A stretch of 64,000 bases of DNA from an uncultured Nitrososphaerota archaeon (GTDB lineage Archaea; Thermoproteota; Nitrososphaeria; Nitrososphaerales; CADDZS01). A model generated the notes under the pieces. It made no database searches and was not told the DNA's origin. It was given only the letters and a program-made list of their open reading frames with translations. The stretch's first letter is position 1, and every line of letters starts with the position of its first letter. A program made the position numbers and the translations under genes. Positions 1-64,000 of this stretch are shown here, piece after piece. The stretch is from the NCBI GenBank assembly GCA_963799845.1, contig CAWCYI010000004.1, positions 1,920,001-1,984,000 on the forward strand. Reading direction: 5' to 3'.

Positions 1-436
1 TCTACTGCCTTTGTGGATCATTTCTCTGTGCTCTGCATCTGTCAGATCATAGTTGTTTAATTTCTGTCAGATCAACGTACAATAAGGAAATTCTTGATGG
101 ACTTGCCTAGCGATCGTTTCTCTTATTACAACTAGCCCCTTTGTTTCGACCGCCAAATCCCTCATCCCTCGAGACTATAAGTGAGCGGAAATCTTGGTCA
201 CAGTACCCATGGCGTGTAAGCCTCAGGATGCTCGATTGCTTCGCCATCAAGGAATTCAGCGATGATGGCGATTCCAATAACGACAGGTATAGTGTACCTA
301 TTTCCTTTCATAAAGCTGAGAGAAGTCAATGATTGCTCACCATTTCTCGATTTAGACGGTATTCTTCTGTAATGCACGAGCAATGGATATAGCGCACATC
401 AGTGGTTTCACCAACCTTGTGGTTTGAGATGATAGC

Positions 437-748
437 TTGCAAGCTGGTTACGAACTGGGTGAAGAACAGATGAAGAAAAAGAGCCACCAGACTGTCACAG
501 AGAAGAAAATCCTGAAAATCTTGACTAGCCATGCCGGACTGTCTAAGAACAAAATAATGTCACTTGCAAAGATGCCACGAAAGAGATGTGCTGAATCTCT
601 GGATGACCTGCCCAAGGATCAATATCTCATATTGCAAAACGAAAGATACGAGATAACTGAACTGGGAATTCGCTACTTGGGGGAAATGACAAAGAGAGAC
701 AAACGAGGGAGACAATCGAGAAGCCAACTTATCGGACGAAATCATTAG
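437..748 (+). CDS. small winged-helix-like DNA-binding protein
   Basis: KILKIL..GLSKNKIMSLA..SLDDL..YEITELGIRYL pattern typical of archaeal wHTH; true start may be the ATG near 470. Confidence 0.55.
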   Translation: MQAGYELGEEQMKKKSHQTVTEKKILKILTSHAGLSKNKIMSLAKMPRKRCAESLDDLPKDQYLILQNERYEITELGIRYLGEMTKRDKRGRQSRSQLIGRNH

Positions 749-806
749 ACTAAAAACTCTAAATCTTTTTTATCCTTTCGACCCTTTTTTCTACCGTTGA
801 AGATAT

Positions 807-1016
807 TTGGAAATTGAGGTTTATTGTGGTAATCTCGATTGTAAAGCAGAAGAAAGAGGCATACAGATGAAAGTGCTTGACGAGATGTCAAGATCGCCCG
901 AAGAGCAACTAGCCAAAAGGAAAGGCACGCTTATCGAGTATCTAAAATGCCCAATTTGCAACAAGACCAGCATTTGGATGTACGTTTCTACGAAAAGCAA
1001 GGAAGTTAGTGCCTAG
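807..1016 (+). CDS. small Zn-ribbon protein
   Basis: CGNLDC ... CPIC cysteine pairs, 69 aa. Confidence 0.5.
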   Translation: MEIEVYCGNLDCKAEERGIQMKVLDEMSRSPEEQLAKRKGTLIEYLKCPICNKTSIWMYVSTKSKEVSA

Positions 1017-1536
1017 AGAAATCTGACATCCTATCAACTCGGACATTTCTTGGATTTAGTTCAAGCCGCTTCAATTCTAGAAGAGAGTGTGACACTCGAG
1101 CTGAACTTCACCCAGAATGCCAAAACAGGTTATTCGTGGAACATGGTCAGACAAGACGCCGGAAGATTGGGAACAAGACACAATGATGCTAAAGTGAGAT
1201 CAATTTTGATGTTCCTAGTTTACTTTGCTTCTTTCAACGTAATCTCAACCTAATCCTTCTCTTGAAGGTACATTGACTCAACAGTTGACTTTAGAATATT
1301 CACATAGAACCCCCGAGTTACCATTTTTCCTTTGTACTTCCGAGATTCGACTTTGATTTGAATCAGTAGACTCTCAGGACTACCTTTCTTAGAGGCTCTT
1401 GCTTTGTGTTGCCATCGACTTGGGTATAGCTTGTCGTCACTGCAAGTGATGCAAATTCCCAAAGGATGCGCCAAAAATTGAGAAGTATGAAACCATATAA
1501 GGAACCTACTGAATTCGCAATCACAAAGCTGTAGCA

Positions 1537-2043
1537 ATGGCCAAAAGTAAAGTTGCGATGCCAGCAATTAAGAAGGTAAAGAAGCCTGAGCTTGCCGTTA
1601 GAGAACCTCAACCCAGTTGGATTGAAGAGTTCAACAAATTGTCAGAACCGTTTCGCCTAATCCCCTGGGATCCCTTCAGAGGATTCGAGTGGCCTGTTGA
1701 ATATGAACTGCCGACGCGAGTACCCTACGTTGATGTAATCGACTCTGGCAACGAGTATGTTGTGAAAGTCGAGCTTCCCGGGATAAAAAAGGAAAATGTA
1801 GAGATTGAATTCGGGGCAAACGAATTGGTACTGAGTGCTAAATCTGATGTGGAAACGGAAGAGAAGGGAAAAAACTACTTGCATAGGGAAAGGGCATTCT
1901 CCACATTTCACAGACACATAGGCTTTGGCGAAAGTATAGATACAGAAAAAGTCTCGGCAAGCATGTCTGAAGGTATTCTCGAAATAAAACTTCCCAAGCT
2001 CGGACCCAGGCCTGAAAAGAAAACCAAAAGAATAACGTTATGA
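1537..2043 (+). CDS. hsp20: small heat-shock protein (Hsp20/alpha-crystallin)
   Basis: PYVDVID..ELPGIKKENV..RER..F.RHI..A.M..GILEIKLPK alpha-crystallin motifs; TATA-like ATATAA about 40 bp upstream. Confidence 0.95.
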   Translation: MAKSKVAMPAIKKVKKPELAVREPQPSWIEEFNKLSEPFRLIPWDPFRGFEWPVEYELPTRVPYVDVIDSGNEYVVKVELPGIKKENVEIEFGANELVLSAKSDVETEEKGKNYLHRERAFSTFHRHIGFGESIDTEKVSASMSEGILEIKLPKLGPRPEKKTKRITL

Positions 2044-2425
2044 TGACATCACAGCGACGTTCGGCTCTGCGAAGCGCACTCCTAATCATTTTGCGAGGAT
2101 TCCCTCCATTATTTCGTTGTCAGTGAAGCAAGACTGTCCCCGAATACGTTAAGACGACCCACAAAGAATCCTCGCCAAATCAGGCGGAGAAGGAAAACCG
2201 CATCCGGAGGCCGAGATGAGAGCTTTCGTCATTGAAGATTCTGACATTGACAAATTCCTTAGCAGGTGGGACACGCTGGGCCTCGATTAGTGCCTGATAA
2301 ATGAGTGCCAATCGGTCACTTTTCTATTTGGAGAATAAGAACGAACAAAAAAGTCTGATTGAAGGAAATTCGGTGCAAGGTTCCAAATGAATTAAGACTC
2401 CGCTCTATTCATACATCTGCATCAA

Positions 2426-2617
2426 ATGCCAGTCATAGCCGTTGACACGATCTCAGTTGTGGTCTCCGATAGGACGAAATTGCTCAAATGGTATTCAGAG
2501 ATCCTGGAACTTGAGATCGTCTACATCGGACCATCGGCGCCGATTGCTGACTCGAATATTCAAGGTACAATTGAGATTCCAGGTCATTGGATCGATCTGG
2601 TCCCACACGACCGATGA
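2426..2617 (+). pseudogene. truncated VOC/glyoxalase-family gene
   Basis: VDTISVVVSD..KWYSEILEL N-terminal VOC motif; stops after 63 aa. Confidence 0.55.
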
Positions 2618-2907
2618 CCCGCTTTCCTTGTCGCCGCCGCAATAAGCCTGGCCACGAAGTAGATATTTGGGGTACTCTTAGCAATGCAGGCTGAGATCAG
2701 ATGATTCCCTTCTCGTCGTAAGAGCACCAAATGATCGGTTCATATCCATCTGGAGGTACTCGTAACACGTTTCTCAATTTTTAGTTTATGAAGTGTTGCG
2801 AAGAAATGTGCTAACAAAAGCTCCTATTCTTCAGAAAAATTAAAAAATTGTCCAACTGACCTCCAAATCTCTAAACTGATTTATAGCACGCATGCGCTAA
2901 CATATTC

Positions 2908-3123
2908 ATGGCTACTTGTCAGTCGAGAGAGGGCTGTACTAATAGAGCCACTCATTGGATTTTGATAGAGTACAGCTGGCCAGCACTGCCCCAAGAAATG
3001 CGAACTTATCTGCTATGTGTAGATCACATGCAACATGCTCAGAAATCTGTATCAAACCAAATATCAAAGTATCCCGAGACTGGAATCCGAATAGTTGAGC
3101 ATGGAACATTACAGACAAATTAG
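2908..3123 (+). CDS. hypothetical small Cys/His protein
   Basis: CQSREGC..ATH..LCVDH; TTTATA about 25 bp upstream. Confidence 0.45.
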   Translation: MATCQSREGCTNRATHWILIEYSWPALPQEMRTYLLCVDHMQHAQKSVSNQISKYPETGIRIVEHGTLQTN

Positions 3124-3159
3124 ATCACGTGCATTATTTGTTCTTGATGAACTAGCGCG

Positions 3160-3396
3160 ATGAGGAAATTTCGAGTAAAGGCAAAGTTGACGAAACCGGC
3201 CGGTCAGCGTGTTCGTCAGAGATCCTCCGATTCAATTCAAAGGAGTCTTGAGAGAGAATTTGAGGTACTTGCGGATGATGCTGATGATGCCAAGGTCAGG
3301 GCGAAACAGCTACTTTCGAACGAAGGCTATGATGAGAAATTGTTACACCGTGCAACTTGGACTGTTTCTAGACTTGATCGGCCGCGCAAGCATTGA
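3160..3396 (+). CDS. hypothetical protein
   Basis: 78-aa ORF filling the gap and converging on the thermosome gene. Confidence 0.45.
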   Translation: MRKFRVKAKLTKPAGQRVRQRSSDSIQRSLEREFEVLADDADDAKVRAKQLLSNEGYDEKLLHRATWTVSRLDRPRKH

Positions 3397-3399
3397 CGC

Positions 3400-5055
3400 C
3401 TAGTCGCCCATGCCGCCATAGCCGCCCGCTCCTGGTGGAGGGCCTGCTGGAGCCCTCATCTTGCCTGAGGCGAGCACATCATCTATACGTAGTATCATGC
3501 AGGAAGCTTCTGTTGCTGCCCTAATTATCTCCTCTTTGACTGCGAGGGGTTCAATAACTTCATCCATCATGTCTCCAACTTTTCCCGTGCGCGCATTGAC
3601 CCCGAACCAAGTTTTTCCTTGAGTGTGCTTTGCTCTTAACTCGACTTTCACATCAATAGTCTCCATCCCTGCGTTCTCAGCGAGTGTGAGAGGGATCCTT
3701 TCAAGAGCATCAGCATACCTGAGCGCTGCTAGCTGTTCTCTGCCTGGAAGCTTTGAAGCGTAATCCCTCAACCTGGATGCAACTTCTGCTTCAGGAGCTC
3801 CTCCACCGGCAACAATCGCAGGTTCCTGCAAAACATCCTTTACAACCATGATTGCGTCGTGGAGACTCCTTTCTGCCTCATCCACCACTCTTTGCGAACC
3901 TCCGCGGACTAGAATAGTCAATGCTTTGGGATTCTTGCAACCTTCGATGAAGACCCACTTGTCCTGCTCAATCTTTCTTTCCTCGACGAGCTTTGCAAAC
4001 CCCAGGTCCTTCACAGATAGATCATCAAGGTTGGTTACAGTTCTCGCGCCAGTAGCTTTTGAAAGCCGAGTCATGTCGCTTTCTTTTGCTCTTCTAACAG
4101 TCAGTATTCCCTTTTTCGCCAACAAACTCTGAGCAATGTCGTCTATCCCTTTCTGGCAGATGAGAACGTTCGCGCCCGAGGATTCTATTTTTTCAACCAT
4201 TGATTGGAGCATCGAATTTTCTTCATCGAGAAAACCCTTCATCTGTCCAGGGGTGTTGATTCTGATCTCAGCCGAGAATTCCGTCTTTTCAATTTCTAAG
4301 GGTGAAAGAATCAAAGCAATCTTCGCATTCTCAATCCTTCTTGGCATGCCCGAGTGGACTATTTCCTTGTCCAATACTACGCCGTTGATGAGCATGGTAT
4401 CGCTGGTAGAGCCTCCTGCCTTCTTTTCCACCTTGATGTTATCAAGGTCCACCTTGTAGGTACCGTCTTCGTTTTTTTCAGCAACTTGCAGCATTCCTTT
4501 GACCACGATAGAGGAAAGCTCTTCTCCGACATCAGAAACCAGTTTTGTTTGCATGCTGGTCGCAGCGATTCTCTCAAGAGTTTTCCTATCGTCTGGTTCC
4601 ACCTTCACTGCGATTTCTTTCAGTATTGCAAGAGCTTTTTCCTCAGCCTTCATGTATCCGTCAACTATGATCGTTGGATGAACGTCTTTGTTGATCAGCT
4701 CTTCCGCATTTTCCAGAAGCGCACCCGCGAGCACTACTGCGGATGTAGTCCCGTCGCCGACTTCCTGATCGGTAGTCTTTGAAATTTCAACGAGCATTTT
4801 CGCGGCAGGATGTTGCACGTCGATTTCTTTGAGGATTGTTGCGCCGTCATTCGTAATTGTGACATCGCCCATGCCGTCCACCAGCATCTTGTCCATGCCT
4901 CTAGGACCTAGGGTGCTCTTGACGATCTCCGCAATAAGCTTCGCCGCAAAGATGTTGTTGCTTTGAGCGTCTCGACCCTTTGTTTGTGTAGAGCCTTCTT
5001 TTAGAATTAAGACCTGTTGACCCGATGATGTAGTTGCAGGAGTAAGAGTGGACAT
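3400..5055 (-). CDS. ths: thermosome subunit (group II chaperonin)
   Basis: [28 protein letters not shown] motifs; Gly/Met-rich tail. Confidence 0.98.
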
Positions 5056-5477
5056 TTTTCTATCATGGAGTAGCAGTGCTCCTGACTTAAAAAGCGACCT
5101 ACGGGAAAGGTCGACAAAAAGGCTGCAATATTAGGCAGAACCAGAGTTTGTGGTAAACACTTTCCTGAAAGTAATTTCCACTTTGATCCTTTTCCTGAAG
5201 CCTCAACTCGACGCAAACGTATTTTAGAAGAAAGCTGCTAGAAGCAAAGAGGATGCCCCACTCGACAAAGCTGACCGTTCTTCACGCCAAGGAGAGCCTC
5301 CCGGATGGATGCTCTTGTCCCGACTGCAAGTTTCACATTTATGTTTCACAGTGTCAAGACGACAAATGCAAGTGCTGTTCGCAGTGAGAAACTCACGCAG
5401 GTCGACCTGAATCCTCTCTTCCCTGGTGCGAGAAGCCCAAGAAAAGTAAGCATTCGGTTTACGGGTTTTGGGCACGA

Positions 5478-6299
5478 TTATTTCTTCTTGCTTATTAGAA
5501 CGATGTGATATGATTCGGAGGTTAGCGGCGCGAGAGAACTAACACTTCCGAAGCTCCTGAGATACTCCCATCCTGACTTTCCAAGAAGCTCCCTTAATTC
5601 CTCGAAAGAGTAAGCTCTAAGCTGCCACTTGAGCGAAAATATGATGCTGTTACTGTCATGCATTCTTCTTGTCTCGTAGAATTTCCATTCGCTTTCCACA
5701 AAGGAGGTTTTCTGATTCAGCTGTCTCTCAGCCTCCATCTGAATCGTTTGAGAAATCTGCGAAAAACCGTAAGGACTGCAGTATCTAACGAGCCATTCTC
5801 TGTTAATAACGTCAAGAATTAGTATGCAATTGGAGGAAGCTAGGTCATGGAGGTCTTCGAGTACCTGGAGATCCTCTTTCTCTCCGTAGTAGCCGAAAGA
5901 ATTACCTATGCTCAGAATCGCATTGAAACCCGTCTCCCCTTTTTCGGAAAGGACACCAAAAACCTGTCTTACATCGCCTTGATAGAGTCTGACTCTTTTC
6001 TCACCTAGTTCACTTTGCTTTGCTAGGTGTTCTGCTTTGCGCAAACAATGTTCTGATAGATCAAACCCTACGACCTCGTAGCCCTCGTTGGCTAGCGCTA
6101 TTGCGTGGACCCCTATTCCACAGCAGAGGTCGAGAACCTTGGTTGCCAATGCTGGGATTTGCTGAAAATGTTTGCCAATTATCTTGCACAGCTGGGATGC
6201 TTCTTTCGAAGCGATCTGTTGGTGCGCTTCCATCCCAGGAAGGAAAAACTCTGGATGATCAACGAAAAGAGTACGCGTCCAATGCTCTTCTTTGGACAT
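5478..6299 (-). CDS. class I SAM-dependent methyltransferase
   Basis: VLDLCCGIG motif I, GFDLS, QGDVR, NSFGY. Confidence 0.9.
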   Translation of the reverse strand: MSKEEHWTRTLFVDHPEFFLPGMEAHQQIASKEASQLCKIIGKHFQQIPALATKVLDLCCGIGVHAIALANEGYEVVGFDLSEHCLRKAEHLAKQSELGEKRVRLYQGDVRQVFGVLSEKGETGFNAILSIGNSFGYYGEKEDLQVLEDLHDLASSNCILILDVINREWLVRYCSPYGFSQISQTIQMEAERQLNQKTSFVESEWKFYETRRMHDSNSIIFSLKWQLRAYSFEELRELLGKSGWEYLRSFGSVSSLAPLTSESYHIVLISKKK

Positions 6300-6776
6300 A
6301 GCTAACTTCCTCTTATCAGCTATGTTTCTGGGTTCTGGTAACTTACTTGCGCACAGAACAGCCCGTTAACCAGAGGGACACGGCTAGTTCAAGATGGAGT
6401 GTTTCCAGTTCTGATTTTATTCAGCGTAACGAGCTTTGCGCATTCATCGCAAACTCTTTCGAATTTTCCATTATATCGAACGGATTCCATATCTTTGACT
6501 CTAGTTGTCCGGTCGCATTTATGACATGTAGTAATACGATTCAACGAGCTTTCACCCAACTAAGTTTCCTTTAAGATTTCTTCGGCTGTTTTTAGCCCAA
6601 ATTAAGCCAAGATCAAGCTTCGCTCTCGCCACTTCCTCATAAGCTCCTTCCTGAAACTGAAAGCGACAATACCAACTATAACGTTAACTTCTAGTCCGCC
6701 ATCGTCTTTGGGATTAACATGTCGAGATTTAAGAAAAAAGTCGGACGGGCTGAAATTATTTCAGCCCAGATTGCGT

Positions 6777-7199
6777 TCACTGAGAGTAGACTTTGATCTC
6801 GAAATCGCCAGTCTTCATATTGGCGTTGACTTCGAGACGACTCTTGGTCCCATTCAGCCAGGATAACTTCGGAGATTTAGTCATGTAGACATCTTCCCCT
6901 TCAGCCCATAAGCTTGTTGGACCTGTAATCTTCCCGTTTCCTCTACCATTGATGGCGACAAAGTCTCCCTCAACAGTGGTCTGTACAGCTTTAGAGTCCC
7001 ATTCGAGAGTTCCATCAACTTTTTGGAACATATTCACAGTTTCCAAGTGGGTCGCAGTGTACTTGCCCCCCACGAACTGAGCCTCGTTAATTAGCTCAAA
7101 TCTTACGCCCAAGGGCGTAATGTCCTTGATTGATCTTGATACTATATGACCGCGGATTTCTCCCATTAGTTCGCCTGTTTTTTGTGTTTGAGTTTGCAT
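6777..7199 (-). CDS. hypothetical beta-rich protein
   Basis: clean ORF; ATG at 7199 fits the spacing from the TATA at 7231-7236 better than the TTG at 7226. Confidence 0.7.
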   Translation of the reverse strand: MQTQTQKTGELMGEIRGHIVSRSIKDITPLGVRFELINEAQFVGGKYTATHLETVNMFQKVDGTLEWDSKAVQTTVEGDFVAINGRGNGKITGPTSLWAEGEDVYMTKSPKLSWLNGTKSRLEVNANMKTGDFEIKVYSQ

Positions 7200-7230
7200 T
7201 TTTTTCTCAGCTGCTACAGTGGGCAAGTTA

Positions 7231-7250
7231 CTTATACGCCTATGTCGAGT
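7231..7250 (-). promoter_or_regulatory. promoter with ACTCGACATAGGCG-TATA motif
   Basis: 18 bp (7233-7250) identical to 14589-14606; ends in a TATA box. Confidence 0.75.
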
Positions 7251-7298
7251 TAGAACGTTGCAGTTATCTAAATGCGATATTACCTGCCCTAAAGTGAG

Positions 7299-7317
7299 CT
7301 CGACATAGACCTATATA
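7299..7317 (+). promoter_or_regulatory. divergent promoter CTCGACATAGACC-TATATA
   Basis: same motif on the opposite strand. Confidence 0.65.
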
Positions 7318-7339
7318 GTACGACACACCCATTACATAC

Positions 7340-7504
7340 TTGCGAAACACATTGCAAACAAGAACATCATTGCCAACACCTGTATTAACACCAACCACAC
7401 CAAAAACAACAATAAAGCAGCGTGTGTCGCAGATATGCTCAAGAGCGCTACAGGACCTTTCACAATCTTTGTCCTATCTATGGCGCGTGATAGGAATCTC
7501 CTAG
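7340..7504 (+). CDS. putative 54-aa Thr/Pro-rich microprotein
   Basis: TTG start about 23 bp after the TATA; open to TAG at 7502-7504. Confidence 0.4.
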   Translation: MRNTLQTRTSLPTPVLTPTTPKTTIKQRVSQICSRALQDLSQSLSYLWRVIGIS

Positions 7505-7701
7505 CTGGAATGCTTGGAGATATCTGCCAAAGCTAGGCAGTATACCAAGCGACTCTAGCTGACGTGGTGATTTGCATAGAGTAATGCATTACTCTGAGTC
7601 TGGTATTGTTTTTCGTTTATGTCAAAGGTACAATTTCTTCTATGTATGGATCTTTTCTAGTCTGTTCCGATGCCTGATTTTCTTATCCAATTCCAGAGTT
7701 C

Positions 7702-8647
7702 TCAGATTTTCATCGCATCCTTGAGTCCCTTGTACCTGTTTCTTATCGTAACCTCAGTAACACCCGCAGCCTCGGCGAGCTCCTTCTGAGTTATGTTATC
7801 ATTCTCCATAACGGAAGCAACGTAGAGCGCAGAAGCCGCTAGTCCCATCGGTCCCTTCCCAGCCGAACCATTTGTCTCTATCGTACGCCTGAGTATCTCC
7901 ACCGCCCTGCGCTTCGTCTTCTCCTGGACGCCGGCTTTGCTCGCTATCCTCGCGAGAAGCTTTACCGGATCAACAACAGGCACTCTGAGGTCAAGTTCAT
8001 TGTAGAGCAACCGGTAGCATCGAGCCAAATCCTTTTTCTTGATGTTACTGATTAGTGATAGATCTTTCAGATTACGAGGTGTTTCCGTATCTCTGCAAGC
8101 AGCGTAAAGCGAGGCTGCAATCATCCCGGAGATCGACCTCCCCCTGATCAACCCTCTTTCGAGCGCCTTCCTGTAGATGTATGCAGACTTTTTCGACTAC
8201 CAAGGCGTTGACGTTTAATTTGTCGACGAGTAGGCTGAGCTCACTGAATGCCTGACGCCTATTTCTGTCGGCAGACTCATGTACTTGCGACCTTCCGTCC
8301 CACGTGCGGAGCCTCTCAATCTGGGTCCTCATAGCAGCGGGAAGAAGCTTGCCGCTGGCGTCTTTATTCTCGAATCCTATGACCGTAGAAAGTCCCATGT
8401 CGTGAAGCGCGAGACTCGAAGGTGCGCCCGTATGAGCGCGCTGATTTGCTTCCTCGGTTGAGAATGCCCTCCACTCGCGTCCAGCATCAACAATTTGCTC
8501 CTTCAAAACATAACCGCAGTTGCTGCAGAAGAGTTCGGCTCCAGAAGAGTCAGTCACCATGGGACCCTTCGCGCACCTTGGGCAGCGGGCTCGTGTACCT
8601 TCGTGACGACTGAGATCCGTTGACGAATTTTTGATTCCGCCGCTCAT
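7702..8647 (-). pseudogene. tfb: transcription initiation factor IIB (TFB), frameshifted
   Basis: Zn ribbon CPRC..CSNCG, EWRAF, RLRTW, RGRS, AGVTEVTIRNRYK; one extra base in the T-run 8189-8193 splits it into two ORFs (may be a sequencing error). Confidence 0.92.
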
Positions 8648-8903
8648 TCGGCTATAACATCCTCTGCACTTATTATCGAAAATGGACTAGCGTCGTCTGC
8701 GTCCCCTGCGTAAAGATTGTTGAAGGGTAATCTGTTCGCAGACGGGACAAAGAAAATTCCCATGTTCGTCGATCCGGAACCTGATGCCGTGTTTAGTGCA
8801 AACCTTGGCTTGACCTATTGAATCGTTGCCGCTCACAGACGAAAACATATGTTCGCAGTATAAGGTGTTATCCCTCACAAACGATTCATGGTTTTTGGCA
8901 AAA

Positions 8904-9182
8904 ATGAAGCAGGTGGTTATCATCCAAAATATCGTCGAGTCAGCTTCTCTTGGGGGCAGGGCTCATCAGAAAGAAGCAGCGAGACAGCTCCCGAAATCTC
9001 TGTACGAGCCGGAGCAGTTTCCCGGCCTGATACACAGAATTGCGGACCCAAAAACGGTCATCCTGCTCTTCGCTCTGGGAAAGGTTGTCTGTATTGGTGC
9101 AAAGACGGAAACAGACGTGTACAGAGCAGTGAACAATCTTCACGCTACTCTTGAACAGAAGGGTCTGATGACTTATGCCTAA
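8904..9182 (+). pseudogene. tbp: single-repeat (C-terminal half) TATA-binding protein
   Basis: IQNIV.S..YEPEQFPGLIHR..PKTVILLF..GK.VC.GAK; only one of the two TBP repeats is present. Confidence 0.8.
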
Positions 9183-9400
9183 CTTGTCGGCGCCTAAAGT
9201 GAACAAATCGAAAAGGTTCAGCGGAATCCGTAAAATACGGCAGATACTTTCAATCGTATTTTTGTTCGTGATGGGAGCTGGGAATGCCACCATCGTCCAA
9301 AACCACTACCAAAATGGGCCATAGACTAATTACTAAGAGCAACGATTGAGAGCGAAATAGAGGCCATAATCTGCTGAACGGGGCAAACAGTGGATTGTGT

Positions 9401-9565
9401 ATGGCGCTTACAACAACATTAGTTAAACTCACGGAAAAAGTCATGGCAAGAATCGACAAATTCAAAGGACAGTTAGGCGAGGGAAAGTCAGACATGATCC
9501 GGACAAACGTCATCGCATCCCTGAGCAAGAAAGGGTATCTAAGGTGGGATGAATCTGAGCGTTAA
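9401..9565 (+). CDS. ribbon-helix-helix (CopG-like) protein
   Basis: hand translation: MALTTTLVKLTEKVMARIDKFKGQLGEGKSDMIRTNVIASLSKKGYL. Confidence 0.55.
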   Translation: MALTTTLVKLTEKVMARIDKFKGQLGEGKSDMIRTNVIASLSKKGYLRWDESER

Positions 9566-9728
9566 AAAAGAGCGAAAGAAACAAAACCGAGCGACTGATA
9601 AGTTGAGGGAAGAGGTTGAAATGCTCGACATCATGCTCTCATCATTGGTAGATGTTCTCGAAGAGAACCGAATCGTTGGCCATAAGGAGTGGGAGAACAG
9701 AATAAAGGAAAGGCTGAGTTCGAAGTAA
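9549..9728 (+). CDS. small helical hypothetical protein
   Basis: hand translation: MNLSVKK..DIMLSSLVDVLEENRIVGHKEWENRIKERL; overlaps the RHH gene. Confidence 0.5.
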   Translation: MNLSVKKERKKQNRATDKLREEVEMLDIMLSSLVDVLEENRIVGHKEWENRIKERLSSK

Positions 9729-9884
9729 AGGACGCACTTAGAGAGATGTTCACGCAAAAGTGATCGAGGGGATCAGGGCGGCAAAGGAGGCAAATGGATG
9801 GAAACAAAGACTGAGCGTAAGAACTAAGGAATTTGATGAAACGTAGACGGTGATCATCAAGACGCTTACTTCACTTCCCCTCCG

Positions 9885-10973
9885 CTACTGGGCTACACCC
9901 AGAGTGTTTCCGACTCCAACTATGAGTACGGTATCTCCTTCCTTTGTCTTTTCTTCTATTATCCTTTGAACGACCGCGACTGCTTTCTCTGAAGCCTCCG
10001 CGATTTCCTTGTTCATTACCGAAATAGCGTCGATAAGTGATTGCTTTACAACAACCGCGTACATCGGAATGTCCGCGTCGACAGCAGCCTTTTCAATCCT
10101 GAACTTTTCAACGCCGATTCCACCAATTGCTGCGCCGATACCTTCGGCGATTTCTCCCGTATTCTCGCCTTCGAGTTTTAGAGCAGCGTCTATCATTATC
10201 AGGGAGTCGACCTTGTTTTTAGTATCGCTCATTAGTTTCTCTACACCTATGTGAGGTCTACCGACAATGCCCATGGGTCCTTCAGCTTTCATAACGAGCA
10301 AATTGCGCCCCTTGTACTCGGTCTTTGAATATACAGTTTCGCGCTCGATTCCGATTTTCTCCATGCCATACATGAACTTACCCGCAACTATAGCTCCAAC
10401 TCCGTCGCCGATTGGCTGGGCTTGCTTGAACGCGTCAATTGCCCCAAACAGAGCATCGGCTTCCTGAAGCAAGATTGGCATTATCATCTGAAGTTGGACG
10501 AGGATGAAGTAGCTCTTTGTTTTCTGACCCTGAATGTAAAAGTGGCGCACGATCTTGAAGATCTGGTTCAGGCTTGTTGCGACTTCTAGAATGTTCTGAG
10601 CCACGCTGACTTGGATTCGATCTGCCTGCGGAGCCATGCGTCTGATTTCGTCACGAATCCTGTCATCCTGCAAAGTGACGACATGCCCAACCTTTCCAAC
10701 GAGCCCGTTCGGGTCCATACTAACTGGCATTATCGTGAAATATTCGAGAGTTTGTTCTATTCTTGGCTGTACTTCTCTTGGGACCTTGCAGTCGACTATC
10801 AGATAATCCAGCGCTTCCTTCTTGCTCTTTTCCCTTAGCGCACGTATCTTTTCCACGCCTGTCTTGACTTCCCGAAGAGCCGCGAAAGCCTGCATCCTTG
10901 GCCCCCAGAATAAGAAAAGGAACGTGGAACCCACGAATAGAAAGACGTAGACCAGTGTGGTGAGAAGGCTCAC
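9885..10973 (-). CDS. DUF1512-family membrane-anchored protein
   Basis: PVSMDPNG, QPIGDGVG, MIDAALKLEGE, GVGNTLGVAQ C-terminus. Confidence 0.85.
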   Translation of the reverse strand: MSLLTTLVYVFLFVGSTFLFLFWGPRMQAFAALREVKTGVEKIRALREKSKKEALDYLIVDCKVPREVQPRIEQTLEYFTIMPVSMDPNGLVGKVGHVVTLQDDRIRDEIRRMAPQADRIQVSVAQNILEVATSLNQIFKIVRHFYIQGQKTKSYFILVQLQMIMPILLQEADALFGAIDAFKQAQPIGDGVGAIVAGKFMYGMEKIGIERETVYSKTEYKGRNLLVMKAEGPMGIVGRPHIGVEKLMSDTKNKVDSLIMIDAALKLEGENTGEIAEGIGAAIGGIGVEKFRIEKAAVDADIPMYAVVVKQSLIDAISVMNKEIAEASEKAVAVVQRIIEEKTKEGDTVLIVGVGNTLGVAQ

Positions 10974-11003
10974 GTTGCCGCCGAGAAGACTGGACGCGCT
11001 ACG

Positions 11004-13172
11004 TCACCTGTAGTACGAAACTGCGACCCTCTCCACGGGCTTGCCTTCCCTCGAACTCTTGACTTTGCGTATTGCATCCTCGAAGTGCTTCATCGTCACG
11101 GTTGCTTCAGCGGCATGCTGCTTCGCATCCTCGGGTTTCGGATAGGCGGCAAGGTACTCTTGGAGCACGAGCGAGATCGCAGTATTGACTACTGCAGTAA
11201 TGTCCGCGCCGCTGAATCCATCCGCCATTTCAGCAACTTTATCCAAATCAAGATCTGCGCCAATCTGCTTCCCTTTTGTCTGAATATCAAGAATCCGTCT
11301 TCTGGCATTCTTGTCCGGCTGCGGGATGTAGAGCAATTTGTCAAATCGCCCCGCCCTGAGGAGCGCAGGATCCACCATGTCCATTCTGTTGGTAGCGGCG
11401 AGAACCACAACGCCTGCCAGTGATTGTATTCCGTCGAGTTCTGTAAGCAGTTGACTCACGACCCTTTCAGTGACCATGCTGTCTCCGCCCAAACCTCTGA
11501 GTGGAGCTAGCGCATCGATTTCATCGAAGAAAATGATGCAGGGAGATGCCTGTCTCGCGCGCCTGAAGACTTCTCTCACACCCCGCTCCGATTCACCAAC
11601 CCATTTGGAAAGCAGTTCTGGTCCCCGTATGCTGATGAAATTGGCTTCGCTCTCTGTCGCTACCGACTTTGCAAGTAGCGTCTTTCCCGTCCCAGAGGGA
11701 CCGAACAGGAGTATCCCCTTTGGCATGCTGTAGCCAATCGCGTCGTAAAGGTCAGGGTACTTCATTGGCCATTCAACCGCCTCCTGCAGCTCCTTTTTGA
11801 TCGCGTCCAGTCCGCCAATGTCTGACCATCGTACATCAGGAGTTTCGATGAATACCTCCCTCATGGCAGAAGGCGTGATGTCCTTTAGGGCGTTCTGAAA
11901 GTCCTCATTCGTGACCTTAAGTTTGTTCAGAAATTCCGGTGTCAGTTTGTCTTCCTCAAGCTTGAGCTCGGGAAGCACGCGTCTGAGCGTTTTCATCGCT
12001 GCCTCCTTGCAAAGACCCTCGAGATCGGCTCCGACGAAGCCGTGCGTAACAGATGAAAGCTTTTCCAGATCGACTTCCTCGGTCAGCGGCATGTGCCTCG
12101 TATGAATTTGGAGAATCTCAAATCTTCCCTTCTTGGTGGGAACCTTGATCTCGATTTCCCTGTCGAATCTTCCTGGTCTTCGTAGGGCTGGATCTATTGC
12201 ATTCTGGCGATTTGTCGCAGCAATGACTATCACCTTTCCGCGCGCTTCCAGACCGTCCATGAGAGCGAGCAGCTGAGAGACCACCCTTCTTTCGACTTCC
12301 CCCGTGACTTCTTCCCTCTTCGGAGCGATGCTGTCGATTTCGTCTATGAATACAATTGTCGGAGCTTTCTCTCTTGCTTCCTTGAAAATCTCTCTCACGC
12401 GTGCTTCGCTCTCTCCGTAGAACTTGCTCATGACCTCCGGACCCGAGATGCTGATGAAGTGAGCGTTGCTTTCGTTCGCTACCGCCTTTGCGAGCAAAGT
12501 CTTCCCGGTTCCGGGCGTACCGTAGAGGAGTACTCCCTTTGGAGCTTCGACGCCCAACTTTTCGAAGATTTCGGGATGTCTCAAGGGAAGCTCGATCATT
12601 TCCCTGACTTTTTGTATCTCCTCTTTCATCCCTCCAATGTCTTCGTATGCGACTTGTGGGACCCCCCTCAATGTCTCGCCCTTTTCGGAGATCGCAAATA
12701 TCGTCTTCTGGGTGATCAAAACGGCGTCGGCCATCGGGCTAACTCCTAAAACTTGGAAAGTCAGGCGACCCCCGAAGTACGGAATCATGATGTTGTCTCC
12801 CTTTGTTACCGGCACGCTTTCGAGCGCGTCAGCTAGATACCTTTCATCAATCGGTGGAATGGCTTCCAGCGGTGAGACTACTACCTTTTCAGCCGGCGAC
12901 GCTTTGATCTTCTTCACGGTCACAGGATCACCAATCGCCACACCGGAGTTATTACGGGTCAGACCATCAATCCTTACCACACCTCTCCCCTCATCCGACG
13001 GATACAGAGGGAGACATTTGCCAACGGTTCTTCGTTTACCCTTCAACTCGACTACATCGCCGGTTGAGGCGTCAAGGGAGTCCATAGCGTCATAATCTAG
13101 TCTGGCGACGCCTCTGCCCACGTCTCGAGTGTAAGCTTCGAGAACCTTCAAAGTAACTCCTTGCTGACTCAA
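11004..13172 (-). CDS. cdc48: Cdc48/VCP AAA+ ATPase
   Basis: N domain plus two AAA modules ([33 protein letters not shown]). Confidence 0.97.
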
Positions 13173-13952
13173 TTGAAACGAGATTCCCGGGTGTGTGAGT
13201 TATTCTCATCTCTAGTATTACTGTCTTTCACAGCTTCTCAAAGTATGTTCACATCAGAACCAGCATTCCGGGATGATCACTGTTAGCTCCATTCGTTTGT
13301 CTCTCTATCCAAATCTCGCTTTCATCTTCCGGCAAGTCAAGGTAGTGATTACTTACTCAGAAGTGGCGTGGGAGTACCACAGCCATTCCATAATTGAAAC
13401 AATCAACTCCACAATGAAGAGGATATTCTTCTCTCCAATGCGGAAGATGCACGTTGGCGGAAAAGCTGTTTGATTAGAAAGGAAGTTGTCTTTCGTTGAA
13501 TCGGAGATTGATCTACGGATAGGGAGGTCCCTGAAGGTTCGCCTTCATCGCAGCTATAGCCTCTGTCGTCCGAGGAAAGAGGTACGTGTATGGTCTAGAG
13601 CCTGAAGAGGAAATAGGTCAATCCGATAATTGGTCAATGATAGTGACGTTTCCCCAGCCTCGAGGTATACTTTCTTTCCACTACTTTCAGCTCGTCGTGT
13701 ATCTACCCCTCGATAGTATAGGACGGACAGCACACCAATGTGGAGCGCCTGCTGTGCTCGAAAACCGACTGGAAGATCTCAGCCCCTCTCAGAGAAGATC
13801 GATGAGTTGGACAATCACCTGACTGGAAAATAGATGCGCAGGGAACCCCGTCCAAGCGAAAATGACAAGCGGCTCTCTGAGAAAATTGACGACCTAGACA
13901 AGCGACTCGACATCGTGTAGAGACTTGCCGTAGTCGAAGCTAAAGTAAGAGA

Positions 13953-14552
13953 TCAGGAGCAGGCAAGAAGGTAAGAATTTCCCAGCTGTTGCTGCCGAGC
14001 TTTTTCTTCCGATTCGCGCAATTCATCCTGCTGAATTCTGTTTATCAACAGCGGAAAAATACGATCGTCCTCTTCTTTTATGTGGACAGAAATGATTTTG
14101 TCTAGTTCCTCGATGCTAGACCAGCGGCTCTCCGCCATTGAATGTGTTGAGTCATGAAGATCCTTAAACGCTTCAGTGATCAATTTGTGCTGCTGAAACT
14201 CAGAAGTTATAGCTTCGTCTGATAATTTTTCTCCTCCAGAAATCTCAGCAAATACCACCGGCAGCTTGGACTCCTCGTCATAAATGTGCTTCTTCAGCAT
14301 AGCTTCTAGCTCGATCGCACGGTTTCTGGCTGTTTCGTAGTCCTGCCAGTCCTTCCTCGAGTCTAGCATGCGCAATATCCAGAGCTGTCGCTTAATTTCG
14401 TTGTGATCGCTTCTTAGAGTAGAAATGAGTTTTTTGGCTTCGTACATCTTCTGATTATTTCCAACGATATCTTTCAAGCGTGAACTTGATATATCAGGCT
14501 GCTTCTGGAGTTGGACGGTTTCCGAGCCATTTCTTCGATCGAAGAGATTCAT
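13953..14552 (-). CDS. hemerythrin/HHE cation-binding domain protein
   Basis: LRSDH, HIYDEE, QQH, HIKEEDDRIFP. Confidence 0.8.
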   Translation of the reverse strand: MNLFDRRNGSETVQLQKQPDISSSRLKDIVGNNQKMYEAKKLISTLRSDHNEIKRQLWILRMLDSRKDWQDYETARNRAIELEAMLKKHIYDEESKLPVVFAEISGGEKLSDEAITSEFQQHKLITEAFKDLHDSTHSMAESRWSSIEELDKIISVHIKEEDDRIFPLLINRIQQDELRESEEKARQQQLGNSYLLACS

Positions 14553-14586
14553 CTGTTATTCAGCATGTGTAATATTCATTACGTTG

Positions 14587-14606
14587 TATATACGCCTATG
14601 TCGAGT
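14587..14606 (-). promoter_or_regulatory. promoter with ACTCGACATAGGCG-TATATA motif
   Basis: identical 18-mer to 7233-7250; about 35 bp upstream of the hemerythrin start. Confidence 0.75.
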
Positions 14607-14753
14607 ATAGCAAGGCCATAACTAACAGCTTGGCTCTCCGCACCTCTATCCTTCTTGACCAAACATCCTCTCTTGGACCTAGTTTAACGAGTCGGCCAGA
14701 TCTTAGAAACTCATATTTCCGCAGGTAGCCGTCTCATCGAAGCCGGGCCGTCA

Positions 14754-14772
14754 CTTGACATAGACATATATA
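14754..14772 (+). promoter_or_regulatory. promoter CTTGACATAGACA-TATATA
   Basis: fourth copy of the motif, upstream of ORF 14806. Confidence 0.6.
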
Positions 14773-14805
14773 ATGTGTAATGCTTGTTACATCATGTGAA
14801 AATTA

Positions 14806-15063
14806 ATGTTAACCAACATTTTTGACCCCGCAGATGAAGCATTCGGGAATATCTCCTCTGGAACGCTTGAGGGATTGATGAAAGATTTTCCCAGGCTGAA
14901 GGAGAAAACCGACAACAAACAAACAACGCAGGCGAAGACTCATGCAATGACGCCGGATAAAATGGACAGATTGTCTAGAAAGATAGAAGAAAACAATAAA
15001 CCATATCCTCTTAGCGAAGAAGAGGCAACGCCACAAGTCCCAACTTCAGATGAAACAGAGTGA
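14806..15063 (+). CDS. hypothetical hydrophilic protein
   Basis: ATG ORF downstream of the motif promoter. Confidence 0.5.
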   Translation: MLTNIFDPADEAFGNISSGTLEGLMKDFPRLKEKTDNKQTTQAKTHAMTPDKMDRLSRKIEENNKPYPLSEEEATPQVPTSDETE

Positions 15064-16560
15064 TAGCCGATTTCAATATTGCAGACTGAGAAATTTTTGC
15101 TCTTCAAAAGCCCCTCGATACATACTTGAAACGCAGGAATATGGGGCCATAAGACATGAACGAAGCGCTCGAGAAGCCTCGCTGCGATGCCTGGTCCAAC
15201 TCGAACGGCCTGCTCTGCCGCTGCTCCGATGACCTGGGGCACTGCGGGGATCATTCCTTCAACATACTTGGCTTTCTGAATGTAGACCGCATCACCTGGG
15301 CTGAAAGGGATACTATCGCCCACGCAGACTGCGATCTCGTTACCGCGACAAAAATGCTCTATACAAATCGGGATTAACAACTTTTTTTTAGACTAACTCG
15401 CTCCAAAGTTTAACATGGTAAAACGAAAAACACAGCACTTGCAAGATTTTTTGACGGCATTGTTGGGCGAAGGTGGTGTGTGGCCTACTTCACTGGTCGT
15501 CTCCCCAAAAATGAGAAATTATTTCCCAAAAACAGTTTGACGCAACAACGACAGGCAGGGAGGGTTTAATACGTCCGCATCACCGTCCATGTGAGGTGGG
15601 ATAAAGTCGCAATGGTCAACCGTGCAAAATGTGGGGGGAAGAATTCTTGAGGGACAAGAGGTAAAGAAAGGATTTCTAATGAAGAAAAGCTACCACAAAG
15701 AATGCGCGCCCTAGTAAGAGGATATCCGAAAAAAATAACTCGTTTTGTCACGTTGTGAACCCACGATCTGTGGTTGGATCTTTCACGCAAGTTTCTAATT
15801 CGTAGTGTAGGTGATTCATGATCTGTCTTCCACGACGAGCTTCGCTCGGTAAGAAATTCAATTTTTCGTCTTTCATCAGAACATTACAGCTTCCTATTTC
15901 GTCGAATTGTAATTACACAAGAGCTGCATCAGGCAATTACTACGCCCGAATAGTGCTCTGTCAACTCTTCGGTTGCAGAATTATACAAGATCATTCATAA
16001 ACAACCGACAAGTTGACAGTCCGAAGGAAACTCTATAATGAATCAGACGCAAGAGGACTTACGTACTCCATTAGGGAGAGCTCGAAAGATTCTTTTGTCG
16101 ATGGTATAGTCCTCATCTTCATTGAGATCGACGTAGTCGGCCGAATCAATGAGTGTTGTGAAAAAACAGTTAAAGGATGGACGTGTGAACAAAACGGACT
16201 GTTGAAGAAGAAAAGGCAAGGCAGTCGTGAGGGATGCTAGATTTTGGTAACGTCTGTTTAAGTTTGTGTGATCAGGAACGGGACAATCGGGAACGTCTTT
16301 TAATTAAAAGTCTGCTTCGTACTGCAGAACTCATACCAATTGATTCGTGGTCTGAAGAAGGTCTCACATATGAAAAATACAGCACAGGGGGACTTTGAAC
16401 GCAATTGGAATAAAATAGTCAAGGACGCGGACGGTTTGGAAAACTTGAACAAAGCTCCTACAGAAGGATCGTGGGGAATTCTCTATGAATCTGGTAATCA
16501 ACTTCAAAAGGAGAAGCGGGTAAACGCTTCTCGCGTGTAAACGAAGGAAGGAGATAAGAT

Positions 16561-16827
16561 ACGTCCTATTCTGGTAGAGGAATCAGAAGGGGCTTCTCGA
16601 GCGAGGCAAAGCCCTTGAAAGTGGGAAAGGAATACGACGTACAAGTCACCGAACTTTCAAGACGCGGCGACGGCATCGCGAAGATAGAAGGTTTCGTGAT
16701 CTTCGTTCAGGGAACAAAGGTCGGGCAGAAGGTCAAGATCAAAGTTGGCAGTGTAGGTCCAAGATTCGCAAGCGCCACAGTAGTCGGGCACATCGGTGTC
16801 AGTGAAGGAGCAAGCGAAAAAAAGTAG
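16561..16827 (+). CDS. single-TRAM-domain RNA-binding protein
   Basis: GKEYDVQV.ELSRRGDGIAKIEGFVIFV..TKVGQKVKIKV; in-frame N-terminus extends to an ACG at 16561 after GGAG. Confidence 0.9.
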   Translation, partial: TSYSGRGIRRGFSSEAKPLKVGKEYDVQVTELSRRGDGIAKIEGFVIFVQGTKVGQKVKIKVGSVGPRFASATVVGHIGVSEGASEKK

Positions 16828-17059
16828 ATGCCAATCGCATTCATTCTGATCAACGTTGAAGCAGGCTCAGAAGAGGAGGTCGCCCATGAGCTCAAAGTCA
16901 TCGACAATGTAAGGGATGTCTATCTGATTTACGGAGTGTACGATTTTGTGGTAAAGGTGGAAGTCTGAAACACAGCAAAAGGTCAAAGAAACAATCACGT
17001 GGAAGATAAGAAAGATAGACAAAATCAGATCTACTCAGACCCTCATGATTTCTAGCTAA
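16828..17059 (+). pseudogene. Lrp/AsnC ligand-binding-domain protein, frameshifted
   Basis: MPIAFILINVEAGSEEEV..YGVYDFVVKVE, then +1 shift near 16963 to SETQQKVKETITWKIRKIDKIRSTQTLM. Confidence 0.8.
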
Positions 17060-17286
17060 TCTTCTAAAATCGAAGCGGAGAAATTAGGACGATCAAGTGA
17101 TCTGATCTCGAGCTTAAATGAAGGAGCGTTCATATTCTACACCATTCATGCTTAATTAGACTCAAGCGCAGCCTGTCTAGTCATAATTAGAATTTAGTAT
17201 AGTTAAGGATGGGTAATTACTCGAAGCTCTTACTGTTGCGAAGGAATGAGAGCAGCCTTTTCTCGGAATTTTCAAAGTGCGCGCGA

Positions 17287-17705
17287 CTAGTTAGATAAGA
17301 GCATGACGATGTAGTCAGGATAGAGTGATACCCAGATTAATCCTGCTCCAACTAGAAACATTACGAAGCTCAGCCAAATACCGCTTGTAATTCCTACAAG
17401 CAAAGGTTCTCTCCGAGAGAATCGTGAAAATCCATGCTGTATTCCGTATTCCCTTAAAGCATCCACGGAGTTTTTGATCTCCAAATCCATTTAGGAGTTT
17501 TGTAAGCCATGATCGGGGTAATGACCCCGGCAAAATAGAAAGTCACGGAAATAATAGTAGGATTTTTCGTCAGCATGACGGATCCGATAGCAACGAAATA
17601 ACCAATTAGAACGGCTATAGAAGCCTGCCATCCCATAACCACTAAGTGCCTATAGTCTTCGCTTAGTTCCCGATATTCCTCTTTCCAGTCGTCGTTTGCG
17701 GACAT
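17287..17705 (-). pseudogene. membrane protein split into two overlapping ORFs
   Basis: hydrophobic ORFs 17454-17705 and 17287-17490 overlap as a frameshifted gene would. Confidence 0.4.
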
Positions 17706-18124
17706 TTACGCAAAAAGTACGGACTAATATTCAGAGATACAAATCCTCGCTGTGGTTGAGCGAGTTTTACCCACGGTAAAAAGAAAAAAAGGGGAAGAAG
17801 TCAGTTTTCTTCACAAATTCAAGTCGGCAATGCGAGATATGCTGAGTACGTAGATTGATATGCGGATCTCTTCCGTGATTAAGGCTGATTTCCTCTCTTG
17901 CTAGTTTTGCCTTTTGCTTCCTCTTCCAGTTTTGGATCCTTAGATTCGGTTCTTCCGCGTTAGTACATTTTACGCAGAGTCCGGAGAGGTTATTCCATGC
18001 GAGTTGCCCGTCGGGATGATTCCTACGGTATTCTGTCATGTGTAAAAGAGATGAAGCGCAATTGTGGCTAATCATAGCAAACATGATTTTATAGCTCAGG
18101 ACTAGAAGGAGACACTGATCCAAC

Positions 18125-18943
18125 TTGGACTTTGTCACTCCGGCAATAATCGGAATCCTAGTTATTGCGATATTGGGCATTCTTCTTTCAGGTATCAAGA
18201 TCCTTAGAGAATGGGAGAGAGCGCCCCTTCTAACATTAGGGCGATTTAGGGGATTGCGGGGACCCGGCATAATCTACGTTCCCCCATTCATAAGCAAACT
18301 TCCCTACATAATCTCAACGCGGTTGCAGGTGCTTACCTTCAAAACTGAACAGACGTTTACTCGAGATAATGTCCCCGTAAATGTGGATGCAGTCATGTAC
18401 TATCAACCGATTAACGTGGAGAAAGCTGTACTCAATGTAGAGAATTATAGCATGGCGACCCAGCTTGCAGCGCAAACCACATTGAGAGAAACCATTGGCG
18501 GAGTTAGTTTTGACGATTTACTCTTTGAGCGAGAAAAGATAGGGGCCAAAGCTCGGGAAATTATCGATTTGAAAACAGAAAACTGGGGTGTTAAGGTGAC
18601 TGCTGTTGAAATAAGAGACATCACGACCCCAGCTGCACTTCAAGAAGCCATGTCAAGGCAGGCGCAGGCTGAGAGGGAGAGACGAGCCAGGATCACACTT
18701 GCAGAGGCAGAGTTCCAGGCAGCGCAAAAGATGGTCGACGCTGCTAATCTATATTCCGCAAACCCAAGAGCAATGGAGCTTCGCTGGATGAATATTCTGT
18801 ACGAACTAGGCTTACAAGGTCGCGGCACGTTGATGCTCGTTCCAACTAACATGCCGACTGCTGGAGCGGGATCGCCCCAACCAATTACATCTGTGAATAC
18901 TCGGCCGAAAAATAAACAGGAGCAAAGTGAGCAAATAGCGTGA
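18125..18943 (+). CDS. SPFH/stomatin-like membrane protein
   Basis: N-terminal TM, TRDNVPVNVDAV, AAQTTLR, WGVKV.AVEI, QAQAERERRA. Confidence 0.93.
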   Translation: MDFVTPAIIGILVIAILGILLSGIKILREWERAPLLTLGRFRGLRGPGIIYVPPFISKLPYIISTRLQVLTFKTEQTFTRDNVPVNVDAVMYYQPINVEKAVLNVENYSMATQLAAQTTLRETIGGVSFDDLLFEREKIGAKAREIIDLKTENWGVKVTAVEIRDITTPAALQEAMSRQAQAERERRARITLAEAEFQAAQKMVDAANLYSANPRAMELRWMNILYELGLQGRGTLMLVPTNMPTAGAGSPQPITSVNTRPKNKQEQSEQIA

Positions 18944-19195
18944 GCGAAAAATCAAAGCCTTCCAAGAAAGAGGAGGTCAAAAAGGACGAACAAAACGCGA
19001 AACACGAGGTAATTAAAGAAGAAAGACGGAGCGATGAAGACATAGAGGAAGAAGATCTATATCAAGAAGATTGGAACTCGGATAATTCAGATTGAAGGTG
19101 ATTTTTCCCTGTAAAGAAGTACTTGGCAGAAAGAAGGTTCTTGTTTTTAGAATGGAATCCCGAGATTCGTTTTTCATGTTCTCAATGTACAAGGC

Positions 19196-19468
19196 ATGTT
19201 GCATCGAGCGAAGAGGAAGCAAGAGAGATTCTGGGGTGTAATTGAAACCATACTAATCGGTACGGTCTCAGAAGAACATCGGACATTTTACCAGCGCAGA
19301 ATCGCTGACATAGATGCTGAGATTCTAGAGATACAGGCAGAACTGAACAAAAAGGCTGAATACCAAAAGCAATACCTAAGGGAGGGGATAAGGGAAGCAC
19401 AGGAACATAAGAAGAAAGAGGCAAGGCGTCGAGCACGTGCTTTAGATCGATGGCTAAACTGGCATTGA
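19196..19468 (+). CDS. coiled-coil hypothetical protein
   Basis: 90-aa charged helical ORF. Confidence 0.45.
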   Translation: MLHRAKRKQERFWGVIETILIGTVSEEHRTFYQRRIADIDAEILEIQAELNKKAEYQKQYLREGIREAQEHKKKEARRRARALDRWLNWH

Positions 19469-19558
19469 GACAAAGAGAGGGATAGAGGTAAAGAGACTTG
19501 AGAGAGAAATAGGCAAAGCCATAAAGTACTACTGCAACCGTCGCTCGAAGCGTCGCGG

Positions 19559-19840
19559 TTGAATACAAAAATACACGAATTGCAGCGTCTCATGATGCTC
19601 GAAAGGCTGCTCATGGATTGCGTTGAAGAGCGTTACCAGATATCAGAAGCACTTCCCAAATACATCGATTCTAAGTCAAAGTCACGGCACGAGCAGAGAA
19701 TCGCTCAACTGTTCATAGAAATTCGTGTCCTCTGGTGGGAATACCAGATACTTACAAAACCAGTCAGCGCTGGTTTGAACCTCTGGCCGATTACGAATTC
19801 ACTACCAAATCATCCAGAAGATTTTGCGCCCTCATCCTAA
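19559..19840 (+). CDS. hypothetical protein
   Basis: 93-aa ORF. Confidence 0.35.
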   Translation: MNTKIHELQRLMMLERLLMDCVEERYQISEALPKYIDSKSKSRHEQRIAQLFIEIRVLWWEYQILTKPVSAGLNLWPITNSLPNHPEDFAPSS

Positions 19841-20319
19841 TACGTAAGAAGATTTGCGTTACGTTCCGATCCTTTTGAGTTTCTTCTCCCTTTTTCAGGT
19901 TCTTAATTAATGTTGGAAAGGTGCCGCTCATGCGGACGTATTTTACAGCGATATCTCTTGCAGTTTGTCCCTGGGTGCCCATGATTTCATCGCTTGGTGC
20001 GAGTATTTCCACCAGGGTGACAGTATCGTCGAATGATTTGTAGGAAGCCATCGTAACTTGTTTTCAGGGCTGAACTTGCTCTTAAGGAGTTGTCAGGTTA
20101 TTGCCGAACAGGCTCAGGCTCATGAGGGAAACAGTGTAAAAAGTGAGACAGTGAAACACTGAACGGGATGGCCCTATTTTATTTTAAGAAGACGTAACCT
20201 TCTTCCATAGAGTCAGAATGCAGATTACTAAAATCTTCGAACATTCTGGCTGGAAAAGCCAGACAGACACTGGTTTTGACCCCAAGGTTGTTAGGCAAGA
20301 AAGCCCCTTTTAGCAATAC

Positions 20320-20571
20320 ATGAGCAAAGAAATCTTCGCCACCATTGAAACAATCAGACTTCAAATAATACCTACAAACACAGTAAATGCAAGGGGAATA
20401 GTAAACATGACCGGTCCTGGGCCAGCTTTTAGAGGACAGAACGGGGGATACAATTACATTTGCGGATTCTGCGATATTGTCCTAGCAAAAGATGTCAAGA
20501 AAGACGAAATTAGAAACAAAGTCATCCAGTGCTATGACTGCCGAAAATATAATCAGTTTCCTGTGGTCTGA
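20320..20571 (+). CDS. small Zn-ribbon protein
   Basis: YICGFC ... QCYDC. Confidence 0.55.
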   Translation: MSKEIFATIETIRLQIIPTNTVNARGIVNMTGPGPAFRGQNGGYNYICGFCDIVLAKDVKKDEIRNKVIQCYDCRKYNQFPVV

Positions 20572-21489
20572 GTTGCAATAAGTTAAGACAAACTACTCTT
20601 TCTTGTACGTGAATTTTACAACCACGTGATTCTCTTAATCCAGACTCTTGGCAGCAATTACCCAGACCGGCTTTACTCGAAGGGAAATAGGTTTGTGAAT
20701 AGGACGGGAATTTATGCGGCGATCGCCTTTTGGAGAAAGAACTGATTGTTCAGATTTGAACTCTATAAAGAAATTTAGTGCGTAAAGAAACCGGTTGTCC
20801 AATCTATTCTCCAGATAGCGATCCTCGAAAGCCCAGAGAAAAAGCACCTAATTATGATACTGGAGATTCAGTTTTTATCGACAATACGGGCCACGACCTT
20901 GAACATGCAGTTTCAGAATCCTTGAAGTCATTGGGTTTCGAAGTCTTTCTCGGTAGAGACGGGCAGGAGGACCTTATTGCAGAGGGTGCATTCGAATCGA
21001 AGAAGAAATCCGAAAAAAATTCAGAAAATGTAAGATTCTCAGAGGATGATGCTCAGATGTTCCATATATCAATGCTTTAGGACCATGTAAAATCGGAAAA
21101 TATTAACGAGAGTCAATGAGCGATGGTTTGTACCTTGTCGCACCATATGCACTAAAGGATCAAGAATAGAAATTTTAATGCCTACATGTCCGAAATGCGA
21201 CAAATTGATCAGCGTCAAGAAATCCGACGGCATGTCAAGAGATGTGGTACCCAATTCAAGAAGCTTACCTACGAATTGCCTTAATTTCTACAGAAATCGC
21301 AACGTGATCATCTCTGCGAGAGGTCATACTCGATTGGAATAAGATAAAAAACTCGTAAGAATTCCATTTGATCGTTGTCTCTTCCGTTTCACGTGCGATC
21401 GTAGCAGCATCGTGTAACGTCCGGCATCTGAAGGTCAGACCAGAATCCAGTACAAGTGGGTAGCTCTCAGTGTAACAACAGTTGGAACA

Positions 21490-22909
21490 GTGATGGCGGG
21501 AGTTGACGCGAGGATCGTCCTCGTCGGCCTTCCGACCATTGCAGATCAGCTTCACGCCGGCGTGGCAGACGTCATCTGGGTGAGCCAGGCGTACTTATTT
21601 GCGAGCACGCTGGGGTTGCTTTTGATCGGAAGGACGGCTGATCTCGTTGGTAGGGTCAAAATCTACAACCTCGGCTTTATCGTGTTCACTGTCGGCTCCG
21701 GTCTCGCCGCCCTCTCCTTCACCTCGCTCGAGCTGATCCTATCCCGGATGGTACAGGGCATTGGGGCTGCGATGTTAATCACGAATAGTGCCGCTATTCT
21801 GACTGATGCGACCCCGAGAAACGAACTGGGGAAGATACTCGGGATGAACAGCGTAGCGTACAGGCTGGGATCGGTTACCGGTCTCACGCTTTCCGGAGTG
21901 ATACTTTCGTTCACGGACTGGCGCGCTCTTTTCTACATTAACATCCCGATTGGAATTTTCGGGACTGTATGGGCTCATTACAGGTTGAAGGAGATTTCTA
22001 CGAAAGACACCTACAGGGGCATGGACTGGGTCGGATTCTTTACCTTCTCGATAGGGCTCGGGCTCTTACTCCTTTCAACCACCTACCTCAGCTTCGGGTT
22101 ATCAGGATACGACTATGGATTTGCCATGCTCGCTTCCGGAACTACCCTAATTTTATTCTTCGTGTGGTACGAGCTTCGTGGCAAGATTGCGGCGATGCAG
22201 GTGCAGCCCATCTTGGACATGAAGCTTTTCAAGATCAAGGAATTCGCCGGCGGCTCCCTCGCACAGATGTTCAACGCCATCGCATGGTCCGGGATTCTTC
22301 TCATGGTTTCATTCTATCTGCAGGTTATAGTAGGATACACGCCACTCCAGACGGGAATCCATCTCCTCGCGCTTGATGCAACTTACATTATAATTGCTCC
22401 AATTTCTGGTCGGTTGTCAGACAAGTACGGATCGAGGTCGTTTGTGATCGCCGGTCTGAGCATAAGCAGCTTTGCTTTCCTACTTTTTGCTTTCGTAAAC
22501 GTCAACACGAGCGTTTCGATTATTCTGGTCGCGCTTGCAGTCCTCGGAGTTGGAACCGGATTGTGGGGCTCTCCTAACATCAGCTCGGTGATGGGATCCG
22601 TCCCGGCTAACCGACGGGGCATTGCATCAGGATTTCGGATTACGCTCTCAAACATCGGAGACACAGCGAGCTTCGGTCTTGCAATTCTCATCATGACTCT
22701 CGTTATCCCGTACAACACGCTCAACAACCTCGTGCAGAGCTGACGATCTTTCGGGATCGCCGCCTGTGGGAAAGGAGGAGTTCATAATGGGATTCCAGTT
22801 AGTCGCACTGGTGCTGACAGGCATCAACACTATCTCTATCATTCCAGCATCGCTCGCAAAGCGCAGGGTTTCGAGTGCAAAAGTAGATACGAAGCACGTA
22901 GCAGATTAG
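21490..22909 (+). pseudogene. DHA2-type (14-TM) MFS transporter, frameshifted near the 3' end
   Basis: GRTADLVGR motif A, WRALFYINIPIG; stop at 22743 but the last TM (EFIMGFQLVALVLTGINTISIIPASL) continues in another frame to 22909; conserved YKWVALS lies upstream without a canonical start. Confidence 0.85.
22729..22760 (+). repeat. 32-bp direct repeat, copy 1
   Basis: CTCGTGCAGAGCTGACGATCTTTCGGGATCGC, identical at 22941-22972. Confidence 0.9.
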
Positions 22910-22940
22910 AGTAATTATTTACCAAGCAGCGAATCACAGA

Positions 22941-22972
22941 CTCGTGCAGAGCTGACGATCTTTCGGGATCGC
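22941..22972 (+). repeat. 32-bp direct repeat, copy 2
   Basis: identical to 22729-22760. Confidence 0.9.
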
Positions 22973-23015
22973 TATTCTCGCGGCTGGAGGTCAGATCGAG
23001 AAGTTACGAGATTCG

Positions 23016-23231
23016 GTGTACAGGGTGAAATCTCAAAGCAACGGTGCCGAACTATACAGAGTATTTCATGATGGAGCTCATTGGACCTGCGACTGTCCTG
23101 ATTATCGACAGCATGGAGACGATTGCAAGCATACATTTGACGTCCTTTATGCAACCCGACTAGAGGATATTGTCGCCTCCAATTCGGGGGCGATCACAGA
23201 GAACGATGCGGAGGTTCCAAATGAAGAATGA
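23016..23231 (+). CDS. SWIM zinc-finger small protein or fragment
   Basis: YRVKSQS..WTCDCPDY..CKH. Confidence 0.7.
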   Translation: MYRVKSQSNGAELYRVFHDGAHWTCDCPDYRQHGDDCKHTFDVLYATRLEDIVASNSGAITENDAEVPNEE

Positions 23232-24328
23232 AAGAATTTCTAAGCATCATAGGCTATCTCAACGTAAGCTCTGGGGTCTAGGAATCCTTTCCATCGGTGG
23301 TCAAGTCGAAAGAATCAATGACAGAAATTTCAGAATCAAATCTCAGTCCAATCCTGAAGTAAGTCACAGCGTTGTCTGGGAGAATGGGGCTTGGAGCTGT
23401 AATTGTCCTGATTTCCTAGAAAGAAAGAAGCCTTGCGAACATGTTTACACAGTCCTGTATCTTCTGCAGCTCCCTATAACATAATCGTATCAAATTCAGC
23501 CGCTCTAGAACGGAAATGTCAGAACTGTGGTTCCTCTGATGTCGTACGAAACGGGACCCGTATGAACGTATCCGGTAGTGTTCAAATTTATCTGCGCAAC
23601 AGCTGCCGGAGCCGTTTCGCTGAAAGGGGTTCGGGCGAGGTCGGAGCCTGCAACTTTACTTACATGTTGATAGCTTTTGATCTTTTTTTACAAGAAAGTC
23701 AGTTTACGAGACATAAGAAATCACATTTACCAGGTCTATTATGTAGAGAAACCGGTCTCAACTATCCACTCATGGATCATGAGACTCAACAAAATTGTTC
23801 TGAACGCAGTAGCAGGTCTCGTCCCCGAGGTGGGAGACAAGTGGTTGGGTGACGAGCTGGTTGCGAAAGTAAATGGAAAAAGGAACTATCTCTGGAACAT
23901 CTTGGATTTCGAAACTCGCTTTCACGTGGTCTCCTTTTTGGCGGAAGGTCGGAGCGAAACTGAAGCGAGAAACGCAATAGCTGAGGCTTTTCGTAGAACA
24001 CAAAAAGAACCCAAGGATTTTGTTAGCGATGGACTTGCTTCGTATTAAGGCAATTAGTAACCTGCCAAAGTCGACAAAGAGAATCAATCATGTGAAAAAT
24101 GTTGGAATAAGAGACAAGACAAACAACAACAGAATAGAGAACAGACATAGTACTATTCGTGATTGGGAAAGGACGAAAAGAGGAATGAAAAGTAGAGCGG
24201 CCGAGCATTTTGAAGCACTGCAAGTGTATCACAACTACATCCGTCCACATCTCAGCCTGGGGAATGAGCCGCCGGATAGATCAGTTACAGATCAGCGCTG
24301 GATCTCCACGATGAACAATAAACTTTGA
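23221..24328 (+). pseudogene. IS6-family (archaeal type) DDE transposase with N-terminal SWIM and Zn ribbon, three frameshifts
   Basis: WSCNCPDF..CEH; CQNCGS; STIHSWI, WLGDE, YLWNILD, VSDGLASY, NNNRIE, YHNYIRPH. Confidence 0.8.
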
Positions 24329-24519
24329 TTGTTAGGAATAGTCACAAATCAGATTGACTCCCCGTTACCGTCATCTCCGTTTAGTGTAATTGTTTTGGGA
24401 GGAACGCCGCTAAGGTTGGATTACTAGGATCCCACGCCGCCGTTACCTTGAAATTCGGGTCCATGATCTCGAACTCACGAGGAGCCAGGTCGATACTGGT
24501 CGTCCCGTTAAACCACTGA

Positions 24520-24766
24520 CGTCGAATCTTCAGTCCATTCCTCTTTGCTACTATCGAATGAGCAAGCTCGTGAACCATAATAGACACAAACAACAGGACA
24601 GCTGACAGTATTCCGATTGAGAGATACTCAGAGGAGGAGAGACCCGGGTAGGACGCCGGCATCAATCCGAATCCAACGGTATAAACTATGAGCGCGAAAA
24701 TAAGGAACCAGGAGTAATCAAGATAGAGGGGTATCCCGTAAATGCTTCCAATCTTAATTGCCAAGT
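24520..24766 (-). pseudogene. N-terminal fragment of an M50 site-2 protease
   Basis: KIGSIYGIPLYLDYSWFLI..HELAHS; continues into unrelated sequence after KIRR. Confidence 0.75.
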
Positions 24767-24921
24767 ATTTGCAATCTCCCCCACTATACAAAAGGCTGAT
24801 CTGAATTTCTGTCTAAAGCGGTAATGTTCTAATCATTCCCTTATATTGAACGCTACAATTCTCATGCGTGTGAATCACCTATCTTTCGTGTTTCTTTAAG
24901 AATACCCAACCGGAGTAATTT

Positions 24922-24957
24922 GTTAATTAACGCTAATTAATTAATTTAGCAATTAAC
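24922..24957. promoter_or_regulatory. AT-rich inverted repeat upstream of the MFS gene (possible repressor site)
   Basis: GTTAATT..GCTAA-TTAATTAAT-TTAGC..AATTAAC. Confidence 0.45.
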
Positions 24958-25000
24958 CGGGACCCGGCGTCGATTTTTTGAACACTAGAGGTGAGATCTA

Positions 25001-26776
25001 ACGGTCGAGTACAAGTGGGTCGCTCTTTCAAACACCACAATCGGCACTTTGATGGCGGCCATCGACGCAACAATCGTACTGATTTCCCTTCCCGCAATAT
25101 TCCGCGGCCTTTCTATCGATCCACTTAGCTCGTTTCAGTATCTTCTCTGGGTTCTCTTTGGATACAGCGTGGTTACCTCGACTCTTCTCGTATCATTTGG
25201 GCGCATCTCGGACATGTTCGGAAGAGTCAGATTGTTCAATATGGGCTTTGCCATTTTCACAATAGGTTCGCTTCTTTGCGCCCTCACGCCTAATACTGGA
25301 GATCTGGGAGCACAGGAACTGATCACGTTCAGAATTGTTCAGGGAGTGGGTGGTGCATTTTTGCTCGCCAACAGCGCTGCGATTTTGACCGACGCGTTCC
25401 CGCCGAACGAGCGAGGAAAGGCACTTGGAATAAACATGACCGCGGCTATCGCGGGCTCTCTGGTAGGATTGGTACTGGGCGGGATTCTTGCAATCTTTGA
25501 CTGGCGTTACATCTTCCTCGTAAGCGTGCCTGTTGGAGCTTTGGGGACCGTCTGGTCCTACTGGAAGCTCAAGGAACTCGCCACCATAAGGAGAAACCAG
25601 AAGATCGACATATGGGGCAATCTCACCTTTGCCTTGGGGCTGATTCTCGCGCTGGTAGGAGTGACATATGCCCTAATTCCGTACAAGAGTTCGTCAATGG
25701 GTTGGGGAGATCCGTGGGTCATAGCCGCGTTAGCTGCGGGGTTTGCTTTGCTCGTCGCTTTTCCATTCATTGAGATAAAGGTGACGGACCCTATGTTTCG
25801 CCTCGACCTCTTCAAAAATCGCATGTTCACAGCCGCAAACATTGCCGGCCTTCTGGGATCGGTGGGAAGGGGAGGAGTGCAGATAATGCTCATTATACTT
25901 CTGCAAGGAATATGGCTTCCTCTTCACGGCATAAGTTATCAGGACACTCCGTTTTGGGCGGGGGTCTACATGATACCAATGATTCTCGGATTCTCCTTAA
26001 TGGGCCCGATAAGCGGTTATCTCTCTGACAAGTATGGGGCTAGGGCGTTTGCGACGCTCGGGATGGTCATCACAGCTGCCACATTTCTCGCTCTTTCATT
26101 TCTTCCCTACAACTTTAGCTACCTGCCTTTTGCGGCAATAATCTTTGTCATGGGCCTCGGAGGAGGGATGTTTGTAGCTCCGAACACAGCTTCAATCATG
26201 AACTCGGTTCCCAAGGAAAACAGAGGAGCAGCTTCGGGCATGCGAGCAACGCTGCAAAACACAGGGCAGACAGTGAGCCTGGCAATATTTTTCACCGTGA
26301 TAATTACGGGATTGTCCAAGAGTCTCCCCACAGCATTCGCGAACGCTATGATCTCTGCGGGTGTTCCAAAACTTGCCAGCGCGTTCGCTTCGATCTCACC
26401 TACTAGTGCCCTATTTTCTGCATTCCTTGGGTATAACCCCATGCAATCGATCCTATCTCTGCCCCAACTATCATCAGTGGTCAGTCAGATACCGCAATCA
26501 ACTTTAAGCTATCTTGAGGGGGAAACCTTCTTCCCGCACGCTATAGCTCCAGCGTTCATATCTGCTCTGGATTTGGCATTCTACATCGGGGCGGCTCTAT
26601 CGATCGCGGGTGCTGTCGCCTCTCTTCTTAGGGGAAAAGTGTACATTTATGATGAAGGACAACAGGCACAACCCGCTCAGCCTCCGGTAGCGACGAACAG
26701 CGGACCTCCTAGCATAGCTCGTCCGACCAATGAAGGAATCGACTCACGCAATCCGGTTAAAAAAGAAACGAAATGA
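25001..26776 (+). CDS. DHA2-type MFS transporter
   Basis: [22 protein letters not shown], about 14 TMs; in-frame [15 protein letters not shown] follows the SD GAGGTGA. Confidence 0.93.
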
Positions 26777-27245
26777 TGAGTATAATCGCGGAATATTTCT
26801 CTTTTTGTCGCTTGCTGCAGACTGGGCCTCCAAGGGGGGAATACTCAAAACTTAACTGCAGCTTCTAAGAGCTTCAAATAATCTTCGGCATTGAGCCTGG
26901 CAACCTGAAAATTGGTTAGGTTTGAATCTACAATTTCCATTGCTGTTGTCCCTCCCACCTGGCTAGGTGACCGCGAGCGATTTTATCCGCCTACGAAAAC
27001 TAATATCTTTCCATTTGTATTATCGGGATCTATTACTCTTTCGCAGCTTAAACTGAAAGGGATTCAATTCCATTATGGAATTGGATACCATCCCATTCGA
27101 ACCCATCTTTGATTCTTTTGGCTTGTTCTAAAAGAGGTTCCGGACCAATTTCACTCCGAATCCCGAGAGGCTCGCTACAGTAATGGCGACTGATGTGCGA
27201 TTTGAACTTAAAGTTCAATTCCCACCTCCAGCAGCACACCCTAAT

Positions 27246-27297
27246 CTAGTAAATCCCGAGTGCGAGATGTGGGATTTGAAACCAATTTACTGGTAAA
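27246..27297 (-). repeat. palindrome/TCCCAC repeat, copy R1
   Basis: reverse complement: TTTACCAGTAAA-TTGGTTTCAAA-TCCCAC-ATCTCGCAC-TCGGGA-TTTACTAG. Confidence 0.9.
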
Positions 27298-27385
27298 CTG
27301 CACAACTCACATCAAGTTACTTCTGGTTCTCTGGGGAGTGGTGGGGATATAGGGTCGTTGGATTTCGACATACGATACAAAAATG

Positions 27386-28003
27386 CTATTCCAGCGGAGC
27401 CGAGAGATAATGAGTAATCGTAACAACAGTCCAGCGAGCGATATCATCTGGGGATCCATCCGTTATTCCGGGTAGCCTCAGCACGTAACGACTGAGACCA
27501 AGACCAAGTAGTGTAGACGCGATTAGGGCAACTCTTCGGTTCGCAAACCGAGGCCCCGATCGTGCTGTAATCTGCGGTGTTATTTGTTGCTCGATCGTGG
27601 AGCGGAGAGCTTCGGCTGCCTTTTCGTTAGTAAGGGCAGATCGCAACAATCCTGAAAAAGCCATTGAAGTTCCGGGATTCTCCCACCGAGCCAAGAACAG
27701 TTTGACGATCGCTCGCGCCGCCTTGGAGGGATCTTTGATTGTGGTCAGCGGAGCGGTCTCGGGGGAACGCATCATCCGGCTCAGCGTTTCGCGGAAGAGT
27801 CTTGCCTTGTTCCCGAAGTAATGATATGTCAGTGCCGGGTTGGTACCTGCTCTAGTAGCAATAGCGCGCATAGACGCCCCATCGAAACCAAGTAGTCCGA
27901 ACTCGAAGAGTGCCGCCCGTAGAATGTCATCTCGCGGACTACCCCACGCTTTTGGCCGTCGACCTCTTCTTGGTCGTCTTTCTGGTGAACCAGGCTCAGC
28001 CAG
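27386..28003 (-). CDS. TetR/AcrR-family regulator
   Basis: RDDILRAALFEFGLLGFDGASMRAIATRAGTNPALTYHYFGNK; the HTH requires extension to the CTG at 28003. Confidence 0.9.
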   Translation of the reverse strand: MAEPGSPERRPRRGRRPKAWGSPRDDILRAALFEFGLLGFDGASMRAIATRAGTNPALTYHYFGNKARLFRETLSRMMRSPETAPLTTIKDPSKAARAIVKLFLARWENPGTSMAFSGLLRSALTNEKAAEALRSTIEQQITPQITARSGPRFANRRVALIASTLLGLGLSRYVLRLPGITDGSPDDIARWTVVTITHYLSAPLE

Positions 28004-28023
28004 TTAGGTCACAGCTCAATTAA

Positions 28024-28039
28024 TTAAACACATGTTTAA
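28024..28039. promoter_or_regulatory. putative TetR operator
   Basis: TTAAACA-CA-TGTTTAA between divergent genes. Confidence 0.6.
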
Positions 28040-28053
28040 ATATTTGCCTAGGG

Positions 28054-28557
28054 TTGCTGCAGGTAAATCGAATAATGATATCAGAGTGGAATCTTTCGCT
28101 TTTTCTCGCAGCCTCGGGAATCAACGGACTACTTGCCGGAACGAGCATAACTAAATCAGTCGTTGAGTTGCCCGCTGGCAAGAAAATAGGATCTCTTGCC
28201 TTCGCTGCCTACAGTCGGGCTGCTGACCTAAAAAACGGCTTGCTTTGGTACTCTTTCCTTGGTATTATCGGTCCTGTTCTGACCGTAACAGCTACCATCA
28301 TGACAAACATTGGATATGGTCCATCTGGAGACTTTTCGATTGCTCTGGACGTTGCGGCTGTACTCTCAGTCGCACATGTTGGATCGACGGCTCTGGCCGC
28401 TCCCAATATGATGAAGGTAAGTCGTGCTGGCAATGAGATTGCGCAATTGGAGGTTCTCTATGCTCGATTCCGACGATGGAACGGTTTGAGAGCCCTCTTG
28501 CAGGGCCTCACATTTCTCGTCTGTCTCGTCGCAATATATGAGCTGATAATCGGGTAG
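28054..28557 (+). CDS. 4-TM membrane protein (DUF1772-like)
   Basis: hydrophobic helices; RFRRWNGLRALL C-terminal pattern. Confidence 0.6.
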   Translation: MLQVNRIMISEWNLSLFLAASGINGLLAGTSITKSVVELPAGKKIGSLAFAAYSRAADLKNGLLWYSFLGIIGPVLTVTATIMTNIGYGPSGDFSIALDVAAVLSVAHVGSTALAAPNMMKVSRAGNEIAQLEVLYARFRRWNGLRALLQGLTFLVCLVAIYELIIG

Positions 28558-29480
28558 CTAGCATTTCCTTCGATCCACACCAAAACATTCCTCACTCTTG
28601 CTTTTTCTAGAAAGCCCAATCCTGCAAATGATAAGAATAGAGAGTAATCATCTCGCGCCAAGAAATCTGGATTGGGCTTCAGAGACGACATCGAACAGGG
28701 ACAAATTCTCCTTGTACGATATATGAAAAGCTTAGCAGATTTCCCTAATCACTCTTTCGACAATTGGATAGCCCCGCCCCAAAATTTCACCGAGGTTCTT
28801 AACCACGTCGAGAGGGCTTTTCGGGAAGTCCTTTTCTGGAATGTTGTACTTTTCGCTGATCTGGAAGTATAAGGCTCTCTTGGCTCCCTACGCCGAAAGT
28901 GTCTAGAGCCTTGTCTACGCACTCGAAGATCCGCGAATTGAAACCCTTCATTTCGGCTGTAGGAAACAAATATTGGATTTTGACGATGCATGTCTAATAT
29001 TTAAAGTAATTTTGAAAAATCGCGCTGTAAAAGTCAGATGCTTGATATTTCTAATTTTTGAATCGTTGAATCATGCACACTTGTAACATGTTGTCAAAAT
29101 AAATTCAAGCGGAGTTAGGCGAACCCCAGCTTCTCGCACCCAGTAGTGAGATGAGCCAGCGGTCTGACTTCCCAAACCACGCTCTAATCTCAAAGGTCAC
29201 CAATCAGAACAGACCATCTCCATGCAAAGTGATGCATGCAAAGAGGATTCCCTAGAGTATCTTCTGCAGTATTACCACTGTGTACGCCGATCCGAAAATC
29301 CTCTGGCGTGAAGAAGAGACCCGGGATAAACGACTCGGTTTAATTGTTCCGGGTTAAGTCCCCAGAACAATGAACTCTCAATCTGAACCAAAGCTCTAGG
29401 TCAGTCTGACGGATACAGCAACTCTGTGAAATTATAACGGTCGAGATAGGAAATCCAGCGCAACAAAGGCCTTTCCCGGA

Positions 29481-30023
29481 ATGTTTGGCAAGAAATCAGT
29501 ATCTACTTTCTCATCTGACTCGCCAGTCATTCCGAATCCAAATACGGGCTTGCCCGAAGATCCAATGATAAATAGACGCGTATTGATAATTGACGCTGAC
29601 TTTTACAAGGCCTTGCATGACAACTTGTACAAGCGCTTCGATAGCGCAGCTTCTTTGATACTCTACGAAATGGGTGTGGGATATGGCGAGCTATATTCGA
29701 AAAATGTGGATGAGTTAGGAAAAGGGAAGCTCGAAGCCTACAGAATGTTCGTAGAGAGGGGCAAGCGCCAGGGATACGGCGAATTTATCGTTCCCTTGTT
29801 AGAGGCGATCCTATCTGGCCTGAAAGGAGAGGGGAAGGTCGTTCTAAAGAACAGTTTCTTTGCAGCCGCTTCGGGAGTCACCGGAAAGACAGAATGCTGG
29901 ATAGTCGCGGGAATGATCGCTGGCGCAGGCCGGAAAATGTTAAACAAGGAAGTGGTATGCACGGAAGAAATGTGCTTGTCAAAGAGAGACCAGCATTGTC
30001 AGTTTGTATTCAAGTCAAAGTAG
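29481..30023 (+). CDS. V4R-domain protein
   Basis: LYEMG.GYG, QGYG, NSF, C...AGMIAG, EEMCLSK.D.HC.F. Confidence 0.85.
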   Translation: MFGKKSVSTFSSDSPVIPNPNTGLPEDPMINRRVLIIDADFYKALHDNLYKRFDSAASLILYEMGVGYGELYSKNVDELGKGKLEAYRMFVERGKRQGYGEFIVPLLEAILSGLKGEGKVVLKNSFFAAASGVTGKTECWIVAGMIAGAGRKMLNKEVVCTEEMCLSKRDQHCQFVFKSK

Positions 30024-30418
30024 ATCCTTGAAAGTTCTCTTGCTATAAGTAATAGAAAATGATCCAAGAATAAATGTCATTCTAGTTGACGGCGCATAGC
30101 ACATCTTTTTCCGTTACTAATCTTCGACCCTGATGATTCTAGACGGAATCTATGTCTTCTCGCAACAATTCTCTCATCGCCCGTTCGATGATTTTAGATC
30201 CATTCTTTCTCTTGCTTCTCCTTGTCTCCCCTGCGGCCGGCTTTGTCACTACGGTTGCGACCTATGGGTTCAGCTTGAACGTGGGGCTGGGATCTTTCAA
30301 CATGCTACCCATCCCGCCGATTGATGGATACAAAATTTTCAAGAACAACATTGATCTGGACCCCATCTTTTAGACACACTTTTGACTCGTTTGACTGCAT
30401 ATTATTTTGTGTCATCTT

Positions 30419-31249
30419 CTATTTCACTACTATCTGGGAGACGAATTCGTACGGACTCATGTAACCGAGTGCCGAGTGAGGTCTCCTCTCGTTGTAATCT
30501 ATGAAGGCTTCTGCTATGTGTGAATCAGCTTCCTGGAAGGATCTAAAATCGTACGGCCAAACATATTCACGCTTGAATCGTCCGTGGAACGATTCAATTG
30601 ATCCATTCTGCTCGGGAGTGTTGTAGGCGATGTATCTTTGCTTAATGCCTAAAGCTTTCATCGACTGCTTGAATGTCTCGCTGATGTACTGGGATCCGTT
30701 GTCGCTGTAGAGAGTCACTTTTCCAGAAGCTTCGGGATGCTTCTCGAGAGCTTTTACGACAGCCTGTACTGCATTCTCCTTACGTGCAAAACCATCAAAG
30801 ACATACGCAAGCCATTCTCTTGAAAACACGTCGATGACGTTGAAGAGATATCCAAAGCCATCTATTCCGCAGCGGATGTATGTGAGATCGGTCTGCCATG
30901 ACTGATTTATTCCATTGGGTTTCGGGATCTTATCCGAGACAGATTTCAGTACCTCATTCCTCGTCAATCGAGGTGTGATCCAGCCCATCATGCGGTAGGC
31001 GTGCTGCACTTGCTTTCTATTGATGGGTCTTCGAAGTTCTTTTGATAGAAGAGCTGCCATCATCCTAGTTCCGTACATAGGCTTCTTTAGAGCAATGTCC
31101 CTGACTGTCGAGATGATGGACGGATCGCGGAGAGCTCCTTTATCCTGCCTTGTGTGACGCTTGTAGTAATACGCTCCCTGCGAAGACCCAACGGACCGGA
31201 GAGCTTTCCTCAAGCTCAATCCTTTGTTAACCATTATTGCGACGCTCAT
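30419..31249 (-). CDS. IS3 transposase OrfB (DDE)
   Basis: WQTDLTYI, SDNGSQY, NGSIESFH, RPHSALGY. Confidence 0.93.
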   Translation of the reverse strand: MSVAIMVNKGLSLRKALRSVGSSQGAYYYKRHTRQDKGALRDPSIISTVRDIALKKPMYGTRMMAALLSKELRRPINRKQVQHAYRMMGWITPRLTRNEVLKSVSDKIPKPNGINQSWQTDLTYIRCGIDGFGYLFNVIDVFSREWLAYVFDGFARKENAVQAVVKALEKHPEASGKVTLYSDNGSQYISETFKQSMKALGIKQRYIAYNTPEQNGSIESFHGRFKREYVWPYDFRSFQEADSHIAEAFIDYNERRPHSALGYMSPYEFVSQIVVK

Positions 31250-31539
31250 TTTTTCCCCGATCCCTGCAGTACCTGCTTCATTGCGTCGTTTGCGATTGTT
31301 AGTTCTCCAATGAGCTTCTTCAATCGCTCCACCTCTGCCTCCTTCTCCTTCCCCGGATCCTTCAGACCTCCAGTGAGGGCAAGCTTTCCACCGTGAATGA
31401 ATTTCTCCCTCCACTGGTAGAATGTCCCTGGAGTGAGGTTGTACTTCCTGCAGAGCTCGGACATGGAGATGTTGGTGTTCAAAGATTCAAGGACTATCCT
31501 GATCTTGTCATCAGGACTCCACCTCGAGTTTCTTGGCAT
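31246..31539 (-). CDS. IS3 transposase OrfA (HTH)
   Basis: WSPDDKIRIVLE..LCRKY..YQW; GGGGAAAAAA slippery run overlapping an ATGA junction. Confidence 0.9.
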   Translation of the reverse strand: MPRNSRWSPDDKIRIVLESLNTNISMSELCRKYNLTPGTFYQWREKFIHGGKLALTGGLKDPGKEKEAEVERLKKLIGELTIANDAMKQVLQGSGKK

Positions 31540-31830
31540 GCTTCTATCTTGGACCTCCACTGCTTGCAGTAAAAGGTTCTCCATATTGGGGTGTGTCTAA
31601 TGTGCGTGGGTCCTCACCAACATCCTAATCGCCCTGGCAATTGCCCTTCCGCTTTGGGCGATGTTCGTTTTCTTTTTCATCGGAGTGTAAAGCAAGTTGA
31701 CCAACTAGGACTCAGCAAAGTGTAACGCTGAACGCTTTTAGCCAGCATCGGCACATCTCTCCGCTTGCTTGTTTAGCCCGCTACATCTTGGTGTCCCAAT
31801 TCATACTCCTGACAGATTGAGCTGGAAACT

Positions 31831-32265
31831 TTGGACAATACAGAATTCATACTCTCCAAACTAGACTCGGCGATAGTTAGCGCCAAGAATATTGATCTGG
31901 GTTCTTCCATAATTAGTGCGATCCTGGGCCTCGCATCCATATTCCTAGCTCTTGCCGCGATTCTCCCGCCATCCGTTCTGGGACTCTTTCGATTCCTGTT
32001 GCTCTTTGCGACTGGAGTAACTGTGCTACTTCTGTATCTCTCGGTAAGGAATCTGAGCAAAAACAGAAAGGCGAGATTAAGGATCCTCCGGAAATGGCAT
32101 CAAGAAATATTCTTTGAAAAGACTCAAGTTAACGAATCAGATCAAGCGAAAATGAAAAGGCTAGTTGAGCTCATTCATTTGATGGAAGATAACAGCATAG
32201 CAAGAAATCCACACTATGAACAGCTTGATAGCGAGTTCATGAACTTGCTGAAAACAGCCCAATGA
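31831..32265 (+). CDS. 2-TM hypothetical membrane protein
   Basis: two hydrophobic segments followed by a charged tail. Confidence 0.55.
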   Translation: MDNTEFILSKLDSAIVSAKNIDLGSSIISAILGLASIFLALAAILPPSVLGLFRFLLLFATGVTVLLLYLSVRNLSKNRKARLRILRKWHQEIFFEKTQVNESDQAKMKRLVELIHLMEDNSIARNPHYEQLDSEFMNLLKTAQ

Positions 32266-32501
32266 TCCTCTCATCAACTCACAAATCAAATCTGGTTTCC
32301 TCCTAACCAGTTCAAGACATTACCCTAGATTAAATGGAACTAAAGAAGTAAAATCATAATAATTCTAATTCTGATTTCCTCGAAATCTCTTTCGAGAACT
32401 CCGCCGAGATCAAGAAATATTCCAAAGTTTCCAAGTGCTTCAGCAAAGGTTCGATGCTGAACCACGTCCAATCAATGCTATCTTGGCATCACACGTATGA
32501 A

Positions 32502-32635
32502 TTTACGTAAATCCCGAGTGCCGAGATGTGGGACCCTCGCACGAATTTACTAGTAAAAGTGCCACTGCGTCTGTAAATCCGAAAATCGAGAACAGAGGGT
32601 CAGAACCAAGATTCGGACACGAATTTGCTAGTAAG
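32502..32635 (-). repeat. palindrome/TCCCAC repeat, copy R2 (three palindromes)
   Basis: reverse complement: CTTACTAGCAAATTCGTGTCCGAATC ... TTTACTAGTAAA-TTCGTGCGAGGG-TCCCAC-ATCTCGGCAC-TCGGGA-TTTACGTAAA. Confidence 0.92.
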
Positions 32636-32666
32636 TCATCAGCATACAAAAGTGGTGAATAAGAGA

Positions 32667-33410
32667 TCATTTCCATCTCGTGAGTATCTCTTCCCTCTTG
32701 AAAGTAGCTGTACTTAGGTAGAAGAGAAGCAGATCCGCTACTAGAAAAATGCCAGAAATGATAAGCAAGTTGGGTGTATTCAATTGAATTACGTCGATCT
32801 CGGTGGCCACGTAAATTATGAGAAATGGAAAAAACAAGATCCCGGTGAATTGCTGTACAGTTCGCACATCACTTGCTCGCGCTGACAAAATAACTGTTAA
32901 TTGGATAGTGAGTAAACTTGCGAGTGGTGCAAGCACGAGGAGAATTATTGCAAACATCCAATTGGGATAGTAAAGATATCCAAGCGCATCCCGAGTGATG
33001 ATGTCCATCAAGACCATGTAGATCACCGAGCTAATGTAGATCGAAGCAATGGGAGGGACGAATGAAGAGATGCTCTTTCCCAGTAGAATCTCGCTGTCTG
33101 ACATGGGAGTTGCAAGGAGAGGTTCGAGACTCTTTTCGATCTTCTCGCCGACTATGCTGTAAGAAGCGAGTCCACTTGGAAGAGAAGCTGCTCCAATGAC
33201 AAACCAAAAGGAAAATGCGTTCAGAAAAGGTGTAATGGACGCCGAGACTGTGTCTGCACTCGGATAGAAGTGTTGAATTGCAACAATAATCCCGGGGAAT
33301 CCGAAGGCTATTCCAAGCGGGAAAGCTATCGTGGCGTATATACTTCCCCTCCTGCTCTTGAAAGATTCAAAGTCCTTTGATGCGACTGACCAAGCGTTCT
33401 GCAAGTCCAA
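32667..33410 (-). CDS. ABC-2 type transporter permease
   Basis: GEKIEKSLEPLLATP..EILLGK; 6 TMs. Confidence 0.9.
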   Translation of the reverse strand: MDLQNAWSVASKDFESFKSRRGSIYATIAFPLGIAFGFPGIIVAIQHFYPSADTVSASITPFLNAFSFWFVIGAASLPSGLASYSIVGEKIEKSLEPLLATPMSDSEILLGKSISSFVPPIASIYISSVIYMVLMDIITRDALGYLYYPNWMFAIILLVLAPLASLLTIQLTVILSARASDVRTVQQFTGILFFPFLIIYVATEIDVIQLNTPNLLIISGIFLVADLLLFYLSTATFKREEILTRWK

Positions 33411-33412
33411 TT

Positions 33413-34333
33413 CTATTCTGAGCTCCTGATCAAATTCAAATACACATCCTCAAGAGTCGAGCTTGCCTCTGTAACGTACTGGATGCGACCGCCCGCTGCC
33501 CCAATCGAGTTCACAATGTCAGGATTTTGTTTCTCGGGATCGCTAACCGTGATTATCAGCTTGTTTTCTGCTACCTCGACATTTGCAACTCCGAGTCTTT
33601 TGACCGCGGATATGATTGCATTGTTGACGGATTGAAGTTGAAAAACCGTCTTCCTTCCCAATATTGACTCTCTGAGCTTTTCCGGTGTTCCGACCGCTAT
33701 GAGTTTAGTTCTTAGTATGCCCACTCTATCGCAGATTCTTTCAGCCTCGTCAAGAAGATGAGTGTTAAGAAAGATTGTTTTTTTCTCTTTCTTGAGATCT
33801 AAGATGAAATCTCTCACTGTTTTCGAAGCTTCGGGATCCAAGTTTGCGGTGGGTTCGTCCAAGAAGAGAACTTTGGGATCGTGAATTAGTGCTCGAGCTA
33901 TCGCAAGTTTTTGCTTCATTCCCTTGGAGAATGTACCAGCCGGAAGATCCCTTTTCTCCCAAAGCTCCATTAGCTTTAGTAAATATTCTATCCTTTCTTT
34001 TCTCTTAATTTCGTCGACCTTGTAGTACCTGCCATAGAAATCCAGGTTCTTGTATGCGTTTAGTTCCTCGTAGAGACCGACGTTATCTGGAATCAGCCCG
34101 ATCATCCCTCTGATCTTTGGTTGATCCGCGCTGTTTCCAATGTCATAATCGCCTATCTTCGCGGTACCACTTGTCTTCGATATGAGGCATGCTAGCATTC
34201 GGATAGAAGTGGTCTTGCCAGCGCCATTGGGACCGAGAAACCCGAAAACTTCACCTTCGGCCACGTGAAGAGTGAGGTCATCGACAGCGGTGAGATCGCC
34301 AAATTTTCTCGTGAGGTTCTCCGCATCTATCAA
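33413..34333 (-). CDS. ABC transporter ATP-binding protein
   Basis: GPNGAGKTT, FSKGMKQK, LFLDEPT. Confidence 0.95.
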   Translation of the reverse strand: MIDAENLTRKFGDLTAVDDLTLHVAEGEVFGFLGPNGAGKTTSIRMLACLISKTSGTAKIGDYDIGNSADQPKIRGMIGLIPDNVGLYEELNAYKNLDFYGRYYKVDEIKRKERIEYLLKLMELWEKRDLPAGTFSKGMKQKLAIARALIHDPKVLFLDEPTANLDPEASKTVRDFILDLKKEKKTIFLNTHLLDEAERICDRVGILRTKLIAVGTPEKLRESILGRKTVFQLQSVNNAIISAVKRLGVANVEVAENKLIITVSDPEKQNPDIVNSIGAAGGRIQYVTEASSTLEDVYLNLIRSSE

Positions 34334-34605
34334 TTAGGTAAGTCCACGAAGATAACCCATCGTTGGAAATATAAAGCGCCCGCAGCTGTACAATTCTTGT
34401 ACAATGGATTAGACCGATTCGCGGATCGGCAGGTCCTAATCGGGAATATCGTTTCACATTGAGCGCGGACGCGATTCTATCCCCAGAGGAAGTAAAGAGC
34501 ATCGCCCAAAGAGTGCTCGCGATTGAACGGATTTTTCTCAGAAGGGGAGGTTTGTTTGGCATACTTTGTTTAGGTGAGAATGATGTGAATTTCCGACAGT
34601 TTGTG

Positions 34606-34613
34606 CTTACTAG
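34606..34613 (+). repeat. left part of repeat R3 (CTTACTAG), split by IS110
   Basis: joining it to 37753 restores CTTACTAGTAAATACGTGTCCGAATC, matching R2 and R5. Confidence 0.88.
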
Positions 34614-34935
34614 GTGACATGATCGACCGTATTAAAGGAACGTAAAGCCACAGCCAAGCACATGTACGCAGCAATAGACTTGCACCAAAAAACTGTACAG
34701 TCAGTACTCAAGGATGAAGGGGGAAGGATAGAAAACGAGCTGAAGATCAACAAGGATGCAAAAAGCATACTCGAATTTCTTGATGGTACTGATGCTGAAA
34801 TAGTCATGGAGTCTGGTTACAACCACGAACACATCTATGATCTTCTAAAGGAGGAAGGATACGATGTCAAGGTAGCTCATCCATTGATGGTTAAGGCGAT
34901 CGCATACGCAAAAGTGAAAAATGACAAGGTAGACG

Positions 34936-36883
34936 GCGCGCCAAGGAATCTCTATGACTCGTGGACGTAAGTTCCACTCTGGGAATCGCAGGTTTGCCCA
35001 GATAGATTGGGGCACAGCTAGCGGAGCAATTCGCTGGCTGGAGCTGTCCTCAAATCAAATCCTCAGGCCGCAGCGCAAGCGAACTCGATGTAGCACCGTG
35101 AGGTCGGAGTGGGAAGGCCTAGCAAGTCGTCACTCTGCGAAGGCTAGAACTGCATCATCAGGTGTAATGCCTGTAGCCTGCGAGCATGCAGCTTCCCCGG
35201 TGTTGCAGGGGTGGCATGAGGAGAAAGCCATGGAGCCTAACTTGGGAGACCGGGTAGTGTCCATAGATGCTCTAACAACTAGGGCATCTTTGGTAGTGCT
35301 GCCTATAAGCTCGTTGAGCGAAATGGCGGCCGAAGCGCTGCACGGAGTCGGAAAGGCTAGTAGTATTCATGAGGGTGAGGACAGCACAACCTCGCACGAG
35401 AGAAGGAGCCTTACTTGTGTGCGTGACTGCTCAAAGTTCATGGACGAGTCCATTCTTCGCAAGAAGTAAGAGGTTGAAAGCTCGTAATTTGAAGCCCGTC
35501 GAAGAACTTCGTAGCAGTCTTTACCGAACAGCTGAAGGAGAACAAGGAAAGGAGATTCTACAGTCTAAAAGATAAAATCTGTCGGATCGATGTTTTGGAA
35601 GAAGCTTGGAAAAGAGTCAGAGCAAACAAAGGTGTGGAAGGAATCGACAACGAGACAATCGAGGACATAGAAAGGAGAGGAGTTGATGAATTCCTCTCGC
35701 GGCTACAGCAAGAACTCAAGGACGAAACATACAAAGTTCAGTGCGTCAGGAGAGTTTTCATTCCCAAACCGAATGGGAAGAAAAGACCTCTTGGTATCCC
35801 AACTGTAAGGGACAGGGTAGTTCAACAGGCGGTCAGATTAATCATCGAGCCGATATTCGAAGCTGATTTCCAAGATTTCAGCTACGGATACAGATCGCAC
35901 AGGTCGGCAAGAGATGCAAGCTTGGCAATCTACAGGTGCCTAAACTTCGGTCTTACGAACGTCATCGATGTTGACATCGAAGCGTTCTTCGACCACATAG
36001 ACCATTCAAAACTAATCTCCTTTGTCAAGGAGCGAGTCACAGACGGATACATCATCAAACTCGTCAGGGAATGGCTCAGGGCAGGCGTCGTCTACATGGG
36101 TGAAACGACTTATCCGAATGAGGGGACTCCTCAGGGTGGAGTCATCTCGCCTCTTCTAGCCAACATCTATCTCAACAAACTCGACGCAGCATGGACGGAG
36201 CTGAAGATGAACAGCAGATACAAGTACAATTCTCAGCTCGTTAGATACGCCGATGACATTGTAATCTTCACAGACAGGAGTTATGCAGGAAACATCATGA
36301 GGTTTCTCTCGGAATTTCTTTCCTCATATCTTGGACTCGAGCTGCGCGAGGACAAATCCAGAATCACTACAGCAAAGGAAGGATTTGATTTCCTTGGATT
36401 TCACTTCTTGAGAAGATTTGAGTTCAGGAAGGGGAAGGAAGTAACCAGATTCTTCCCGTCCAAAGCTACCGTGCGAAAGTTCAGGGACAAGGTTAGGGAG
36501 CTAACTGCAAGGGGTGTCACTCACGTCAAGGATGAAAGGCAGCTAGCCAAGGAACTGAACTTGCTCATTGTAGGATGGACTAACTACTTCAACCACTCTA
36601 ATGCCTCAGAAACATACGGAGACTTGCAGCACTACGTCGAATGGAAGTTCAGGCAATTCATACGCTTCAAACATCAGATTCGCAGATTGTCAGCCAGATA
36701 TGATGGCTTCGATCAGCCCTCTCAATTTGGCTTGAAATCTCTAGCGGGTAGAATCTCGTACGTAACTTGGGAGCCGTACGCTCTTCGGTGAAGCACCTCG
36801 GTAAGCTGTGTGAGGGAAAACTTCACGCACAGTTTGATGTGGGAGGGGGAGGATTGAAAACAAAATCCTCTCTTTCACCCAAC
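34936..36883 (+). mobile_element. group II intron
   Basis: 5' GCGCG; domain V AAGCTGTGTGAGGGAAAACTTCACGCACAGTTT (36803-36835); domain VI hairpin with bulged A ending ACCCAAC; removal restores the recombinase frame exactly. Confidence 0.95.
35595..36791 (+). CDS. ltrA: group II intron reverse transcriptase/maturase (no endonuclease domain)
   Basis: RPLGIPTVRDRVVQ, GTPQGGVISPLLANIYL, RYADD, GFDFLGF, GWTNYF; natural N-terminus (EELRSSLYRTA/KENKERRFYSL) is offset by one base near 35534. Confidence 0.93.
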   Translation: MEEAWKRVRANKGVEGIDNETIEDIERRGVDEFLSRLQQELKDETYKVQCVRRVFIPKPNGKKRPLGIPTVRDRVVQQAVRLIIEPIFEADFQDFSYGYRSHRSARDASLAIYRCLNFGLTNVIDVDIEAFFDHIDHSKLISFVKERVTDGYIIKLVREWLRAGVVYMGETTYPNEGTPQGGVISPLLANIYLNKLDAAWTELKMNSRYKYNSQLVRYADDIVIFTDRSYAGNIMRFLSEFLSSYLGLELREDKSRITTAKEGFDFLGFHFLRRFEFRKGKEVTRFFPSKATVRKFRDKVRELTARGVTHVKDERQLAKELNLLIVGWTNYFNHSNASETYGDLQHYVEWKFRQFIRFKHQIRRLSARYDGFDQPSQFGLKSLAGRISYVTWEPYALR

Positions 36884-37594
36884 CAAGGACACTTGCAGAT
36901 CTACTGAGACTGGACATGATACCGGAGTGCTACATCCCCAGCCAAGAGATAAGAGAAGTAAGAGACCTGGCAAGGAGGAGACATTATTTCGTCTCGACAA
37001 GAACGATGTTCAAAAACAAAATCCATGCAGAGCTCAGCAGGAGATGGATTGATTACAGTAAAGATCTCTTCACGCAGACTGGGATGGACCATCTAAAATC
37101 GCTTCATATCGCAGCGGTAAATGACTACCTCGACTCAATTCAGTTCCTCGATGAGAAGATACGAGAGCTTGACGGCCAAATCAAGGAAAAGCTCTTGGCG
37201 ACAAATATGCGAAGCTCCTTGTGACGGTGCCAGGAATATCCTACTACGGTGCGCTGCTGATTTCAAGCGAGATTGCAGACATCAACAGATTCCCAGACCC
37301 AGAACACCTGTGCTCCTATGCAAAACTGGCACCCGGAACTCATCAATCGGGAGAGACACAATACCAGAAAGCAGATCGTAACAAGGGCAATCACATGCTC
37401 AACTGGATATTGATCCAGTGTGCTCACATACACGTCCTAAACTGCAACTCGTCGATTACTGGGCATTACAACAGGATCAAGGAAACGAGGGGAAACAAGA
37501 TCGCCATCGTCGCAGCAGCAAGAAAACTGACGTGCGCAATCTACATGATGCTGAAGGAAGAAAGAGCCTTCAGGCTGGACGGCTAAAACCATAA

Positions 37595-37741
37595 ACTGGG
37601 CTCGAGAATTTACTGCATCTTCAGGATGCGTTTACTAGGATGAGCCAAAGGCAATAAGCGAAAGCCACAATGCTCTTTTGGAGCGAATGGGAGTATGCTC
37701 GTCCAGCATGACAAAAGAGATATTAAGAAATGTAGCCCAGT
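37595..37741 (+). ncRNA. predicted bridge/seek RNA of the IS110
   Basis: two stem-internal loop-stem modules; loop 1 carries GAATTTACT and TTTACTAG (target), loop 2 carries ATGGGAG (donor end); ends ACTGGGCT/AGCCCAGT are complementary. Confidence 0.8.
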
Positions 37742-37750
37742 CGACATGGG

Positions 37751-37879
37751 AGTAAATACGTGTCCGAATCTCGTTACATGACCGAGCTATCATCTTGAAA
37801 ATTTGGAAATAGGGGTTGTATTTTTACTAGTAAATTCGTGCGGGGGTCCCACAACTCGCACTCGGGATTTACTAGTAAA
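37751..37879 (+). repeat. palindrome/TCCCAC repeat, copy R3 (right part)
   Basis: AGTAAATACGTG ... TTTACTAGTAAA(37823)-TTCGTGCGGGGG-TCCCAC-AACTCGCAC-TCGGGA-TTTACTAGTAAA(37868). Confidence 0.93.
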
Positions 37880-38017
37880 AACTGAAGCCAAATGCTCAAA
37901 CTTACACAGCAGCTCCCATAACGTTAGCGCGTTCATTTGCTGGCACAATTTACTGGCATCTCGAGGCTCAATTTAACCAATAAATACCTTGAACATGCGT
38001 GAACGACGAGTGCGAAC

Positions 38018-38392
38018 GTGACAAATTCAAAACTCTCGTTCATACATGTCGGTTTACCCTTGGATCACCCATCTATCCCAATCGAAATTCAGAAGGAAGC
38101 GAGCGTGCAGCTCCCAAGGTTGCGCGACCGGATGCAAGCGGAAGGCTATGGATATGAGCTTGTGTTTGCTTCGCCCGAGGATGGCTTAGAGAACTTCAAG
38201 TCGCAGCTAGGGGCACGTGGACCGGATGGCGTCGTCATAGGCGGAGGAGTGGTAGGCAATCCTCAAATGCGCTTCTTCATGGAGCAGATCATTGATGTAA
38301 TACGAACCTCTGCACCTAAAAGCAAAATCCTTCTAATTGGCAGGCCAGAGGAAGCGCCAGCCGCTGTTGCGCGATGGTTCCCAAAGGCCTAG
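38018..38392 (+). CDS. hypothetical protein (flavodoxin-like fold possible)
   Basis: DGVVIGGGV..FMEQIIDVIR..AP..AVARW. Confidence 0.65.
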   Translation: MTNSKLSFIHVGLPLDHPSIPIEIQKEASVQLPRLRDRMQAEGYGYELVFASPEDGLENFKSQLGARGPDGVVIGGGVVGNPQMRFFMEQIIDVIRTSAPKSKILLIGRPEEAPAAVARWFPKA

Positions 38393-38507
38393 GTTGTTCC
38401 AAGTAATGCGAGACACCTGCGAGCGCACTTGATCTATCTCATCCTGAAACGCCCTAATCCTGCCACTCTTACTGTAGTCTTCTAGACCCAAACGGAAGGA
38501 GGTCTGA

Positions 38508-38963
38508 TTGATAGTGCAGAAACCCCGGCTCAAGCTGCCTCGCGAGCTTCGCTCACTAGAGAAGCTCATTGGGAATTGGGGTGTTACGATTCGATGGTCC
38601 GAAGAGACACACAAACTGGTCGGTGGACCAAAAGAAGTGAAAGCTGAAGCAAAGATTTCCCTGATGAAAGAAGGAGGTTTTCTCCATTATCAGATGGGAC
38701 CCTCGCACTGGATAATCGGGAGAGATGAAAGCGCTCCAGAGTTTGCTGTTCTCTATAGCGATGAACGTCTGATTGCACGCGTATATCGAATGAGTTTCAC
38801 TCATGGGGTCTGGAAGCTTTGGAGAGATGCGCCCAAATTTCACCAGCGATTTGAGGGACACCTCAGATCTAATAAACGAAGAATAGATGCTTACTGGGAC
38901 AAATCAGAAGATGGGAAGTCCTGGATTCGCGACTTCGACATGATCTTTGTTCGTTCTGACTAA
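38508..38963 (+). CDS. hypothetical beta-barrel protein (DUF1579-like)
   Basis: LEKLIGNW, LYSDER..RVYRM, QRFEG, WDKSEDGKSW..DF. Confidence 0.65.
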   Translation: MIVQKPRLKLPRELRSLEKLIGNWGVTIRWSEETHKLVGGPKEVKAEAKISLMKEGGFLHYQMGPSHWIIGRDESAPEFAVLYSDERLIARVYRMSFTHGVWKLWRDAPKFHQRFEGHLRSNKRRIDAYWDKSEDGKSWIRDFDMIFVRSD

Positions 38964-39001
38964 TGCCTGGAATCCTTAGATTTGCAAAAAAAAGAAAAAT
39001 C

Positions 39002-40403
39002 GTAACCGTTTAGCTTTTTGAAGCTGGATTTAGATAGTTCATGGCATAATCGTAAAAGTTCAATCCTCTCAGCCTGCACGTCTCTTTCACGCTCATCAAC
39101 ACTTTGTGTGCATCTGCTCCTTCCATCGATTGGTTGCCGTAGGTTATCTTTCTAATGACAACGCTTGGTCTTATTGCTCTCTCCGCTGTATTGTTGTTCC
39201 AGTCAACTCCAAGCTCTTCAAGGAACGTGAACAGCATTCCCTTCTCTCTTCTCAGACGCTTGACAAACCGCATGCAGTTTGTCTCATCCACGGTCGAATA
39301 CGATGCGTTAATTTTCTCGACCCTCGCTTCAAACCTCTTCTTGGCTCTTAGGCGATCCCTCTTTCCATTCACGCTCTTTCCAACTTTTATCGCGTCATTC
39401 AGTATGCGTTTGAGTTTCTTTGAAAACGGTGTGAATTCTTTTCCCGGTCTCTTATAGATCTGGGTGTCTTCTATATCACGGAGGTAGTGCAGAAGGCATC
39501 TCTGATGTTTTGTTCCAACGTAGTTCCATGCCGGCCATGAATCGCTTATCACGGTCCCAGCGTAGTCTCTACCAAGTACCTTTATGGGAACCTCGCTGCC
39601 TCGAGATCTTGCCACCTCGTAGATAACCGACCATTTGCCCACAAACGTCCAGAGCCAGTGGTTCTTTCCCTTGATCCTCCAGCTTGTTTCATCGCCATGC
39701 AGACTCTTTTCATTTCTCACTTCTGAGATGAGATCACTGTAACGCGGACCGAATGCTTCTGCAACCTTCATCACAGAGTGCTCCACCGAAGCCTCACTCA
39801 TCTCAAGATTGAAGATGAGCTTGAATAGTGAGGTGATTTTTGCGTACGACAGCCCCAGCAATTTGAGCGAAACTATAAGGAGCATCAGTCTGAGCCCGAA
39901 TCGCTCGTTGCTGAGGACATTGGGCACTTCAGGAGAGATCTGTCTCCTGCATCCGCAGCAATATCTCCTCTTAATTACGTATCTTGTTACAACCAATCTT
40001 GCGGGAACGACATCTTCGACAAATCTTTCGTATTTGTCTGTAGGTTTTTCTGAGAGGACTCCTCCGCATTTGGGGCATACAGTTTGATCCAGTTCCATCG
40101 TATGATCAACGTGGTCTGGCTTTCTTCTCGTCCCGCCTTCGTGACCTTTTCTTCTCCCAGATTTCTTGTGGTACTTTCTGTTATCGGAGGTGGTTGTAGT
40201 AAAGGTCGCGGGAGTGTCCTTCTTTGCGTTTATGCTCCTTGCAACAACTGCCCCAAGCGTTGTCTTGAGGGAGGCAAGCTCCTCCTTGAGCTGTTTATTC
40301 TCCTCCTTCAGGAGTCTGTTTTGTTCTTCAAGTTCATCGATTTGACTTTGGTAGTATTCGGGAAGATTACTTGGTTCATCGTCAATCGAAGACAAAGGCT
40401 TAC
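39002..40403 (-). mobile_element. single-ORF IS66-family element
   Basis: ends GTAACCGTTT / reverse complement GTAAGCCTTT; no clear TSD. Confidence 0.8.
39010..40395 (-). CDS. IS66 transposase
   Basis: leucine zipper, GHEG, CPKCG, HGDETSW, ISD, QRCLLHYLRD, NNTAERAIRP. Confidence 0.93.
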   Translation of the reverse strand: MSSIDDEPSNLPEYYQSQIDELEEQNRLLKEENKQLKEELASLKTTLGAVVARSINAKKDTPATFTTTTSDNRKYHKKSGRRKGHEGGTRRKPDHVDHTMELDQTVCPKCGGVLSEKPTDKYERFVEDVVPARLVVTRYVIKRRYCCGCRRQISPEVPNVLSNERFGLRLMLLIVSLKLLGLSYAKITSLFKLIFNLEMSEASVEHSVMKVAEAFGPRYSDLISEVRNEKSLHGDETSWRIKGKNHWLWTFVGKWSVIYEVARSRGSEVPIKVLGRDYAGTVISDSWPAWNYVGTKHQRCLLHYLRDIEDTQIYKRPGKEFTPFSKKLKRILNDAIKVGKSVNGKRDRLRAKKRFEARVEKINASYSTVDETNCMRFVKRLRREKGMLFTFLEELGVDWNNNTAERAIRPSVVIRKITYGNQSMEGADAHKVLMSVKETCRLRGLNFYDYAMNYLNPASKS

Positions 40404-40508
40404 GGAAAGTTCAATGGAGAATCTTGGCCAAATAGCTTTCGGCCGATTACTTCAAAACGCTAAATGGATACGAAAAATCAATTCTGGGAGAGATGAAGGA
40501 AAGAGAAC

Positions 40509-40940
40509 ATGGCTAAGCGTATCTCGCGCGAGTCTGGAGCTAAAGGCGTAGATGACTATATTGCAAAATGTCCAAAAGACTTGCAGAGAAAACTAAAGAA
40601 GATCAGAGCGGCAATAAGACAGGTTGCGCGTGACGCTAATGAGACCACCAGTTACTTCGACATGCCAGGATGTTACTATCCCGGTTATGACTATAATGGA
40701 ATGTTCGCATGGTTCGGTCTCCAGAAATCATACGTTAGCCTCTTGCTGTGCCCTCCGACAATACAGACTTTTGAAAAACAACTCGCAGGCTACACTACAA
40801 CCAAAGCGGCTGTACACTTTCCATTGGATAGACCCGTACCTGTATCTCTGGTGAAAAAGTTGGTGAAGACAAGTTTGGCGTTAATGAAAACCAAGCCAAT
40901 GAAAGGTACCGTGAATCGAAAGCCAGCTCATGGGAGTTAA
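40509..40940 (+). CDS. DUF1801/YdhG-like protein
   Basis: VDDYIA..IRAAI..SYFDMP..TKAAVHFPLDRPVP.SLVKKLVK. Confidence 0.85.
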   Translation: MAKRISRESGAKGVDDYIAKCPKDLQRKLKKIRAAIRQVARDANETTSYFDMPGCYYPGYDYNGMFAWFGLQKSYVSLLLCPPTIQTFEKQLAGYTTTKAAVHFPLDRPVPVSLVKKLVKTSLALMKTKPMKGTVNRKPAHGS

Positions 40941-40982
40941 GGGATCGGATGGAAGTCCTAGCCACCATAAACTTACCTCGGG

Positions 40983-41011
40983 ACACTCGGGCGTTAATTT
41001 TTACTAGTAAA
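40983..41011 (+). repeat. partial repeat copy R4
   Basis: CACTCGGG..TTTACTAGTAAA (41000-41011); one-mismatch TTTACTACTAAA also at 41192-41203. Confidence 0.65.
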
Positions 41012-41262
41012 GAGCGTAAATTTACGAGCTTTAGAAAAAACGCTTATTGAATTCCGAAGAAGCGGCAGTGAAAGGACACTCGGAATGTTTCTAATTCTTT
41101 TGAATCCGCGTGCTAGTTCACTTTTCGGATCGCACCGGATACGAGGTTTTCTGTGCTCGAATAACGCCCTTTGGTTTAGATTGGATTTTGATTTACTACT
41201 AAATTATACACATGAATCACTATTGCTCGCGAAATGCCAATCATCTCTCGTCCCCAAATTCT

Positions 41263-42378
41263 CTAATGACTTGCATAGAAATTTGCTACAGCTCTGAAAG
41301 ATTCTTTTGGTTCCCAAGGCATGTCGGGATAAGTTACACCATGCCTTCCTTTGGAATACGTCTTGACCAGACTCATGCTAGCCATGTCAAGATCATACCT
41401 TGGATTCTCATCATAGGGATGAATCTGGGAAACGAAGACAGAGACGAAAGCACCATAAATACCCGCCTTGTCGAGAACACTCAATTGATCTTCAAGTTCA
41501 CGCGTCTGCAATCCCTCGTCTCTGATGTGATTTCCATCTTTCAATTTGGGTCGAATGAACATACCGAACAAGGGCAACAGATAATGGAGAGCTTGGGACT
41601 TGTTGTCTATGATATTTCCGCCCAGACCAGCTCCATTGATTTCGGCTCCTTGGTAAGTTGGCATTCCAAACTCCGTAACTACAACTGGCTTTCCGATCTC
41701 AAATGCCGGCTTTAGCATATCTGCGTATTGATCTTTGATCCTTTCAGCACGATAATGGTCTACGCCGACATAATCGAAGAGATTCCAATCCACAGATTCC
41801 CACAAAAGAGAAGCGTAGGTTATTTTTCCATGAAAAACTTCTTTCACTGAAGCGACAGTTTTTTGGAGGTATGCGCGAAGTATTTTGTTGTGCTCGCCAT
41901 TTCGGATACGTGAAATTGCTTCAACAGAGTTCGTTTGCCCTGTAGAATTTTCCTGCTGCTTGTATTTTGTCATTAGTTTCGTCATTCTTTCCACTACGTT
42001 TTTGCCCTCAACAATGCCATTCATGAAAAGCGTGAGTTCGCCTCCAACGACTAACACAAGGCTTTCTGGATATTCTCGCCGTAATTTTTCGGCTGATTCA
42101 GCGACCCTTTGGGTGTATGCCTGTGTTTGATCTTGTTTCTTATTCCACATCGTTGGACAAAGCCATACTTCAAGACCTTTCTTTAGAGCAATTTCAGTGG
42201 CAACAACGAGCCTTTTGATATCGAGACCAGTGATTCTTATCGCGTTGCAATGCAGATCATTTTTGATTATCTCGATTTCACGGCTTACAGTCTTGGGATC
42301 AAAGTCAGGTCGCCAGTTGAAATACATCACGCTTCCTGCGTCGTAGTTGACTCCCTTTAGTTTCATCTTTCCCACCAT
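41263..42378 (-). CDS. TIM-barrel glycoside-hydrolase-like protein
   Basis: KGVNYD, DLHCNAIRI, ITYAS, VGVDHY, KPVVVTEFG. Confidence 0.75.
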   Translation of the reverse strand: MVGKMKLKGVNYDAGSVMYFNWRPDFDPKTVSREIEIIKNDLHCNAIRITGLDIKRLVVATEIALKKGLEVWLCPTMWNKKQDQTQAYTQRVAESAEKLRREYPESLVLVVGGELTLFMNGIVEGKNVVERMTKLMTKYKQQENSTGQTNSVEAISRIRNGEHNKILRAYLQKTVASVKEVFHGKITYASLLWESVDWNLFDYVGVDHYRAERIKDQYADMLKPAFEIGKPVVVTEFGMPTYQGAEINGAGLGGNIIDNKSQALHYLLPLFGMFIRPKLKDGNHIRDEGLQTRELEDQLSVLDKAGIYGAFVSVFVSQIHPYDENPRYDLDMASMSLVKTYSKGRHGVTYPDMPWEPKESFRAVANFYASH

Positions 42379-42422
42379 TCTATCTTCTGTCAGGCTTCAA
42401 CATCCGGAATATGATATCCGGA

Positions 42423-42989
42423 TCAGGATAGCTCTCGCTTCAGCTTCCCTGGATCGGAGTACGCCATTCTTTTCCATAGTCCTTCAATGCAAGCCATGAC
42501 TGCTTCTAGCAATTGATCTGGATTATCCTTTGCAATCTCTCCAGTTTTCTGCCCCTCGACTATCAGCCGCCGCATTTCGTTTAGAAAGATCTTACCATGC
42601 CTTGTCATCCTTTCTTTAAGCTCAGCAGGTAGCGAATCATCAGCTAGTATCTGATAGAGAAATTGGTAGTATCCTGACTGTTCTCTTCTTCGTTCTATTA
42701 GTCTAGTTACAATAGTGTGGAGTTTCTCTACCGGAGTTCCAGGTAGCTTTTTCATCATCTTATCATATTCTTCTGCAGATTGTAGTGAATGTTTCAGCAG
42801 GGTTTTGAAAATCTCATCCTTGCTTTCGAAGTATCTGTAGGCAAGCCCTTGGCTGATTCCAGCTTCTGATGCAATGTCCGCCATGGTAGCCGAACTACCT
42901 TTTCGCCCGAATACCTTCTCGGCGGATTTCAGAATATTCTCGGGTTGATCTATTCCCAATCGTTCAATTGATGTTTGAGGCCTAGTCAT
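42423..42989 (-). CDS. TetR/AcrR-family regulator
   Basis: ATMADIASEAGISQGLAYRYFESKDEI. Confidence 0.9.
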   Translation of the reverse strand: MTRPQTSIERLGIDQPENILKSAEKVFGRKGSSATMADIASEAGISQGLAYRYFESKDEIFKTLLKHSLQSAEEYDKMMKKLPGTPVEKLHTIVTRLIERRREQSGYYQFLYQILADDSLPAELKERMTRHGKIFLNEMRRLIVEGQKTGEIAKDNPDQLLEAVMACIEGLWKRMAYSDPGKLKRELS

Positions 42990-43004
42990 TGGTTAGTCAT
43001 ATAC

Positions 43005-43025
43005 ATAAATGAATTATTCATTTAT
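43005..43025. promoter_or_regulatory. putative TetR operator
   Basis: perfect 10-1-10 IR ATAAATGAAT-T-ATTCATTTAT just upstream of tetR. Confidence 0.75.
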
Positions 43026-43065
43026 CATATAAAGATTGATTCGAGTCGAGCCCAGAAATTCAAAT

Positions 43066-43215
43066 TTTACTAGTAAATTCGTGCGCGAATCCGTTACCTA
43101 ACCGAGCTATCATCTTGAAGAGTTACAATAGGGCTTGGATTTTTACTAGTAAATTGGTGCGGGGGTCCCACATTCCGCGCTTGGAATTATCTGTCGGTTG
43201 GTTTTTACTAGTAAA
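43066..43215 (+). repeat. palindrome/TCCCAC repeat, copy R5 (three perfect palindromes)
   Basis: TTTACTAGTAAA at 43066, 43142 and 43204; shares ACCGAGCTATCATCTTGAA with R3; GTGCGGGGG-TCCCAC core. Confidence 0.93.
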
Positions 43216-43310
43216 TCGTATCTCCTGATGGATCAGGGCTGCTTACAAAGGACCGTTTCTTAACAGATCTCGAGCATAGAAGAAACAAGTTCCAAATTTC
43301 GATTAGGCCT

Positions 43311-43895
43311 TTACCCCGCTTCCGGCTGCCATTGGCTCAGCGGTGTGAGTTTTATCTGAATCGATAGGTTGTACGCAACCGAAACCTCGCTGGCGTTTTG
43401 GACGAGCACTCGTCCGATGAGAGCCACCTTGCTATCCGGCGAAGTTATCTGCGTCACTCCATTTGGAACCGTTCCCTGCCAGCCGGGTCCGCTTATGAGG
43501 AAGTTGCCGGCCTGACCCCCAGTGGTGCGAGTACCAACGTAGGCAAAGTCATCGCCCCGCGAATCGACGAGCAGTATGTCATAGTATCTCCCGCCCATAT
43601 TAGGTACGCTCAGAATCTCTGGCCCCGTGCTGAGGTCGAGGACACCTGCAGTATAGAGTGTGGGTCCTTCACCCCTCACATATTGGTTTGAATTTGTGGA
43701 ATTGGGGCCGAAAAGGTCAGGCTGCGTGGAGAGAGTGTTGACAGGGAAGGGTCCCGCTCCGATGCCTTTCTGCATTACCCCCTGCTCCCATCCGTTATAG
43801 ATCAAAAGTGGAATTTCGTAGATGTAGATGAAGGTGCCTATTCCAAAGGTCAGGAGCAATACCACTGAGAAGACGAAGAGATTCTTGTGCTTCAT
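43311..43895 (-). CDS. DUF1254-domain protein
   Basis: TLY.AGVLDLS.GP.ILSVP.MGGRYY..YVGTRTTG..AGNFLI.GPGWQG. Confidence 0.85.
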   Translation of the reverse strand: MKHKNLFVFSVVLLLTFGIGTFIYIYEIPLLIYNGWEQGVMQKGIGAGPFPVNTLSTQPDLFGPNSTNSNQYVRGEGPTLYTAGVLDLSTGPEILSVPNMGGRYYDILLVDSRGDDFAYVGTRTTGGQAGNFLISGPGWQGTVPNGVTQITSPDSKVALIGRVLVQNASEVSVAYNLSIQIKLTPLSQWQPEAG

Positions 43896-43897
43896 GT

Positions 43898-44488
43898 TCA
43901 GCTCACCTCGACAACGGGCGGCGGCTTGTAGGAACCGTTCAGAATCGCCGGGCCGGGCAGGTAGACACGGAGAAATAGCAAGAAATCGCCGGTCGGCGCC
44001 GGCAGCCAATTCGATTCGTTGCCCGCCGGGGAAGTGTTCTGGATGTATATGTCGACGGATCCGTTGGCATTCGGTACGAGGCCAGAAGTACCGCTGACAT
44101 CATAGCGGTTGATGGAATTGTTCACGAGGGTTATATTGACGTGGTACATGGTAACAGCCCAAAAGGCGCTGTTAGGCGGCAGCTCTCCAGGCGGGAACTG
44201 TAGAATGTAGTCGTGCTGGCCGGTCAGCCTGTGACCTGAGCCATCGAAATATGCCTCCCAGTACACAGCTTCTTGAGGCACGTTGGCGCCTGGGAGAGCA
44301 GCGGCGCACACTGCCTGTTCAAGGATGTTGATCCCAACCTTCCCGCATTCCGTATAGGTGAACCAGCCATTGGATTTTGTCTGCATGGCAGAAGATTCCA
44401 ATGTGACGAGAGTACCACCGATTAAGAGTGCGAGCACCGCACCCACCGCGATTCCGGCCACACCCGATAAGATTGTTTTTCCTCGCAT
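43898..44488 (-). CDS. DUF1214-domain protein
   Basis: EAVY..L.G...Y.L.FPPGELPP..AFW.VTMY..NWLPAP.G.F.L.LRVYLP. Confidence 0.85.
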   Translation of the reverse strand: MRGKTILSGVAGIAVGAVLALLIGGTLVTLESSAMQTKSNGWFTYTECGKVGINILEQAVCAAALPGANVPQEAVYWEAYFDGSGHRLTGQHDYILQFPPGELPPNSAFWAVTMYHVNITLVNNSINRYDVSGTSGLVPNANGSVDIYIQNTSPAGNESNWLPAPTGDFLLFLRVYLPGPAILNGSYKPPPVVEVS

Positions 44489-45066
44489 GATTTGCGATCA
44501 TATTCTCCTATTAGCAAGACGTGTTTTCCTCTCATCTACATATAACAGGGGACATAATTCTCAAAAATGAGAACGGCATTTCCGGGGCACCCACTAAAGT
44601 AATGATTGTTCTTCCGCGCAATGAAATCGATCACATTCGGGATTGATAAGAAATCATCTGAGTTTCGTTCTGTTAAGATTCATCGGATTTTTTCGGTAGA
44701 TTTATCAATTTTCGGCCTGTCAGGGTGCGTACTGCGACTACTACGACTATTACAATTACAGTAAGTACAACGATTAAGATGATTCTACTTTGGGGAATCG
44801 TCGTCAACTCACATTCTCCTATCTAACAGAACATATATTGATCAAAAATTGTATTCTAAAAAGAAGTTCTAAACGTACAAATTCTGTACCTTTGTGGACA
44901 ACGTAGAATCCAATAAATTCGTGCCAATTATGCCCTAATTTTACTTCTAAGGCGAGAATCAATCGAATTTACCCGACTCTTTGTCGACTAGCTTTTAATC
45001 AAAAACTGGAAAAGAGCCTGCGGTGGAAGCCGCATAGAGTCTGAGAAAAAGGCCGAGCGTCGTCGT

Positions 45067-46863
45067 GTGGAGCGCTTTCTCAATCGCAGTTATCTTGGAA
45101 AATGGGCCTTCATCGGTACGCTTATCGGACTCGTAGCGGGTTTTGGTGCTACAGTATTTTACTTTGCGATCCAAATAGTCTCCAACACGATGTTAGGCGG
45201 GATAACGGGGTTTTATCCTCCCAATCCCGTGGGAGAAGCGCCGGCTCCTATTTCAGTAAACCCGCATTTCTTGCTTATTCCAATTTCAACGGCTATCGGT
45301 GGATTGATCGCAGGGCTGCTAGTTTTTGGTTTGGCGCCCGAAGCGGAAGGGCATGGAACCGATGCTGCAATTGATGCATATCACAATAAGGGCGGTATCA
45401 TTCGGCGACGTGTTCCGATCATAAAGACGATTGCGTCAGCGTTCACAATAGGCAGTGGGGGAAGTGCGGGAAGGGAGGGCCCTACCGCGCAGATTGCTGC
45501 TGGCTTTGGTTCGATGATCGGAGAGATTTTTGGATTATCTGCTAAGGACAGGAGGATCGCTCTAGCTGCGGGAATTGGGGCAGGCATCGGATCGATTTTC
45601 AAATCTCCGTTTGGCGGAGCGATACTGAGTGCGGAAATTCTGTACAGCGGCGGCGACATCGAGGCAGAAACTTTGATTCCAGCTTTCATCGCAACCCCGA
45701 TAGGTTACGTCATTTTTGGGTCATTCACCGGATTCACTCCGATATTCGGGACTGGAATTACATACAATTTTACTCATCCTTTCAACCTGATTTTCTACGC
45801 GATACTCGGTGTACTTTGCGCAGGAGTGGGAAGGTTCTACACTTTGACCTTCTACACCGTCAAAAATTTTTTTGATGTGTCGAAGATTCCGAAGTACGTA
45901 AGACCGATGATCGGTGCAGCAATTTGCGGAATAATTGGAATTTTCTTTCCAGAGGTAATCGGGTTGGGTTACGGATTTTTGCAATTTGCTATTGACGGGA
46001 ACTTTAGTTCGATTACAACCAACTACGTTGCATTACCAGTCATCCTCGTTTTGCTGCTCGTCGTATTCTTGAAAATTTTTGCTACTTCTTTCACGGTGGG
46101 TTCTGGAGGAAGTGGAGGAGTGTTCGCTCCCTCTCTCGCAATTGGGGGATTCCTAGGCGCAGCTATGTGGATGGTTGTTCAGAATTTCTTTCCGAATCTT
46201 ATTCCAATCCCAGCTCCTCTTGTCATCGTCGGAATGATGGCTCTCTTTGCAGGAGTAGGCCGAGTTCCCATCGCCGTAATTCTAATGGTCAGCGAAATGA
46301 CAGGTAACCTATCGCTGCTGGCTCCTTCGATGATTGCAGTTGTGACCTCATACTATTTGACTGGCTCAAAATACACCATTTATCACAGCCAGGTCGAGAC
46401 GAGGGCGGACTCACCCGCACACATGGGAGAGTACAATGTTCCGCTGATGACTAGGATATTTGTTTCCGAGGCTATGAACAAGGATGTACAGAGTCTGAAC
46501 GAAGATGATTCTGTTCAAAGAGCTAATCAGCTGATTCTTGAAAAAGGCTTCAAGGGAATTCCTATAGTATCCAAAGAAGGGAAAGTTACGGGCATGGTCA
46601 CGCTGAAAGATGTGGAACGCATCCCAAGAGAAAAATCTGCTTCAACAAAACTTGCAGAAATAATGACTCAAAACGTCATATCGGTCGGACAGAACGAAAC
46701 ACTCCTTGATGCTATGAGGAAAATGACGATAAATGAAGTGGGTCAGCTTCCCGTTGTCGACAAATCGACTGGAGCACTTTTAGGAATAATAAGCCGGACC
46801 GATCTTTTGCGAGCTTACGATAAAAGAATCTCCGTCGATGATGAATCGACTGCTCGTAAATGA
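45067..46863 (+). CDS. clc: CLC chloride channel or Cl-/H+ antiporter with CBS pair
   Basis: GHG, GREGP, GGVFAP motifs; two C-terminal CBS domains. Confidence 0.93.
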   Translation: MERFLNRSYLGKWAFIGTLIGLVAGFGATVFYFAIQIVSNTMLGGITGFYPPNPVGEAPAPISVNPHFLLIPISTAIGGLIAGLLVFGLAPEAEGHGTDAAIDAYHNKGGIIRRRVPIIKTIASAFTIGSGGSAGREGPTAQIAAGFGSMIGEIFGLSAKDRRIALAAGIGAGIGSIFKSPFGGAILSAEILYSGGDIEAETLIPAFIATPIGYVIFGSFTGFTPIFGTGITYNFTHPFNLIFYAILGVLCAGVGRFYTLTFYTVKNFFDVSKIPKYVRPMIGAAICGIIGIFFPEVIGLGYGFLQFAIDGNFSSITTNYVALPVILVLLLVVFLKIFATSFTVGSGGSGGVFAPSLAIGGFLGAAMWMVVQNFFPNLIPIPAPLVIVGMMALFAGVGRVPIAVILMVSEMTGNLSLLAPSMIAVVTSYYLTGSKYTIYHSQVETRADSPAHMGEYNVPLMTRIFVSEAMNKDVQSLNEDDSVQRANQLILEKGFKGIPIVSKEGKVTGMVTLKDVERIPREKSASTKLAEIMTQNVISVGQNETLLDAMRKMTINEVGQLPVVDKSTGALLGIISRTDLLRAYDKRISVDDESTARK

Positions 46864-46979
46864 GATTAAAATGGCAACATGCTGGAGGGCTGATGTCAAC
46901 TTGCGAACCTTATGATTCCGTCCGAGCTCGGGGATACGGTTTTGAATAATAGAAACTAGCAGGTCGTACAGAAGCCAAC

Positions 46980-49487
46980 TTGGGTAGTATCACTCCTTCC
47001 GAGGGGAAGGATCTTCCTGTCGCAGAACTGCTCAAGAGACTTGCAACGACCGAAAAGGGGCTCTCCTCTTCAGAAGCAGTCAAAAGGCTCCAGCAATATG
47101 GAGCGAACGAGATAGTTGAAAAGAAGCGCTCCGCGATACTCATTTTCCTACGCTATTTTTGGGGACCCATTCCCTGGATGATAGAAGCGGCAGCGATCAT
47201 CTCGGCATTCTTGCAGAACTGGGACGACCTAGTTATCATCACCGCGCTCTTGGTGGTAAATGTCATTGTTAGGACGTGGCAGGAGAACAAGGCCAGCAAT
47301 GCAATCGAGCTGCTGAAACAGAGGCTTGCCCTTAGGGCGAAAGTACTGCGGGATGGAAAGTGGGCTGATCTTCCTGCAAAAGAGCTCGTTCCCGGAGATA
47401 TAGTACGTCTACGCCTCGGGAATATTGTTCCCGCAGACACAAAGCTTGTTGACGGTACATATCTTCAGATCGACGAATCAGCTTTAACCGGAGAATCTCT
47501 GCCCGTGGAGAAGCATCCGGGCGATGTTGCCTTCTCATCCTCTATTGTTCGACAGGGTGAGATGAACGCTCTTGTGGTTACGACGGGGATGAACACCTAC
47601 TTTGGACGGACCACCAAGCTGGTTGAGGAAGCTCAAACAAAAAGCCATTTCCAAGGAGCGGTGGTGAAGATCGGTGACTATCTTATCGCGCTTGCCGCAG
47701 TCATGGTAACGATAACGTCAATCGTCGGTCTCATCCGTCAGCAGGGACCTCTCGAAATCCTTCAGTTCGGACTCGTCCTGATCATTGCAGCAATCCCGGC
47801 GGCGATGCCGGCCGTCCTCTCTGTTTGCATGACGGTGGGAGCATCGGCATTAGCGAAGAAAGATGCCATAGTCAGCAAGCTGGTTGCCATAGACGAGATG
47901 GCGGGCGTGGATATTCTATGCGCGGACAAGACAGGCACTATCACGAAGAACGCGCTTACTGTAAGCGAAACGAAGACCTTCAAAAAATATACGGAAAACG
48001 ATATCCTGCTTTTTGCAACCCTTGCCTCAAGGGAGGAAGACAACGATCCTATCGACGACACGATCATAATGAAAGCCAAGAGATTGAACGAGATGCCCGC
48101 GTCGATAGCAAGTTACAAAGTTTCGTCCTTCAAGCCGTTCGACCCCGTGTCAAAACGAACGGAGGCCACGGTGGAAGGCAAAGACGGCAATGTCTTTCAG
48201 ATTACAAAGGGAGCACCCCAAGTGGTTTTGTCTCTCGTCCATGACAAAGACATCGAGGGAGTCGTGAACGAGGATGTCAACAGCTTCGCCGAGAAGGGAT
48301 ATCGCGCCCTAGGTGTGGCAAGAACCGACGGCGAGAAGAACTGGCAATTTGTCGGGCTTATAGCGCTCTCCGATCCCCCGCGGGAAGATTCGGCCGCCAC
48401 GATAAAGACTGCACAATCGATGGGAATAGATGTGAAAATGGTCACAGGCGACCACATGGCCATAGCCAAGGAAGTCTCACAGCAAGTGGGGCTGGGAACA
48501 AATATTGTCACATCGTCGTCTATCCTAGACAAATCAGACAGTGAAGCAGAATCAGTGGTAGAGAAAGCCGATGGTTTCGCGGAGGTTTTTCCAGAGCACA
48601 AGTATCGCATCGTCGACCTTCTGCAGAAGAAAGGGCACATCGTCTGCATGACCGGGGACGGCGTCAACGATGCTCCCGCCCTAAAGAAGGCTGATTGCGG
48701 GATAGCAGTGGCCGGGGCTACTGACGCTGCAAAGTCTGCCGCTGCCGTAGTCTTGACGAAGCCCGGTCTCTCCGTGATCATCGATGCCGTGACGGGGAGT
48801 CGGGAGATATTCCAGCGAATGACTAACTATACGATCTATCGCATTAACGAAACATTCCGGGTACTATTCTTCATTTCACTTTCAATCATCGTGTTCAAGC
48901 TCTACCCGGTCACTGCGTTGATGATTGTTCTACTTGCTCTCCTCAACGACATGCCTATCATGACGATAGCCTATGACAATGTCAAGATCTCCCAAAAGCC
49001 AGAGAAGTGGAACATGCGTACATTGTTGGGAATCTCATCATTTCTGGGAATTATCGGGACAGCATCGTCCTTCGGAATGCTCATTATCGGGCTTGAAGTT
49101 CTGCACTTGAATCCGCTGGTTCTCCAGTCGTTCATATATCTCAAGCTGTCCGTGGCGGGGCACCTTGCGCTGTTTGTGGCTCGGACAAAGGGACCATTTT
49201 GGTCTGTGAAACCTTCAAGATCGTTGCTCCTCGCTGTCATATTGACTCAGCTGACGGCGACACTGATCACAGTTTATGGCATTCTTTTGCCCGCCATGGG
49301 GTGGGAGCTATCAGCAATTGTCTGGGGATACGCATTGGCATTCTTTTTTGTTCAAGATTTCCTCAAGGTTCGATTCTACAAGTTACTTAATCACGAAGGA
49401 GGATTCTTTCAAATGAAGAAAATTGAATTACAATTGAGTTCTCAGCTTATGGGAATTCATTTCTTTCTGAGGAATTTCTTCAGATGA
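46980..49487 (+). CDS. P-type IIIA plasma-membrane H+-exporting ATPase
   Basis: FWGPIPWMIE, TGES, DKTGT, PFDPVSKRT, KGAP, GDGVNDAPALKKAD, LLND. Confidence 0.95.
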   Translation: MGSITPSEGKDLPVAELLKRLATTEKGLSSSEAVKRLQQYGANEIVEKKRSAILIFLRYFWGPIPWMIEAAAIISAFLQNWDDLVIITALLVVNVIVRTWQENKASNAIELLKQRLALRAKVLRDGKWADLPAKELVPGDIVRLRLGNIVPADTKLVDGTYLQIDESALTGESLPVEKHPGDVAFSSSIVRQGEMNALVVTTGMNTYFGRTTKLVEEAQTKSHFQGAVVKIGDYLIALAAVMVTITSIVGLIRQQGPLEILQFGLVLIIAAIPAAMPAVLSVCMTVGASALAKKDAIVSKLVAIDEMAGVDILCADKTGTITKNALTVSETKTFKKYTENDILLFATLASREEDNDPIDDTIIMKAKRLNEMPASIASYKVSSFKPFDPVSKRTEATVEGKDGNVFQITKGAPQVVLSLVHDKDIEGVVNEDVNSFAEKGYRALGVARTDGEKNWQFVGLIALSDPPREDSAATIKTAQSMGIDVKMVTGDHMAIAKEVSQQVGLGTNIVTSSSILDKSDSEAESVVEKADGFAEVFPEHKYRIVDLLQKKGHIVCMTGDGVNDAPALKKADCGIAVAGATDAAKSAAAVVLTKPGLSVIIDAVTGSREIFQRMTNYTIYRINETFRVLFFISLSIIVFKLYPVTALMIVLLALLNDMPIMTIAYDNVKISQKPEKWNMRTLLGISSFLGIIGTASSFGMLIIGLEVLHLNPLVLQSFIYLKLSVAGHLALFVARTKGPFWSVKPSRSLLLAVILTQLTATLITVYGILLPAMGWELSAIVWGYALAFFFVQDFLKVRFYKLLNHEGGFFQMKKIELQLSSQLMGIHFFLRNFFR

Positions 49488-49606
49488 CCAAGCACCCTCC
49501 AACTAGAGAATCCTTCGCTCGGGACCGACTATCCCAACTATAACCTGTGACCAGAGAGCTGAAGTGTCAGCACCTCGAAGAAGCGACTCAAAGAGGCTCC
49601 GGGATG

Positions 49607-49855
49607 TTAGCAGTCAGTCGACCATCCCCACTTATCTGTTTGAACGCTGAGAAAATTGGTAGTTGCGTGAACTTCCCCAAAACCGAATACTTGGCACGAT
49701 AATGAGACTGTCGCATTTACACCAACTAATCCGAAATAATTCACATTAGTTACCTGAACGATAGGAACAAGAAAAAAGAATCCAAGAAGTAAAATAAAAA
49801 CTCCAGCAATCGCAATATTTCTTGCGGCATGAGATTTTGGCTTTGGGGTGTCCAT
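49607..49855 (-). CDS. small membrane-anchored protein
   Basis: single N-terminal TM. Confidence 0.45.
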   Translation of the reverse strand: MDTPKPKSHAARNIAIAGVFILLLGFFFLVPIVQVTNVNYFGLVGVNATVSLSCQVFGFGEVHATTNFLSVQTDKWGWSTDC

Positions 49856-50312
49856 TACTCCCAGCTTAGATTTACACTATGAACAGTCCTTTCGCAATAA
49901 AGAATTTTCCATCCCTGATCGCCAGAAAATTGAATGTCACAGCAGGCTGTATATTCATAACCGATTTTAGATACCTGCCATAACAGTTGAACTCGGACGT
50001 TAGAAATGGTCTAGTGCTTATTCTGCTATCGGTCGTCATTTACATCTTAGACCGTGAGTATTTTGCATTTCTCAGTGCCGTATTATTTTTGGTTGGAATA
50101 ATGTTCATGATCGGCGGTTTTTGGCAAAACTCTGGAAAAAAGCGAACTTCCTGACTGTTCCTGTCAGTCTATTAATTATTTTTAAGACGCTCAGTTGTCG
50201 CTTTCGAAGGTTAATGATTCGGAGGCTTAAGAGAGGAATATTCCGTTATCATTCTTGATAATTGTATTCGTACCTTAAGTAACAACATACGCCTTCGTCA
50301 CGATGAACAGAA

Positions 50313-50837
50313 TTGATGGTCGATTCTACCGAAAAAGCAGGAACAAAACGTGCAATAGTAATCTTCACTAGCAGATATGGTAACACGGAAAAGGTCGCGA
50401 GATCCTTTGAAAGGGGACTCGAAGAAGCAGGTATTGAAACCGTTTGTGTCAATGCAATCGACGCGCCAGTCGATTCGCTAACAGAGTTCGATCTGATTTG
50501 TTTAGGTGCTCCGACGGAGTGGCACTCGGCTTCAAAACCAATGAAAGCTTTTCTTGAAAATCTCAAGAACGTTGATCTTAATGGAAAGTTTGGCTTCGCC
50601 TTCGATACGAGATTTGAGGCCCCTCTCTCCGGAAGTGCAGCGAAGGGGATTGAAAAGGAACTTGACCGTTGCGGTCTGGAGATGATCGCTCCCCGCGAAT
50701 CAGCCCTTATCCTCGGCAGACAGAAGGGCGAAAAGGGGAATGTGAAACTAAAGGATGGAGAAGATGAACGATTTGAGCAGATCGGCCATCAGGTTGGAAC
50801 CATGCTTGCGGCAAAGGAAAAGACGATCCCGGCATGA
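50313..50837 (+). CDS. flavodoxin-family protein
   Basis: SRYGNTEKVA, GAPT, AFDTR. Confidence 0.88.
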   Translation: MMVDSTEKAGTKRAIVIFTSRYGNTEKVARSFERGLEEAGIETVCVNAIDAPVDSLTEFDLICLGAPTEWHSASKPMKAFLENLKNVDLNGKFGFAFDTRFEAPLSGSAAKGIEKELDRCGLEMIAPRESALILGRQKGEKGNVKLKDGEDERFEQIGHQVGTMLAAKEKTIPA

Positions 50838-51637
50838 TTAAAGAACAGGTCACGAGTACCGAAGCTGCAGACTCAGCTTGGGGAGAGCTTTACGAAATCG
50901 GCGGATATGCCGCCCTAATGGCTCTCGCGGTCGTATTGATCGAGGGTCTCATAGTCGTTATCATCCAAGATGTCTGGTTGCATTCGGGGCAGTTCGGCGC
51001 GAGTTTCGGTGACCAACCCAGCACAGTAATTGGGTGGTTCGAGCTGTTTCAGAGTAATCGACTCATCGGACTCCTCGACGATGCTATCCTGGACATTGCC
51101 GTTGTCGCCCTACTGGGCCCGGTGTTTCTTGCCCTCTTTGCCGCGCTGAGGCGAACCAATCAATCTTGGATGGTAGTCGCAACACCCCTTGCGTTCGCAG
51201 GCATAGCAGCTTACGTAGCAACTAATACGAGCCTCTCTTTACTTTACGTCAGCGACCAATATGCAGCTGCAACAACGGAGGCACAGAAGTCTCTCCTGCT
51301 TGCAGCTGGTCAGGCGACAATTGCTGTGGGCGGGGGCGGCCTGTTTTGGAGTACAGGATTCATTTTAGTGGCGGTTGCGGGACTGATCGTCGCAGCAGTC
51401 ATGCGCAGAGGCAAGCTCTTCGGCATAGCAACCGCTTGGGTGGGAATCCTCGCAAATGGATTATTTCTAGTCAATTACATCGCCTCCGTCTTTGTGTCAG
51501 CTACATCCAATGTGTCAACAATCCTCGTCGGTTGTGCCACGATTTTGATGTTCGTCTGGTGGATCCTGATTGCGAGAAAGTTATTCCAGCTTGGGCGAAA
51601 CGCCCCGATGGTAACCGAAACAGATCCAAGAATTTAG
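50834..51637 (+). CDS. multi-pass membrane protein (DUF4386-like)
   Basis: about 6 TMs; SDQYAAATTEAQKSLLLAAGQA. Confidence 0.7.
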   Translation: MIKEQVTSTEAADSAWGELYEIGGYAALMALAVVLIEGLIVVIIQDVWLHSGQFGASFGDQPSTVIGWFELFQSNRLIGLLDDAILDIAVVALLGPVFLALFAALRRTNQSWMVVATPLAFAGIAAYVATNTSLSLLYVSDQYAAATTEAQKSLLLAAGQATIAVGGGGLFWSTGFILVAVAGLIVAAVMRRGKLFGIATAWVGILANGLFLVNYIASVFVSATSNVSTILVGCATILMFVWWILIARKLFQLGRNAPMVTETDPRI

Positions 51638-51719
51638 AACGTGCGCCAGTCCCTATCAGGGGGATTTCCGCTTCCTAACCGACATGGAACGTGAAGTCCA
51701 TTTCTTGTTTCACTTGTAT

Positions 51720-51767
51720 TATGCTAGTAAATTCGTGCGGGGTCTCCATCTCGCACTCGGGATTTAC
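51720..51767 (+). repeat. degenerate repeat copy R6
   Basis: TATGCTAGTAAA-TTCGTGCGGGG-TCTCC-ATCTCGCAC-TCGGGA-TTTAC. Confidence 0.85.
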
Positions 51768-52090
51768 CGCTTTTCTTGTTCGAACCCCGTTCGGAACCGA
51801 CGATTTCGCTAGATGCTTTGTTTCTCTTATTATTTGCCTAAACCAATATTCTGACAAGAGCTCAAGTTCGCCGATCTTGTGGAATATCTGAGGGTTCAAA
51901 GTCCGTTGGATATATCCTGATTTCGGTTCGACTTTGTTCTTCACTTACGAGAAGCTCGCTGATAATTAACTATGCAGTATTACTGGGTTGTTTAATGGGG
52001 AAGAACTTTCTGTAAGGTAGGAGCAAACCAACAACCAGGATTGCGGCGATCATGATAGAACCATAGTCCACGTATCTAAGAACACGATAG

Positions 52091-52459
52091 TCATTTGCAA
52101 AATCCAGAAGGAAGAGCACGGGCACAAACCCACGTCAAGTACCATGCCCACACCTCACCATTCCTATAAGCCGTCGCTGAAACAATCATGATGAAGGCCC
52201 CGAGGCCCGCGCTGAAGATCGCAAGGATCGTGATTAGATAGTAAATGTAATTGGCTACACCTGGACTCGACACGGCTAGCTGAGAAAATGGGGCGCCAGT
52301 CAGGGTCTCGACGGCATTTTCCGCGCCAGTGAGGATTCCAGGAGATAGGATTGTGGCGGACATGGAGAGCAGGAAGAATAGACCCATCACGAATGGAATT
52401 ATCCACGCATACTTTTCATACGCTTTCTCCCTTCGAATTACAGCCATGAAACTTAGCAA
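52091..52459 (-). pseudogene. membrane protein, probably frameshifted near the 3' end
   Basis: YRNGEVWAWY after the TMs; hydrophobic continuation downstream in another frame. Confidence 0.5.
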
Positions 52460-52491
52460 CTGATGATCGTTATTTTATCCTTTGGCAAGAT

Positions 52492-53037
52492 TTGCCGCGA
52501 CAAAGGGACTGCTTAAAGCCGAGAGCCATTAGCTTCGTAGTAATGCCAAGTGAAGGAATAGAATCCATCAACGAAGAGAACGCGCATTTGGTTGTACCCA
52601 AAATAAAAATGGGTGCGATATGTCAGATTGGAATCGTTGTCAGGGATTTGCAAAAGGCGGTGGACAATTATTGGGAGAAATTGGGAATCGGCCCTTGGAT
52701 GACAGTCAGAATCGAGCCACCGCTCCTCAGGGATGTGAGCTTGCGGGGGAAACCCGTTGAGGCCTCAATGATGGCGGCAATTGCACAGAGTGGTAGCATC
52801 CAGCTGGAACTGATACAGCCCCTTGAAGGCCCAAACATCTGGAAGGAGTTCCTGGAGGAACGGGGTGGGGGCCTCCATCACGTCCAGTCGCTTGATCAGG
52901 ACGCTAATGCGGCGCTCGCCACGTTTAGAGAAATGGGAGTCGACGTGCTCATGAGTGGCAGGATTGGTGACAACATATTCTACTACATGGATACTGAGCC
53001 GCTTCTGGGAACCATCTATGAGTTCATAGGACACTGA
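52492..53037 (+). CDS. VOC-family (methylmalonyl-CoA epimerase-like) protein
   Basis: QIGIVVRDL, ELIQP, FLEERGGGLHHV. Confidence 0.88.
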   Translation: MPRQRDCLKPRAISFVVMPSEGIESINEENAHLVVPKIKMGAICQIGIVVRDLQKAVDNYWEKLGIGPWMTVRIEPPLLRDVSLRGKPVEASMMAAIAQSGSIQLELIQPLEGPNIWKEFLEERGGGLHHVQSLDQDANAALATFREMGVDVLMSGRIGDNIFYYMDTEPLLGTIYEFIGH

Positions 53038-53174
53038 TTTGCGAGGGTTATGATCGAATCTAGGGCGACTCGCATGTAACCTAGAATACGCCAAGATCTT
53101 TTGGGGTAACAAAGGCCTATCTCCATTAAGGAGAGCTTCCTAGAGGTATGCGGGTTTGCCAACGGGGTTGCATT

Positions 53175-53212
53175 TTTACTAGTAAATTCGTGCGGGGGTC
53201 CCACCCTCCGCA
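53175..53212 (+). repeat. repeat copy R7, putative att junction of the integrated element
   Basis: TTTACTAGTAAA-TTCGTGCGGGGG-TCCCAC-CCTCCGCA; right half differs from the other copies and resembles a tRNA-Leu 3' end; 61 bp before the integrase. Confidence 0.8.
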
Positions 53213-53273
53213 TCTATATACATGCTGAGGACAGCAAATATTATCAATTCATAACGCTTGGCTCTGCAACGAT

Positions 53274-54554
53274 TTGTCAAAGCCATCAGAAAAGCTACGT
53301 GGAAAATCGCTGAGGCCGTACTTGGCGAGCTTCAAGAGTGAGCAAACAAAGGAAAGCTACTGCGGCAAGCTGCGCCTATTCTTGGAAAAAAGCGACCTGG
53401 AATTGGATGAGCTTGTTGAACTTGCGAGATCGCAGCCGAGCAAAGTAGAGGATCTCTTTTTCGATTTCATTGAGACTCGGAAGAAAGAGGGAGTCGGTGG
53501 ATCTACGATTCATATGGCGAGGGACGCTGTGAAACTTCTTCTCGAAATGAATGACATTGAAAAGGTGAACTGGAAGAAAATCGACCGCTTGATTCCACGC
53601 GCAAGAAGGCATGGCTCAGACAGGCCGCCCAGCTCCGAGGAGATCCGAAGGCTTCTGCTTCACGCGGACCTGAAAATGAAGTGCATTATTTTGCTGCTTG
53701 TCAGCTCCGGCATCAGGATCGGCGCACTAGAGTATCTTACCTGGGGCGATCTGGAACCGATCAAAGCGGCGGGATTTCAATTTGCCAAGCTGAGGGTGTA
53801 CTCGGGTGAGCCAGAGGAATACACAACCTTTGTGTCGCCAGAGTGCCATGAAGCTCTCCTAGAATACAGAAAGGCACGAGAAGATGTGGGCGAAAAGATC
53901 ACCAGGAAAAGTCCTCTTATCTCGATTCAACTTAATGAGAGAAAGATTGCAGAGGGCGCACCCGCAACTGCGAGAGTGGTCAAGTCCAGAGTAATCGCCA
54001 ACAAACTTGGACTTTTGTGGAAAGAAATGGGGCTGAGAGAAACTGTCGTCGGGGAAGGAAAAGCCATCAGGCAAAAAGCCATCAGGCACGAGTTCAAGCA
54101 AGCTCATGGTTTTCGCAAATTCTTCAAAGTCGAATGTGAGCGATTTACAAAATCTCTTTTCGTGGAGATATTCATGGGACATGCGACCGGAGTTACGGCA
54201 AGTTACATGAAGCCGCCAATCGAGAACATGATCGAGGAATATGTGAAAGCCATTCCTGGGATCACGATAATGACGAGTCGTGAAATCAAAAGCGAGCGCG
54301 AAATGAGAATGACGTTTCTTTTGCTAAGCGGCAAGTTCACGAAACAAGAAATCGAAGAAAAGCGCTTCGCCGATCTTCCTTACCTAGAACTTCAAAAGGT
54401 GATGGTAGAACGTCTCGAAGATGAAAAGGAGAAAGCTAGTAAGAGTAAGGGGCAGATCGTAGTACCCGTGAGCGAGGTTAAGAATTATCTTGCACAGGGA
54501 TACGACTTGATCGCCCCTTTAGGAAATGGAGAAGCCGTTCTCAAACCCATCTGA
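53274..54554 (+). CDS. int: tyrosine recombinase/integrase
   Basis: SSGIRIGAL (R), HGFRKFF (HxxR), MGH, ASY (Y). Confidence 0.93.
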   Translation: MSKPSEKLRGKSLRPYLASFKSEQTKESYCGKLRLFLEKSDLELDELVELARSQPSKVEDLFFDFIETRKKEGVGGSTIHMARDAVKLLLEMNDIEKVNWKKIDRLIPRARRHGSDRPPSSEEIRRLLLHADLKMKCIILLLVSSGIRIGALEYLTWGDLEPIKAAGFQFAKLRVYSGEPEEYTTFVSPECHEALLEYRKAREDVGEKITRKSPLISIQLNERKIAEGAPATARVVKSRVIANKLGLLWKEMGLRETVVGEGKAIRQKAIRHEFKQAHGFRKFFKVECERFTKSLFVEIFMGHATGVTASYMKPPIENMIEEYVKAIPGITIMTSREIKSEREMRMTFLLLSGKFTKQEIEEKRFADLPYLELQKVMVERLEDEKEKASKSKGQIVVPVSEVKNYLAQGYDLIAPLGNGEAVLKPI

Positions 54555-54959
54555 GGCCAAGCACCACGGATTTCGATGGTCGGGGGGAGTGTCTTTCCCC
54601 TCGGCGGCCCCACGGATCCTCTTTCCTTTTTCTCTGGCGCGGATCTCATCCAGGCGCGGTTTCTTCCTCGCTTCCCGTATCAGGCTCCCTTTTAGCCTGG
54701 AAGCCATTGTATCGGGAGTGATACTTTTCTGACACGAATTTGCTGTCGATGACGAGCTGGATCGCAAACCATTTTCCAGTCTCACAGAGCAGCGAAACGT
54801 ACTCTTTTGCCAGCTCTTCCGTGTCGGGGCGGGAGAGGAAGCGCGCGCGCCGTTCTTTGAATTCTTTACACCTTTTTTCAGGCCACCGATCTACATAGCG
54901 ACCTGCATTGTTGGCGCTACATTATTACCACTCATTAAGTTTTCTCCATAGTTTCCTTA

Positions 54960-55217
54960 ATGGCCCAGATCCTCATCCACATCTCCGCCCGACAAAACCT
55001 GGCCTACGTCAAAAAAGAGATCACAAACGCGCTCGGTTACGAGCTGGCAGGATATACTGCTGGCCTGGCGTTGATCCTAGTCCCGTCGCAGAAAGGTACC
55101 GACGAGGAAATCATTCAGAGCATTGATCTAGCAACACAAGAGCTCAAGTTTGAACTGGGGAGAAGCATCCGCCCTAAAACGCGGTCCGAGCCGCACAGGA
55201 AATCTGGGGGTTCGTAA
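54960..55217 (+). CDS. hypothetical protein
   Basis: first ORF of the co-oriented cluster. Confidence 0.5.
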   Translation: MAQILIHISARQNLAYVKKEITNALGYELAGYTAGLALILVPSQKGTDEEIIQSIDLATQELKFELGRSIRPKTRSEPHRKSGGS

Positions 55218-55308
55218 TTTGCCACGCAAAATCGGAAATCCGAAAGCGGCCGATTTTAAACCTTCGTCGCCTAAAGTCATCTCCCTGAAACCCCTCAAGA
55301 GCTTCTCG

Positions 55309-55452
55309 ATGCAGGATCGTCCTGATTCACTATTTACAAAAGTCATCTTGCAGGAACCAGACGAGATTTCTGAGGCAGATTTCAAAGCCAAACTTTCAGC
55401 ATGGTTTTCGATCCTGGAAATAGAAAGCCACGAACAACGAGTCATGCCCTAA
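55309..55452 (+). CDS. microprotein, paralog of 63256-63411
   Basis: EPDEISEADFKAKLSAWFSILEIE motif repeated at 63.3 kb. Confidence 0.6.
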   Translation: MQDRPDSLFTKVILQEPDEISEADFKAKLSAWFSILEIESHEQRVMP

Positions 55453-55629
55453 CATTTCTCGCAGGCGCACAAGAACAATGAGAAATAAGAGAAACGCGAC
55501 TGTCGGTTTCCAAGCCCCCAGGTCGCGTTGTCCTAATCCAACGGTATTTTGGACTGATCGACAATGACTGACACCCATTCCTTCCGTATAACAATTTCGA
55601 CGAAATCGCTTCGCGAGGATTGATGATCG

Positions 55630-56685
55630 ATGGTAGATTCACCAGACCTCAAACCGACAAGCGAAGCGGAGACCGCAACGCGCAGGGAGCTGACCATCCG
55701 ACACAGGAAGATTCTTTCTTCCGAATGGACCTCGCCGCAGATCCAATCCAAGCTCCCGATTCTCTGGACGGCAATTACTTTCCTCGCCAGTTTGAGGATG
55801 AACTACGTCGAGGACGAGAAAAAGAAATCCTGCCCCATCTTCCTGATTACGCTCTACGGGATTGCATACACTCGGCCTGCTTACCTCAGAGTTCGCGAGA
55901 ATCCAAATTGGGGGCGCACTCTGCTCGCCAGGCGAAAACATGCAATCGAGATGAACATCGTCCGAGGGAAGAAAGGGCAGCAGCTAACCCCGCTTGAGAT
56001 CGAACTATTCGAGATCATGGACGCTGCCAAACAATTCGTACCCTTTGACATGATCTTGAAGCTGGATTCGATCATGCGGGCTGCCGAAGGGGTACCCGCG
56101 CCAGCAAAGTCGAGCGAAGTACCGGATTCACTGCGCGGCGATCTTCGCGCCTATCAAACGGTCTCAGAAGAAGAAGAAAAGCAACTGCGCGTTGATCCCG
56201 AGGAAGAAGAACGTCTGCGGAAAAGATCCGAGAAGGAACGCGACGAAAAGAAACGCGATCTCCGAAGCAAAATAGTCCACTACAAAGAGGTCGCGAAAAA
56301 CTGCATGAACCATCTCGCAGACGGCGATTCGGTTGAGGCATATGAGCGCAATTTGGCGGACACTCGACTAAAGCTGGCGAAGCATCGCTCAGATCTCAAA
56401 GAGCTCATGGCCCAGGATGGGGAAAAAATCCACGAAAACGACCCGACGTTCAAAGACGACGATCCTTACCAGGAAAATATCCTCTCGGCGCAAGAGGCTG
56501 TCCAGAACGCGACAAAATCCGAGGAAATTTTCAATCACATAGTTGAGATTCAACAACGCCTCAACGGAAATCGCGAAGCAATTCTCAATCCAGCGCAACG
56601 GAAAATACTGGAAGCTGAATTCAGAGCTCAGGTCGCAAATTTCCAGAAGCTCGGCGGCGACGTGAAAAGGTTGGACAAGATTTGA
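55630..56685 (+). CDS. coiled-coil hypothetical protein
   Basis: 351 aa with a charged helical C-terminal half. Confidence 0.7.
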   Translation: MVDSPDLKPTSEAETATRRELTIRHRKILSSEWTSPQIQSKLPILWTAITFLASLRMNYVEDEKKKSCPIFLITLYGIAYTRPAYLRVRENPNWGRTLLARRKHAIEMNIVRGKKGQQLTPLEIELFEIMDAAKQFVPFDMILKLDSIMRAAEGVPAPAKSSEVPDSLRGDLRAYQTVSEEEEKQLRVDPEEEERLRKRSEKERDEKKRDLRSKIVHYKEVAKNCMNHLADGDSVEAYERNLADTRLKLAKHRSDLKELMAQDGEKIHENDPTFKDDDPYQENILSAQEAVQNATKSEEIFNHIVEIQQRLNGNREAILNPAQRKILEAEFRAQVANFQKLGGDVKRLDKI

Positions 56686-57152
56686 GCCAAGTCCAGACCA
56701 AGCAGAAACGAAAGTTGAGGGATAAAATCCTCGACTATTCAAACGAGGGCAAATCGGTCGTCGAGGATGCAACCGTCGCGAGAATCCCGATGGATTCCAA
56801 ATCGGAGAGCCGCCTCGGTCATTATGCTGACACAAAGCAGATCATAACAAAACGCCTAACGCGGCGGGAAGTTATCACGGGACAACTCGCCATCCAGTTA
56901 GGTGAAAGCGAGGACATTGCAAAAATGGTCGCTGCCGATCTCAGGCATCAACGCCTGGGCGTTCCGCGCGTAGAGACTCCGAAGGAACGAAGCCTGCGGG
57001 AGTGGCAAAATCTTGAGCGAGGGATGGACACGCAATTTGGATCTCCCAAGCCGACAAGTTTCTGGAAGAAAATTGAGGCGATGCCAGAGAAACAAATCGT
57101 AGAGGAACAATTCGCTGAGGGTGAGCCTCAACGGAACAACATTACGGAATGA
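56682..57152 (+). CDS. hypothetical protein
   Basis: 4-bp overlap with the upstream gene. Confidence 0.65.
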   Translation: MSQVQTKQKRKLRDKILDYSNEGKSVVEDATVARIPMDSKSESRLGHYADTKQIITKRLTRREVITGQLAIQLGESEDIAKMVAADLRHQRLGVPRVETPKERSLREWQNLERGMDTQFGSPKPTSFWKKIEAMPEKQIVEEQFAEGEPQRNNITE

Positions 57153-57392
57153 GGCGGTTCGGAGATGAAATTTGCGTTTTATAATTCATGGGTGTCTGCG
57201 GTTCATGTCTCGCGCACGCGAGAAGTTTTTTCCCCACTAACAACGAAGCCGAGGTCCAGATCGTCGCCAGCTCTACGATCATGGCTCTACACCATCATCG
57301 CTGCGACTATGAAAAGTGCAAGTGTCAGTGTAACTATCCCCGTCGCATGTGCGCCAATCTCAATCTTGCTCGGGAACGAGTGTTGAAATTAC

Positions 57393-57995
57393 TTGAGTGC
57401 TTCGCGGGCAATCCAAACGGACAAGCGTGGAGTCCGAATGGTCGAGGTGTTATGCCCCTGCCCGTGCCGGCACAAATTCATGGTTCCAATCCCAAGCAAA
57501 AATTCCGCAAATGACGGAGCTTACTACGCGCCTAACATCAAGAAACTGGCGCGGTTTCATCAAAGAATCCTTCAAGTGTTGCGTACCGCGAAAGATTCGC
57601 AATGCAGCGGGCTTCGGAATCTCGAAATCCAAAGTCTAGTGAACGCCCTTTGCAGGACGAACCAAGAACCACCGTTTAGTCCAAACGGGTTTTCTGGACG
57701 ACTAGCCGAGTTAAGAGGACTCGAACTAATCTTAGGCGGTTCCAGCAAACCAGCTATCTCGGGAGATCAGGAAGATCCACCCGAATCCTATCAATGGCGT
57801 TTCTCTGAGAAGGACCGTGAGGACATTCAACGTTGGGCGATCACGCGGAAGGGAATTGTGGCTTTGGAAGAAGGGCCCTGGAAGGAAACCGTTGATGAGG
57901 CATACACACACGAGCAAGAGCGAACCCACGAGATCGCGAGCGAATTTTTCTCGACGCAGAAGGTTCTCGAACCACCCCCGCCCCCAGAGGAATGA
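57393..57995 (+). CDS. Zn-ribbon plus winged-helix-like protein
   Basis: CPCPC; FSGRLAELRGLELI..RWAITRKG; may be joined to the Cys-rich ORF 57188 by a frameshift. Confidence 0.55.
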   Translation: MSASRAIQTDKRGVRMVEVLCPCPCRHKFMVPIPSKNSANDGAYYAPNIKKLARFHQRILQVLRTAKDSQCSGLRNLEIQSLVNALCRTNQEPPFSPNGFSGRLAELRGLELILGGSSKPAISGDQEDPPESYQWRFSEKDREDIQRWAITRKGIVALEEGPWKETVDEAYTHEQERTHEIASEFFSTQKVLEPPPPPEE

Positions 57996-59293
57996 AAGTC
58001 ACGCAGCAAGAAAAGACCGAGCCGCAGAGGACCGAGGTACTAATCTCGGAAATCAACATCGGCAACCGGATCCGGAAGGACTTTGGCGATATTGAAAGCC
58101 TCGCCAATTCCATAATGGAAATCGGGCTGCTGCATCCCGTCGTAGTCCGTCTCGAAAATAACGAACTGAATTTAATGTCAGGCCGCCGTCGACTGGCTGC
58201 CTATCAACATCTCGGATTCGCGAAGATCCCCATCTACATCACAACAACTGCAACCGAAGCCATTGAGATCGAGATTCACGAGAATCTTGAGCGAAAAGAT
58301 TTCTCCGTTACTGAAATGGTTGAGGTCGATTCATGGCTGCGCCCCAGGCTTGAGGAAGAAGCCAAAGAGCGCATGAAGGCTGGCGCGAAGAAAGGTGGCG
58401 AGTCCAAAGGTAAGAAGGGAAAAGCCGCCACTAGAAAAGCGGAACAACGCACGAGAGACGCAATAGCAAAGGTCGTCGGAAAAAGCGGTCGTACGATCGA
58501 CAAAGCAAAGAGACTCGTGGAAGCTGCAAAGGCAAATCCTGAGATCTTCCGACCACTGCTCTCCAAAGTGGAGATGGGGCAGCTCTCTATCGACCGAGCT
58601 CTTGACCAAGTGAAGCACATCGAGAAGGTTCAGGAATCCGAGAGGATTATCGCAAAGTTGCCCGCTGAACTCGACGACAAGATCATCCACGGAGATTTTA
58701 CTAAGGTCTGCAAGACACTCAAAATGAATTCGATCAAGCTGATTTTTACAGACCCGCCGTACGGAAGGGACGGCCTGCCGGTGATCAAAGAACTCGCCAA
58801 CATATCTTTCACGCTCTTGAAGAACGGCGGCTATCTGGCGTTTTACTCGGGTCAAGAATTCCTTCCCGAAGTGTTCGAGATTTTCCGCGATTTCCTAAAG
58901 GACGGCTCTTTGAAATGGGTGTGGCCGGGCGCGGTCTTTCACGAGAGCGAGCAGCCAGGTTACAATCTCTTTGGAAAGAAAATCACGGTTACGAATCGCT
59001 GGAAGCCGATCCTGATTTTCGTGAAGGGCGAACCCGAGGGAGATAACATCGGGTTTGTCGATTTCCTGACTGGCGAGAAAGGGCGGAAAGAGGATCATGA
59101 GTGGGCGCAGGGCGAATCAGAGGCGCGGTACTTTATCGAGAAACTGACCAAGCCAGGCGAGTATGTTTTGGATCCAATGCTCGGCTGTGGTACTACATTG
59201 AGGGCAGCGAAGGATCTGAAACGTCGCGGGATTGGGATCGAGATTAATGAGGACAGTTACAAGATCGCGGTTGCGAAAGTGTCAGCGAAATGA
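57992..59293 (+). CDS. ParB/Srx domain fused to an amino-DNA methyltransferase
   Basis: RIRKDFGDIESLANSI..GLLHPVVV..SGRRRL; TDPPY before VLDPMLGCGTT (beta order). Confidence 0.9.
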   Translation: MKVTQQEKTEPQRTEVLISEINIGNRIRKDFGDIESLANSIMEIGLLHPVVVRLENNELNLMSGRRRLAAYQHLGFAKIPIYITTTATEAIEIEIHENLERKDFSVTEMVEVDSWLRPRLEEEAKERMKAGAKKGGESKGKKGKAATRKAEQRTRDAIAKVVGKSGRTIDKAKRLVEAAKANPEIFRPLLSKVEMGQLSIDRALDQVKHIEKVQESERIIAKLPAELDDKIIHGDFTKVCKTLKMNSIKLIFTDPPYGRDGLPVIKELANISFTLLKNGGYLAFYSGQEFLPEVFEIFRDFLKDGSLKWVWPGAVFHESEQPGYNLFGKKITVTNRWKPILIFVKGEPEGDNIGFVDFLTGEKGRKEDHEWAQGESEARYFIEKLTKPGEYVLDPMLGCGTTLRAAKDLKRRGIGIEINEDSYKIAVAKVSAK

Positions 59294-59550
59294 TGAGTGG
59301 TAGCAAGACAAGAATGCGGATCAGGCAGCTTAGTCGAGGACACAGACTTTTGCTCACCGTCTTGAAAGCCAACAGCAAGCTGACGATGTGGCAGGCGTAC
59401 CAAAAACAAATGGAGCTCACAAGAGGAACCCAGGAAAAAGGTCTGATGCCGTGGTCCGTTGCGGGGAGATTGTCAGAAATGAAAACCATTGGGCTTGTAG
59501 TGAACAGAGACGGTCGTTGGGCGATCACCAGGCTGGTCAGACCGCGTTAG
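59290..59550 (+). CDS. small winged-helix protein
   Basis: SVAGRLSEMKTIGLV..RWAIT, similar to ORF 57393. Confidence 0.6.
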   Translation: MMSGSKTRMRIRQLSRGHRLLLTVLKANSKLTMWQAYQKQMELTRGTQEKGLMPWSVAGRLSEMKTIGLVVNRDGRWAITRLVRPR

Positions 59551-59566
59551 TGAATGGGAATATAGA

Positions 59567-59764
59567 ATGAAAATTGTGATCTCCCAAGACAGTGAAAAAG
59601 AGAGGAACACAGACCTGATGATAATCGGCGCGGTTTCGTTTGCCCTGCGAGAAATTCCAAAATCACAACAGGCTAATCCTCTAATCGAGATGTTCAGAGA
59701 ATCTATCCAGTCTGCGATCAAAGACGACGCAGAGTGCCGCGCTAGATTGGGGCTGGCGAAATGA
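59567..59764 (+). CDS. hypothetical protein
   Basis: 65 aa; overlaps the next gene by 4 bp. Confidence 0.5.
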   Translation: MKIVISQDSEKERNTDLMIIGAVSFALREIPKSQQANPLIEMFRESIQSAIKDDAECRARLGLAK

Positions 59765-60627
59765 ACGGACAAGACCGCCAGCTCTTGATGTTCAAGACCG
59801 CAGACAAAGGCTTCAAAGCTGAGAAGATTGGGAACGCGCAGCTGATCTTGGGCGACGCTATGGACTTCATGGCGAACCTTCCTGACAAGTGCATTGACGC
59901 AGTTGTTACATCGCCGCCGTTTCGGATTGAAGATCTAATTGGACGTGGGGATTATCGCGACCGCGATTACGACTACTATCTAGCATTGACGAAGTACCTC
60001 GTAGAGATTGAGAGGGTTACAATCGACACTGCCCTTATCTTCAATTCGAGCGTCAATCTCCCTTCACTTGCGTACAGGTTCTACGGAAATCGCAGCCCCG
60101 AGGATAACAACGGTCTTAACCTAAAGCGGATTTTGATCTGGGACAAATTCCGTGGGATGGAACCTTTCCGGTACGAGCCGATCCTAGCCTTCCAGTTTTC
60201 CACGGCCCGATACAATCTGAACTCGTCGGTTTTTACGGACTGTTACCACTGCCCTAGTGTTCCCAAGCAAGATATGATCCACGACTATCAGAATCCTATC
60301 AGGATCCAAGAGCGTTGGCTGCTCAAAATTCTGCAACATCGCAACGCCAAGAAATTCACGAAAGTTGTGTACGACCCATTCATGGGCAGTGGCAGTATAC
60401 TAGCTGCGGGCCTAAGCTTCCCAGGAATTAGGACAATCGGCACAGAGATCGACCCCATGAGTTTCGAGGGCGCGAAAATGAGTGCCGCTTTGAAGAAACA
60501 GCTCTTTGCGGACCGCCCCAAGAGCGATTTAGAGAATTTGATCGAGGGCCGATTTGAAACGGAGCTGTCGAAGATCTACTTTGCCAAGTTTCCAGAGAGG
60601 CGGAAATTACGGGTATCAGGGAAATGA
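59761..60627 (+). CDS. DNA methyltransferase (N4-C/N6-A, beta class)
   Basis: GDAMD, TSPPF, YDPFMGSGS, GTEID. Confidence 0.88.
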   Translation: MNGQDRQLLMFKTADKGFKAEKIGNAQLILGDAMDFMANLPDKCIDAVVTSPPFRIEDLIGRGDYRDRDYDYYLALTKYLVEIERVTIDTALIFNSSVNLPSLAYRFYGNRSPEDNNGLNLKRILIWDKFRGMEPFRYEPILAFQFSTARYNLNSSVFTDCYHCPSVPKQDMIHDYQNPIRIQERWLLKILQHRNAKKFTKVVYDPFMGSGSILAAGLSFPGIRTIGTEIDPMSFEGAKMSAALKKQLFADRPKSDLENLIEGRFETELSKIYFAKFPERRKLRVSGK

Positions 60628-60648
60628 GTTACCAAATGGTGAAAGGAA

Positions 60649-61785
60649 TTGAGTAAGCAGCAGACTGTACAGCAACAAGAAACGATCTCACAAGAGCTCG
60701 CTCTGACCGAGGACGATCAGTATGGAATTATGGATACCTTAGACGACGACATTATTCGCCTAGAACTAGGCGGTATCCTAGTCAGCGAGCTCATCTACGA
60801 GTTCGATATGGCGACGAAACCGAATCCGACTCACGTAATTGGATTGACCGTTCACGGCGCGAATGAGATGGCACGTCTCGCTCTGAGAAAGCTCGATGTG
60901 GATATTCTCTGCGAAATGCCGATCACGGTAGAACGTCCTAACAGTTTCAAATCCTTTTGCAAAATAGCAATAGTCGAGCCAACTGGACGGCGTTTCGAGG
61001 TTTGGGGAGAGAAGATCCAACCGAAAAGCATCATCCGAAAAGATGGATCAGTAGCGAAGGAAAACGATCCCAACGCCGAGGTTATCTCGGACATGAAGGC
61101 ACAACGAAATGCGATACTCAAAATATTTCCACCCAAAACTTCCGCAACGATATTGAAACAGATCGAGTCGGACGGCGCGGATCCAAAAACAAAGACTATC
61201 AAGAAGCTCTCACCCGACGAGGTTCAGGCTGCTGCTAGAAAAGCAAGAGGCGTTGGCCGTGCCCTCGCGGTGGACAATGCGCCAGCCAAAAAAATCGAAA
61301 CCCAAGCCCAAGAGAAGCCTTCCGACAGTGTAGCTACTCAGTCTAACAAGCCCGCAACCACGACAGAGCCAGCCGAGAAGAAACCTAGCAATGGCAACGG
61401 TTCAACTTCTGCATCGGCCTTTGATGTTTCGGCAGTAAAGACACCTAGCAAGCAGATCACTGAAAAGGATCAGCAGAGGTTCCAGCAAATCATCGACGAA
61501 AACAAAATCCGTTTTCGGGTCTATGGACCTGGCAACACGAAGGAATGGATCGCAGACGATCCGAATTCAGAGGACGAGACGAAGCGATACGAGAAATATG
61601 CAGCACTTCGCCCCGTGAAAGGCAGTGGCGCAGAGATCCCAGGGTTCAACGATCTTGCAGCTTTTCTCACAGAGTTTGGCGGCACTTTCATCGAACCGCC
61701 TAACTCCCTGACGGGCAAGCCAGGCTTCATCTACGTCCTCGCGGAAAAGCTCGGAGAGACTGTAATTCAGCGCAAGATACAATGA
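60649..61785 (+). CDS. hypothetical two-domain protein with a low-complexity linker
   Basis: 378-aa ORF after a GGTGA SD. Confidence 0.75.
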   Translation: MSKQQTVQQQETISQELALTEDDQYGIMDTLDDDIIRLELGGILVSELIYEFDMATKPNPTHVIGLTVHGANEMARLALRKLDVDILCEMPITVERPNSFKSFCKIAIVEPTGRRFEVWGEKIQPKSIIRKDGSVAKENDPNAEVISDMKAQRNAILKIFPPKTSATILKQIESDGADPKTKTIKKLSPDEVQAAARKARGVGRALAVDNAPAKKIETQAQEKPSDSVATQSNKPATTTEPAEKKPSNGNGSTSASAFDVSAVKTPSKQITEKDQQRFQQIIDENKIRFRVYGPGNTKEWIADDPNSEDETKRYEKYAALRPVKGSGAEIPGFNDLAAFLTEFGGTFIEPPNSLTGKPGFIYVLAEKLGETVIQRKIQ

Positions 61786-63221
61786 GTTTGGCAACAATGA
61801 TCGCGGAACGGTCGATAACAAGTTGGTTTGAAGGTAGACCCTGCCCCCGATGCAACAAGAGCAAGACTGTCTGTGAAAACGGGCAGTTCATCTGCTCTGG
61901 CTGCGGCGCGGTTCTGAAAGAAGAATTCGAGCCAGAGACAGGCCCCCGTGCGCGGGTTAATTCCAAATCAATCTCGCCAAAGCTGGATCGCCTCTCGCGT
62001 CGCACGTTCATCGGAAGGTCAGACGCGATGGCCATGAAGCTGCCGACCATCCCGCTACAACGTCTGGATTACGACACCCAGAAAAGCGCGCAGTTCAACG
62101 ATTACCTGATTCGGACGGCAGACTACGTGGATAAGCTTGGCCTCGGAACCACGGTCTATGAGGAAGCGTACGGGATTTTGATTAAGGCGCGTGATAAGGT
62201 GCTTGTCCGCCGCTATGAACTGGCAACGGTCGCGAGCATTTACCTCGCTTGCAGAAAGCTGCAAATTTCCAGATCGCTTGAGGACATTTGTACGGTACTC
62301 CCCCAGTACGACCGCTGGAAGGCGTTGAAGGTCTATCGAAAATTGTGTGATGGGCTGAACGAGAAACCGCCGTCAGAAAATCTGGGTGGACTCCTGGCGG
62401 GGATCGCTGCGAGAGCCGGAGTACCGGAACCTGTAACTCGGACCGCGCTCAAGATGATGCAGAATTTAGCAGGGAAACAACTGTTCGCAGGATCTACACC
62501 AAGAGGTTTCTGCGCTGGATTACTCTGCGAGGCTGCGACGACCCACCATTACAAATTGCAGATGCCCGTTATCGCCAAAGCGTCCCACGCCAGCAACGAA
62601 ACCATTAGGCGACACTCGAAAAATATCCGCGTCGCGCTAGGCGGCAGAACTCGAATTAGAGCTGACGAAGAAAGAAAAAGAAATCCACACTCGGAATTTG
62701 ATGTTTCTCATTGCGGAAACGAATCGTCGTCTCAGGCAGCGACCATTTTCATTTTCAACAGGTTGATCGTTTTGAGTTTGGTATCACGCGACAACACTTC
62801 CACAAAGCAAAGTGCCTGGCAACTGCACCCTGACATTCAGGGCCACGCAATTTGGCACTATCACTGCAAACTCGTCAATCGTGTGAACGCGCTGATCCAC
62901 CTTTCCGAGCTCGCCGTGATCCCGATCATCCTCGTCAAAGTATCCTGCAAAAATTGTGGGAAAAAGCCAGAGCCTTTCCGACTCACAAACAAATGGAATA
63001 CCACTTGCCCTAAGTGCAAGTCTGATAACATCACCTTCACTACTGACGTTATGTATCAGGTCGTCTATCAGGATGGAGAACCCGAGAAGGATACCGAGAC
63101 CGAATTCTCCTATGCAGATTTCGAGAACCACGAGGAATTTGTCAAGTTCATCATGTTCCTGAACCAAGAGCGCGAGAAGGCTGGCAATCCTTTGATCGAG
63201 CCGTTTCCAATGAGGTACTAG
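61782..63221 (+). CDS. divergent TFB/TFIIB-like protein with C-terminal Zn-ribbon extension
   Basis: CPRC..CSGCGAV; ASIYLACR..RSLEDI; GSTPRGFCAG; SNETIR; extra CKNC..CPKC domain. Confidence 0.8.
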   Translation: MSLATMIAERSITSWFEGRPCPRCNKSKTVCENGQFICSGCGAVLKEEFEPETGPRARVNSKSISPKLDRLSRRTFIGRSDAMAMKLPTIPLQRLDYDTQKSAQFNDYLIRTADYVDKLGLGTTVYEEAYGILIKARDKVLVRRYELATVASIYLACRKLQISRSLEDICTVLPQYDRWKALKVYRKLCDGLNEKPPSENLGGLLAGIAARAGVPEPVTRTALKMMQNLAGKQLFAGSTPRGFCAGLLCEAATTHHYKLQMPVIAKASHASNETIRRHSKNIRVALGGRTRIRADEERKRNPHSEFDVSHCGNESSSQAATIFIFNRLIVLSLVSRDNTSTKQSAWQLHPDIQGHAIWHYHCKLVNRVNALIHLSELAVIPIILVKVSCKNCGKKPEPFRLTNKWNTTCPKCKSDNITFTTDVMYQVVYQDGEPEKDTETEFSYADFENHEEFVKFIMFLNQEREKAGNPLIEPFPMRY

Positions 63222-63255
63222 ACATGGTTTCATTGAAAGCGACAAGAGATACGCG

Positions 63256-63411
63256 CTGAAGAATAATCCTGGCGGATTGTTTGCACAGGTCACCGCGGCG
63301 GAACCCAACGAGATCCCCGAGGCAGATTTCAGAGCCAAGCTTCCAGTCTGGTTTTCGATTCTCAAAATTGAGGAAGAAGGCTCGAGAAATTGCAAGCAAG
63401 TCTCACTCTGA
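63256..63411 (+). CDS. microprotein, paralog of 55309-55452
   Basis: hand translation: LFAQVTAAEPNEIPEADFRAKLPVWFSILKIE; start codon uncertain. Confidence 0.55.
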   Translation: MKNNPGGLFAQVTAAEPNEIPEADFRAKLPVWFSILKIEEEGSRNCKQVSL

Positions 63412-64000
63412 TCTCTGAGGTTTCTGAATGACAGTCCTGTTTCGTTTGGAAGCCTACACTTTCAACAACGCGTACGAAGTCTGGACCATCATGACAGCAT
63501 TGCCCATCCTGGCGATCCTCAGCTTACTACTTCGCCAGCCAGCTAATGTGTCGGCTTCCTTCTGATTTTCACGCTGTACATTTACGAGAAGAAGATATCT
63601 CCCGAGGCCGCAATTCAGGGATTCTTAGCCAGTCTTTTCAGAATGATCGGACTCGACCTGACAGGTGCGCCCTTTGCAGTTCCCTCGATCCTGAGTCTCA
63701 ACGGTCATCTGAATCTCTCGACCATCGCCAATACTGGTACGCGCCCTATGCTGATTTCCAGCTGATCAGCCTTCTCTCAGGTCCCTCGGGGATTGTCAAT
63801 TTCTGGCCTCATTTGTTTGTCCACGTCGCCATTCCAATAATTTTGGTGTCGATTGGTTTCCTGATCGCCCGTCCAAAGATGTTTGTGCAAATCGTCGAGA
63901 GACCCTAGATGAGAAAATCGCTGCGGCAAATGTAGGGATTCCTGATCGCCTTCCTGGGGATCCTCGGCGTTGTTACAACGGGAATCTTCGGGGCCCTGAA

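Follow-up and report, generated by a model that had tools for sequence, protein, structure and literature searches.

In streptococci, att-flanked cis-mobilizable elements accrete next to integrative elements, forming a small number of large blocks at a single tRNA gene or gene end, and Acinetobacter plasmids carry pdif sites of 28 bp (11-6-11) in alternating orientation. The main text of a survey of Thaumarchaeota integrated elements describes tyrosine integrases, insertion at the 3' ends of tRNA genes and cryptic integrated elements, with att sites of median length 17 bp (minimum 8 bp), tandem re-use of sites and sizes down to 2.6 kb; the term "MITE" is absent from it (PMC6563490). Elements of the IS110/IS1111 type are described as targeting REP-type repeats (PMC11187229, PMC11208160).

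We analysed a window of 64,000 nucleotides (C4:1920001-1984000; contigs of this genome are labelled with C-numbers) from an uncultured Nitrososphaerota archaeon. As in streptococcal accretion, integrase-less blocks bounded by putative att sites gather beside an integrase-bearing element at one site, but the streptococcal case is bacterial and consists of few large blocks, whereas dozens of dispersed pseudo-sites are found here. As with pdif modules, small accessory modules are bounded by candidate recombinase sites, although neither 28-bp 11-6-11 sites nor alternating orientation was observed. The locus resembles the Thaumarchaeota elements, as presented in PMC6563490, in having a broadly similar integrase beside a tRNA-type site, and in the size of an element on C8 (about 3.2 kb); it differs in that a pseudo-tRNA unit, dispersed and carrying a conserved palindrome, usually takes the place of a tRNA gene as the site, and in the 55 loci per genome, arranged in oriented, mostly integrase-less arrays where sites are roughly one gene apart. 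Integrons, including those recorded from archaea (PMC9668308), likewise contain hairpins of about 57 nt, imperfectly palindromic and in the same orientation, that divide small accessory genes and mostly stand in arrays without an integrase. Unlike integrons, this system has no IntI signature, no R''/R' boxes, sites apparently derived from tRNA ends, mixed gene direction and only putative cassette mobility. REP/BIME and MITE repeats are also short, multi-copy intergenic hairpins, and an IS110-family element is inserted here at a fixed repeat position (3/3 full copies); uniform cluster orientation, tRNA likeness, no visible target duplication and the lack of a detected RAYT-type partner set the units apart from them.

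Repeat units in the window and in the genome

The unit is built on a 12-bp palindrome, TTTACTAGTAAA (hereafter P), present in the window in 8 exact copies and in 10 copies with at most one mismatch (shuffled sequences: mean 0.06, maximum 2). P is followed by about 27 nt resembling the T-arm and acceptor 3' strand of a tRNA, and in many units a second P lies 45 or 62 nt further on, giving a hairpin of 57-74 nt. The P-core-P form, 57 nt long, is imperfectly palindromic and contains a bulge of 3 nt and a terminal loop, and the predicted single-stranded DNA fold of the unit at 37823-37879 has an energy of -13.5 kcal/mol (z = -5.5). Cores fall into type 1 (the commonest), type 2 and a tRNA-Gly-like G-type, and truncated and composite forms are numerous. 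The features of the window are as follows.

27246-27297, minus strand: type-2 unit; P (1 mismatch), T-arm-like core, TCGGGA and truncated P (nhmmer 46 bits)
30348-31619, minus strand: IS3-family insertion sequence; rve transposase at 30419-31414 (Pfam rve, rve_3)
32501-32633, minus strand: two-unit composite; type 1 at 32501-32559 and G-type with degenerate P at about 32600-32633 (nhmmer 55 bits)
34606-34613, plus strand: left half of a P split by an insertion sequence (junction ...GC/TTACTAG)
34607-37756, plus strand: IS110-family insertion sequence within P; 1202 bp without the intron, transposase in two frames
34936-36883, plus strand: group II intron nested in the IS110-family element (Rfam RF02003, 51.4 bits; RF00029, 48.1 bits)
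37750-37879, plus strand: composite; right half of P (37750-37756), G-type core, linker of about 36 nt and full P-core-P at 37823-37879 (nhmmer 75 bits)
38438-40685, minus strand: insertion relative to a paralogue at C6:1748 kb, containing an IS66-family element
41000-41011, no strand assigned: solitary P preceded by a weak remnant (..CACTCGGG..), below nhmmer reporting at E<0.01
43066-43215, plus strand: three-P composite; P, G-type core, linker, P, type-1 core, 17-nt insert and P
51720-51767, plus strand: unit with degenerate P, type-1-like core, TCGGGA and TTTAC, where similarity ends (nhmmer 35 bits)
53175-53213, plus strand: unit with P, type-1 core and complete tRNA-like acceptor end, no second P (nhmmer 37.5 bits)
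53274-54554, plus strand: diverged tyrosine recombinase of 426 aa, a mobile-element integrase (NCBIfam XerA model 5.5e-11, under the cut-off)
54555-64000, plus strand: body of an integrated mobile element, no right end found; hypothetical ORFs, ParB-N/DNA methylase fusion, second methylase and TFIIB-like gene, all on the plus strand

A profile search (nhmmer, 12-copy seed, E<0.01) matched 27246-27297 (-), 32501-32559 (-), 37819-37882 (+), 43063-43092 (+), 43139-43188 (+), 51722-51767 (+) and 53172-53213 (+). It reported no copy in 1-27245 or after 53213, in agreement with an earlier note on this DNA, and one extra copy 630 bp left of the window start (C4:1919305-1919371, minus strand). Repeats exist at all seven loci given in that note, but its count of separate copies has to be revised, since 34606 and 37751 belong to a single unit, whose two halves the IS110-family element has separated, and the supposed partial copy at 41000 amounts to a lone P and the weak remnant ahead of it. 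The third palindrome that had been noticed upstream of some copies is present, with P at 43066, 43142 and 43204 in one composite and a half P at 37750-37756 followed by P at 37823 and 37868 in another. The 43066 composite is 83% identical to 37751-37869, and the 32501 composite is 76-79% identical to composites at C7:22188-22310 and C6:1747338-1747467.

The IS3-family element has copies on C6 (two) and C2 with 92-100% identity. The IS110-family element (Pfam DEDD_Tnp_IS110 3.2e-19, Transposase_20 8.4e-18) is 99-100% identical to C6:903701-904902 and 82-85% identical to C6:961379-962589, with identity beginning at 34607, and all three full copies lie inside P at the same repeat position. The group II intron, with its reverse transcriptase/maturase ORF at 35595-36791 (Pfam RVT_1, GIIM), is missing from the identical IS110 copy on C6. 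The IS66-family copy spans 38975-40479 (transposase 39010-40395, Pfam DDE_Tnp_IS66 7e-34), and the contig joint of 38414 to 40686 agrees with the C6 paralogue.

When the motif was mapped over the whole genome (4.6 Mb), the profile search found 61 copies at 55 loci on contigs C3-C8, clustered, intergenic (56/61 outside ORFs of at least 100 aa) and confined to variable islands. The arrays hold accessory genes (dehydrogenase, amidohydrolase, methyltransferases, DUF1801, glyoxalase, flavodoxin). The conserved span is only about 60-135 nt, and the genes adjoining different copies are unrelated. Neighbouring copies within 10 kb share their orientation in 29 of 31 pairs and no composite is mixed, which argues for attachment sites. 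Spacing is about one gene. Within arrays, 18 of 33 gaps are shorter than 2.3 kb and could not hold elements that each bring an integrase of their own; this counts against attachment sites unless the modules are mobilised in trans or some other process is assumed. Gene direction relative to the unit is mixed, the upstream gene being directed at the site in 38/61 cases, and 26/61 units lie between convergent genes (about 15 expected). A same-genus genome (G004, 87% complete) gave nine repeat matches.

tRNA likeness, conservation and homology breaks

For 19 of the 61 cores next to P, at least 19 of 22 positions agree with the 3' end of an actual tRNA from this genome, which supports an attachment-site function; none of 400 random control 27-mers exceeded 15 of the 22 positions. 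The G-type core has an exact 17-mer in common with the end of tRNA-Gly(CCC), and the core of the 27246 unit matches tRNA-Leu(CAG) at 19/22 positions. Counting against such a function, the 7-nt T-loop is gone from the type-1 core, whose score does not qualify as tRNA-like, and a tRNA model gave no match to the units at E<=10. No Rfam match to the units was found.

Across 21 type-1 copies from four genera and two families, P and the following 18 nt through TCCCAC are at least 90% conserved, and conservation then drops sharply into variable sequence; both observations favour attachment sites. On the right side, classes i, ii and other are found at 8:2:8 with left core type 1 and at 8:3:6 with left core type 2. 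The halves around the TCCCAC core thus assort independently, a recombination signal that points the same way. The geometry of the GTGCG/CGCAC arms does not fit the core site that had been proposed, since they form a 7-bp inverted repeat with about 10-13 nt between the arms; the units contain neither the 11-6-11 Xer arrangement nor, as previously stated, attC R boxes (R''/R').

Paralogous homology tracts end within or at units. Three results of this kind speak for attachment sites: C4:1371607-1371990 and C7:21832-22215 are 99% identical over a gene, over P and as far as GAATCCCGT in the core, and unrelated beyond; similarity between 51342-51767 of the window and C6:900486-900918 (88%) ends at the last base of the unit; and a paralogue of one flank exists at 30/55 loci, both flanks occurring together only in the C7/C8 duplicate. 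The C6:900486-900918 paralogue has a type-2 core where the 51720 unit has a type-1-like core. Nevertheless, ordinary homologous recombination between repeats would also place breakpoints at the ends of shared segments, and no excision or variant junction was found among the short contigs, all four joints being explained by paralogues; both points weigh against attachment sites. The suggestion that modules were shuffled by site-specific recombination is partly upheld, in the broad sense that the units behave like recombination junctions separating gene modules, by the tract ends, the assortment of halves, the conservation drop at TCCCAC and a recombinase at a tRNA-type position.

The integrase and its element

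The 53274 ORF starts 60 nt after the end of the last unit, which thus adjoins the integrase, as had been reported. The 514 homologues of the integrase include several named site-specific integrase, from Nitrososphaerales; the family invariants are R148, H278, R281, H303 and Y311, and the integrase profile matched XerA 5hxy at 1.2e-5. In two homologous loci, L043 (tRNA-His) and L048 (tRNA-Val), ARAGORN and Rfam place the end of a tRNA gene some 70-100 bp upstream of the integrase, in favour of attachment sites, and by eye the arrangement recurs in L044, L045 and L046, giving 5/7 upstream regions inspected. Judged by these sequences, the integrase belongs to a tRNA-targeting family of Nitrososphaerales, and here a unit, that at 53175, occupies the attL/tRNA position of the element. 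The genes after the integrase look mobile-element-like (Pfam), which also favours attachment sites, and the element body differs in composition (GC 0.50-0.52, AT skew +0.13 to +0.23) from the left side (about 0.47 and about 0). The integrase is the first gene of a rightward-running element.

The proposal of an integron- or pdif-like platform with its own integrase at the end could not be maintained. The integrase reaches 12.8 bits with the integron-integrase model (cut-off 265), such an integrase is missing near 52/55 repeat loci, the same-genus genome G004 combines many units with no detectable homologue, the integrase family targets tRNA genes and the element extends rightward. Integron identity was rejected on that score, the lack of attC R boxes and the tRNA-sited relatives of the integrase; pdif identity was rejected on site geometry and the lack of alternating orientation.

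Three other observations in the genome favour attachment sites. On C3, tRNA-Ala(TGC) (C3:7873-7964) is followed by an integrase fragment, and a unit 22.8 kb downstream, in the same orientation, has that very tRNA as its best core match (20/22). On C8, a tRNA-like gene (by eye), an intact integrase and two small ORFs are followed by a unit 3.2 kb downstream; and identity between the C7 and C8 integrase elements starts at AATCCCA... within the tRNA T-loop. On the opposing side, the 90-100 kb that follow yielded no attR partner for the integrase element of the window, the retrieved flanks of 10 other integrase loci (this genome, relatives and genome_contigs) contain no units, nor do 11 metagenome integrase loci (0/11), and only 3/7 integrase-like loci of the genome have a unit within a few kb. 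No integrase homologue was detected in G004 (87% complete) at E<=1e-10, and no units were found on viral contigs; these results also count against attachment sites.

Origin and role of the units

In the main alternative, a form of which the earlier note had also raised, the units would be a selfish MITE- or REP-like hairpin repeat of tRNA-like origin, spread between genes by some transposase, with the integrase element having mistaken one copy for a tRNA and the homology breaks reflecting ectopic homologous recombination between copies. P at both ends would act as a terminal inverted repeat, consistent with the stable long fold, and this reading suits the intergenic location, the spacing of about one gene, the numerous truncated and composite forms, the short conserved span between unrelated genes, the units in genomes without a detectable integrase homologue and the insertion of the IS110-family element in P, as described for REP-type repeats elsewhere (PMC11187229). 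We nevertheless find it somewhat unlikely: arrays are uniformly oriented, no target-site duplication is visible in the unit flanks, no filled-versus-empty pair occurs among the 55 loci, no parent element was found (two IS200/IS605 copies have ends unrelated to the units), and conservation ends at TCCCAC, short of the far end.

A dedicated platform analogous to integrons, in which single-gene cassettes with a P-core-P site are excised and inserted as circles while a tyrosine recombinase encoded elsewhere works on the folded single strands in trans, the integrase-less arrays being the counterpart of CALINs, appears improbable. The bulged imperfect palindrome with its terminal loop, the single array orientation with short gaps, the accessory contents and the duplication of a gene and site as one would fit it, and recorded archaeal integrons are, according to PMC9668308, mostly integrase-less arrays. 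However, no second copy of any module with units at both its borders was found, gene direction is mixed, the integrase lacks the integron-integrase signature and has relatives beside tRNA genes, many units have no second P, so that the long hairpin cannot form, and inner-stem covariation is not above that of shuffles. Selection at gene ends as a host cis-element (terminator or processing signal) or small structured RNA is very improbable; it would account for the convergent-gene enrichment, the hairpin potential and the strongly conserved left half in two families, but orientation relative to flanking genes is inconsistent, neither an Rfam match nor covariation was obtained, and the units, many of them truncated, occur only in variable islands.

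In our view, the most probable role of the units is that of landing and exchange sites, used by integrases whose usual targets are tRNA genes. Tyrosine integrases of Nitrososphaerales mobile elements would normally enter the 3' ends of tRNA genes, and these enzymes, or relatives acting in trans, may also use the pseudo-tRNA units, with strand exchange probably in or beside the T-loop-derived TCCC(A/G) core and P as a putative site bound by the recombinase or by an accessory factor. Successive rounds of integration, accretion and exchange would yield same-orientation arrays whose units divide small accessory modules. In the window, the 53175 unit would have served as the attachment site of the integrase-bearing element, which would extend rightward from 53214, and the array to its left may be older accreted material, later invaded by the IS3, IS66 and P-targeting IS110 elements and by the group II intron. 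The units would then be tRNA-mimic att sites, a lineage-specific family that arose from tRNA 3' ends and forms hot spots of accretion and shuffling, a reading to which we give about an even chance.

The repeat unit and its copies

The repeat is real and exceeds chance expectation. The 12-base palindrome P (TTTACTAGTAAA) has 8 exact copies in the window (10 when one mismatch is allowed), against 0.06 in shuffled sequences, and 40 exact copies were counted in the whole source genome (4.6 Mb in 9 contigs, 87% complete; contigs are cited below as C1–C8). The stretch itself was present in soil and peat metagenome runs. The basic unit consists of P followed by a core of about 27 nt. A profile built on 12 complete copies gave 66 matches at E < 0.01, which were reduced to 61 copies by removing the weaker of overlapping matches on opposite strands, and to 55 loci by merging copies no more than 250 nt apart; they are grouped in islands on C4, C6 and C7. 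Seven profile matches lie in the window, at the sites named in the earlier note, and the profile found no unit in the first 27 kb or after position 53213, as that note had stated; the third palindrome that it had described upstream is also present in the aligned window copies. A further unit lies 630 bp to the left of the window start. The copies previously listed separately at 34606 and 37751 are, however, a single unit split by an insertion that contains another:

34607–37756: IS110-family element, inside P, between TTTACTAG and AGTAAA
34936–36883: group II intron, matching RF02003 and RF00029 above gathering thresholds, with RVT_1 and GIIM domains

Three layers of mobile DNA are nested here: a group II intron in an IS110 element in a repeat unit. 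The outer element has the domains of its family (DEDD_Tnp_IS110, 3.2e-19; Transposase_20, 8.4e-18; Pfam) and the family's sequence-specific insertion, at one fixed position of P in all three full copies; its transposase is split over two frames in every copy read, and is followed by a long non-coding part. The intron combines ribozyme domains with a reverse transcriptase/maturase ORF, as expected of group II. With the intron set aside, the element matches C6:903701–904902 at 99–100% and C6:961379–962589 at 82–85%, and a 121-nt fragment was found at C1:164079–164198. The window also contains one IS66 element and one IS3 element. A 1.13-kb element at C6:966840–967975 and about 20 other places (about 20 copies, 99.9–100% identity) is probably a highly active insertion sequence; one of its copies ends 20–27 nt from a unit.

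The left-hand cores of 45 typed units fall into three types, and three kinds of sequence follow the core.

Core types and continuations of the repeat unit
Type 1 core: GTGCGGGGGTCCC, 18 of 45 typed units
Type 2 core: GGTTCAAATCCC, 17 of 45 typed units
G-type core: GTGYSCGAATCCC, 10 of 45 typed units
Continuation after the core: TCGGGA and a second P, 45 nt from the first P
Continuation after the core: an insert beginning GGAATTAT, then P at 62 nt
Continuation after the core: unrelated sequence

All three core types end in a CTCGCA-like sequence, and in types 2 and G the sequence resembles the T-arm and acceptor 3' strand of genuine tRNAs encoded in this genome. A match to a tRNA 3' end at no fewer than 19 of 22 positions was obtained for 19 of the 61 cores, a level that none of 400 random 27-mers approached (none exceeded 15), and one G-type copy is identical to tRNA-Gly(CCC) over the tRNA's last 17 bases. 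The type 1 core has a shortened loop and does not score as tRNA-like. No unit was matched by the Rfam tRNA model, and tRNA and Rfam scans of the window detected no tRNA and placed no family on the units even at E ≤ 10. The class i right side, with its second P, was found in 17 of the 45 typed units; complete units bear P at both ends as terminal inverted repeats (6 exact cases in the genome). Full P-core-P units are predicted to fold into long imperfect hairpins with a 3-nt bulge (z of about −5.5), in which 87.6% of inner-stem cells are paired and inner-stem covariation does not exceed that of shuffles. A larger arrangement of about 135 nt (P, G-type core, linker, P, type 1 core, P) occurs six times.

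The tRNA genes of this genome are rich in introns (ARAGORN called 9 without introns and 35 with introns allowed), and the intron of a class II tRNA gene at C6:376385–376551 (minus strand; Leu, TAA; ARAGORN with introns allowed) encloses a hairpin of two P-like half sites (ACTAGTAA and TTACTAGT). Fragments of tRNA 3' ends that lack the palindrome were seen at C6:1113787, C6:1596102, C6:1641756, C6:1074361 (minus strand), C7:35415 and C7:51949, and at about 27150–27240 in the window; they include copies of the C8 tRNA end, and often follow a GGAGGTAACAAATTGAACC-like motif. The genome seems to be littered with att-type scars.

Oriented arrays and the borders of homology

Most copies (56 of 61) lie outside ORFs of at least 100 aa, and 26 are located between convergent genes. 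Neighbouring units no more than 10 kb apart share the same orientation in 29 of 31 pairs, and the gaps inside arrays are short, with 18 of 33 below 2.3 kb and 19 of 33 below 4 kb. Multi-unit loci in relatives are likewise in the same orientation, with units about 1 kb apart. GC skew was too weak (mostly below 0.01 in size) for unit orientation to be tested against replication bias. Between the units lie accessory genes: dehydrogenase, amidohydrolase, methyltransferases, cyclases, DUF1801, NIPSNAP, TetR, chloride channel, P-type ATPase, flavodoxin and glyoxalase. A recent segmental duplication (94–97%) links window positions 41285–42960 and 44976–49443 with C7:35761–42589; among its genes are TetR, a gene of 371 aa, and those for the chloride channel and the P-type ATPase. 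Between the duplicated parts lie 2 kb in the window (units and DUF1254/DUF1214 genes) and 686 unrelated bp on C7.

Several tracts of homology end at units, on one side only. The integrase element shared by C8 and C7 is 98% identical from AATCCCA, in the tRNA T-loop, onward and unrelated before it. C4:1371607–1371990 and C7:21832–22215 share 99% identity across a gene end and P and into the core as far as GAATCCCGT, after which they split into two different linker variants, and the similarity between window 51342–51767 and C6:900486–900918 (88%) stops at the last base of the unit, the core types being different. Among 21 type 1 copies from four genera and two families, columns up to the core hexamer TCCCAC are at least 90% conserved and later ones are not. 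The right-side classes (i : ii : other) are distributed 8:2:8 in type 1 and 8:3:6 in type 2, indicating free combination. A paralogue of one flank was found at 30 of the 55 loci, with both flanks together solely in the C7/C8 duplicate.

The earlier note had proposed that gene modules are moved by site-specific recombination. The one-sided breaks at units agree with this proposal; none of the 55 loci showed a module that recurs with units at both of its borders. A break at the end of a shared segment would be left equally by homologous recombination between repeats. No excision was seen in the short contigs of four runs, which yielded no variant junction; four contig joints (37756>37832, 38414>40686, 42960>44976 and 44487>44664) match paralogues or another organism.

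The integrase and its element

The ORF of 426 aa at 53274–54554 (plus strand), hereafter the integrase, begins shortly after the last unit (53175–53213). On sequence grounds it is a diverged tyrosine recombinase of the mobile-element integrase kind: PF00589 was reached only at E 0.073 and the NCBIfam XerA model at 5.5e-11, and 514 homologues were retrieved at E ≤ 1e-5, many with a precomputed PF00589 match and several named as site-specific integrases of Nitrososphaerales, Nitrosopumilus, Nitrosotalea or Bathyarchaeia. The catalytic pattern R..H-x-x-R..H..Y of tyrosine recombinases is present as R148, H278, R281, H303 and Y311, none of which varies across 24 aligned homologues. A phmmer search against PDB gave no match; the integrase profile alone matched, to archaeal XerA 5hxy (1.2e-5, N-terminal half).

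Five of the seven upstream regions inspected in relatives contain a tRNA gene that stops just short of the integrase: tRNA-His at locus L043 and tRNA-Val at L048 (ARAGORN and Rfam), and by eye at L044, L045 and L046. In the source genome, C3 carries tRNA-Ala followed by an integrase fragment, and C8 a tRNA-like gene (recognized by eye, not called by ARAGORN) followed by an intact integrase. The window unit at 53175 occupies the place of these tRNAs. The genes after the integrase are all on the plus strand (hypotheticals, a ParB-N/methylase fusion, a methylase and a TFIIB-like gene), and GC and AT skew are shifted downstream of it, as in an integrated element. The TFIIB-like gene (61782–63221) has a long C-terminal extension and lies inside the integrated element beside two DNA methylase genes. 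The best-supported reading is that the integrase belongs to a separate element, for which the last unit was the landing site.

A rightward search with exact repeats, degenerate motifs and nhmmer --max revealed no attR for the window element, neither a repeat of at least 12 nt nor a unit, in the next 90–100 kb, and did not locate the element's right end. For the C3 and C8 elements, candidate attR units lie 22.8 kb and 3.2 kb downstream of the respective tRNA and integrase and are oriented alike; by eye, 14 of 14 and 13 of 14 core bases are in common, and the best match of the C3 candidate core is the tRNA-Ala of the same locus. Relatives conserve the right flank of the C3 unit, with no adjoining tRNA found within the fetched DNA. 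C8:1–7821 is 98.4% identical to C7:16621–8796 over 7.8 kb reaching the contig end, the integrase being intact on C8 and fragmented on C7; the two may represent a strain variant or an alternative assembly, in which case the duplication would not be real. A fluoride riboswitch (L032:3387–3473) was noticed in another archaeal MAG, close to a distant homologue of the integrase; it is unrelated to the repeats.

BLAST detected the unit in 8 of the family's 12 other genomes: 4 of 6 from the genus (relative G001 scored as negative), 4 of 5 from its sister genus and 0 of 1 from a third genus. The type 1 30-mer (at most 3 mismatches) was detected in 7 of 301 genomes of the order, namely the source genome, 4 of 12 other family genomes and 2 of 15 from a second family; it was absent from the three largest sampled families (0 of 74, 0 of 74 and 0 of 73). 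Three pattern scans of viral contigs found no unit, the single match being an unrelated tandem repeat. Same-genus genomes have only gene-sized pieces of window 40.5–56 kb in common, and the C4:735 kb locus gave only 64–70% matches in relatives, which are too diverged for a clean test and provided no clean empty site.

Nature of the repeat system

The repeat system is neither an integron nor a pdif system, although the earlier note had likened it to both. Like integron arrays, these arrays contain two or more same-orientation sites less than 4 kb apart that separate candidate cassettes. However, the integrase scores 12.8 bits (E 0.054) with the integron integrase model TIGR02249 (integrase_gron), for which the cut-off is 265, and the aligned copies contain none of the attC boxes R'' (RYYYAAC) and R' (GTTRRRY), whose absence had been noted correctly, the unit ending instead in P on both sides. 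Sites of pdif/Xer type are 28 bp long, with 11-bp arms and a 6-bp spacer, and alternate in orientation, whereas the units have a 7-bp inverted repeat about 10–13 nt apart and a direct orientation; the 6-bp-spacer core geometry proposed around TCCCAC was thus not recovered. A REP/RAYT or IS200/IS605 parent was also rejected, the Y1_Tnp genes at C4:750843 and C6:729242 belonging to IS200/IS605-type elements with unrelated ends.

That elements integrate at tRNA genes and accrete is textbook knowledge. In the best-supported reading, to which we give about even odds, the units are tRNA-mimic att sites for tRNA-targeting integrases, marking hot spots for the accretion and exchange of accessory modules. 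An integrase next to a tRNA 3' end (attL) in relatives, C3 and C8 is typical of tRNA-targeting elements; the window element differs in that the attR core repeat was not found at its other end. A dedicated integrase-repeat system is opposed by array gaps mostly too small for self-sufficient elements, by the missing both-border module, and by the distribution of the two components: units are absent from the flanks of 10 further integrase loci, drawn from this genome, its relatives (two from G001) and genome contigs, and the relative G004 has 9 repeat matches and no integrase homologue. The genome contigs contributed two distant loci, and the 11 loci from metagenome contigs lack a unit as well. 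A MITE- or REP-like repeat is a serious rival, if a somewhat unlikely one; the terminal inverted repeats of complete units are MITE-like, while no target-site duplication is visible in the unit flanks and, across the 55 loci, none was found with both flanks adjoining and no unit. A true cassette system acting in trans, in which integrases would insert, excise and shuffle small accessory cassettes, appears improbable or at best doubtful. It is similarly doubtful that integron-like capture, in which each cassette would carry a hairpin site descended from a tRNA 3' end and a palindrome and tRNA-targeting integrases would shuffle the cassettes in trans, contributed to the growth of the genome to 4.6 Mb.

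Literature searches, supplementary tables aside, on the P 12-mer, thaumarchaeal miniature inverted repeats and mobile elements revealed no dispersed, conserved family of pseudo-tRNA sites that orders dozens of small accessory modules into oriented arrays. As a MITE, the repeat would still be unusual in being tRNA-derived and orientation-biased. If the sites are recombined in trans, they would represent a second, independent invention of cassette capture and would provide a handle on gene gain in the large-genome soil Nitrososphaerales.

Follow-up and report, generated by a model that had tools for sequence, protein, structure and literature searches.

The 64,000-nucleotide stretch of DNA that was analysed (the window) contains an insertion element of 3139 bp, or 1191 bp with its group II intron excluded, in which a split recombinase gene is followed by a putative bridge (seek) RNA gene. 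With a probability of roughly 90%, we regard this element as a decayed IS110-family copy of the IS1111 type, resident in a Nitrososphaerales-like archaeal genome. The parts of the element and its target were as follows (by convention, the element span counts the right-hand core AG).

34606-34613, + strand: CTTACTAG, the left half of the target, in which 34612-34613 form the core dinucleotide AG; the same TTACTAG is present at other copies
34614-37752, + strand: whole IS110/IS1111-type element, bounded where the flanks of copies cease to match
34614-34661, + strand: left end, short at 48 nt; subterminal inverted repeat CATGATCGAC occupies 34618-34627
34662-34935, + strand: first exon of the recombinase gene, which encodes the N-terminal DEDD/RuvC-like domain (Pfam PF01548) as far as the motif ..NDKVD
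34936-36883, + strand: group II intron of 1948 nt inside the recombinase gene (Rfam and Pfam matches)
36884-37586, + strand: recombinase exon 2, frame shifted by a one-base deletion, stop codon at 37584-37586
37587-37752, + strand: long right end (166 nt), proposed bridge/seek RNA gene
37740-37748, + strand: right subterminal inverted repeat GTCGACATG, which pairs with CATGATCGAC
37753-37762, + strand: right half of the target, TAAATACGTG, which runs on into a copy of a longer repeat family

The point of insertion was the palindrome TTTACTAGTAAA, with AG duplicated at either junction. Thus, CTTACTAG was followed by GTGAC from 34614 at the left junction and ATGGGAG, ending at 37752, was followed by TAAATACGTG at the right junction, so that the core AG appeared at both 34612-34613 and 37751-37752. 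These junctions had been claimed in an earlier note on this DNA, and all strings and coordinates agreed base for base. The two subterminal inverted repeats, each 4 nt in from its terminus, matched over 9 bp with a single indel (aligned by eye, with no chance score). Exact copies of TTTACTAGTAAA numbered 8 in the window (10 when up to one mismatch was allowed), compared with an expectation of 0.06, and none of 100 shuffles reached 10; the 4.6 Mb genome held 40 exact copies. IS621 reportedly inserts into REP repeats.

An uninterrupted paralogue of the target site, TTTACTAGTAAATACGTGTCCGAATC, was found at C6:496137. The further claim that the rebuilt empty site matches other repeats over tens of bases held for the right flank, of which approximately 100 nt matched repeat copies (86% to window positions 43072-43169 and 84% to C7:22192-22290), but not for the left flank, for which BLAST against the genome gave no further match past approximately 8-15 nt. 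In the same searches, an intron-less copy (copy B, C6:903708-904898) was 99-100% identical to the window copy (copy A), a third (copy C, C6:961386-962579) showed 85% identity over the right part and 82% over the left end, and a fourth (copy D, on C1) consisted of a 129-nt left-end fragment. All four were situated between (T)TTACTAG and AGTAAA, and the duplication at the junctions was AG only in each of the three complete copies. Identical placement was noted for the 3 of 3 flank-bearing copies in G004, a genome of the same genus (left flank ..TTACTAG for loci L002 and L008, right flank TAAATTCATGCGGGGGTCCCAC for fragment L010), and loci L011, L091, L111, L144 and L149 likewise were at TTACTAG. 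The suggestion that other copies might occupy the same palindrome was thus borne out.

Decay of the recombinase gene

Assignment of the element to the IS110 family followed from the domains and conserved motif of its recombinase and from site-specific insertion with no target duplication beyond the short core; the archaeal nature proposed in the earlier note is suggested by its closest homologues, which are labelled Nitrososphaerales. PF01548 matched the exon 1 fragment with an E value of 1.4e-6 (28.6 bits, just below the 29-bit cut-off) and another fragment with an E value of 6.1e-5, scores that were low because the gene is split. Where exon 1 of the window copy ends, copy B reads on uninterrupted. 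The intervening intron contained a reverse transcriptase/maturase open reading frame at 35595-36791 (Pfam RVT_1, 132 bits; GIIM, 52.5 bits) and matched two Rfam models, group-II-D1D4-4 with 51.4 bits (E 1.4e-9) over 34959-35078 and, with 48.1 bits, domains V/VI of Intron_gpII over 36801-36883. It was missing from copy B, matched only itself in the genome and might be spliced out of the recombinase gene.

The deletion in exon 2 fell in a run of A near 37187-37190, and the N-terminal frame stopped at 37222-37224. The C-terminal Transposase_20 domain was readable from 37221 (PF02371, 65 bits, E 8.4e-18), in an open reading frame (37221-37586) that included the motif ..LAPGTHQSGE... Both copy C and the intact homologue P0001, the latter 90% identical over the compared part, had one extra base at the site of the deletion and a single continuous frame there. 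Among the matches listed (64-90% identical), nearly all full-length homologues carried both PF01548 and PF02371. Residues D6, E50, D88 and D91 were invariant in an alignment of recombinases (alignment A1), as were P243, Q247 and S248, with G249 nearly so (P....SG motif). Distant matches to transposases of solved structure were also noted (ISCro4, E 7e-9; IS621, E 8e-8).

Because of the intron and the one-base deletion, the latter common to copy B, the window copy cannot make recombinase as it stands. It could move only with recombinase supplied in trans or, more speculatively, through rare -1 slippage at A-AAG. Several frameshifts were present in copy C, and a tblastn search of the assembly, which is 87% complete, with P0001 returned three defective copies and no intact one, along with distant IS110-family genes at 28-32% identity. 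Given that A, B, C and D are all defective, the RNA gene may be non-functional in the window genome and the copies may be relics of an extinct burst, a reading to which we would give somewhat less than even odds, since the near identity of copies A and B together with their common frameshift points to a recent copy event, the 166-nt right end hardly differs between copies B and C, compared with approximately 85% identity for these copies in full, which points to selection on the RNA, and an intact copy may be missing from the assembly. This question bears on the present activity of the element and not on its identity.

Fold of the 3′ RNA

The right end of the window element was aligned with 31 homologous 3′ ends (alignment A2, 32 sequences), and the corresponding model (R1) scored the window right end at 121.5 bits. 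An Rfam scan of 34000-38500 (E ≤ 1) gave nothing over the 3′ end and matched parts of the intron and a related D5 model; a match to Corona_FSE (E 0.96) was attributed to chance. The proposed parts of the RNA are listed below.

37599-37646, + strand: putative target-binding loop, composed of P1, the guides and P2
37599-37603 with 37642-37646, + strand: outer stem P1 (GGCTC with GAGCC), compensatory changes in 3 of 4 pairs
37606-37614, + strand: proposed 5′ guide GAATTTACT, which would pair with top-strand DNA, being the reverse complement of AG (core) and the adjoining right flank TAAATTC
37615-37629, + strand: hairpin P2 (GCATC, 37615-37619, with GATGC, 37625-37629), compensatory changes in 2 of 5 pairs
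37630-37638, + strand: proposed 3′ guide GTTTACTAG, i.e., (G)TTTACTAG with TTTACTAG at 37631-37638, equal to the left flank plus core AG, which would pair with the bottom strand
37639-37641, + strand: conserved GAT spacer
37650-37666, + strand: hairpin P3 (GGC...GCC) with conserved loop ..GCGAAA
37672-37684, + strand: hairpin P4 (GCTC/GAGC), compensatory changes in 2 of 4 pairs
37685-37693, + strand: candidate donor guide GAATGGGAG, the same sequence as the right terminus ATGGGAG (37746-37752), core included
37698-37704, + strand: CTCGTCC, a tentative second guide for the donor, with complementarity to core G and the initial 4-5 nt of the left end
37734-37740, + strand: AGCCCAG, able to pair with CTGGGCT (37596-37602) in competition with P1 (minimum-energy fold)

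Over the whole fold, 97.6% of cells were paired, compared with 17-49% for slid-control folds, and compensatory changes were seen in 7 of 17 pairs. Four of five fold measures were reached by none of 500 alignment shuffles; the fifth, further pair types, was not above chance (196 of 500 shuffles reached the observed value). For P4, columns 134/146 held UA in 23 sequences, GC in 5, AU in 2 and CG in 1. The pairs of P3 never covaried (96.9% of cells paired), and this hairpin is therefore backed only by conservation. An outer stem for a second loop, CTCTTTTG/CAAAAGAG in copies A and B versus TCCATT/AATGGA in copy C, was dropped because the 32-sequence alignment shows the covarying local hairpin P4 instead.

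Across the alignment, the 3′ end folded as the earlier note had envisaged, RNAalifold recovering both P1 and P2, whereas the minimum-energy fold of the RNA alone (-45.6 kcal/mol, z -2.36, with 3 of 200 shuffles equally good) lacked P1, the 5′ strand of which paired with 37734-37740 instead. Comparable competing helices of at least 6 bp, differing in sequence, were found in 13 of 32 homologues as opposed to 2.2% of shuffled tails.

Proposed guides and their covariation with target flanks

As the earlier note had claimed, the two sides of the first loop correspond to the two halves of the target on opposite strands, and the strings and coordinates given for them were confirmed. The CT core described there is present but lies on the strand opposite the recombinase gene, the gene strand reading AG. 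Two mismatches separate the guides from the occupied site (GCTTACTAG compared with guide GTTTACTAG and AGTAAATAC compared with AGTAAATTC) and, again as claimed, the guides fit the consensus of the repeat better than they fit that site.

Taken singly, the TTTACT strings of the window element could be leftovers of the target repeat or a chance echo in AT-rich sequence, and the stem-loops a terminator or other regulatory structure, since a palindromic target makes two similar half-site copies easier to obtain by chance and the region lies directly 3′ of the stop codon, where terminators are expected. The proposed guides were compared with target flanks in approximately 30 homologous elements, mostly labelled Nitrososphaerales, among which there were 20 different sequences of the 5′ guide and 16 of the 3′ guide. 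Among non-redundant homologues, agreement between the 5′ guide and the right flank was seen in 27-28 of 29 at positions 1-4 from the core, in 21 of 29 at position 5 and in 14 of 29 at position 6; corresponding figures for the 3′ guide and left flank were 19-21 of 21 at positions 1-4 and 14 of 21 at position 5. Thus, approximately 4-5 nt of the 3′ guide and 5-6 nt of the 5′ guide track the target beside the core across the family, so that the outermost G and A of GAATTTACT, which match the repeat consensus TTC in the window copy, have no family support as guide positions. In 3 of 29 non-redundant 5′ guides, CA rather than CT was opposite the core.

In permutation tests, which overstate independence because the homologues are kin, 5.15 of 7 positions matched on the right side (33 non-redundant pairs) compared with 3.32 after shuffling (maximum 4.33), and 4.88 of 7 matched on the left side (24 non-redundant pairs) compared with 2.50 after shuffling (maximum 3.54); neither observed value was reached in 10,000 permutations. 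The guide-target covariation called for in the earlier note was thus found on both sides. When all RNA columns were compared without bias with all flank positions, the scan picked exactly the two loop sides, with scores of 0.94-0.98 for same-sense agreement with the left flank and 0.71-0.78 for complementarity to core plus right flank.

Elements in unrelated targets carried new half-sites at the same two loop positions. For example, the element of G011 (L003, 67% identical) was inserted between CTATTATAG and AGAGAGAAG and its loop, of the same geometry, read CCTCTCTCT plus CAATTATAG, with 8 of 9 positions matching on each side. Similarly, three copies in one other genome (L013-L015) were all at the junction of GGCTCTGTAG and AAACCA, which the guides TGGTTTCT and TCTGTAG match. 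Compensatory changes, moreover, keep the stems while the loop sides vary freely. An origin of the TTTACT strings as leftovers, chance echoes or parts of a terminator is largely refuted by this covariation and can hardly be correct. These comparisons support the identification of the loop sides as target guides programmed for the repeat palindrome.

The same matches between guides and flanks might have arisen if the recombinase protein itself reads the palindrome and a purely structural or regulatory RNA has co-evolved, with the protein, with the target. Protein might recognise the two donor ends, which hardly vary, and recognition of IS1111 ends is a point that Siddiquee et al. (PMC11187229) leave open in their account. 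However, the recombinases of L096, L097 and L100 are 97.2-97.5% identical and yet occupy three different targets, each of which matches the differing guides of its own element (TGGGGGCA/ACTTTAAG, TGGCGCT/AATTTTAG and TGGTGCT/AAAATAAG, respectively), and in bacterial relatives reprogramming of the RNA redirects insertion (PMC11187229, PMC11208160). Reading of the target by protein is thus very unlikely, and guidance by the RNA is preferred.

Further along the RNA, columns of GAATGGGAG agreed with the right end of the element at a concordance of 0.97-0.98. Thus, GAATRGGAG in the RNA matched the terminus ATRGGAG and, as judged by eye, the G/A variant (R) was concordant in 32 of 32 aligned RNAs. 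The match of CTCGTCC to the left end was weak: 5-6 of 7 positions could pair, with G:U allowed, in 23 of 23 sequences with a known left end, whereas shifted registers gave 0-5 pairs, with one register giving 5 in many sequences, and the termini vary too little to discriminate. Two other candidates were rejected. CCC(G/A)TCC had appeared to be linked to the G/A variant at the right terminus, but the link failed in 6 of 32 sequences (L091, L096, L097, L098, L100 and L115), and a same-sense match between ATGCTC of the RNA (5′ strand of P4) and the left end (0.75) showed no covariation (L095, L103 and L018).

Proposed mechanism and relationship to known elements

Family members would encode a DEDD recombinase of approximately 325 aa, and their 3′ non-coding end would specify a bridge (seek) RNA of approximately 150 nt, the first internal loop of which would set the insertion site. 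The 5′ side of this loop (..TTTACT) would pair with gene-strand DNA (core AG plus right half-site), the 3′ side (TTTACTAG) would pair with the opposite strand (left half-site plus core), and the conserved GAATGGGAG would probably recognise the element's own right terminus in an excised circle. Exchange of strands by the recombinase at the 2-nt core would then leave AG on both sides. For the window element, the programmed site would be TTTACTAGTAAA(TTC) of a dispersed repeat family, which would offer many landing sites and explain why these elements accumulate in a single repeat family of the genome. Element boundaries, the shared insertion site, the conserved RNA fold and the covariation of guides with flanks can be read directly from aligned sequences, while production of the RNA, its binding by recombinase and the direction of recombination by base pairing are predicted from the characterised bacterial systems.

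RNA-guided recombination by bridge or seek RNAs was established in bacterial elements in 2024. IS1111 elements are defined by a short left end, a longer non-coding region 3′ of the gene and subterminal inverted repeats of 7-17 bp (PMC11187229, PMC11208160), and are described by Siddiquee et al. (PMC11187229) as having recombinases of 330-350 aa and a guide order the reverse of that in IS110, with the top-strand-complementary guide first. In layout, the window element is, to judge from its predicted parts, of the IS1111 type and not the IS621 type, because the RNA is 3′ of the gene, subterminal inverted repeats are present and the top-strand-complementary guide comes first. It resembles the IS1111 seekRNA elements ISEc11, ISPa11, ISKpn4 and ISPst6, as far as these are described in PMC11187229, in its 3′ RNA and short left end, in subterminal inverted repeats with short terminal extensions, in the use of repeated palindromes as targets, and in two short RNA segments, overlapping at the crossover, that match opposite target strands, with the one complementary to the top strand 5′ of the other. 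The window family differs from those elements in its archaeal (Nitrososphaerales-labelled) hosts and in a recombinase of approximately 325 aa, just below the IS1111 range given in that paper; the window RNA, moreover, is without an Rfam match and the window gene contains a group II intron.

The loop had been likened in the earlier note to that of the IS621 bridge RNA, a comparison that was upheld for the internal-loop geometry; guide order and RNA position are of the IS1111 type. Features in common with IS621 (Durrant et al., 2024, PMC11208160; structures 8WT6 and others) are the succession of outer stem, guide, hairpin and guide, a 2-nt core in both guides, a second region, a candidate donor guide in the window RNA, that matches the element's own terminus and a recombinase with DEDD and Transposase_20 domains (the distant match of E 8e-8). 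In the published description of IS621, however, the RNA is upstream, in a long left end, and the loop pairs with the bottom strand through 8-9 nt of its 5′ side and with the top strand through 4-7 nt of its 3′ side, whereas the window RNA is downstream and the order in its family is reversed, with tracked lengths of approximately 5-6 and 4-5 nt plus core. The core of the window element, compared with that of IS621, is AG on the gene strand and CT on the other. ISPpu9 of Pseudomonas putida, as described in PMC12288879, is likewise an IS110-family element that has inserted into repetitive extragenic palindromes and whose transposase gene is followed by a gene for a small RNA; its host is bacterial.

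Archaeal IS110 recombinases were already known (bioRxiv 10.1101/2024.06.21.599552), and computational predictions of bridge RNAs cover 93% of the IS1111 elements catalogued (PMC11208160). A search of the literature on IS110 in Thaumarchaeota and on bridge RNA, seekRNA and IS1111 gave no paper on these elements in Nitrososphaerales, and supplementary tables of the Durrant and Siddiquee papers may list archaeal members. The window element represents, on the present comparisons, a new archaeal example of an RNA-guided DNA insertion system. It leaves the concept of bridge/seek RNA recombination unchanged and, judging by sequence evidence alone, extends the host range in that the same code is used in a widespread, mostly Nitrososphaerales-labelled clade. 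That code is plainly readable from dozens of natural guide/target pairs. Model R1 and alignment A2 let annotators find the RNA and predict the target of each element, and the family provides a set of small recombinases and RNAs that can be tested as orthogonal programmable tools.

These features might, tentatively, be joined in a single reading that seems somewhat doubtful when all of its parts are taken together, i.e., that ammonia-oxidiser-type archaea have a native bridge-recombinase family that is compact and has diversified naturally. Under this reading, a recombinase of approximately 325 aa and an RNA of approximately 110-150 nt would read only about 5+2+5 bp, nearly identical enzymes would already have been "reprogrammed" in nature, and the RNA module would be 3′ of the gene in Nitrososphaerales and 5′ in relatives from ANME/Methanosarcinales. 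Such placement, if true, would capture the end-swap from IS110 to IS1111 within one archaeal lineage. As part of the same reading, the conserved helix that competes with P1 may suggest that a precursor RNA keeps its target loop shut until it is processed.

Boundaries, gene content and copies of the element

The segment at 34606-37770 was found to contain a mobile element with sharp edges, and direct reading of the junctions bore out the earlier note's description of an AG dinucleotide at both. Six-frame reading and Pfam searches indicated that the IS110-family recombinase gene was split into three pieces, the first two of which were separated by a group II intron.

Features of the element and its surroundings (positions in the window)
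34606-34613: left target side, CTTACTAG, followed by the element start, GTGACATGATCGAC.., from 34614
34662-34935: recombinase piece 1, part of the DEDD_Tnp_IS110 domain (Pfam)
34959-35078: group II intron, D1-D4 region (Rfam)
35595-36791: ORF inside the intron, reverse-transcriptase and maturase domains
36801-36883: group II intron, domain V/VI (Rfam)
36884-37224: recombinase piece 2, remainder of the DEDD_Tnp_IS110 domain and linker
37221-37586: recombinase piece 3, in a different frame, Transposase_20 domain, 65 bits (Pfam)
37587-37752: 3' non-coding end, including the target loop
37752: right edge, element end ..GTCGACATGGGAG, followed by TAAATACGTG
32546, 37823-37879, 41000, 43066-43215 and 53175: target repeat family

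An intron-less copy (copy B) set the limits of the intron at exactly 34936-36883, right after a conserved ..NDKVD motif. The intron started with GCGCG, as opposed to the usual GUGYG, and terminated in ..AAC, and its reverse transcriptase/maturase looked intact (398 amino acids from the first start codon, in an open frame of 432). By BLAST, the intron was single-copy in its own genome, and a match was noted in only one of 12 other genomes of the family (G010), this being partial and 50% identical over 170 amino acids. A literature search on archaeal group II introns yielded no paper that treats them in Nitrososphaerales.

Three copies besides that in the window (copy A) were identified by a BLAST search of the same genome (4.6 Mb, 9 contigs, 87% complete).

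Other copies of the element
C6:903708-904898: copy B, without the intron; 99.4% identical in the left part, 100% in the right
C6:961386-962579: copy C; 85% identical in the right part, 82% at the left end
Contig C1: copy D, a left-end fragment of 129 nt

One base that is present in copy C and in intact homologues was missing from an A-run near 37187-37190 in copies A and B, which breaks their recombinase frame and leads to a stop at 37222-37224; copy C contained several frameshifts. An intact copy was not found in the 87% complete assembly when searched with P0001, an intact homologous recombinase. Given that A and B are near-identical and share the same defect, their last copying involved either a recombinase acting in trans or a tolerated frameshift. 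The frameshift site in A and B reads A-AAG, which in bacteria is a classic motif for -1 slippage, and rescue by such slippage at this site might be envisaged, speculatively. Further IS110-family genes, distant from that of the element (28-32% identical to P0001), were dispersed on contigs C6 (337475-338461, 927915-928646, 959926-960657, 1073055-1073786) and C4 (1233981-1234712, 1287430-1288416, 1350245-1351210, 2116361-2117358).

Target loop and insertion sites

The target loop reads GGCTC-GA-GAATTTACT-GCATC-TTCAG-GATGC-G-TTTACTAG-GAT-GAGCC, in exact agreement with the stems and loop halves described in the earlier note. The 5' guide, GAATTTACT, is the reverse complement of AG plus TAAATTC, i.e., the core and the consensus right half-site, while the 3' side, GTTTACTAG, corresponds to the left half-site and core. 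The CT core named previously is correct on the strand opposite the gene. The two mismatches reported between guides and occupied site were also seen, one position per side in the window, and the right side of copy C agreed with the guide at 9/9 positions. Between the complete copies B and C the non-coding end was near-constant, although the right part as a whole was 85% identical, and the differences within it were confined to a hairpin loop and one stem altered on both sides.

The question of whether other copies sit at the same sequence was answered positively, as (T)TTACTAG directly preceded the element in 4/4 own-genome copies and a second AG followed by TAAA.. came after it in 3/3 complete copies. 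Taking the element out therefore gives back the palindrome TTTACTAGTAAA. Genome G004, which belongs to the same genus, held two copies with the left flank ..TTACTAG and a right-end fragment followed by TAAATTCATGCGGGGGTCCCAC. Exact copies of TTTACTAGTAAA numbered 8 in the window (10 with at most one mismatch, versus 0.06 expected). Genome-wide there were 40, grouped in a few parts of contigs C4, C6 and C7, and 14 of these had the longer form TTTACTAGTAAATTC. Many repeat units consisted of TTTACTAGTAAA, approximately 33 nt (GTGCGGGGGTCCCAC.. or ..GGGGTTCAAATCCCAC..) and TTTACTAGTAAA. The inner part folds as a hairpin, GTGCG..CGCAC, and in the many copies with ..GGGGTTCAAATCCCAC.. it resembles a tRNA T-arm. 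The proposed match of the empty site to these repeats over tens of bases held by BLAST for the right flank (approximately 100 nt) and failed for the left.

Covariation of guides and flanks among relatives

The N-terminal frame of copy B (200 aa), used as a protein query, gave 318 matches, of which the 120 listed were 63-90% identical, with full-length forms of 320-342 aa; the few named matches among those listed were labelled IS110 family transposase, mostly from Nitrososphaerales. Loci were retrieved with an alignment of 21 relatives, species genomes and metagenomes contributing 80 each, and 38 3' ends were parsed from those with a recognisable ORF end, including two own-genome copies and the homologue from genome G011. 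All 38 shared one layout. The outer stem is followed by a 5' side of variable sequence that ends in CT (at times with an extra T). A GC-rich hairpin separates this from the 3' side, likewise variable, which ends in AG; GTT or GAT and then the closing strand come last.

The variable loop sides tracked the flanks in homologues. For example, the site CTATTATAG|..|AGAGAGAAG in G011 was accompanied by guides CCTCTCTCT and CAATTATAG, the site CATTTTAG|..|CGCCA at locus L097 by TGGCGCT and AATTTTAG, and the site GGCTCTGTAG|..|AAACCA at three loci of one genome (L013-L015) by TGGTTTCT and TCTGTAG. For permutation, identical guide/flank pairs were removed, flanks cut by a contig end or containing N were dropped, and flanks were shuffled 10,000 times among loci. 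The guide-target covariation proposed as a check by the earlier note was evident on both sides: the mean match was 5.15/7 over 33 pairs on the right (3.32 shuffled, maximum 4.33) and 4.88/7 over 24 pairs on the left (2.50 shuffled, maximum 3.54), values reached by 0/10,000 shuffles in either case, figures that overstate independence because the loci are mutually related. Distinct guides numbered 20 for the 5' side and 16 for the 3' side. In a parse-free scan of every RNA column against every flank position, the top signals were the same two loop stretches. By distance from the core, the 3' guide matched the left flank in 19-21/21 cases at positions 1-4 and 14/21 at position 5, and the 5' guide matched the right flank in 27-28/29 at positions 1-4, 21/29 at position 5 and 14/29 at position 6; matching beyond these positions was at chance level.

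Recognition of the target by the recombinase protein rather than the RNA is an unlikely alternative. The strongest single argument against such recognition came from L096, L097 and L100, the recombinases of which were 97.2-97.5% identical while their three different guide pairs matched three different targets.

In L096, L098, L099 and L104, the 5' loop side had CA, not CT, opposite the AG core, and the junctions were still AG; this core mismatch occurred in 3/29 non-redundant 5' guides.

RNA fold, donor side and known systems

RNAalifold applied to 32 distinct 3' ends predicted an outer (P1) and an inner (P2) stem of the target loop, two hairpins further 3' (P3 and P4) and a short invariant helix. 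Within P1-P4, 97.6% of cells were paired, compared with 17-49% in slid controls, and changes on both sides were noted in 7/17 pairs. Observed values were reached by 0/500 shuffles in four of five measures and by 196/500 in the fifth, further pair types; P3 exhibited no covariation across the 32 3' ends. When the RNA of the window copy was folded for minimum energy, 37596-37602 paired with 37734-37740 in place of P1. A like helix of at least 6 bp, formed by different sequences, was present in 13/32 relatives versus 2.2% of shuffled tails and missing in a short-tailed subclade of 10. This competing long-range helix may be a precursor form that keeps the target loop closed.

On the donor side, GAATGGGAG right after P4 equals the right terminus of the element, ATGGGAG, core included, and a G/A variant at one position was the same in both stretches in 32/32 rows. 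This segment was taken as a putative guide that would recognise the right end once the element is circular. A left-end guide was tentatively placed at CYCRUCC (37698-37704), where 5-6/7 positions pair (G:U allowed), a match not clearly above that of one shifted register.

Durrant et al. (PMC11208160) describe the IS1111 group as having a short left end, a long right end in which a bridge RNA is predicted, and long subterminal inverted repeats. In their account of the IS621 RNA, the bottom strand is the partner of the 5' loop side and the top strand that of the 3' side, the core being in both. According to Siddiquee et al. (PMC11187229), the seekRNA of IS1111 elements derives from the downstream non-coding region, and its top-strand-complementary segment lies 5' of the bottom-strand-complementary one (the order is reversed in IS110); the target stretches that the two segments match overlap each other. 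The window element shares all of these IS1111 features of ends and RNA order, among them the subterminal repeats, CATGATCGAC/GTCGACATG, set in by four bases from the termini. Its recombinase showed no more than distant similarity to the solved ISCro4 (E 7e-9) and IS621 (E 8e-8) enzymes. The element would be termed IS1111-like by its end and RNA features. Archaeal IS110 recombinases are known already (662 counted in one study, bioRxiv 10.1101/2024.06.21.599552).

An RNA model built from Nitrososphaerales 3' ends also matched, at 27-32 bits, relatives labelled Methanosarcinales, Methanophagales, Methanobacteriota or "archaeon", the recombinases of which were 32-46% identical. From the position of these matches, the RNA module seems to have switched ends within archaeal relatives.

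Position of the RNA relative to the gene
Upstream: L022 859-1013, L023 857-1010, L024 857-1010, L025 867-963, L062 857-1010, L061 16-169
Downstream: L021 970-1160

The sequence GTATTTGAC, which forms the 3' loop side at L022, L023 and L024, appeared again at these loci approximately 70-80 nt upstream of the RNA, in the manner of a left flank.

Follow-up and report, generated by a model that had tools for sequence, protein, structure and literature searches.

Group II introns are known to settle in transposase genes, and the closest case to the one described here is RmInt1 of Sinorhizobium meliloti, which has its natural residence in the transposase gene of ISRm2011-2, where it is oriented in the sense direction, with intron-less copies of that insertion sequence (IS) acting as its homing sites (PMC3035460). 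The reverse transcriptase (RT) of RmInt1 lacks an endonuclease domain and the intron makes use of EBS1, EBS2 and EBS3; ligated exons amount to only 0.07 ± 0.02% in its own host, and targets are nevertheless invaded (PMC3035460). Among archaea, group II introns are reported from 28 of 296 representative genomes, with a mean of 3.0 introns per intron-bearing genome and with introns in 15% of Thermoplasmatota genomes (PMC8919778), in agreement with the initial annotation of the present locus, which had called them uncommon in this domain. Classes CL, D and E accommodate the archaeal introns, and an endonuclease domain is described as lacking from all of classes C–F (PMC4424553).

The window analysed here, a stretch of 64,000 nucleotides, contains a group II intron in the gene for an IS110-family recombinase (Table 1). 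Like RmInt1, this intron encodes an endonuclease-less RT, has an EBS1 and a candidate EBS3, lies in the sense orientation in a transposase gene and coexists with intron-less copies of its IS. Unlike RmInt1, which has a bacterial host and occupies an IS of another family, it is found in an archaeon, in the gene of a DEDD recombinase of the IS110 family and at the codon of the last catalytic Asp; moreover, it starts with GCGCG, and only an EBS1 of 4 bp and an EBS3 were found. With the known archaeal introns (Methanosarcina and others) it shares the archaeal host, an RNA of the IIB type and a low copy number, whereas the portions of the literature available on those introns do not mention a GC start or transposase-gene sites, both of which are displayed by the clade of the window intron. 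The host element, in turn, resembles IS621 and the IS1111-type elements in its DEDD RuvC-like and Tnp domains, its repeated palindromic targets and its short left and long right ends (PMC11208160, PMC11208158), and differs from them in having its gene interrupted by an intron and in a right end with no Rfam match and a weak fold signal.

The reading that we favour, with a probability of about 0.6, is that a mobile group II intron, probably still intact, retrohomed into one of two near-identical IS110 copies of a soil archaeon, at a TTTACTAGTAAA repeat. As an intron in a transposase gene, it adds one more instance to a habit already known and does not represent a new kind of biology. It provides a base-exact case of three nested mobile layers in a domain in which group II introns are rare, and brings together two mobility systems based on RNA, namely a retrohoming ribozyme and a recombinase that is presumed to be guided by a bridge RNA.

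Table 1. Features of the nested element, in coordinates of the window.
Feature	Position	Strand	Details
IS110-family IS (IS1111-like layout), intron included	34607..37756	+	extent of identity with the contig 6 copies: 34607 to 37756
Recombinase exon 1	34662..34935	+	91 codons + 1 base, ends KNDKVD; PF01548 residues 4-91
IBS1 (GACG), last four exon bases	34932..34935	+	complementary to the EBS1 loop 35128-35131
Group II intron, 1,948 nt	34936-36883	+	5' GCGCG ... AAC 3'
Domain I, part	34959..35078	+	Rfam RF02003 (group-II-D1D4-4), 51.4 bits, cut-off 49, full model 1-138
EBS1 (CGUC), domain I loop	35128..35131	+	alignment of eight clade introns
Candidate EBS3 (G)	35205	+	pairs with the first exon 2 base (C, 36884)
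Intron-encoded RT/maturase	35489..36791	+	TTG start at 35489; 433 aa without the extra G at 35534; in domain IV
Extra G in the assembly	35534	+	directly 3' of AGCT (35530-35533); RT frame broken after codon 15
Domains V/VI	36801-36883	+	Rfam RF00029, 48.1 bits, cut-off 40; match ends on the last intron base
Domain V	36803..36835	+	AGC triad 36804-36806, CG bulge, GAAAA loop; Rfam alignment
Bulged branch-point A, domain VI	36877	+	7 nt from the 3' splice site; Rfam alignment and relatives
Recombinase exon 2	36884..37586	+	remainder of the RuvC-like domain, then coiled coil and Tnp domain; ORFs 36916-37224 and 37221-37586
Right non-coding IS end, 170 nt	37587..37756	+	expected place of the bridge RNA in IS1111-type elements
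Palindromic repeat unit TTTTTACTAGTAAATTCGTGCGGGGGTCCCAC...ATTTACTAGTAAAAA	37816..37880	.	36 other genome matches to the right flank (BLAST)

The intron, its boundaries and its ribozyme

The recombinase gene is split one base past the codon for the last Asp of KNDKVD, and the intron is in the sense orientation relative to it. On contig 6 there is a copy of the IS that lacks the intron (G000:C6:903701-904902); it shows 99% identity to the window copy in its left part and 100% in its right part and has ...GTAGACG directly contiguous with CAAGGAC...; since shifting either boundary by a single base fails to give this junction, the boundaries 34936/36883 are unambiguous. Across the joined exons the reading frame runs through 91 codons and one base into G|CA, encoding Ala, and yields KNDKVD-ARTLADLLRL, which is an uninterrupted ORF in the contig 6 copy. 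The initial annotation had placed the intron within the IS110 active-site motif, one base after the last Asp codon, had predicted that exon joining restores the frame D-A-R-T-L-A-D and had suggested looking for intron-less alleles. The 99–100% identical contig 6 copy is such an allele, its ORF reads as predicted and, together with the Rfam matches, it confirms the placement. By alignment with IS621, the DEDD residues of the window recombinase are D6, E50, D88 and D91, corresponding to D11, E60, D102 and D105 of IS621 (PMC11208158), and KNDKVDARTLAD aligns with K(T)D(T/A)VDARMLAE of the IS621 and ISCro4 chains.

The IS exists in several copies and consensus errors occur in the assembly, so that a misjoining of the intron into the IS through repeat misassembly had to be weighed. 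The 5' junction is, however, bridged without differences by contigs assembled from public short-read runs (34906-35006 in run X2 and 34815-34965 in run X3), and the 3' junction likewise by an X3 contig (36788-37163), showing that the insertion is not an assembly chimera. A version approximately 94% identical is present in a second study, on soil (run X5), in which contigs cross both intron–exon junctions of a related IS110 (34914-35506 with 33 differences and 36742-37115 with 23 differences). The bridging contigs and the same junctions in a diverged version refute the misassembly, to which we attach a negligible probability. The junction of the spliced form, with 34935 followed by 36884, also occurs as intron-less DNA in contigs of runs X1 and X2; among the runs listed for this stretch, none is recorded as RNA. 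That a real group II intron lies inside an IS110 gene is in our judgement practically certain, and the host is archaeal, the archaeal model giving the best match to its partial SSU rRNA (776 bits).

The ribozyme appears from its sequence to be of the IIB type and to use EBS3. Its domain I match is barely over the Rfam cut-off, as is that of the close relative L012, which likewise scores 51.4 bits. In an alignment with eight relatives, domain V retains its AGC triad, changes in its stem are compensated and the branch-point A is conserved; the stem of domain VI is extended and includes several G–U pairs. The 3' end AC agrees with the AY consensus, and position 2 of the 5' start GCGCG (34936-34940) is C rather than the U of GUGYG; the boundary consensus 5' GUGYG ... 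AY 3' is stated to hold for the great majority of group II introns, not for all (PMC4424553). The departure at position 2 and the extended domain VI stem may count against the intactness of the element.

The domain I loop column to which EBS1 was assigned is complementary to the respective exon end in seven of the eight clade introns, the pairing comprising 7 bp in L037 and L040, 6 bp in L032, 5 bp in L036 and 4 bp in the window intron, L012 and L045; L033 shows none. The EBS1 pairing with TAGACG proposed in the initial annotation was rejected, only GACG (4 bp) being complementary to the loop. Another candidate, CGTCTAC near 36090, is a perfect 7-nt complement of GTAGACG, for which the chance expectation in 1,948 nt is about 0.1, and was dismissed as EBS1 because it lies in the RT coding region of domain IV, outside domain I. 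Within the domain I alignment, no column other than that of the candidate EBS3 is complementary to the initial base of exon 2 in the five introns defining the pattern; of two further introns, L033 fits this pattern and L032 does not. The base 5' of EBS1, a U, is unable to pair with the C of exon 2, which argues against a delta–delta' interaction. No complementary stretch of at least 5 nt that could represent EBS2–IBS2 was found at a column common to the eight clade introns, and this result, like the shortness of the EBS1 pairing, counts against the favoured reading. Positions 2 and 3 of the intron were also searched for covarying partners, which were set aside because the candidate columns follow two subclades and are confounded by relatedness.

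The maturase and its archaeal relatives

The intron ORF matches RVT_1 (PF00078, 131.7 bits) and GIIM (PF08388, 52.4 bits) and no other domain, scores 398.6 bits with TIGR04416 (cut-off 300) and has as its best relative of solved structure 7uim_D, a group II intron RT/maturase (E 4.8e-62). The protein ends about 35 residues past the GIIM match and therefore has no endonuclease domain, as had been stated in the initial annotation. This absence fits IEP classes C–F as described (PMC4424553). Solved structures, used as class references, represent only classes C, CL and ML, and the best tblastn matches in plasmid records, at 40–45% identity (Paenibacillus, Enterococcus, Leptospira and others), do not fix an IEP class.

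In the RT phylogeny, which had been suggested at the outset and was run on 50 rows consisting of unclassified relatives only, the window RT falls within a set of 11 rows with an SH-aLRT support of 100, all eight named members of which are archaeal; the clade thus appears, from the sequences found so far, to be confined to archaea. No close RT relative (E ≤ 1e-60) was detected in a sample of 300 further genomes of the same class. Six of eight clade introns have C at intron position 2 (three GCGCG and three GCACG) and two start with GUGCG. The unusual GCGCG start pointed out in the initial annotation is therefore present, yet it is not a private oddity of this intron. These C2 variants could be used to probe the catalytic role of the conserved U2 in GUGYG.

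The clade introns are located in or adjoining four kinds of transposase gene, the host genes of the relatives including rve and DUF772/DDE transposase genes, with an insertion in the DUF772 domain of an IS1182-like gene. The relative in the rve-integrase gene is inserted three codons after what we take to be the Glu of the DDE triad. Beside the RT relatives, a tblastn search with both recombinase parts found a split IS110 gene at none of 98 loci; its sole finds were L074 and L081, each with an uninterrupted IS110-like ORF on the opposite strand. A far-reaching interpretation of these relationships would be that of an archaea-specific, endonuclease-less lineage that has given up the 5' GU start (GCGCG or GCACG in six of eight) and exploits DNA transposons as a hyperparasite, homing to conserved, catalysis-related codons of unrelated transposase genes, with splicing gating transposition and the IS carrying the intron to new repeats and hosts. 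We consider this doubtful as a whole. In the parts of the literature on archaeal group II introns that were available, there is no mention of a clade with mostly GC starts or of residence in transposase genes. The titles and abstract openings of the listed publications joining group II introns with GCGCG yield no prokaryotic 5' splice-site variant, and among those joining group II introns with IS110, the ones consulted do not describe an intron inside an IS110 element.

The insertion sequence, its copies and its target repeat

By its DEDD domain, Tnp domain and sequence-specific insertion into repeats, the host element is classed as a member of the IS110 family, and its layout is that of the IS1111 type. 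The PF01548 domain is divided between the exons, which score 28.1 and 23.2 bits, each below the cut-off of 29, while PF02371 (Tnp) is matched with 65 bits (cut-off 21.3). Out of the 343 positions of profile NF033542, positions 1-211 are matched by the intron-less N-terminal part (116.5 bits) and 223-342 by the remainder (82 bits). An SG dipeptide (THQSGE), noticed by eye in the Tnp domain, is a candidate for the conserved Ser. The left non-coding end measures only 55 nt, and a short left end together with a long right one is the layout given for the IS1111 group (PMC11208160). Within the right end lies TTTACTAGG, which repeats the letters of the left IS junction. By analogy with such elements the recombinase is presumed to be bridge-RNA-guided; between 37500 and 37900, however, no Rfam match was obtained at E ≤ 1, a chance lncRNA match being the only exception, and the fold signal of the right end is weak (z-score −1.77, with nine of 200 shuffles as good).

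The insertion site of the IS is a palindrome, TTTACTAGTAAA, belonging to a repeat family of the genome. Each of the three full IS copies carries TTACTAG on its left and TAAA on its right end, and a fragment has TTACTAG at its one preserved end, the left; as these letters are common to the copies and together rebuild TTACTAGTAAA, they are possibly part of the target or core and not of the IS. The genome contains TTACTAGTAAA 47 times, where 1.6 occurrences are expected per strand. It is at the point of IS insertion that a longer version of the repeat begins, and uninterrupted long versions are found at C4:1963072 and C7:22192. The nesting of intron within IS110 within repeat, as originally annotated, is thereby upheld.

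The intron is present in a single copy in the genome. Of the two other full IS copies, both on contig 6, one (C6a) is the near-identical intron-less copy, whose right end is identical to that in the window, and the other (C6b) is diverged, with its ORF broken at other places. Both retain an intact and empty homing site, that of C6b reading ...GTGGACG|CAAG, and the combination of two vacant sites with a single intron copy argues against efficient retrohoming at present. The suggestion in the initial annotation that the intron rides the IS into further repeats describes a possible route, of which this genome, with its one intron copy and two unoccupied sites, shows no sign.

Splicing, reading frames and activity of the nested element

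We infer from its orientation that the intron would be transcribed within the recombinase mRNA, on the same strand. The 433-aa maturase, translated from domain IV, would aid folding of the RNA, and lariat splicing at the branch-point A would join GAC-G to CA, so that the DEDD motif regains its D-A codons and an ORF of 325 aa is restored. The excised RNA–protein particle could then reverse-splice into intron-less sites through the pairings of EBS1 (CGUC/GACG) and EBS3 (G/C) and, lacking an endonuclease, would use a nascent DNA strand at the replication fork as primer. If the intron splices, the recombinase output of this copy is under splicing control. The proposal in the initial annotation that recombinase expression depends on splicing can accordingly be maintained for this copy and not for the genome as a whole, in which the otherwise identical intron-less copy can supply recombinase in trans.

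If, on the other hand, splicing does not produce ligated mRNA, the intron silences the IS, as has been proposed for RmInt1. The element would then be a retroelement and silencer at once: the intron would excise and move with negligible exon ligation, this copy would make essentially no recombinase and could be moved only in trans by the contig 6 recombinase, and the intron would act as a brake on the IS. This is a serious alternative, which we rate as somewhat less probable than even. It has a precedent in RmInt1, whose targets are invaded despite its minute yield of ligated exons (PMC3035460), and a source of recombinase is at hand in the intron-less copy, the right ends of the two copies, where a bridge RNA would be encoded, being identical. 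The residence of the clade introns in or adjoining four kinds of transposase gene, where loss of function costs the cell nothing, points in the same direction. An in-frame site at a conserved codon and a sense orientation would be expected if restoration of the ORF matters, which speaks against silencing, although homing to a conserved DNA site would give the same arrangement. The favoured reading, that of a mobile and probably intact intron, also has to be set against the possibility that the element is dead.

In the assembly both reading frames are broken. The RT frame is interrupted at 35534, and the only short-read contig over this site, from run X2 (153 letters, depth 3, otherwise identical), lacks one base there; the correction rests on this single contig of depth 3. 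Without the extra G the frame continues as ...RTAKENKERRFYSL, identical to the relatives at this place, which start with (M/L)KPVEELRSSLYRTAKENKERRFYSL in the alignment, and the nearest RT relative, with 87% identity, is intact and has 433 aa. The recombinase frameshift, which the initial annotation did not mention, lies at 37187-37190, where the assembly has four A; this frameshift is carried by both near-identical IS copies. A contig of run X1 (857 letters, depth 14.8) has five A, with one more A behind 37186, and gives a spliced recombinase ORF of 325 aa; this correction also comes from a single contig, and from one carrying the intron-less junction. With the additional A the frame continues as ...KEKALGDKYAKLLVTVPG, as in the diverged copy C6b, which reads through at this position as ...KYAKLLVTVPGISYYG. 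Apart from these two indels, both the RT and the recombinase frames are free of stops.

Were both frameshifts real, the intron and both near-identical IS copies would be non-functional, a dead relic, as the initial annotation had feared for the RT. The presence of both frameshifts in the assembly, with that of the recombinase common to the two near-identical copies, the different breaks in C6b, the single intron copy beside intact but unoccupied homing sites and the description of bacterial intron copies as mostly truncated or inactivated (PMC4424553) are all in keeping with such decay. Against it, the sole contigs over the two sites each differ from the assembly by exactly the base that restores the frame and matches the protein of the relatives, the ORFs are otherwise uninterrupted and the RT closely resembles its intact relative. 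The one-base differences reopen both frames and disfavour the relic, which we regard as unlikely, within the limits that short-read contigs reveal presence and not absence, so that a frameshifted allele in the genome is still compatible with them, and that the short-read runs may share source material with the assembly. Both ORFs are probably intact in the organism, and we lean slightly towards the element as a whole being still active. Both frameshift sites touch AGCT, and apparent frameshifts at this motif in the present assembly should not be taken as gene decay.

Intron boundaries and anatomy

The group II intron begins with GCGCG, as noted in the initial annotation, ends with AAC and lies one base past the codon of the last Asp in the KNDKVD motif of the IS110 recombinase, a placement confirmed by comparison with a near-identical intron-less twin of the insertion sequence (IS) on contig C6 of the same genome. 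This twin, one of three further IS copies in the genome, is contiguous across the junction (...AAGGTAGACG|CAAGGACACTT...), where its reading frame gives ...KVKNDKVDARTLADLLRLDMIPE..., and since a one-base shift of either boundary no longer reproduces this junction, the intron limits must be those listed in the table. The proposed search for intron-less alleles yielded, besides the twin, the joint 34935>36884 in DNA contigs of two public short-read runs, X1 and X2. The 5' junction is crossed without differences by contigs from X2 (34906-35006) and from a third run, X3 (34815-34965), and the 3' junction by an X3 contig (36788-37163). The insertion is therefore real, and intron-bearing and intron-less alleles are both present as DNA. 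All IS copies start with TTACTAG and end with TAAA. The diverged copy C6b has a frame broken at other places and an intact, unoccupied homing site (GTGGACG|CAAG), and the fragment on C1 adjoins an apparent hydrolase gene.

When aligned with the chains of IS621 and ISCro4, KNDKVDA matches K-T-D-x-V-D-A. In IS621 the DEDD residues are D11, E60, D102 and D105, and mutation of any one abolishes recombination (PMC11208158, in excerpt); those of the window recombinase are D6, E50, D88 and D91, with the intron directly after D91.

Coordinates of the IS, the intron and related features (C1, C6: contigs of the host genome; others: window positions)
Feature	Position	Remarks
IS110-family insertion sequence, including intron	34607-37756	
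Group II intron, 1,948 nt	34936-36883	recombinase gene split at 34935/36884
RF02003 (group-II-D1D4-4)	34959-35078	51.4 bits
RF00029 (domains V/VI)	36801-36883	48.1 bits; match ends on last intron base
Intron-less IS copy	C6:903701-904902	99% identical over left 329 bases, 100% over right 873
Diverged IS copy (C6b)	C6:961379-962589 (locus L004, 1501-2711)	82-85% identical
IS left-end fragment, 121 bases	C1:164079-164205	
TTACTAGTAAA starts	32547, 37824, 37869, 41001, 43067, 43143, 43205, 53176	
Repeat core GTGCGGGGGTCCCAC or its complement	37838, 43157, 53190	

An Rfam scan of the entire window at the gathering threshold returned only two matches, both within the intron. Domain V keeps its AGC triad (36804-36806), the changes in its stem relative to relatives are compensated, and domain VI has its bulged A at 36877. 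The intron ORF scores above the NCBIfam equivalog model for group II intron reverse transcriptase (RT)/maturases (398.6 bits; cut-off 300) and contains RVT_1 and GIIM as its sole domains; as it ends about 35 residues past the maturase match, the RT lacks an endonuclease domain, as had been supposed.

Reading frames of the RT and the recombinase

In the assembly, both frames are broken. That of the RT fails after codon 15: the N-terminus conserved in its relatives, (M/L)KPVEELRSSLYRTAKENKERRFYSL, is split over two frames (LKPVEELRSSLYRTA in one, KENKERRFYSL in another) by an extra base at 35534 (ACAGCT-G-AAGG). The recombinase frame breaks within the run GGAAAAGCT (37187-37190), a break common to both near-identical IS copies, while C6b reads through at the matching place. 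AGCT adjoins both indel sites (35530-35533 and 37190-37193). When Logan contigs from four runs were aligned to the stretch, corrections appeared at exactly these two sites, 35534 and 37186. The RT frameshift, which the initial annotation would have taken as the mark of a dead relic if confirmed in reads together with a lack of spliced product, is contradicted by an X2 contig (153 letters, otherwise without difference, depth 3) with one base fewer at 35534; behind 37186, one extra A is present in an X1 contig of 857 letters and depth 14.8. The corrected RT comprises 433 aa from TTG 35489, the same length as its 87%-identical relative, and the corrected spliced recombinase comprises 325 aa. With one contig per site, one of them of low depth, and given that short-read contigs drop rare variants and that the runs may share source material with the assembly, we assign a probability of about 0.7 to the organism having both ORFs intact. 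Among relatives, the one-frame RT matches of loci L040, L045 and L063 contain 14, 12 and nine stops, respectively, reflecting either decayed copies or, if these are long-read metagenome-assembled genomes (MAGs), further consensus errors.

An archaeal intron clade and transposase genes

The partial SSU rRNA of the genome matches the archaeal model best (776 bits). RT relatives at 52-66% identity are archaeal records throughout (Thermoplasmata MAGs, E-plasma, an uncultured archaeon and a Bathyarchaeota MAG), and bacterial ones reach at most 47%. For the RT phylogeny suggested earlier, 50 rows went into a rapid maximum-likelihood tree: the window, 47 of 80 genome-contig loci and two metagenome loci. 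Where a MAG carried many copies the extra ones were omitted, as were certain partial or single loci, L038 among them, and in three rows stops were changed to X. The tree places the window within an 11-row set (SH-aLRT 100), all eight named members of which are archaeal. Searched with the RT, a sample of 300 further genomes of the host's class gave no match at E <= 1e-60.

In an alignment of eight introns of this clade over their first 420 nt, three start with GCGCG (window, L032, L037), three with GCACG (L033, L036, L040) and two with GUGCG (L012, L045), as do, by eye, the bacterial relatives L017 and L019. The departure from GUGYG is real because the great majority of group II introns follow this consensus (PMC4424553, in excerpt), and the GC start is a habit of the clade and no lesion of the window copy.

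In seven of the eight introns, the same loop column complements the exon end of the intron itself, with differing sequences, which provides good covariation support for a predicted EBS1. The pairing spans 7 bp in L037 and L040, 6 bp in L032, 5 bp in L036 and 4 bp in L012, L045 and the window (CGUC 35128-35131 with GACG), with none in L033; the expected pairing with the exon end therefore holds for GACG and not for the full 6-bp TAGACG. When the alignment was searched for columns that complement the first base of exon 2 in five introns (C in the window, U in L012 and L045, A in L037, G in L036), a single one emerged, with G 35205 in the window; L033, one of two additional introns, agrees with it, and the other, L032, does not. 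The predicted 3' exon recognition is that of the EBS3-IBS3 mode, used by IIB and IIC introns (PMC4424553, in excerpt). No EBS2 was found in the alignment, and GTAGACGC by itself has 42 occurrences in the genome; because the RNA-DNA pairing is so short, further specificity must come from the protein or from a missed EBS2.

The clade seems to be linked to several families of transposase genes. At L037:788-3053, the intron lies within an rve integrase gene, in the stretch that separates the rve match from the rve_3 match and three codons past the Glu of ...NGDIESFH, which we take to be the DDE Glu. The introns of L011, L012 and L045 share one site in a DDE_Tnp_1 transposase, within its DUF772 domain, and at L036:2829-3137 the intron lies 5 nt upstream of an HTH_Tnp_1 gene (IS3 OrfA); the flanks of L032 and L033 gave no recognizable family. 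A split IS110 gene was found in none of the 98 relatives' loci. The same arrangement occurs at ~94% identity in a soil run from a second study (X5), with contigs across both junctions, indicating that the combination predates the two IS copies of this genome. Transposase genes are known sites of bacterial group II introns, many copies of which have other mobile DNA around them (PMC4424553, in excerpt); to this the present case contributes an archaeon as host, an archaea-only RT clade with mostly GC starts, base-exact proof from an intron-less twin and apparent decay that is probably an assembly artefact.

Intron activity and the IS target

By analogy with established endonuclease-less group II introns, the intron would be transcribed in sense with the recombinase mRNA, maturase-assisted lariat splicing would restore D-A, and retrohoming into empty IS110 sites would proceed through EBS1 and EBS3 with replication-fork priming. 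The intron is single-copy and neither of two intact homing sites in the genome is occupied, which counts against current activity. For RmInt1 in ISRm2011-2, a bacterial counterpart, ligated mRNA amounts to 0.07%, read by its authors as the intron acting as a brake on the IS (PMC3035460, in excerpt).

The nesting of the IS in a repeat was borne out: its right flank exactly continues a unit found uninterrupted at C4:1963072 and C7:22192 (...TTACTAGTAAAT(A/T)CGTGCG...), and this palindromic repeat family serves the IS110 element as its insertion target. The family centres on TTTACTAGTAAA and its core is rich in G+C. There are 47 occurrences of TTACTAGTAAA genome-wide (1.6 expected per strand), and the ~60 bp palindromic unit adjoining the IS has 36 other BLAST matches.

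The non-coding IS ends, 55 nt on the left and 170 nt on the right, resemble the short-left, long-right layout of IS1111-type elements, in which the bridge RNA lies within the right end (PMC11208160, in excerpt), and imperfect subterminal inverted repeats are visible by eye. The right end (37587-37756) is a candidate for a putative IS1111-type bridge RNA; its fold z-score is -1.77, and it has no Rfam match. It also contains TTTACTAGG, the letters of the left IS junction, and the related TTTACTGCATC. About 1.3 kb from the IS110 copy, another mobile element is suggested by a 461-aa ORF (39010-40395, - strand), which on visual inspection resembles an IS66-type transposase: its N-terminus is a coiled coil, and it carries a CxxC...CxxC zinc-finger region.
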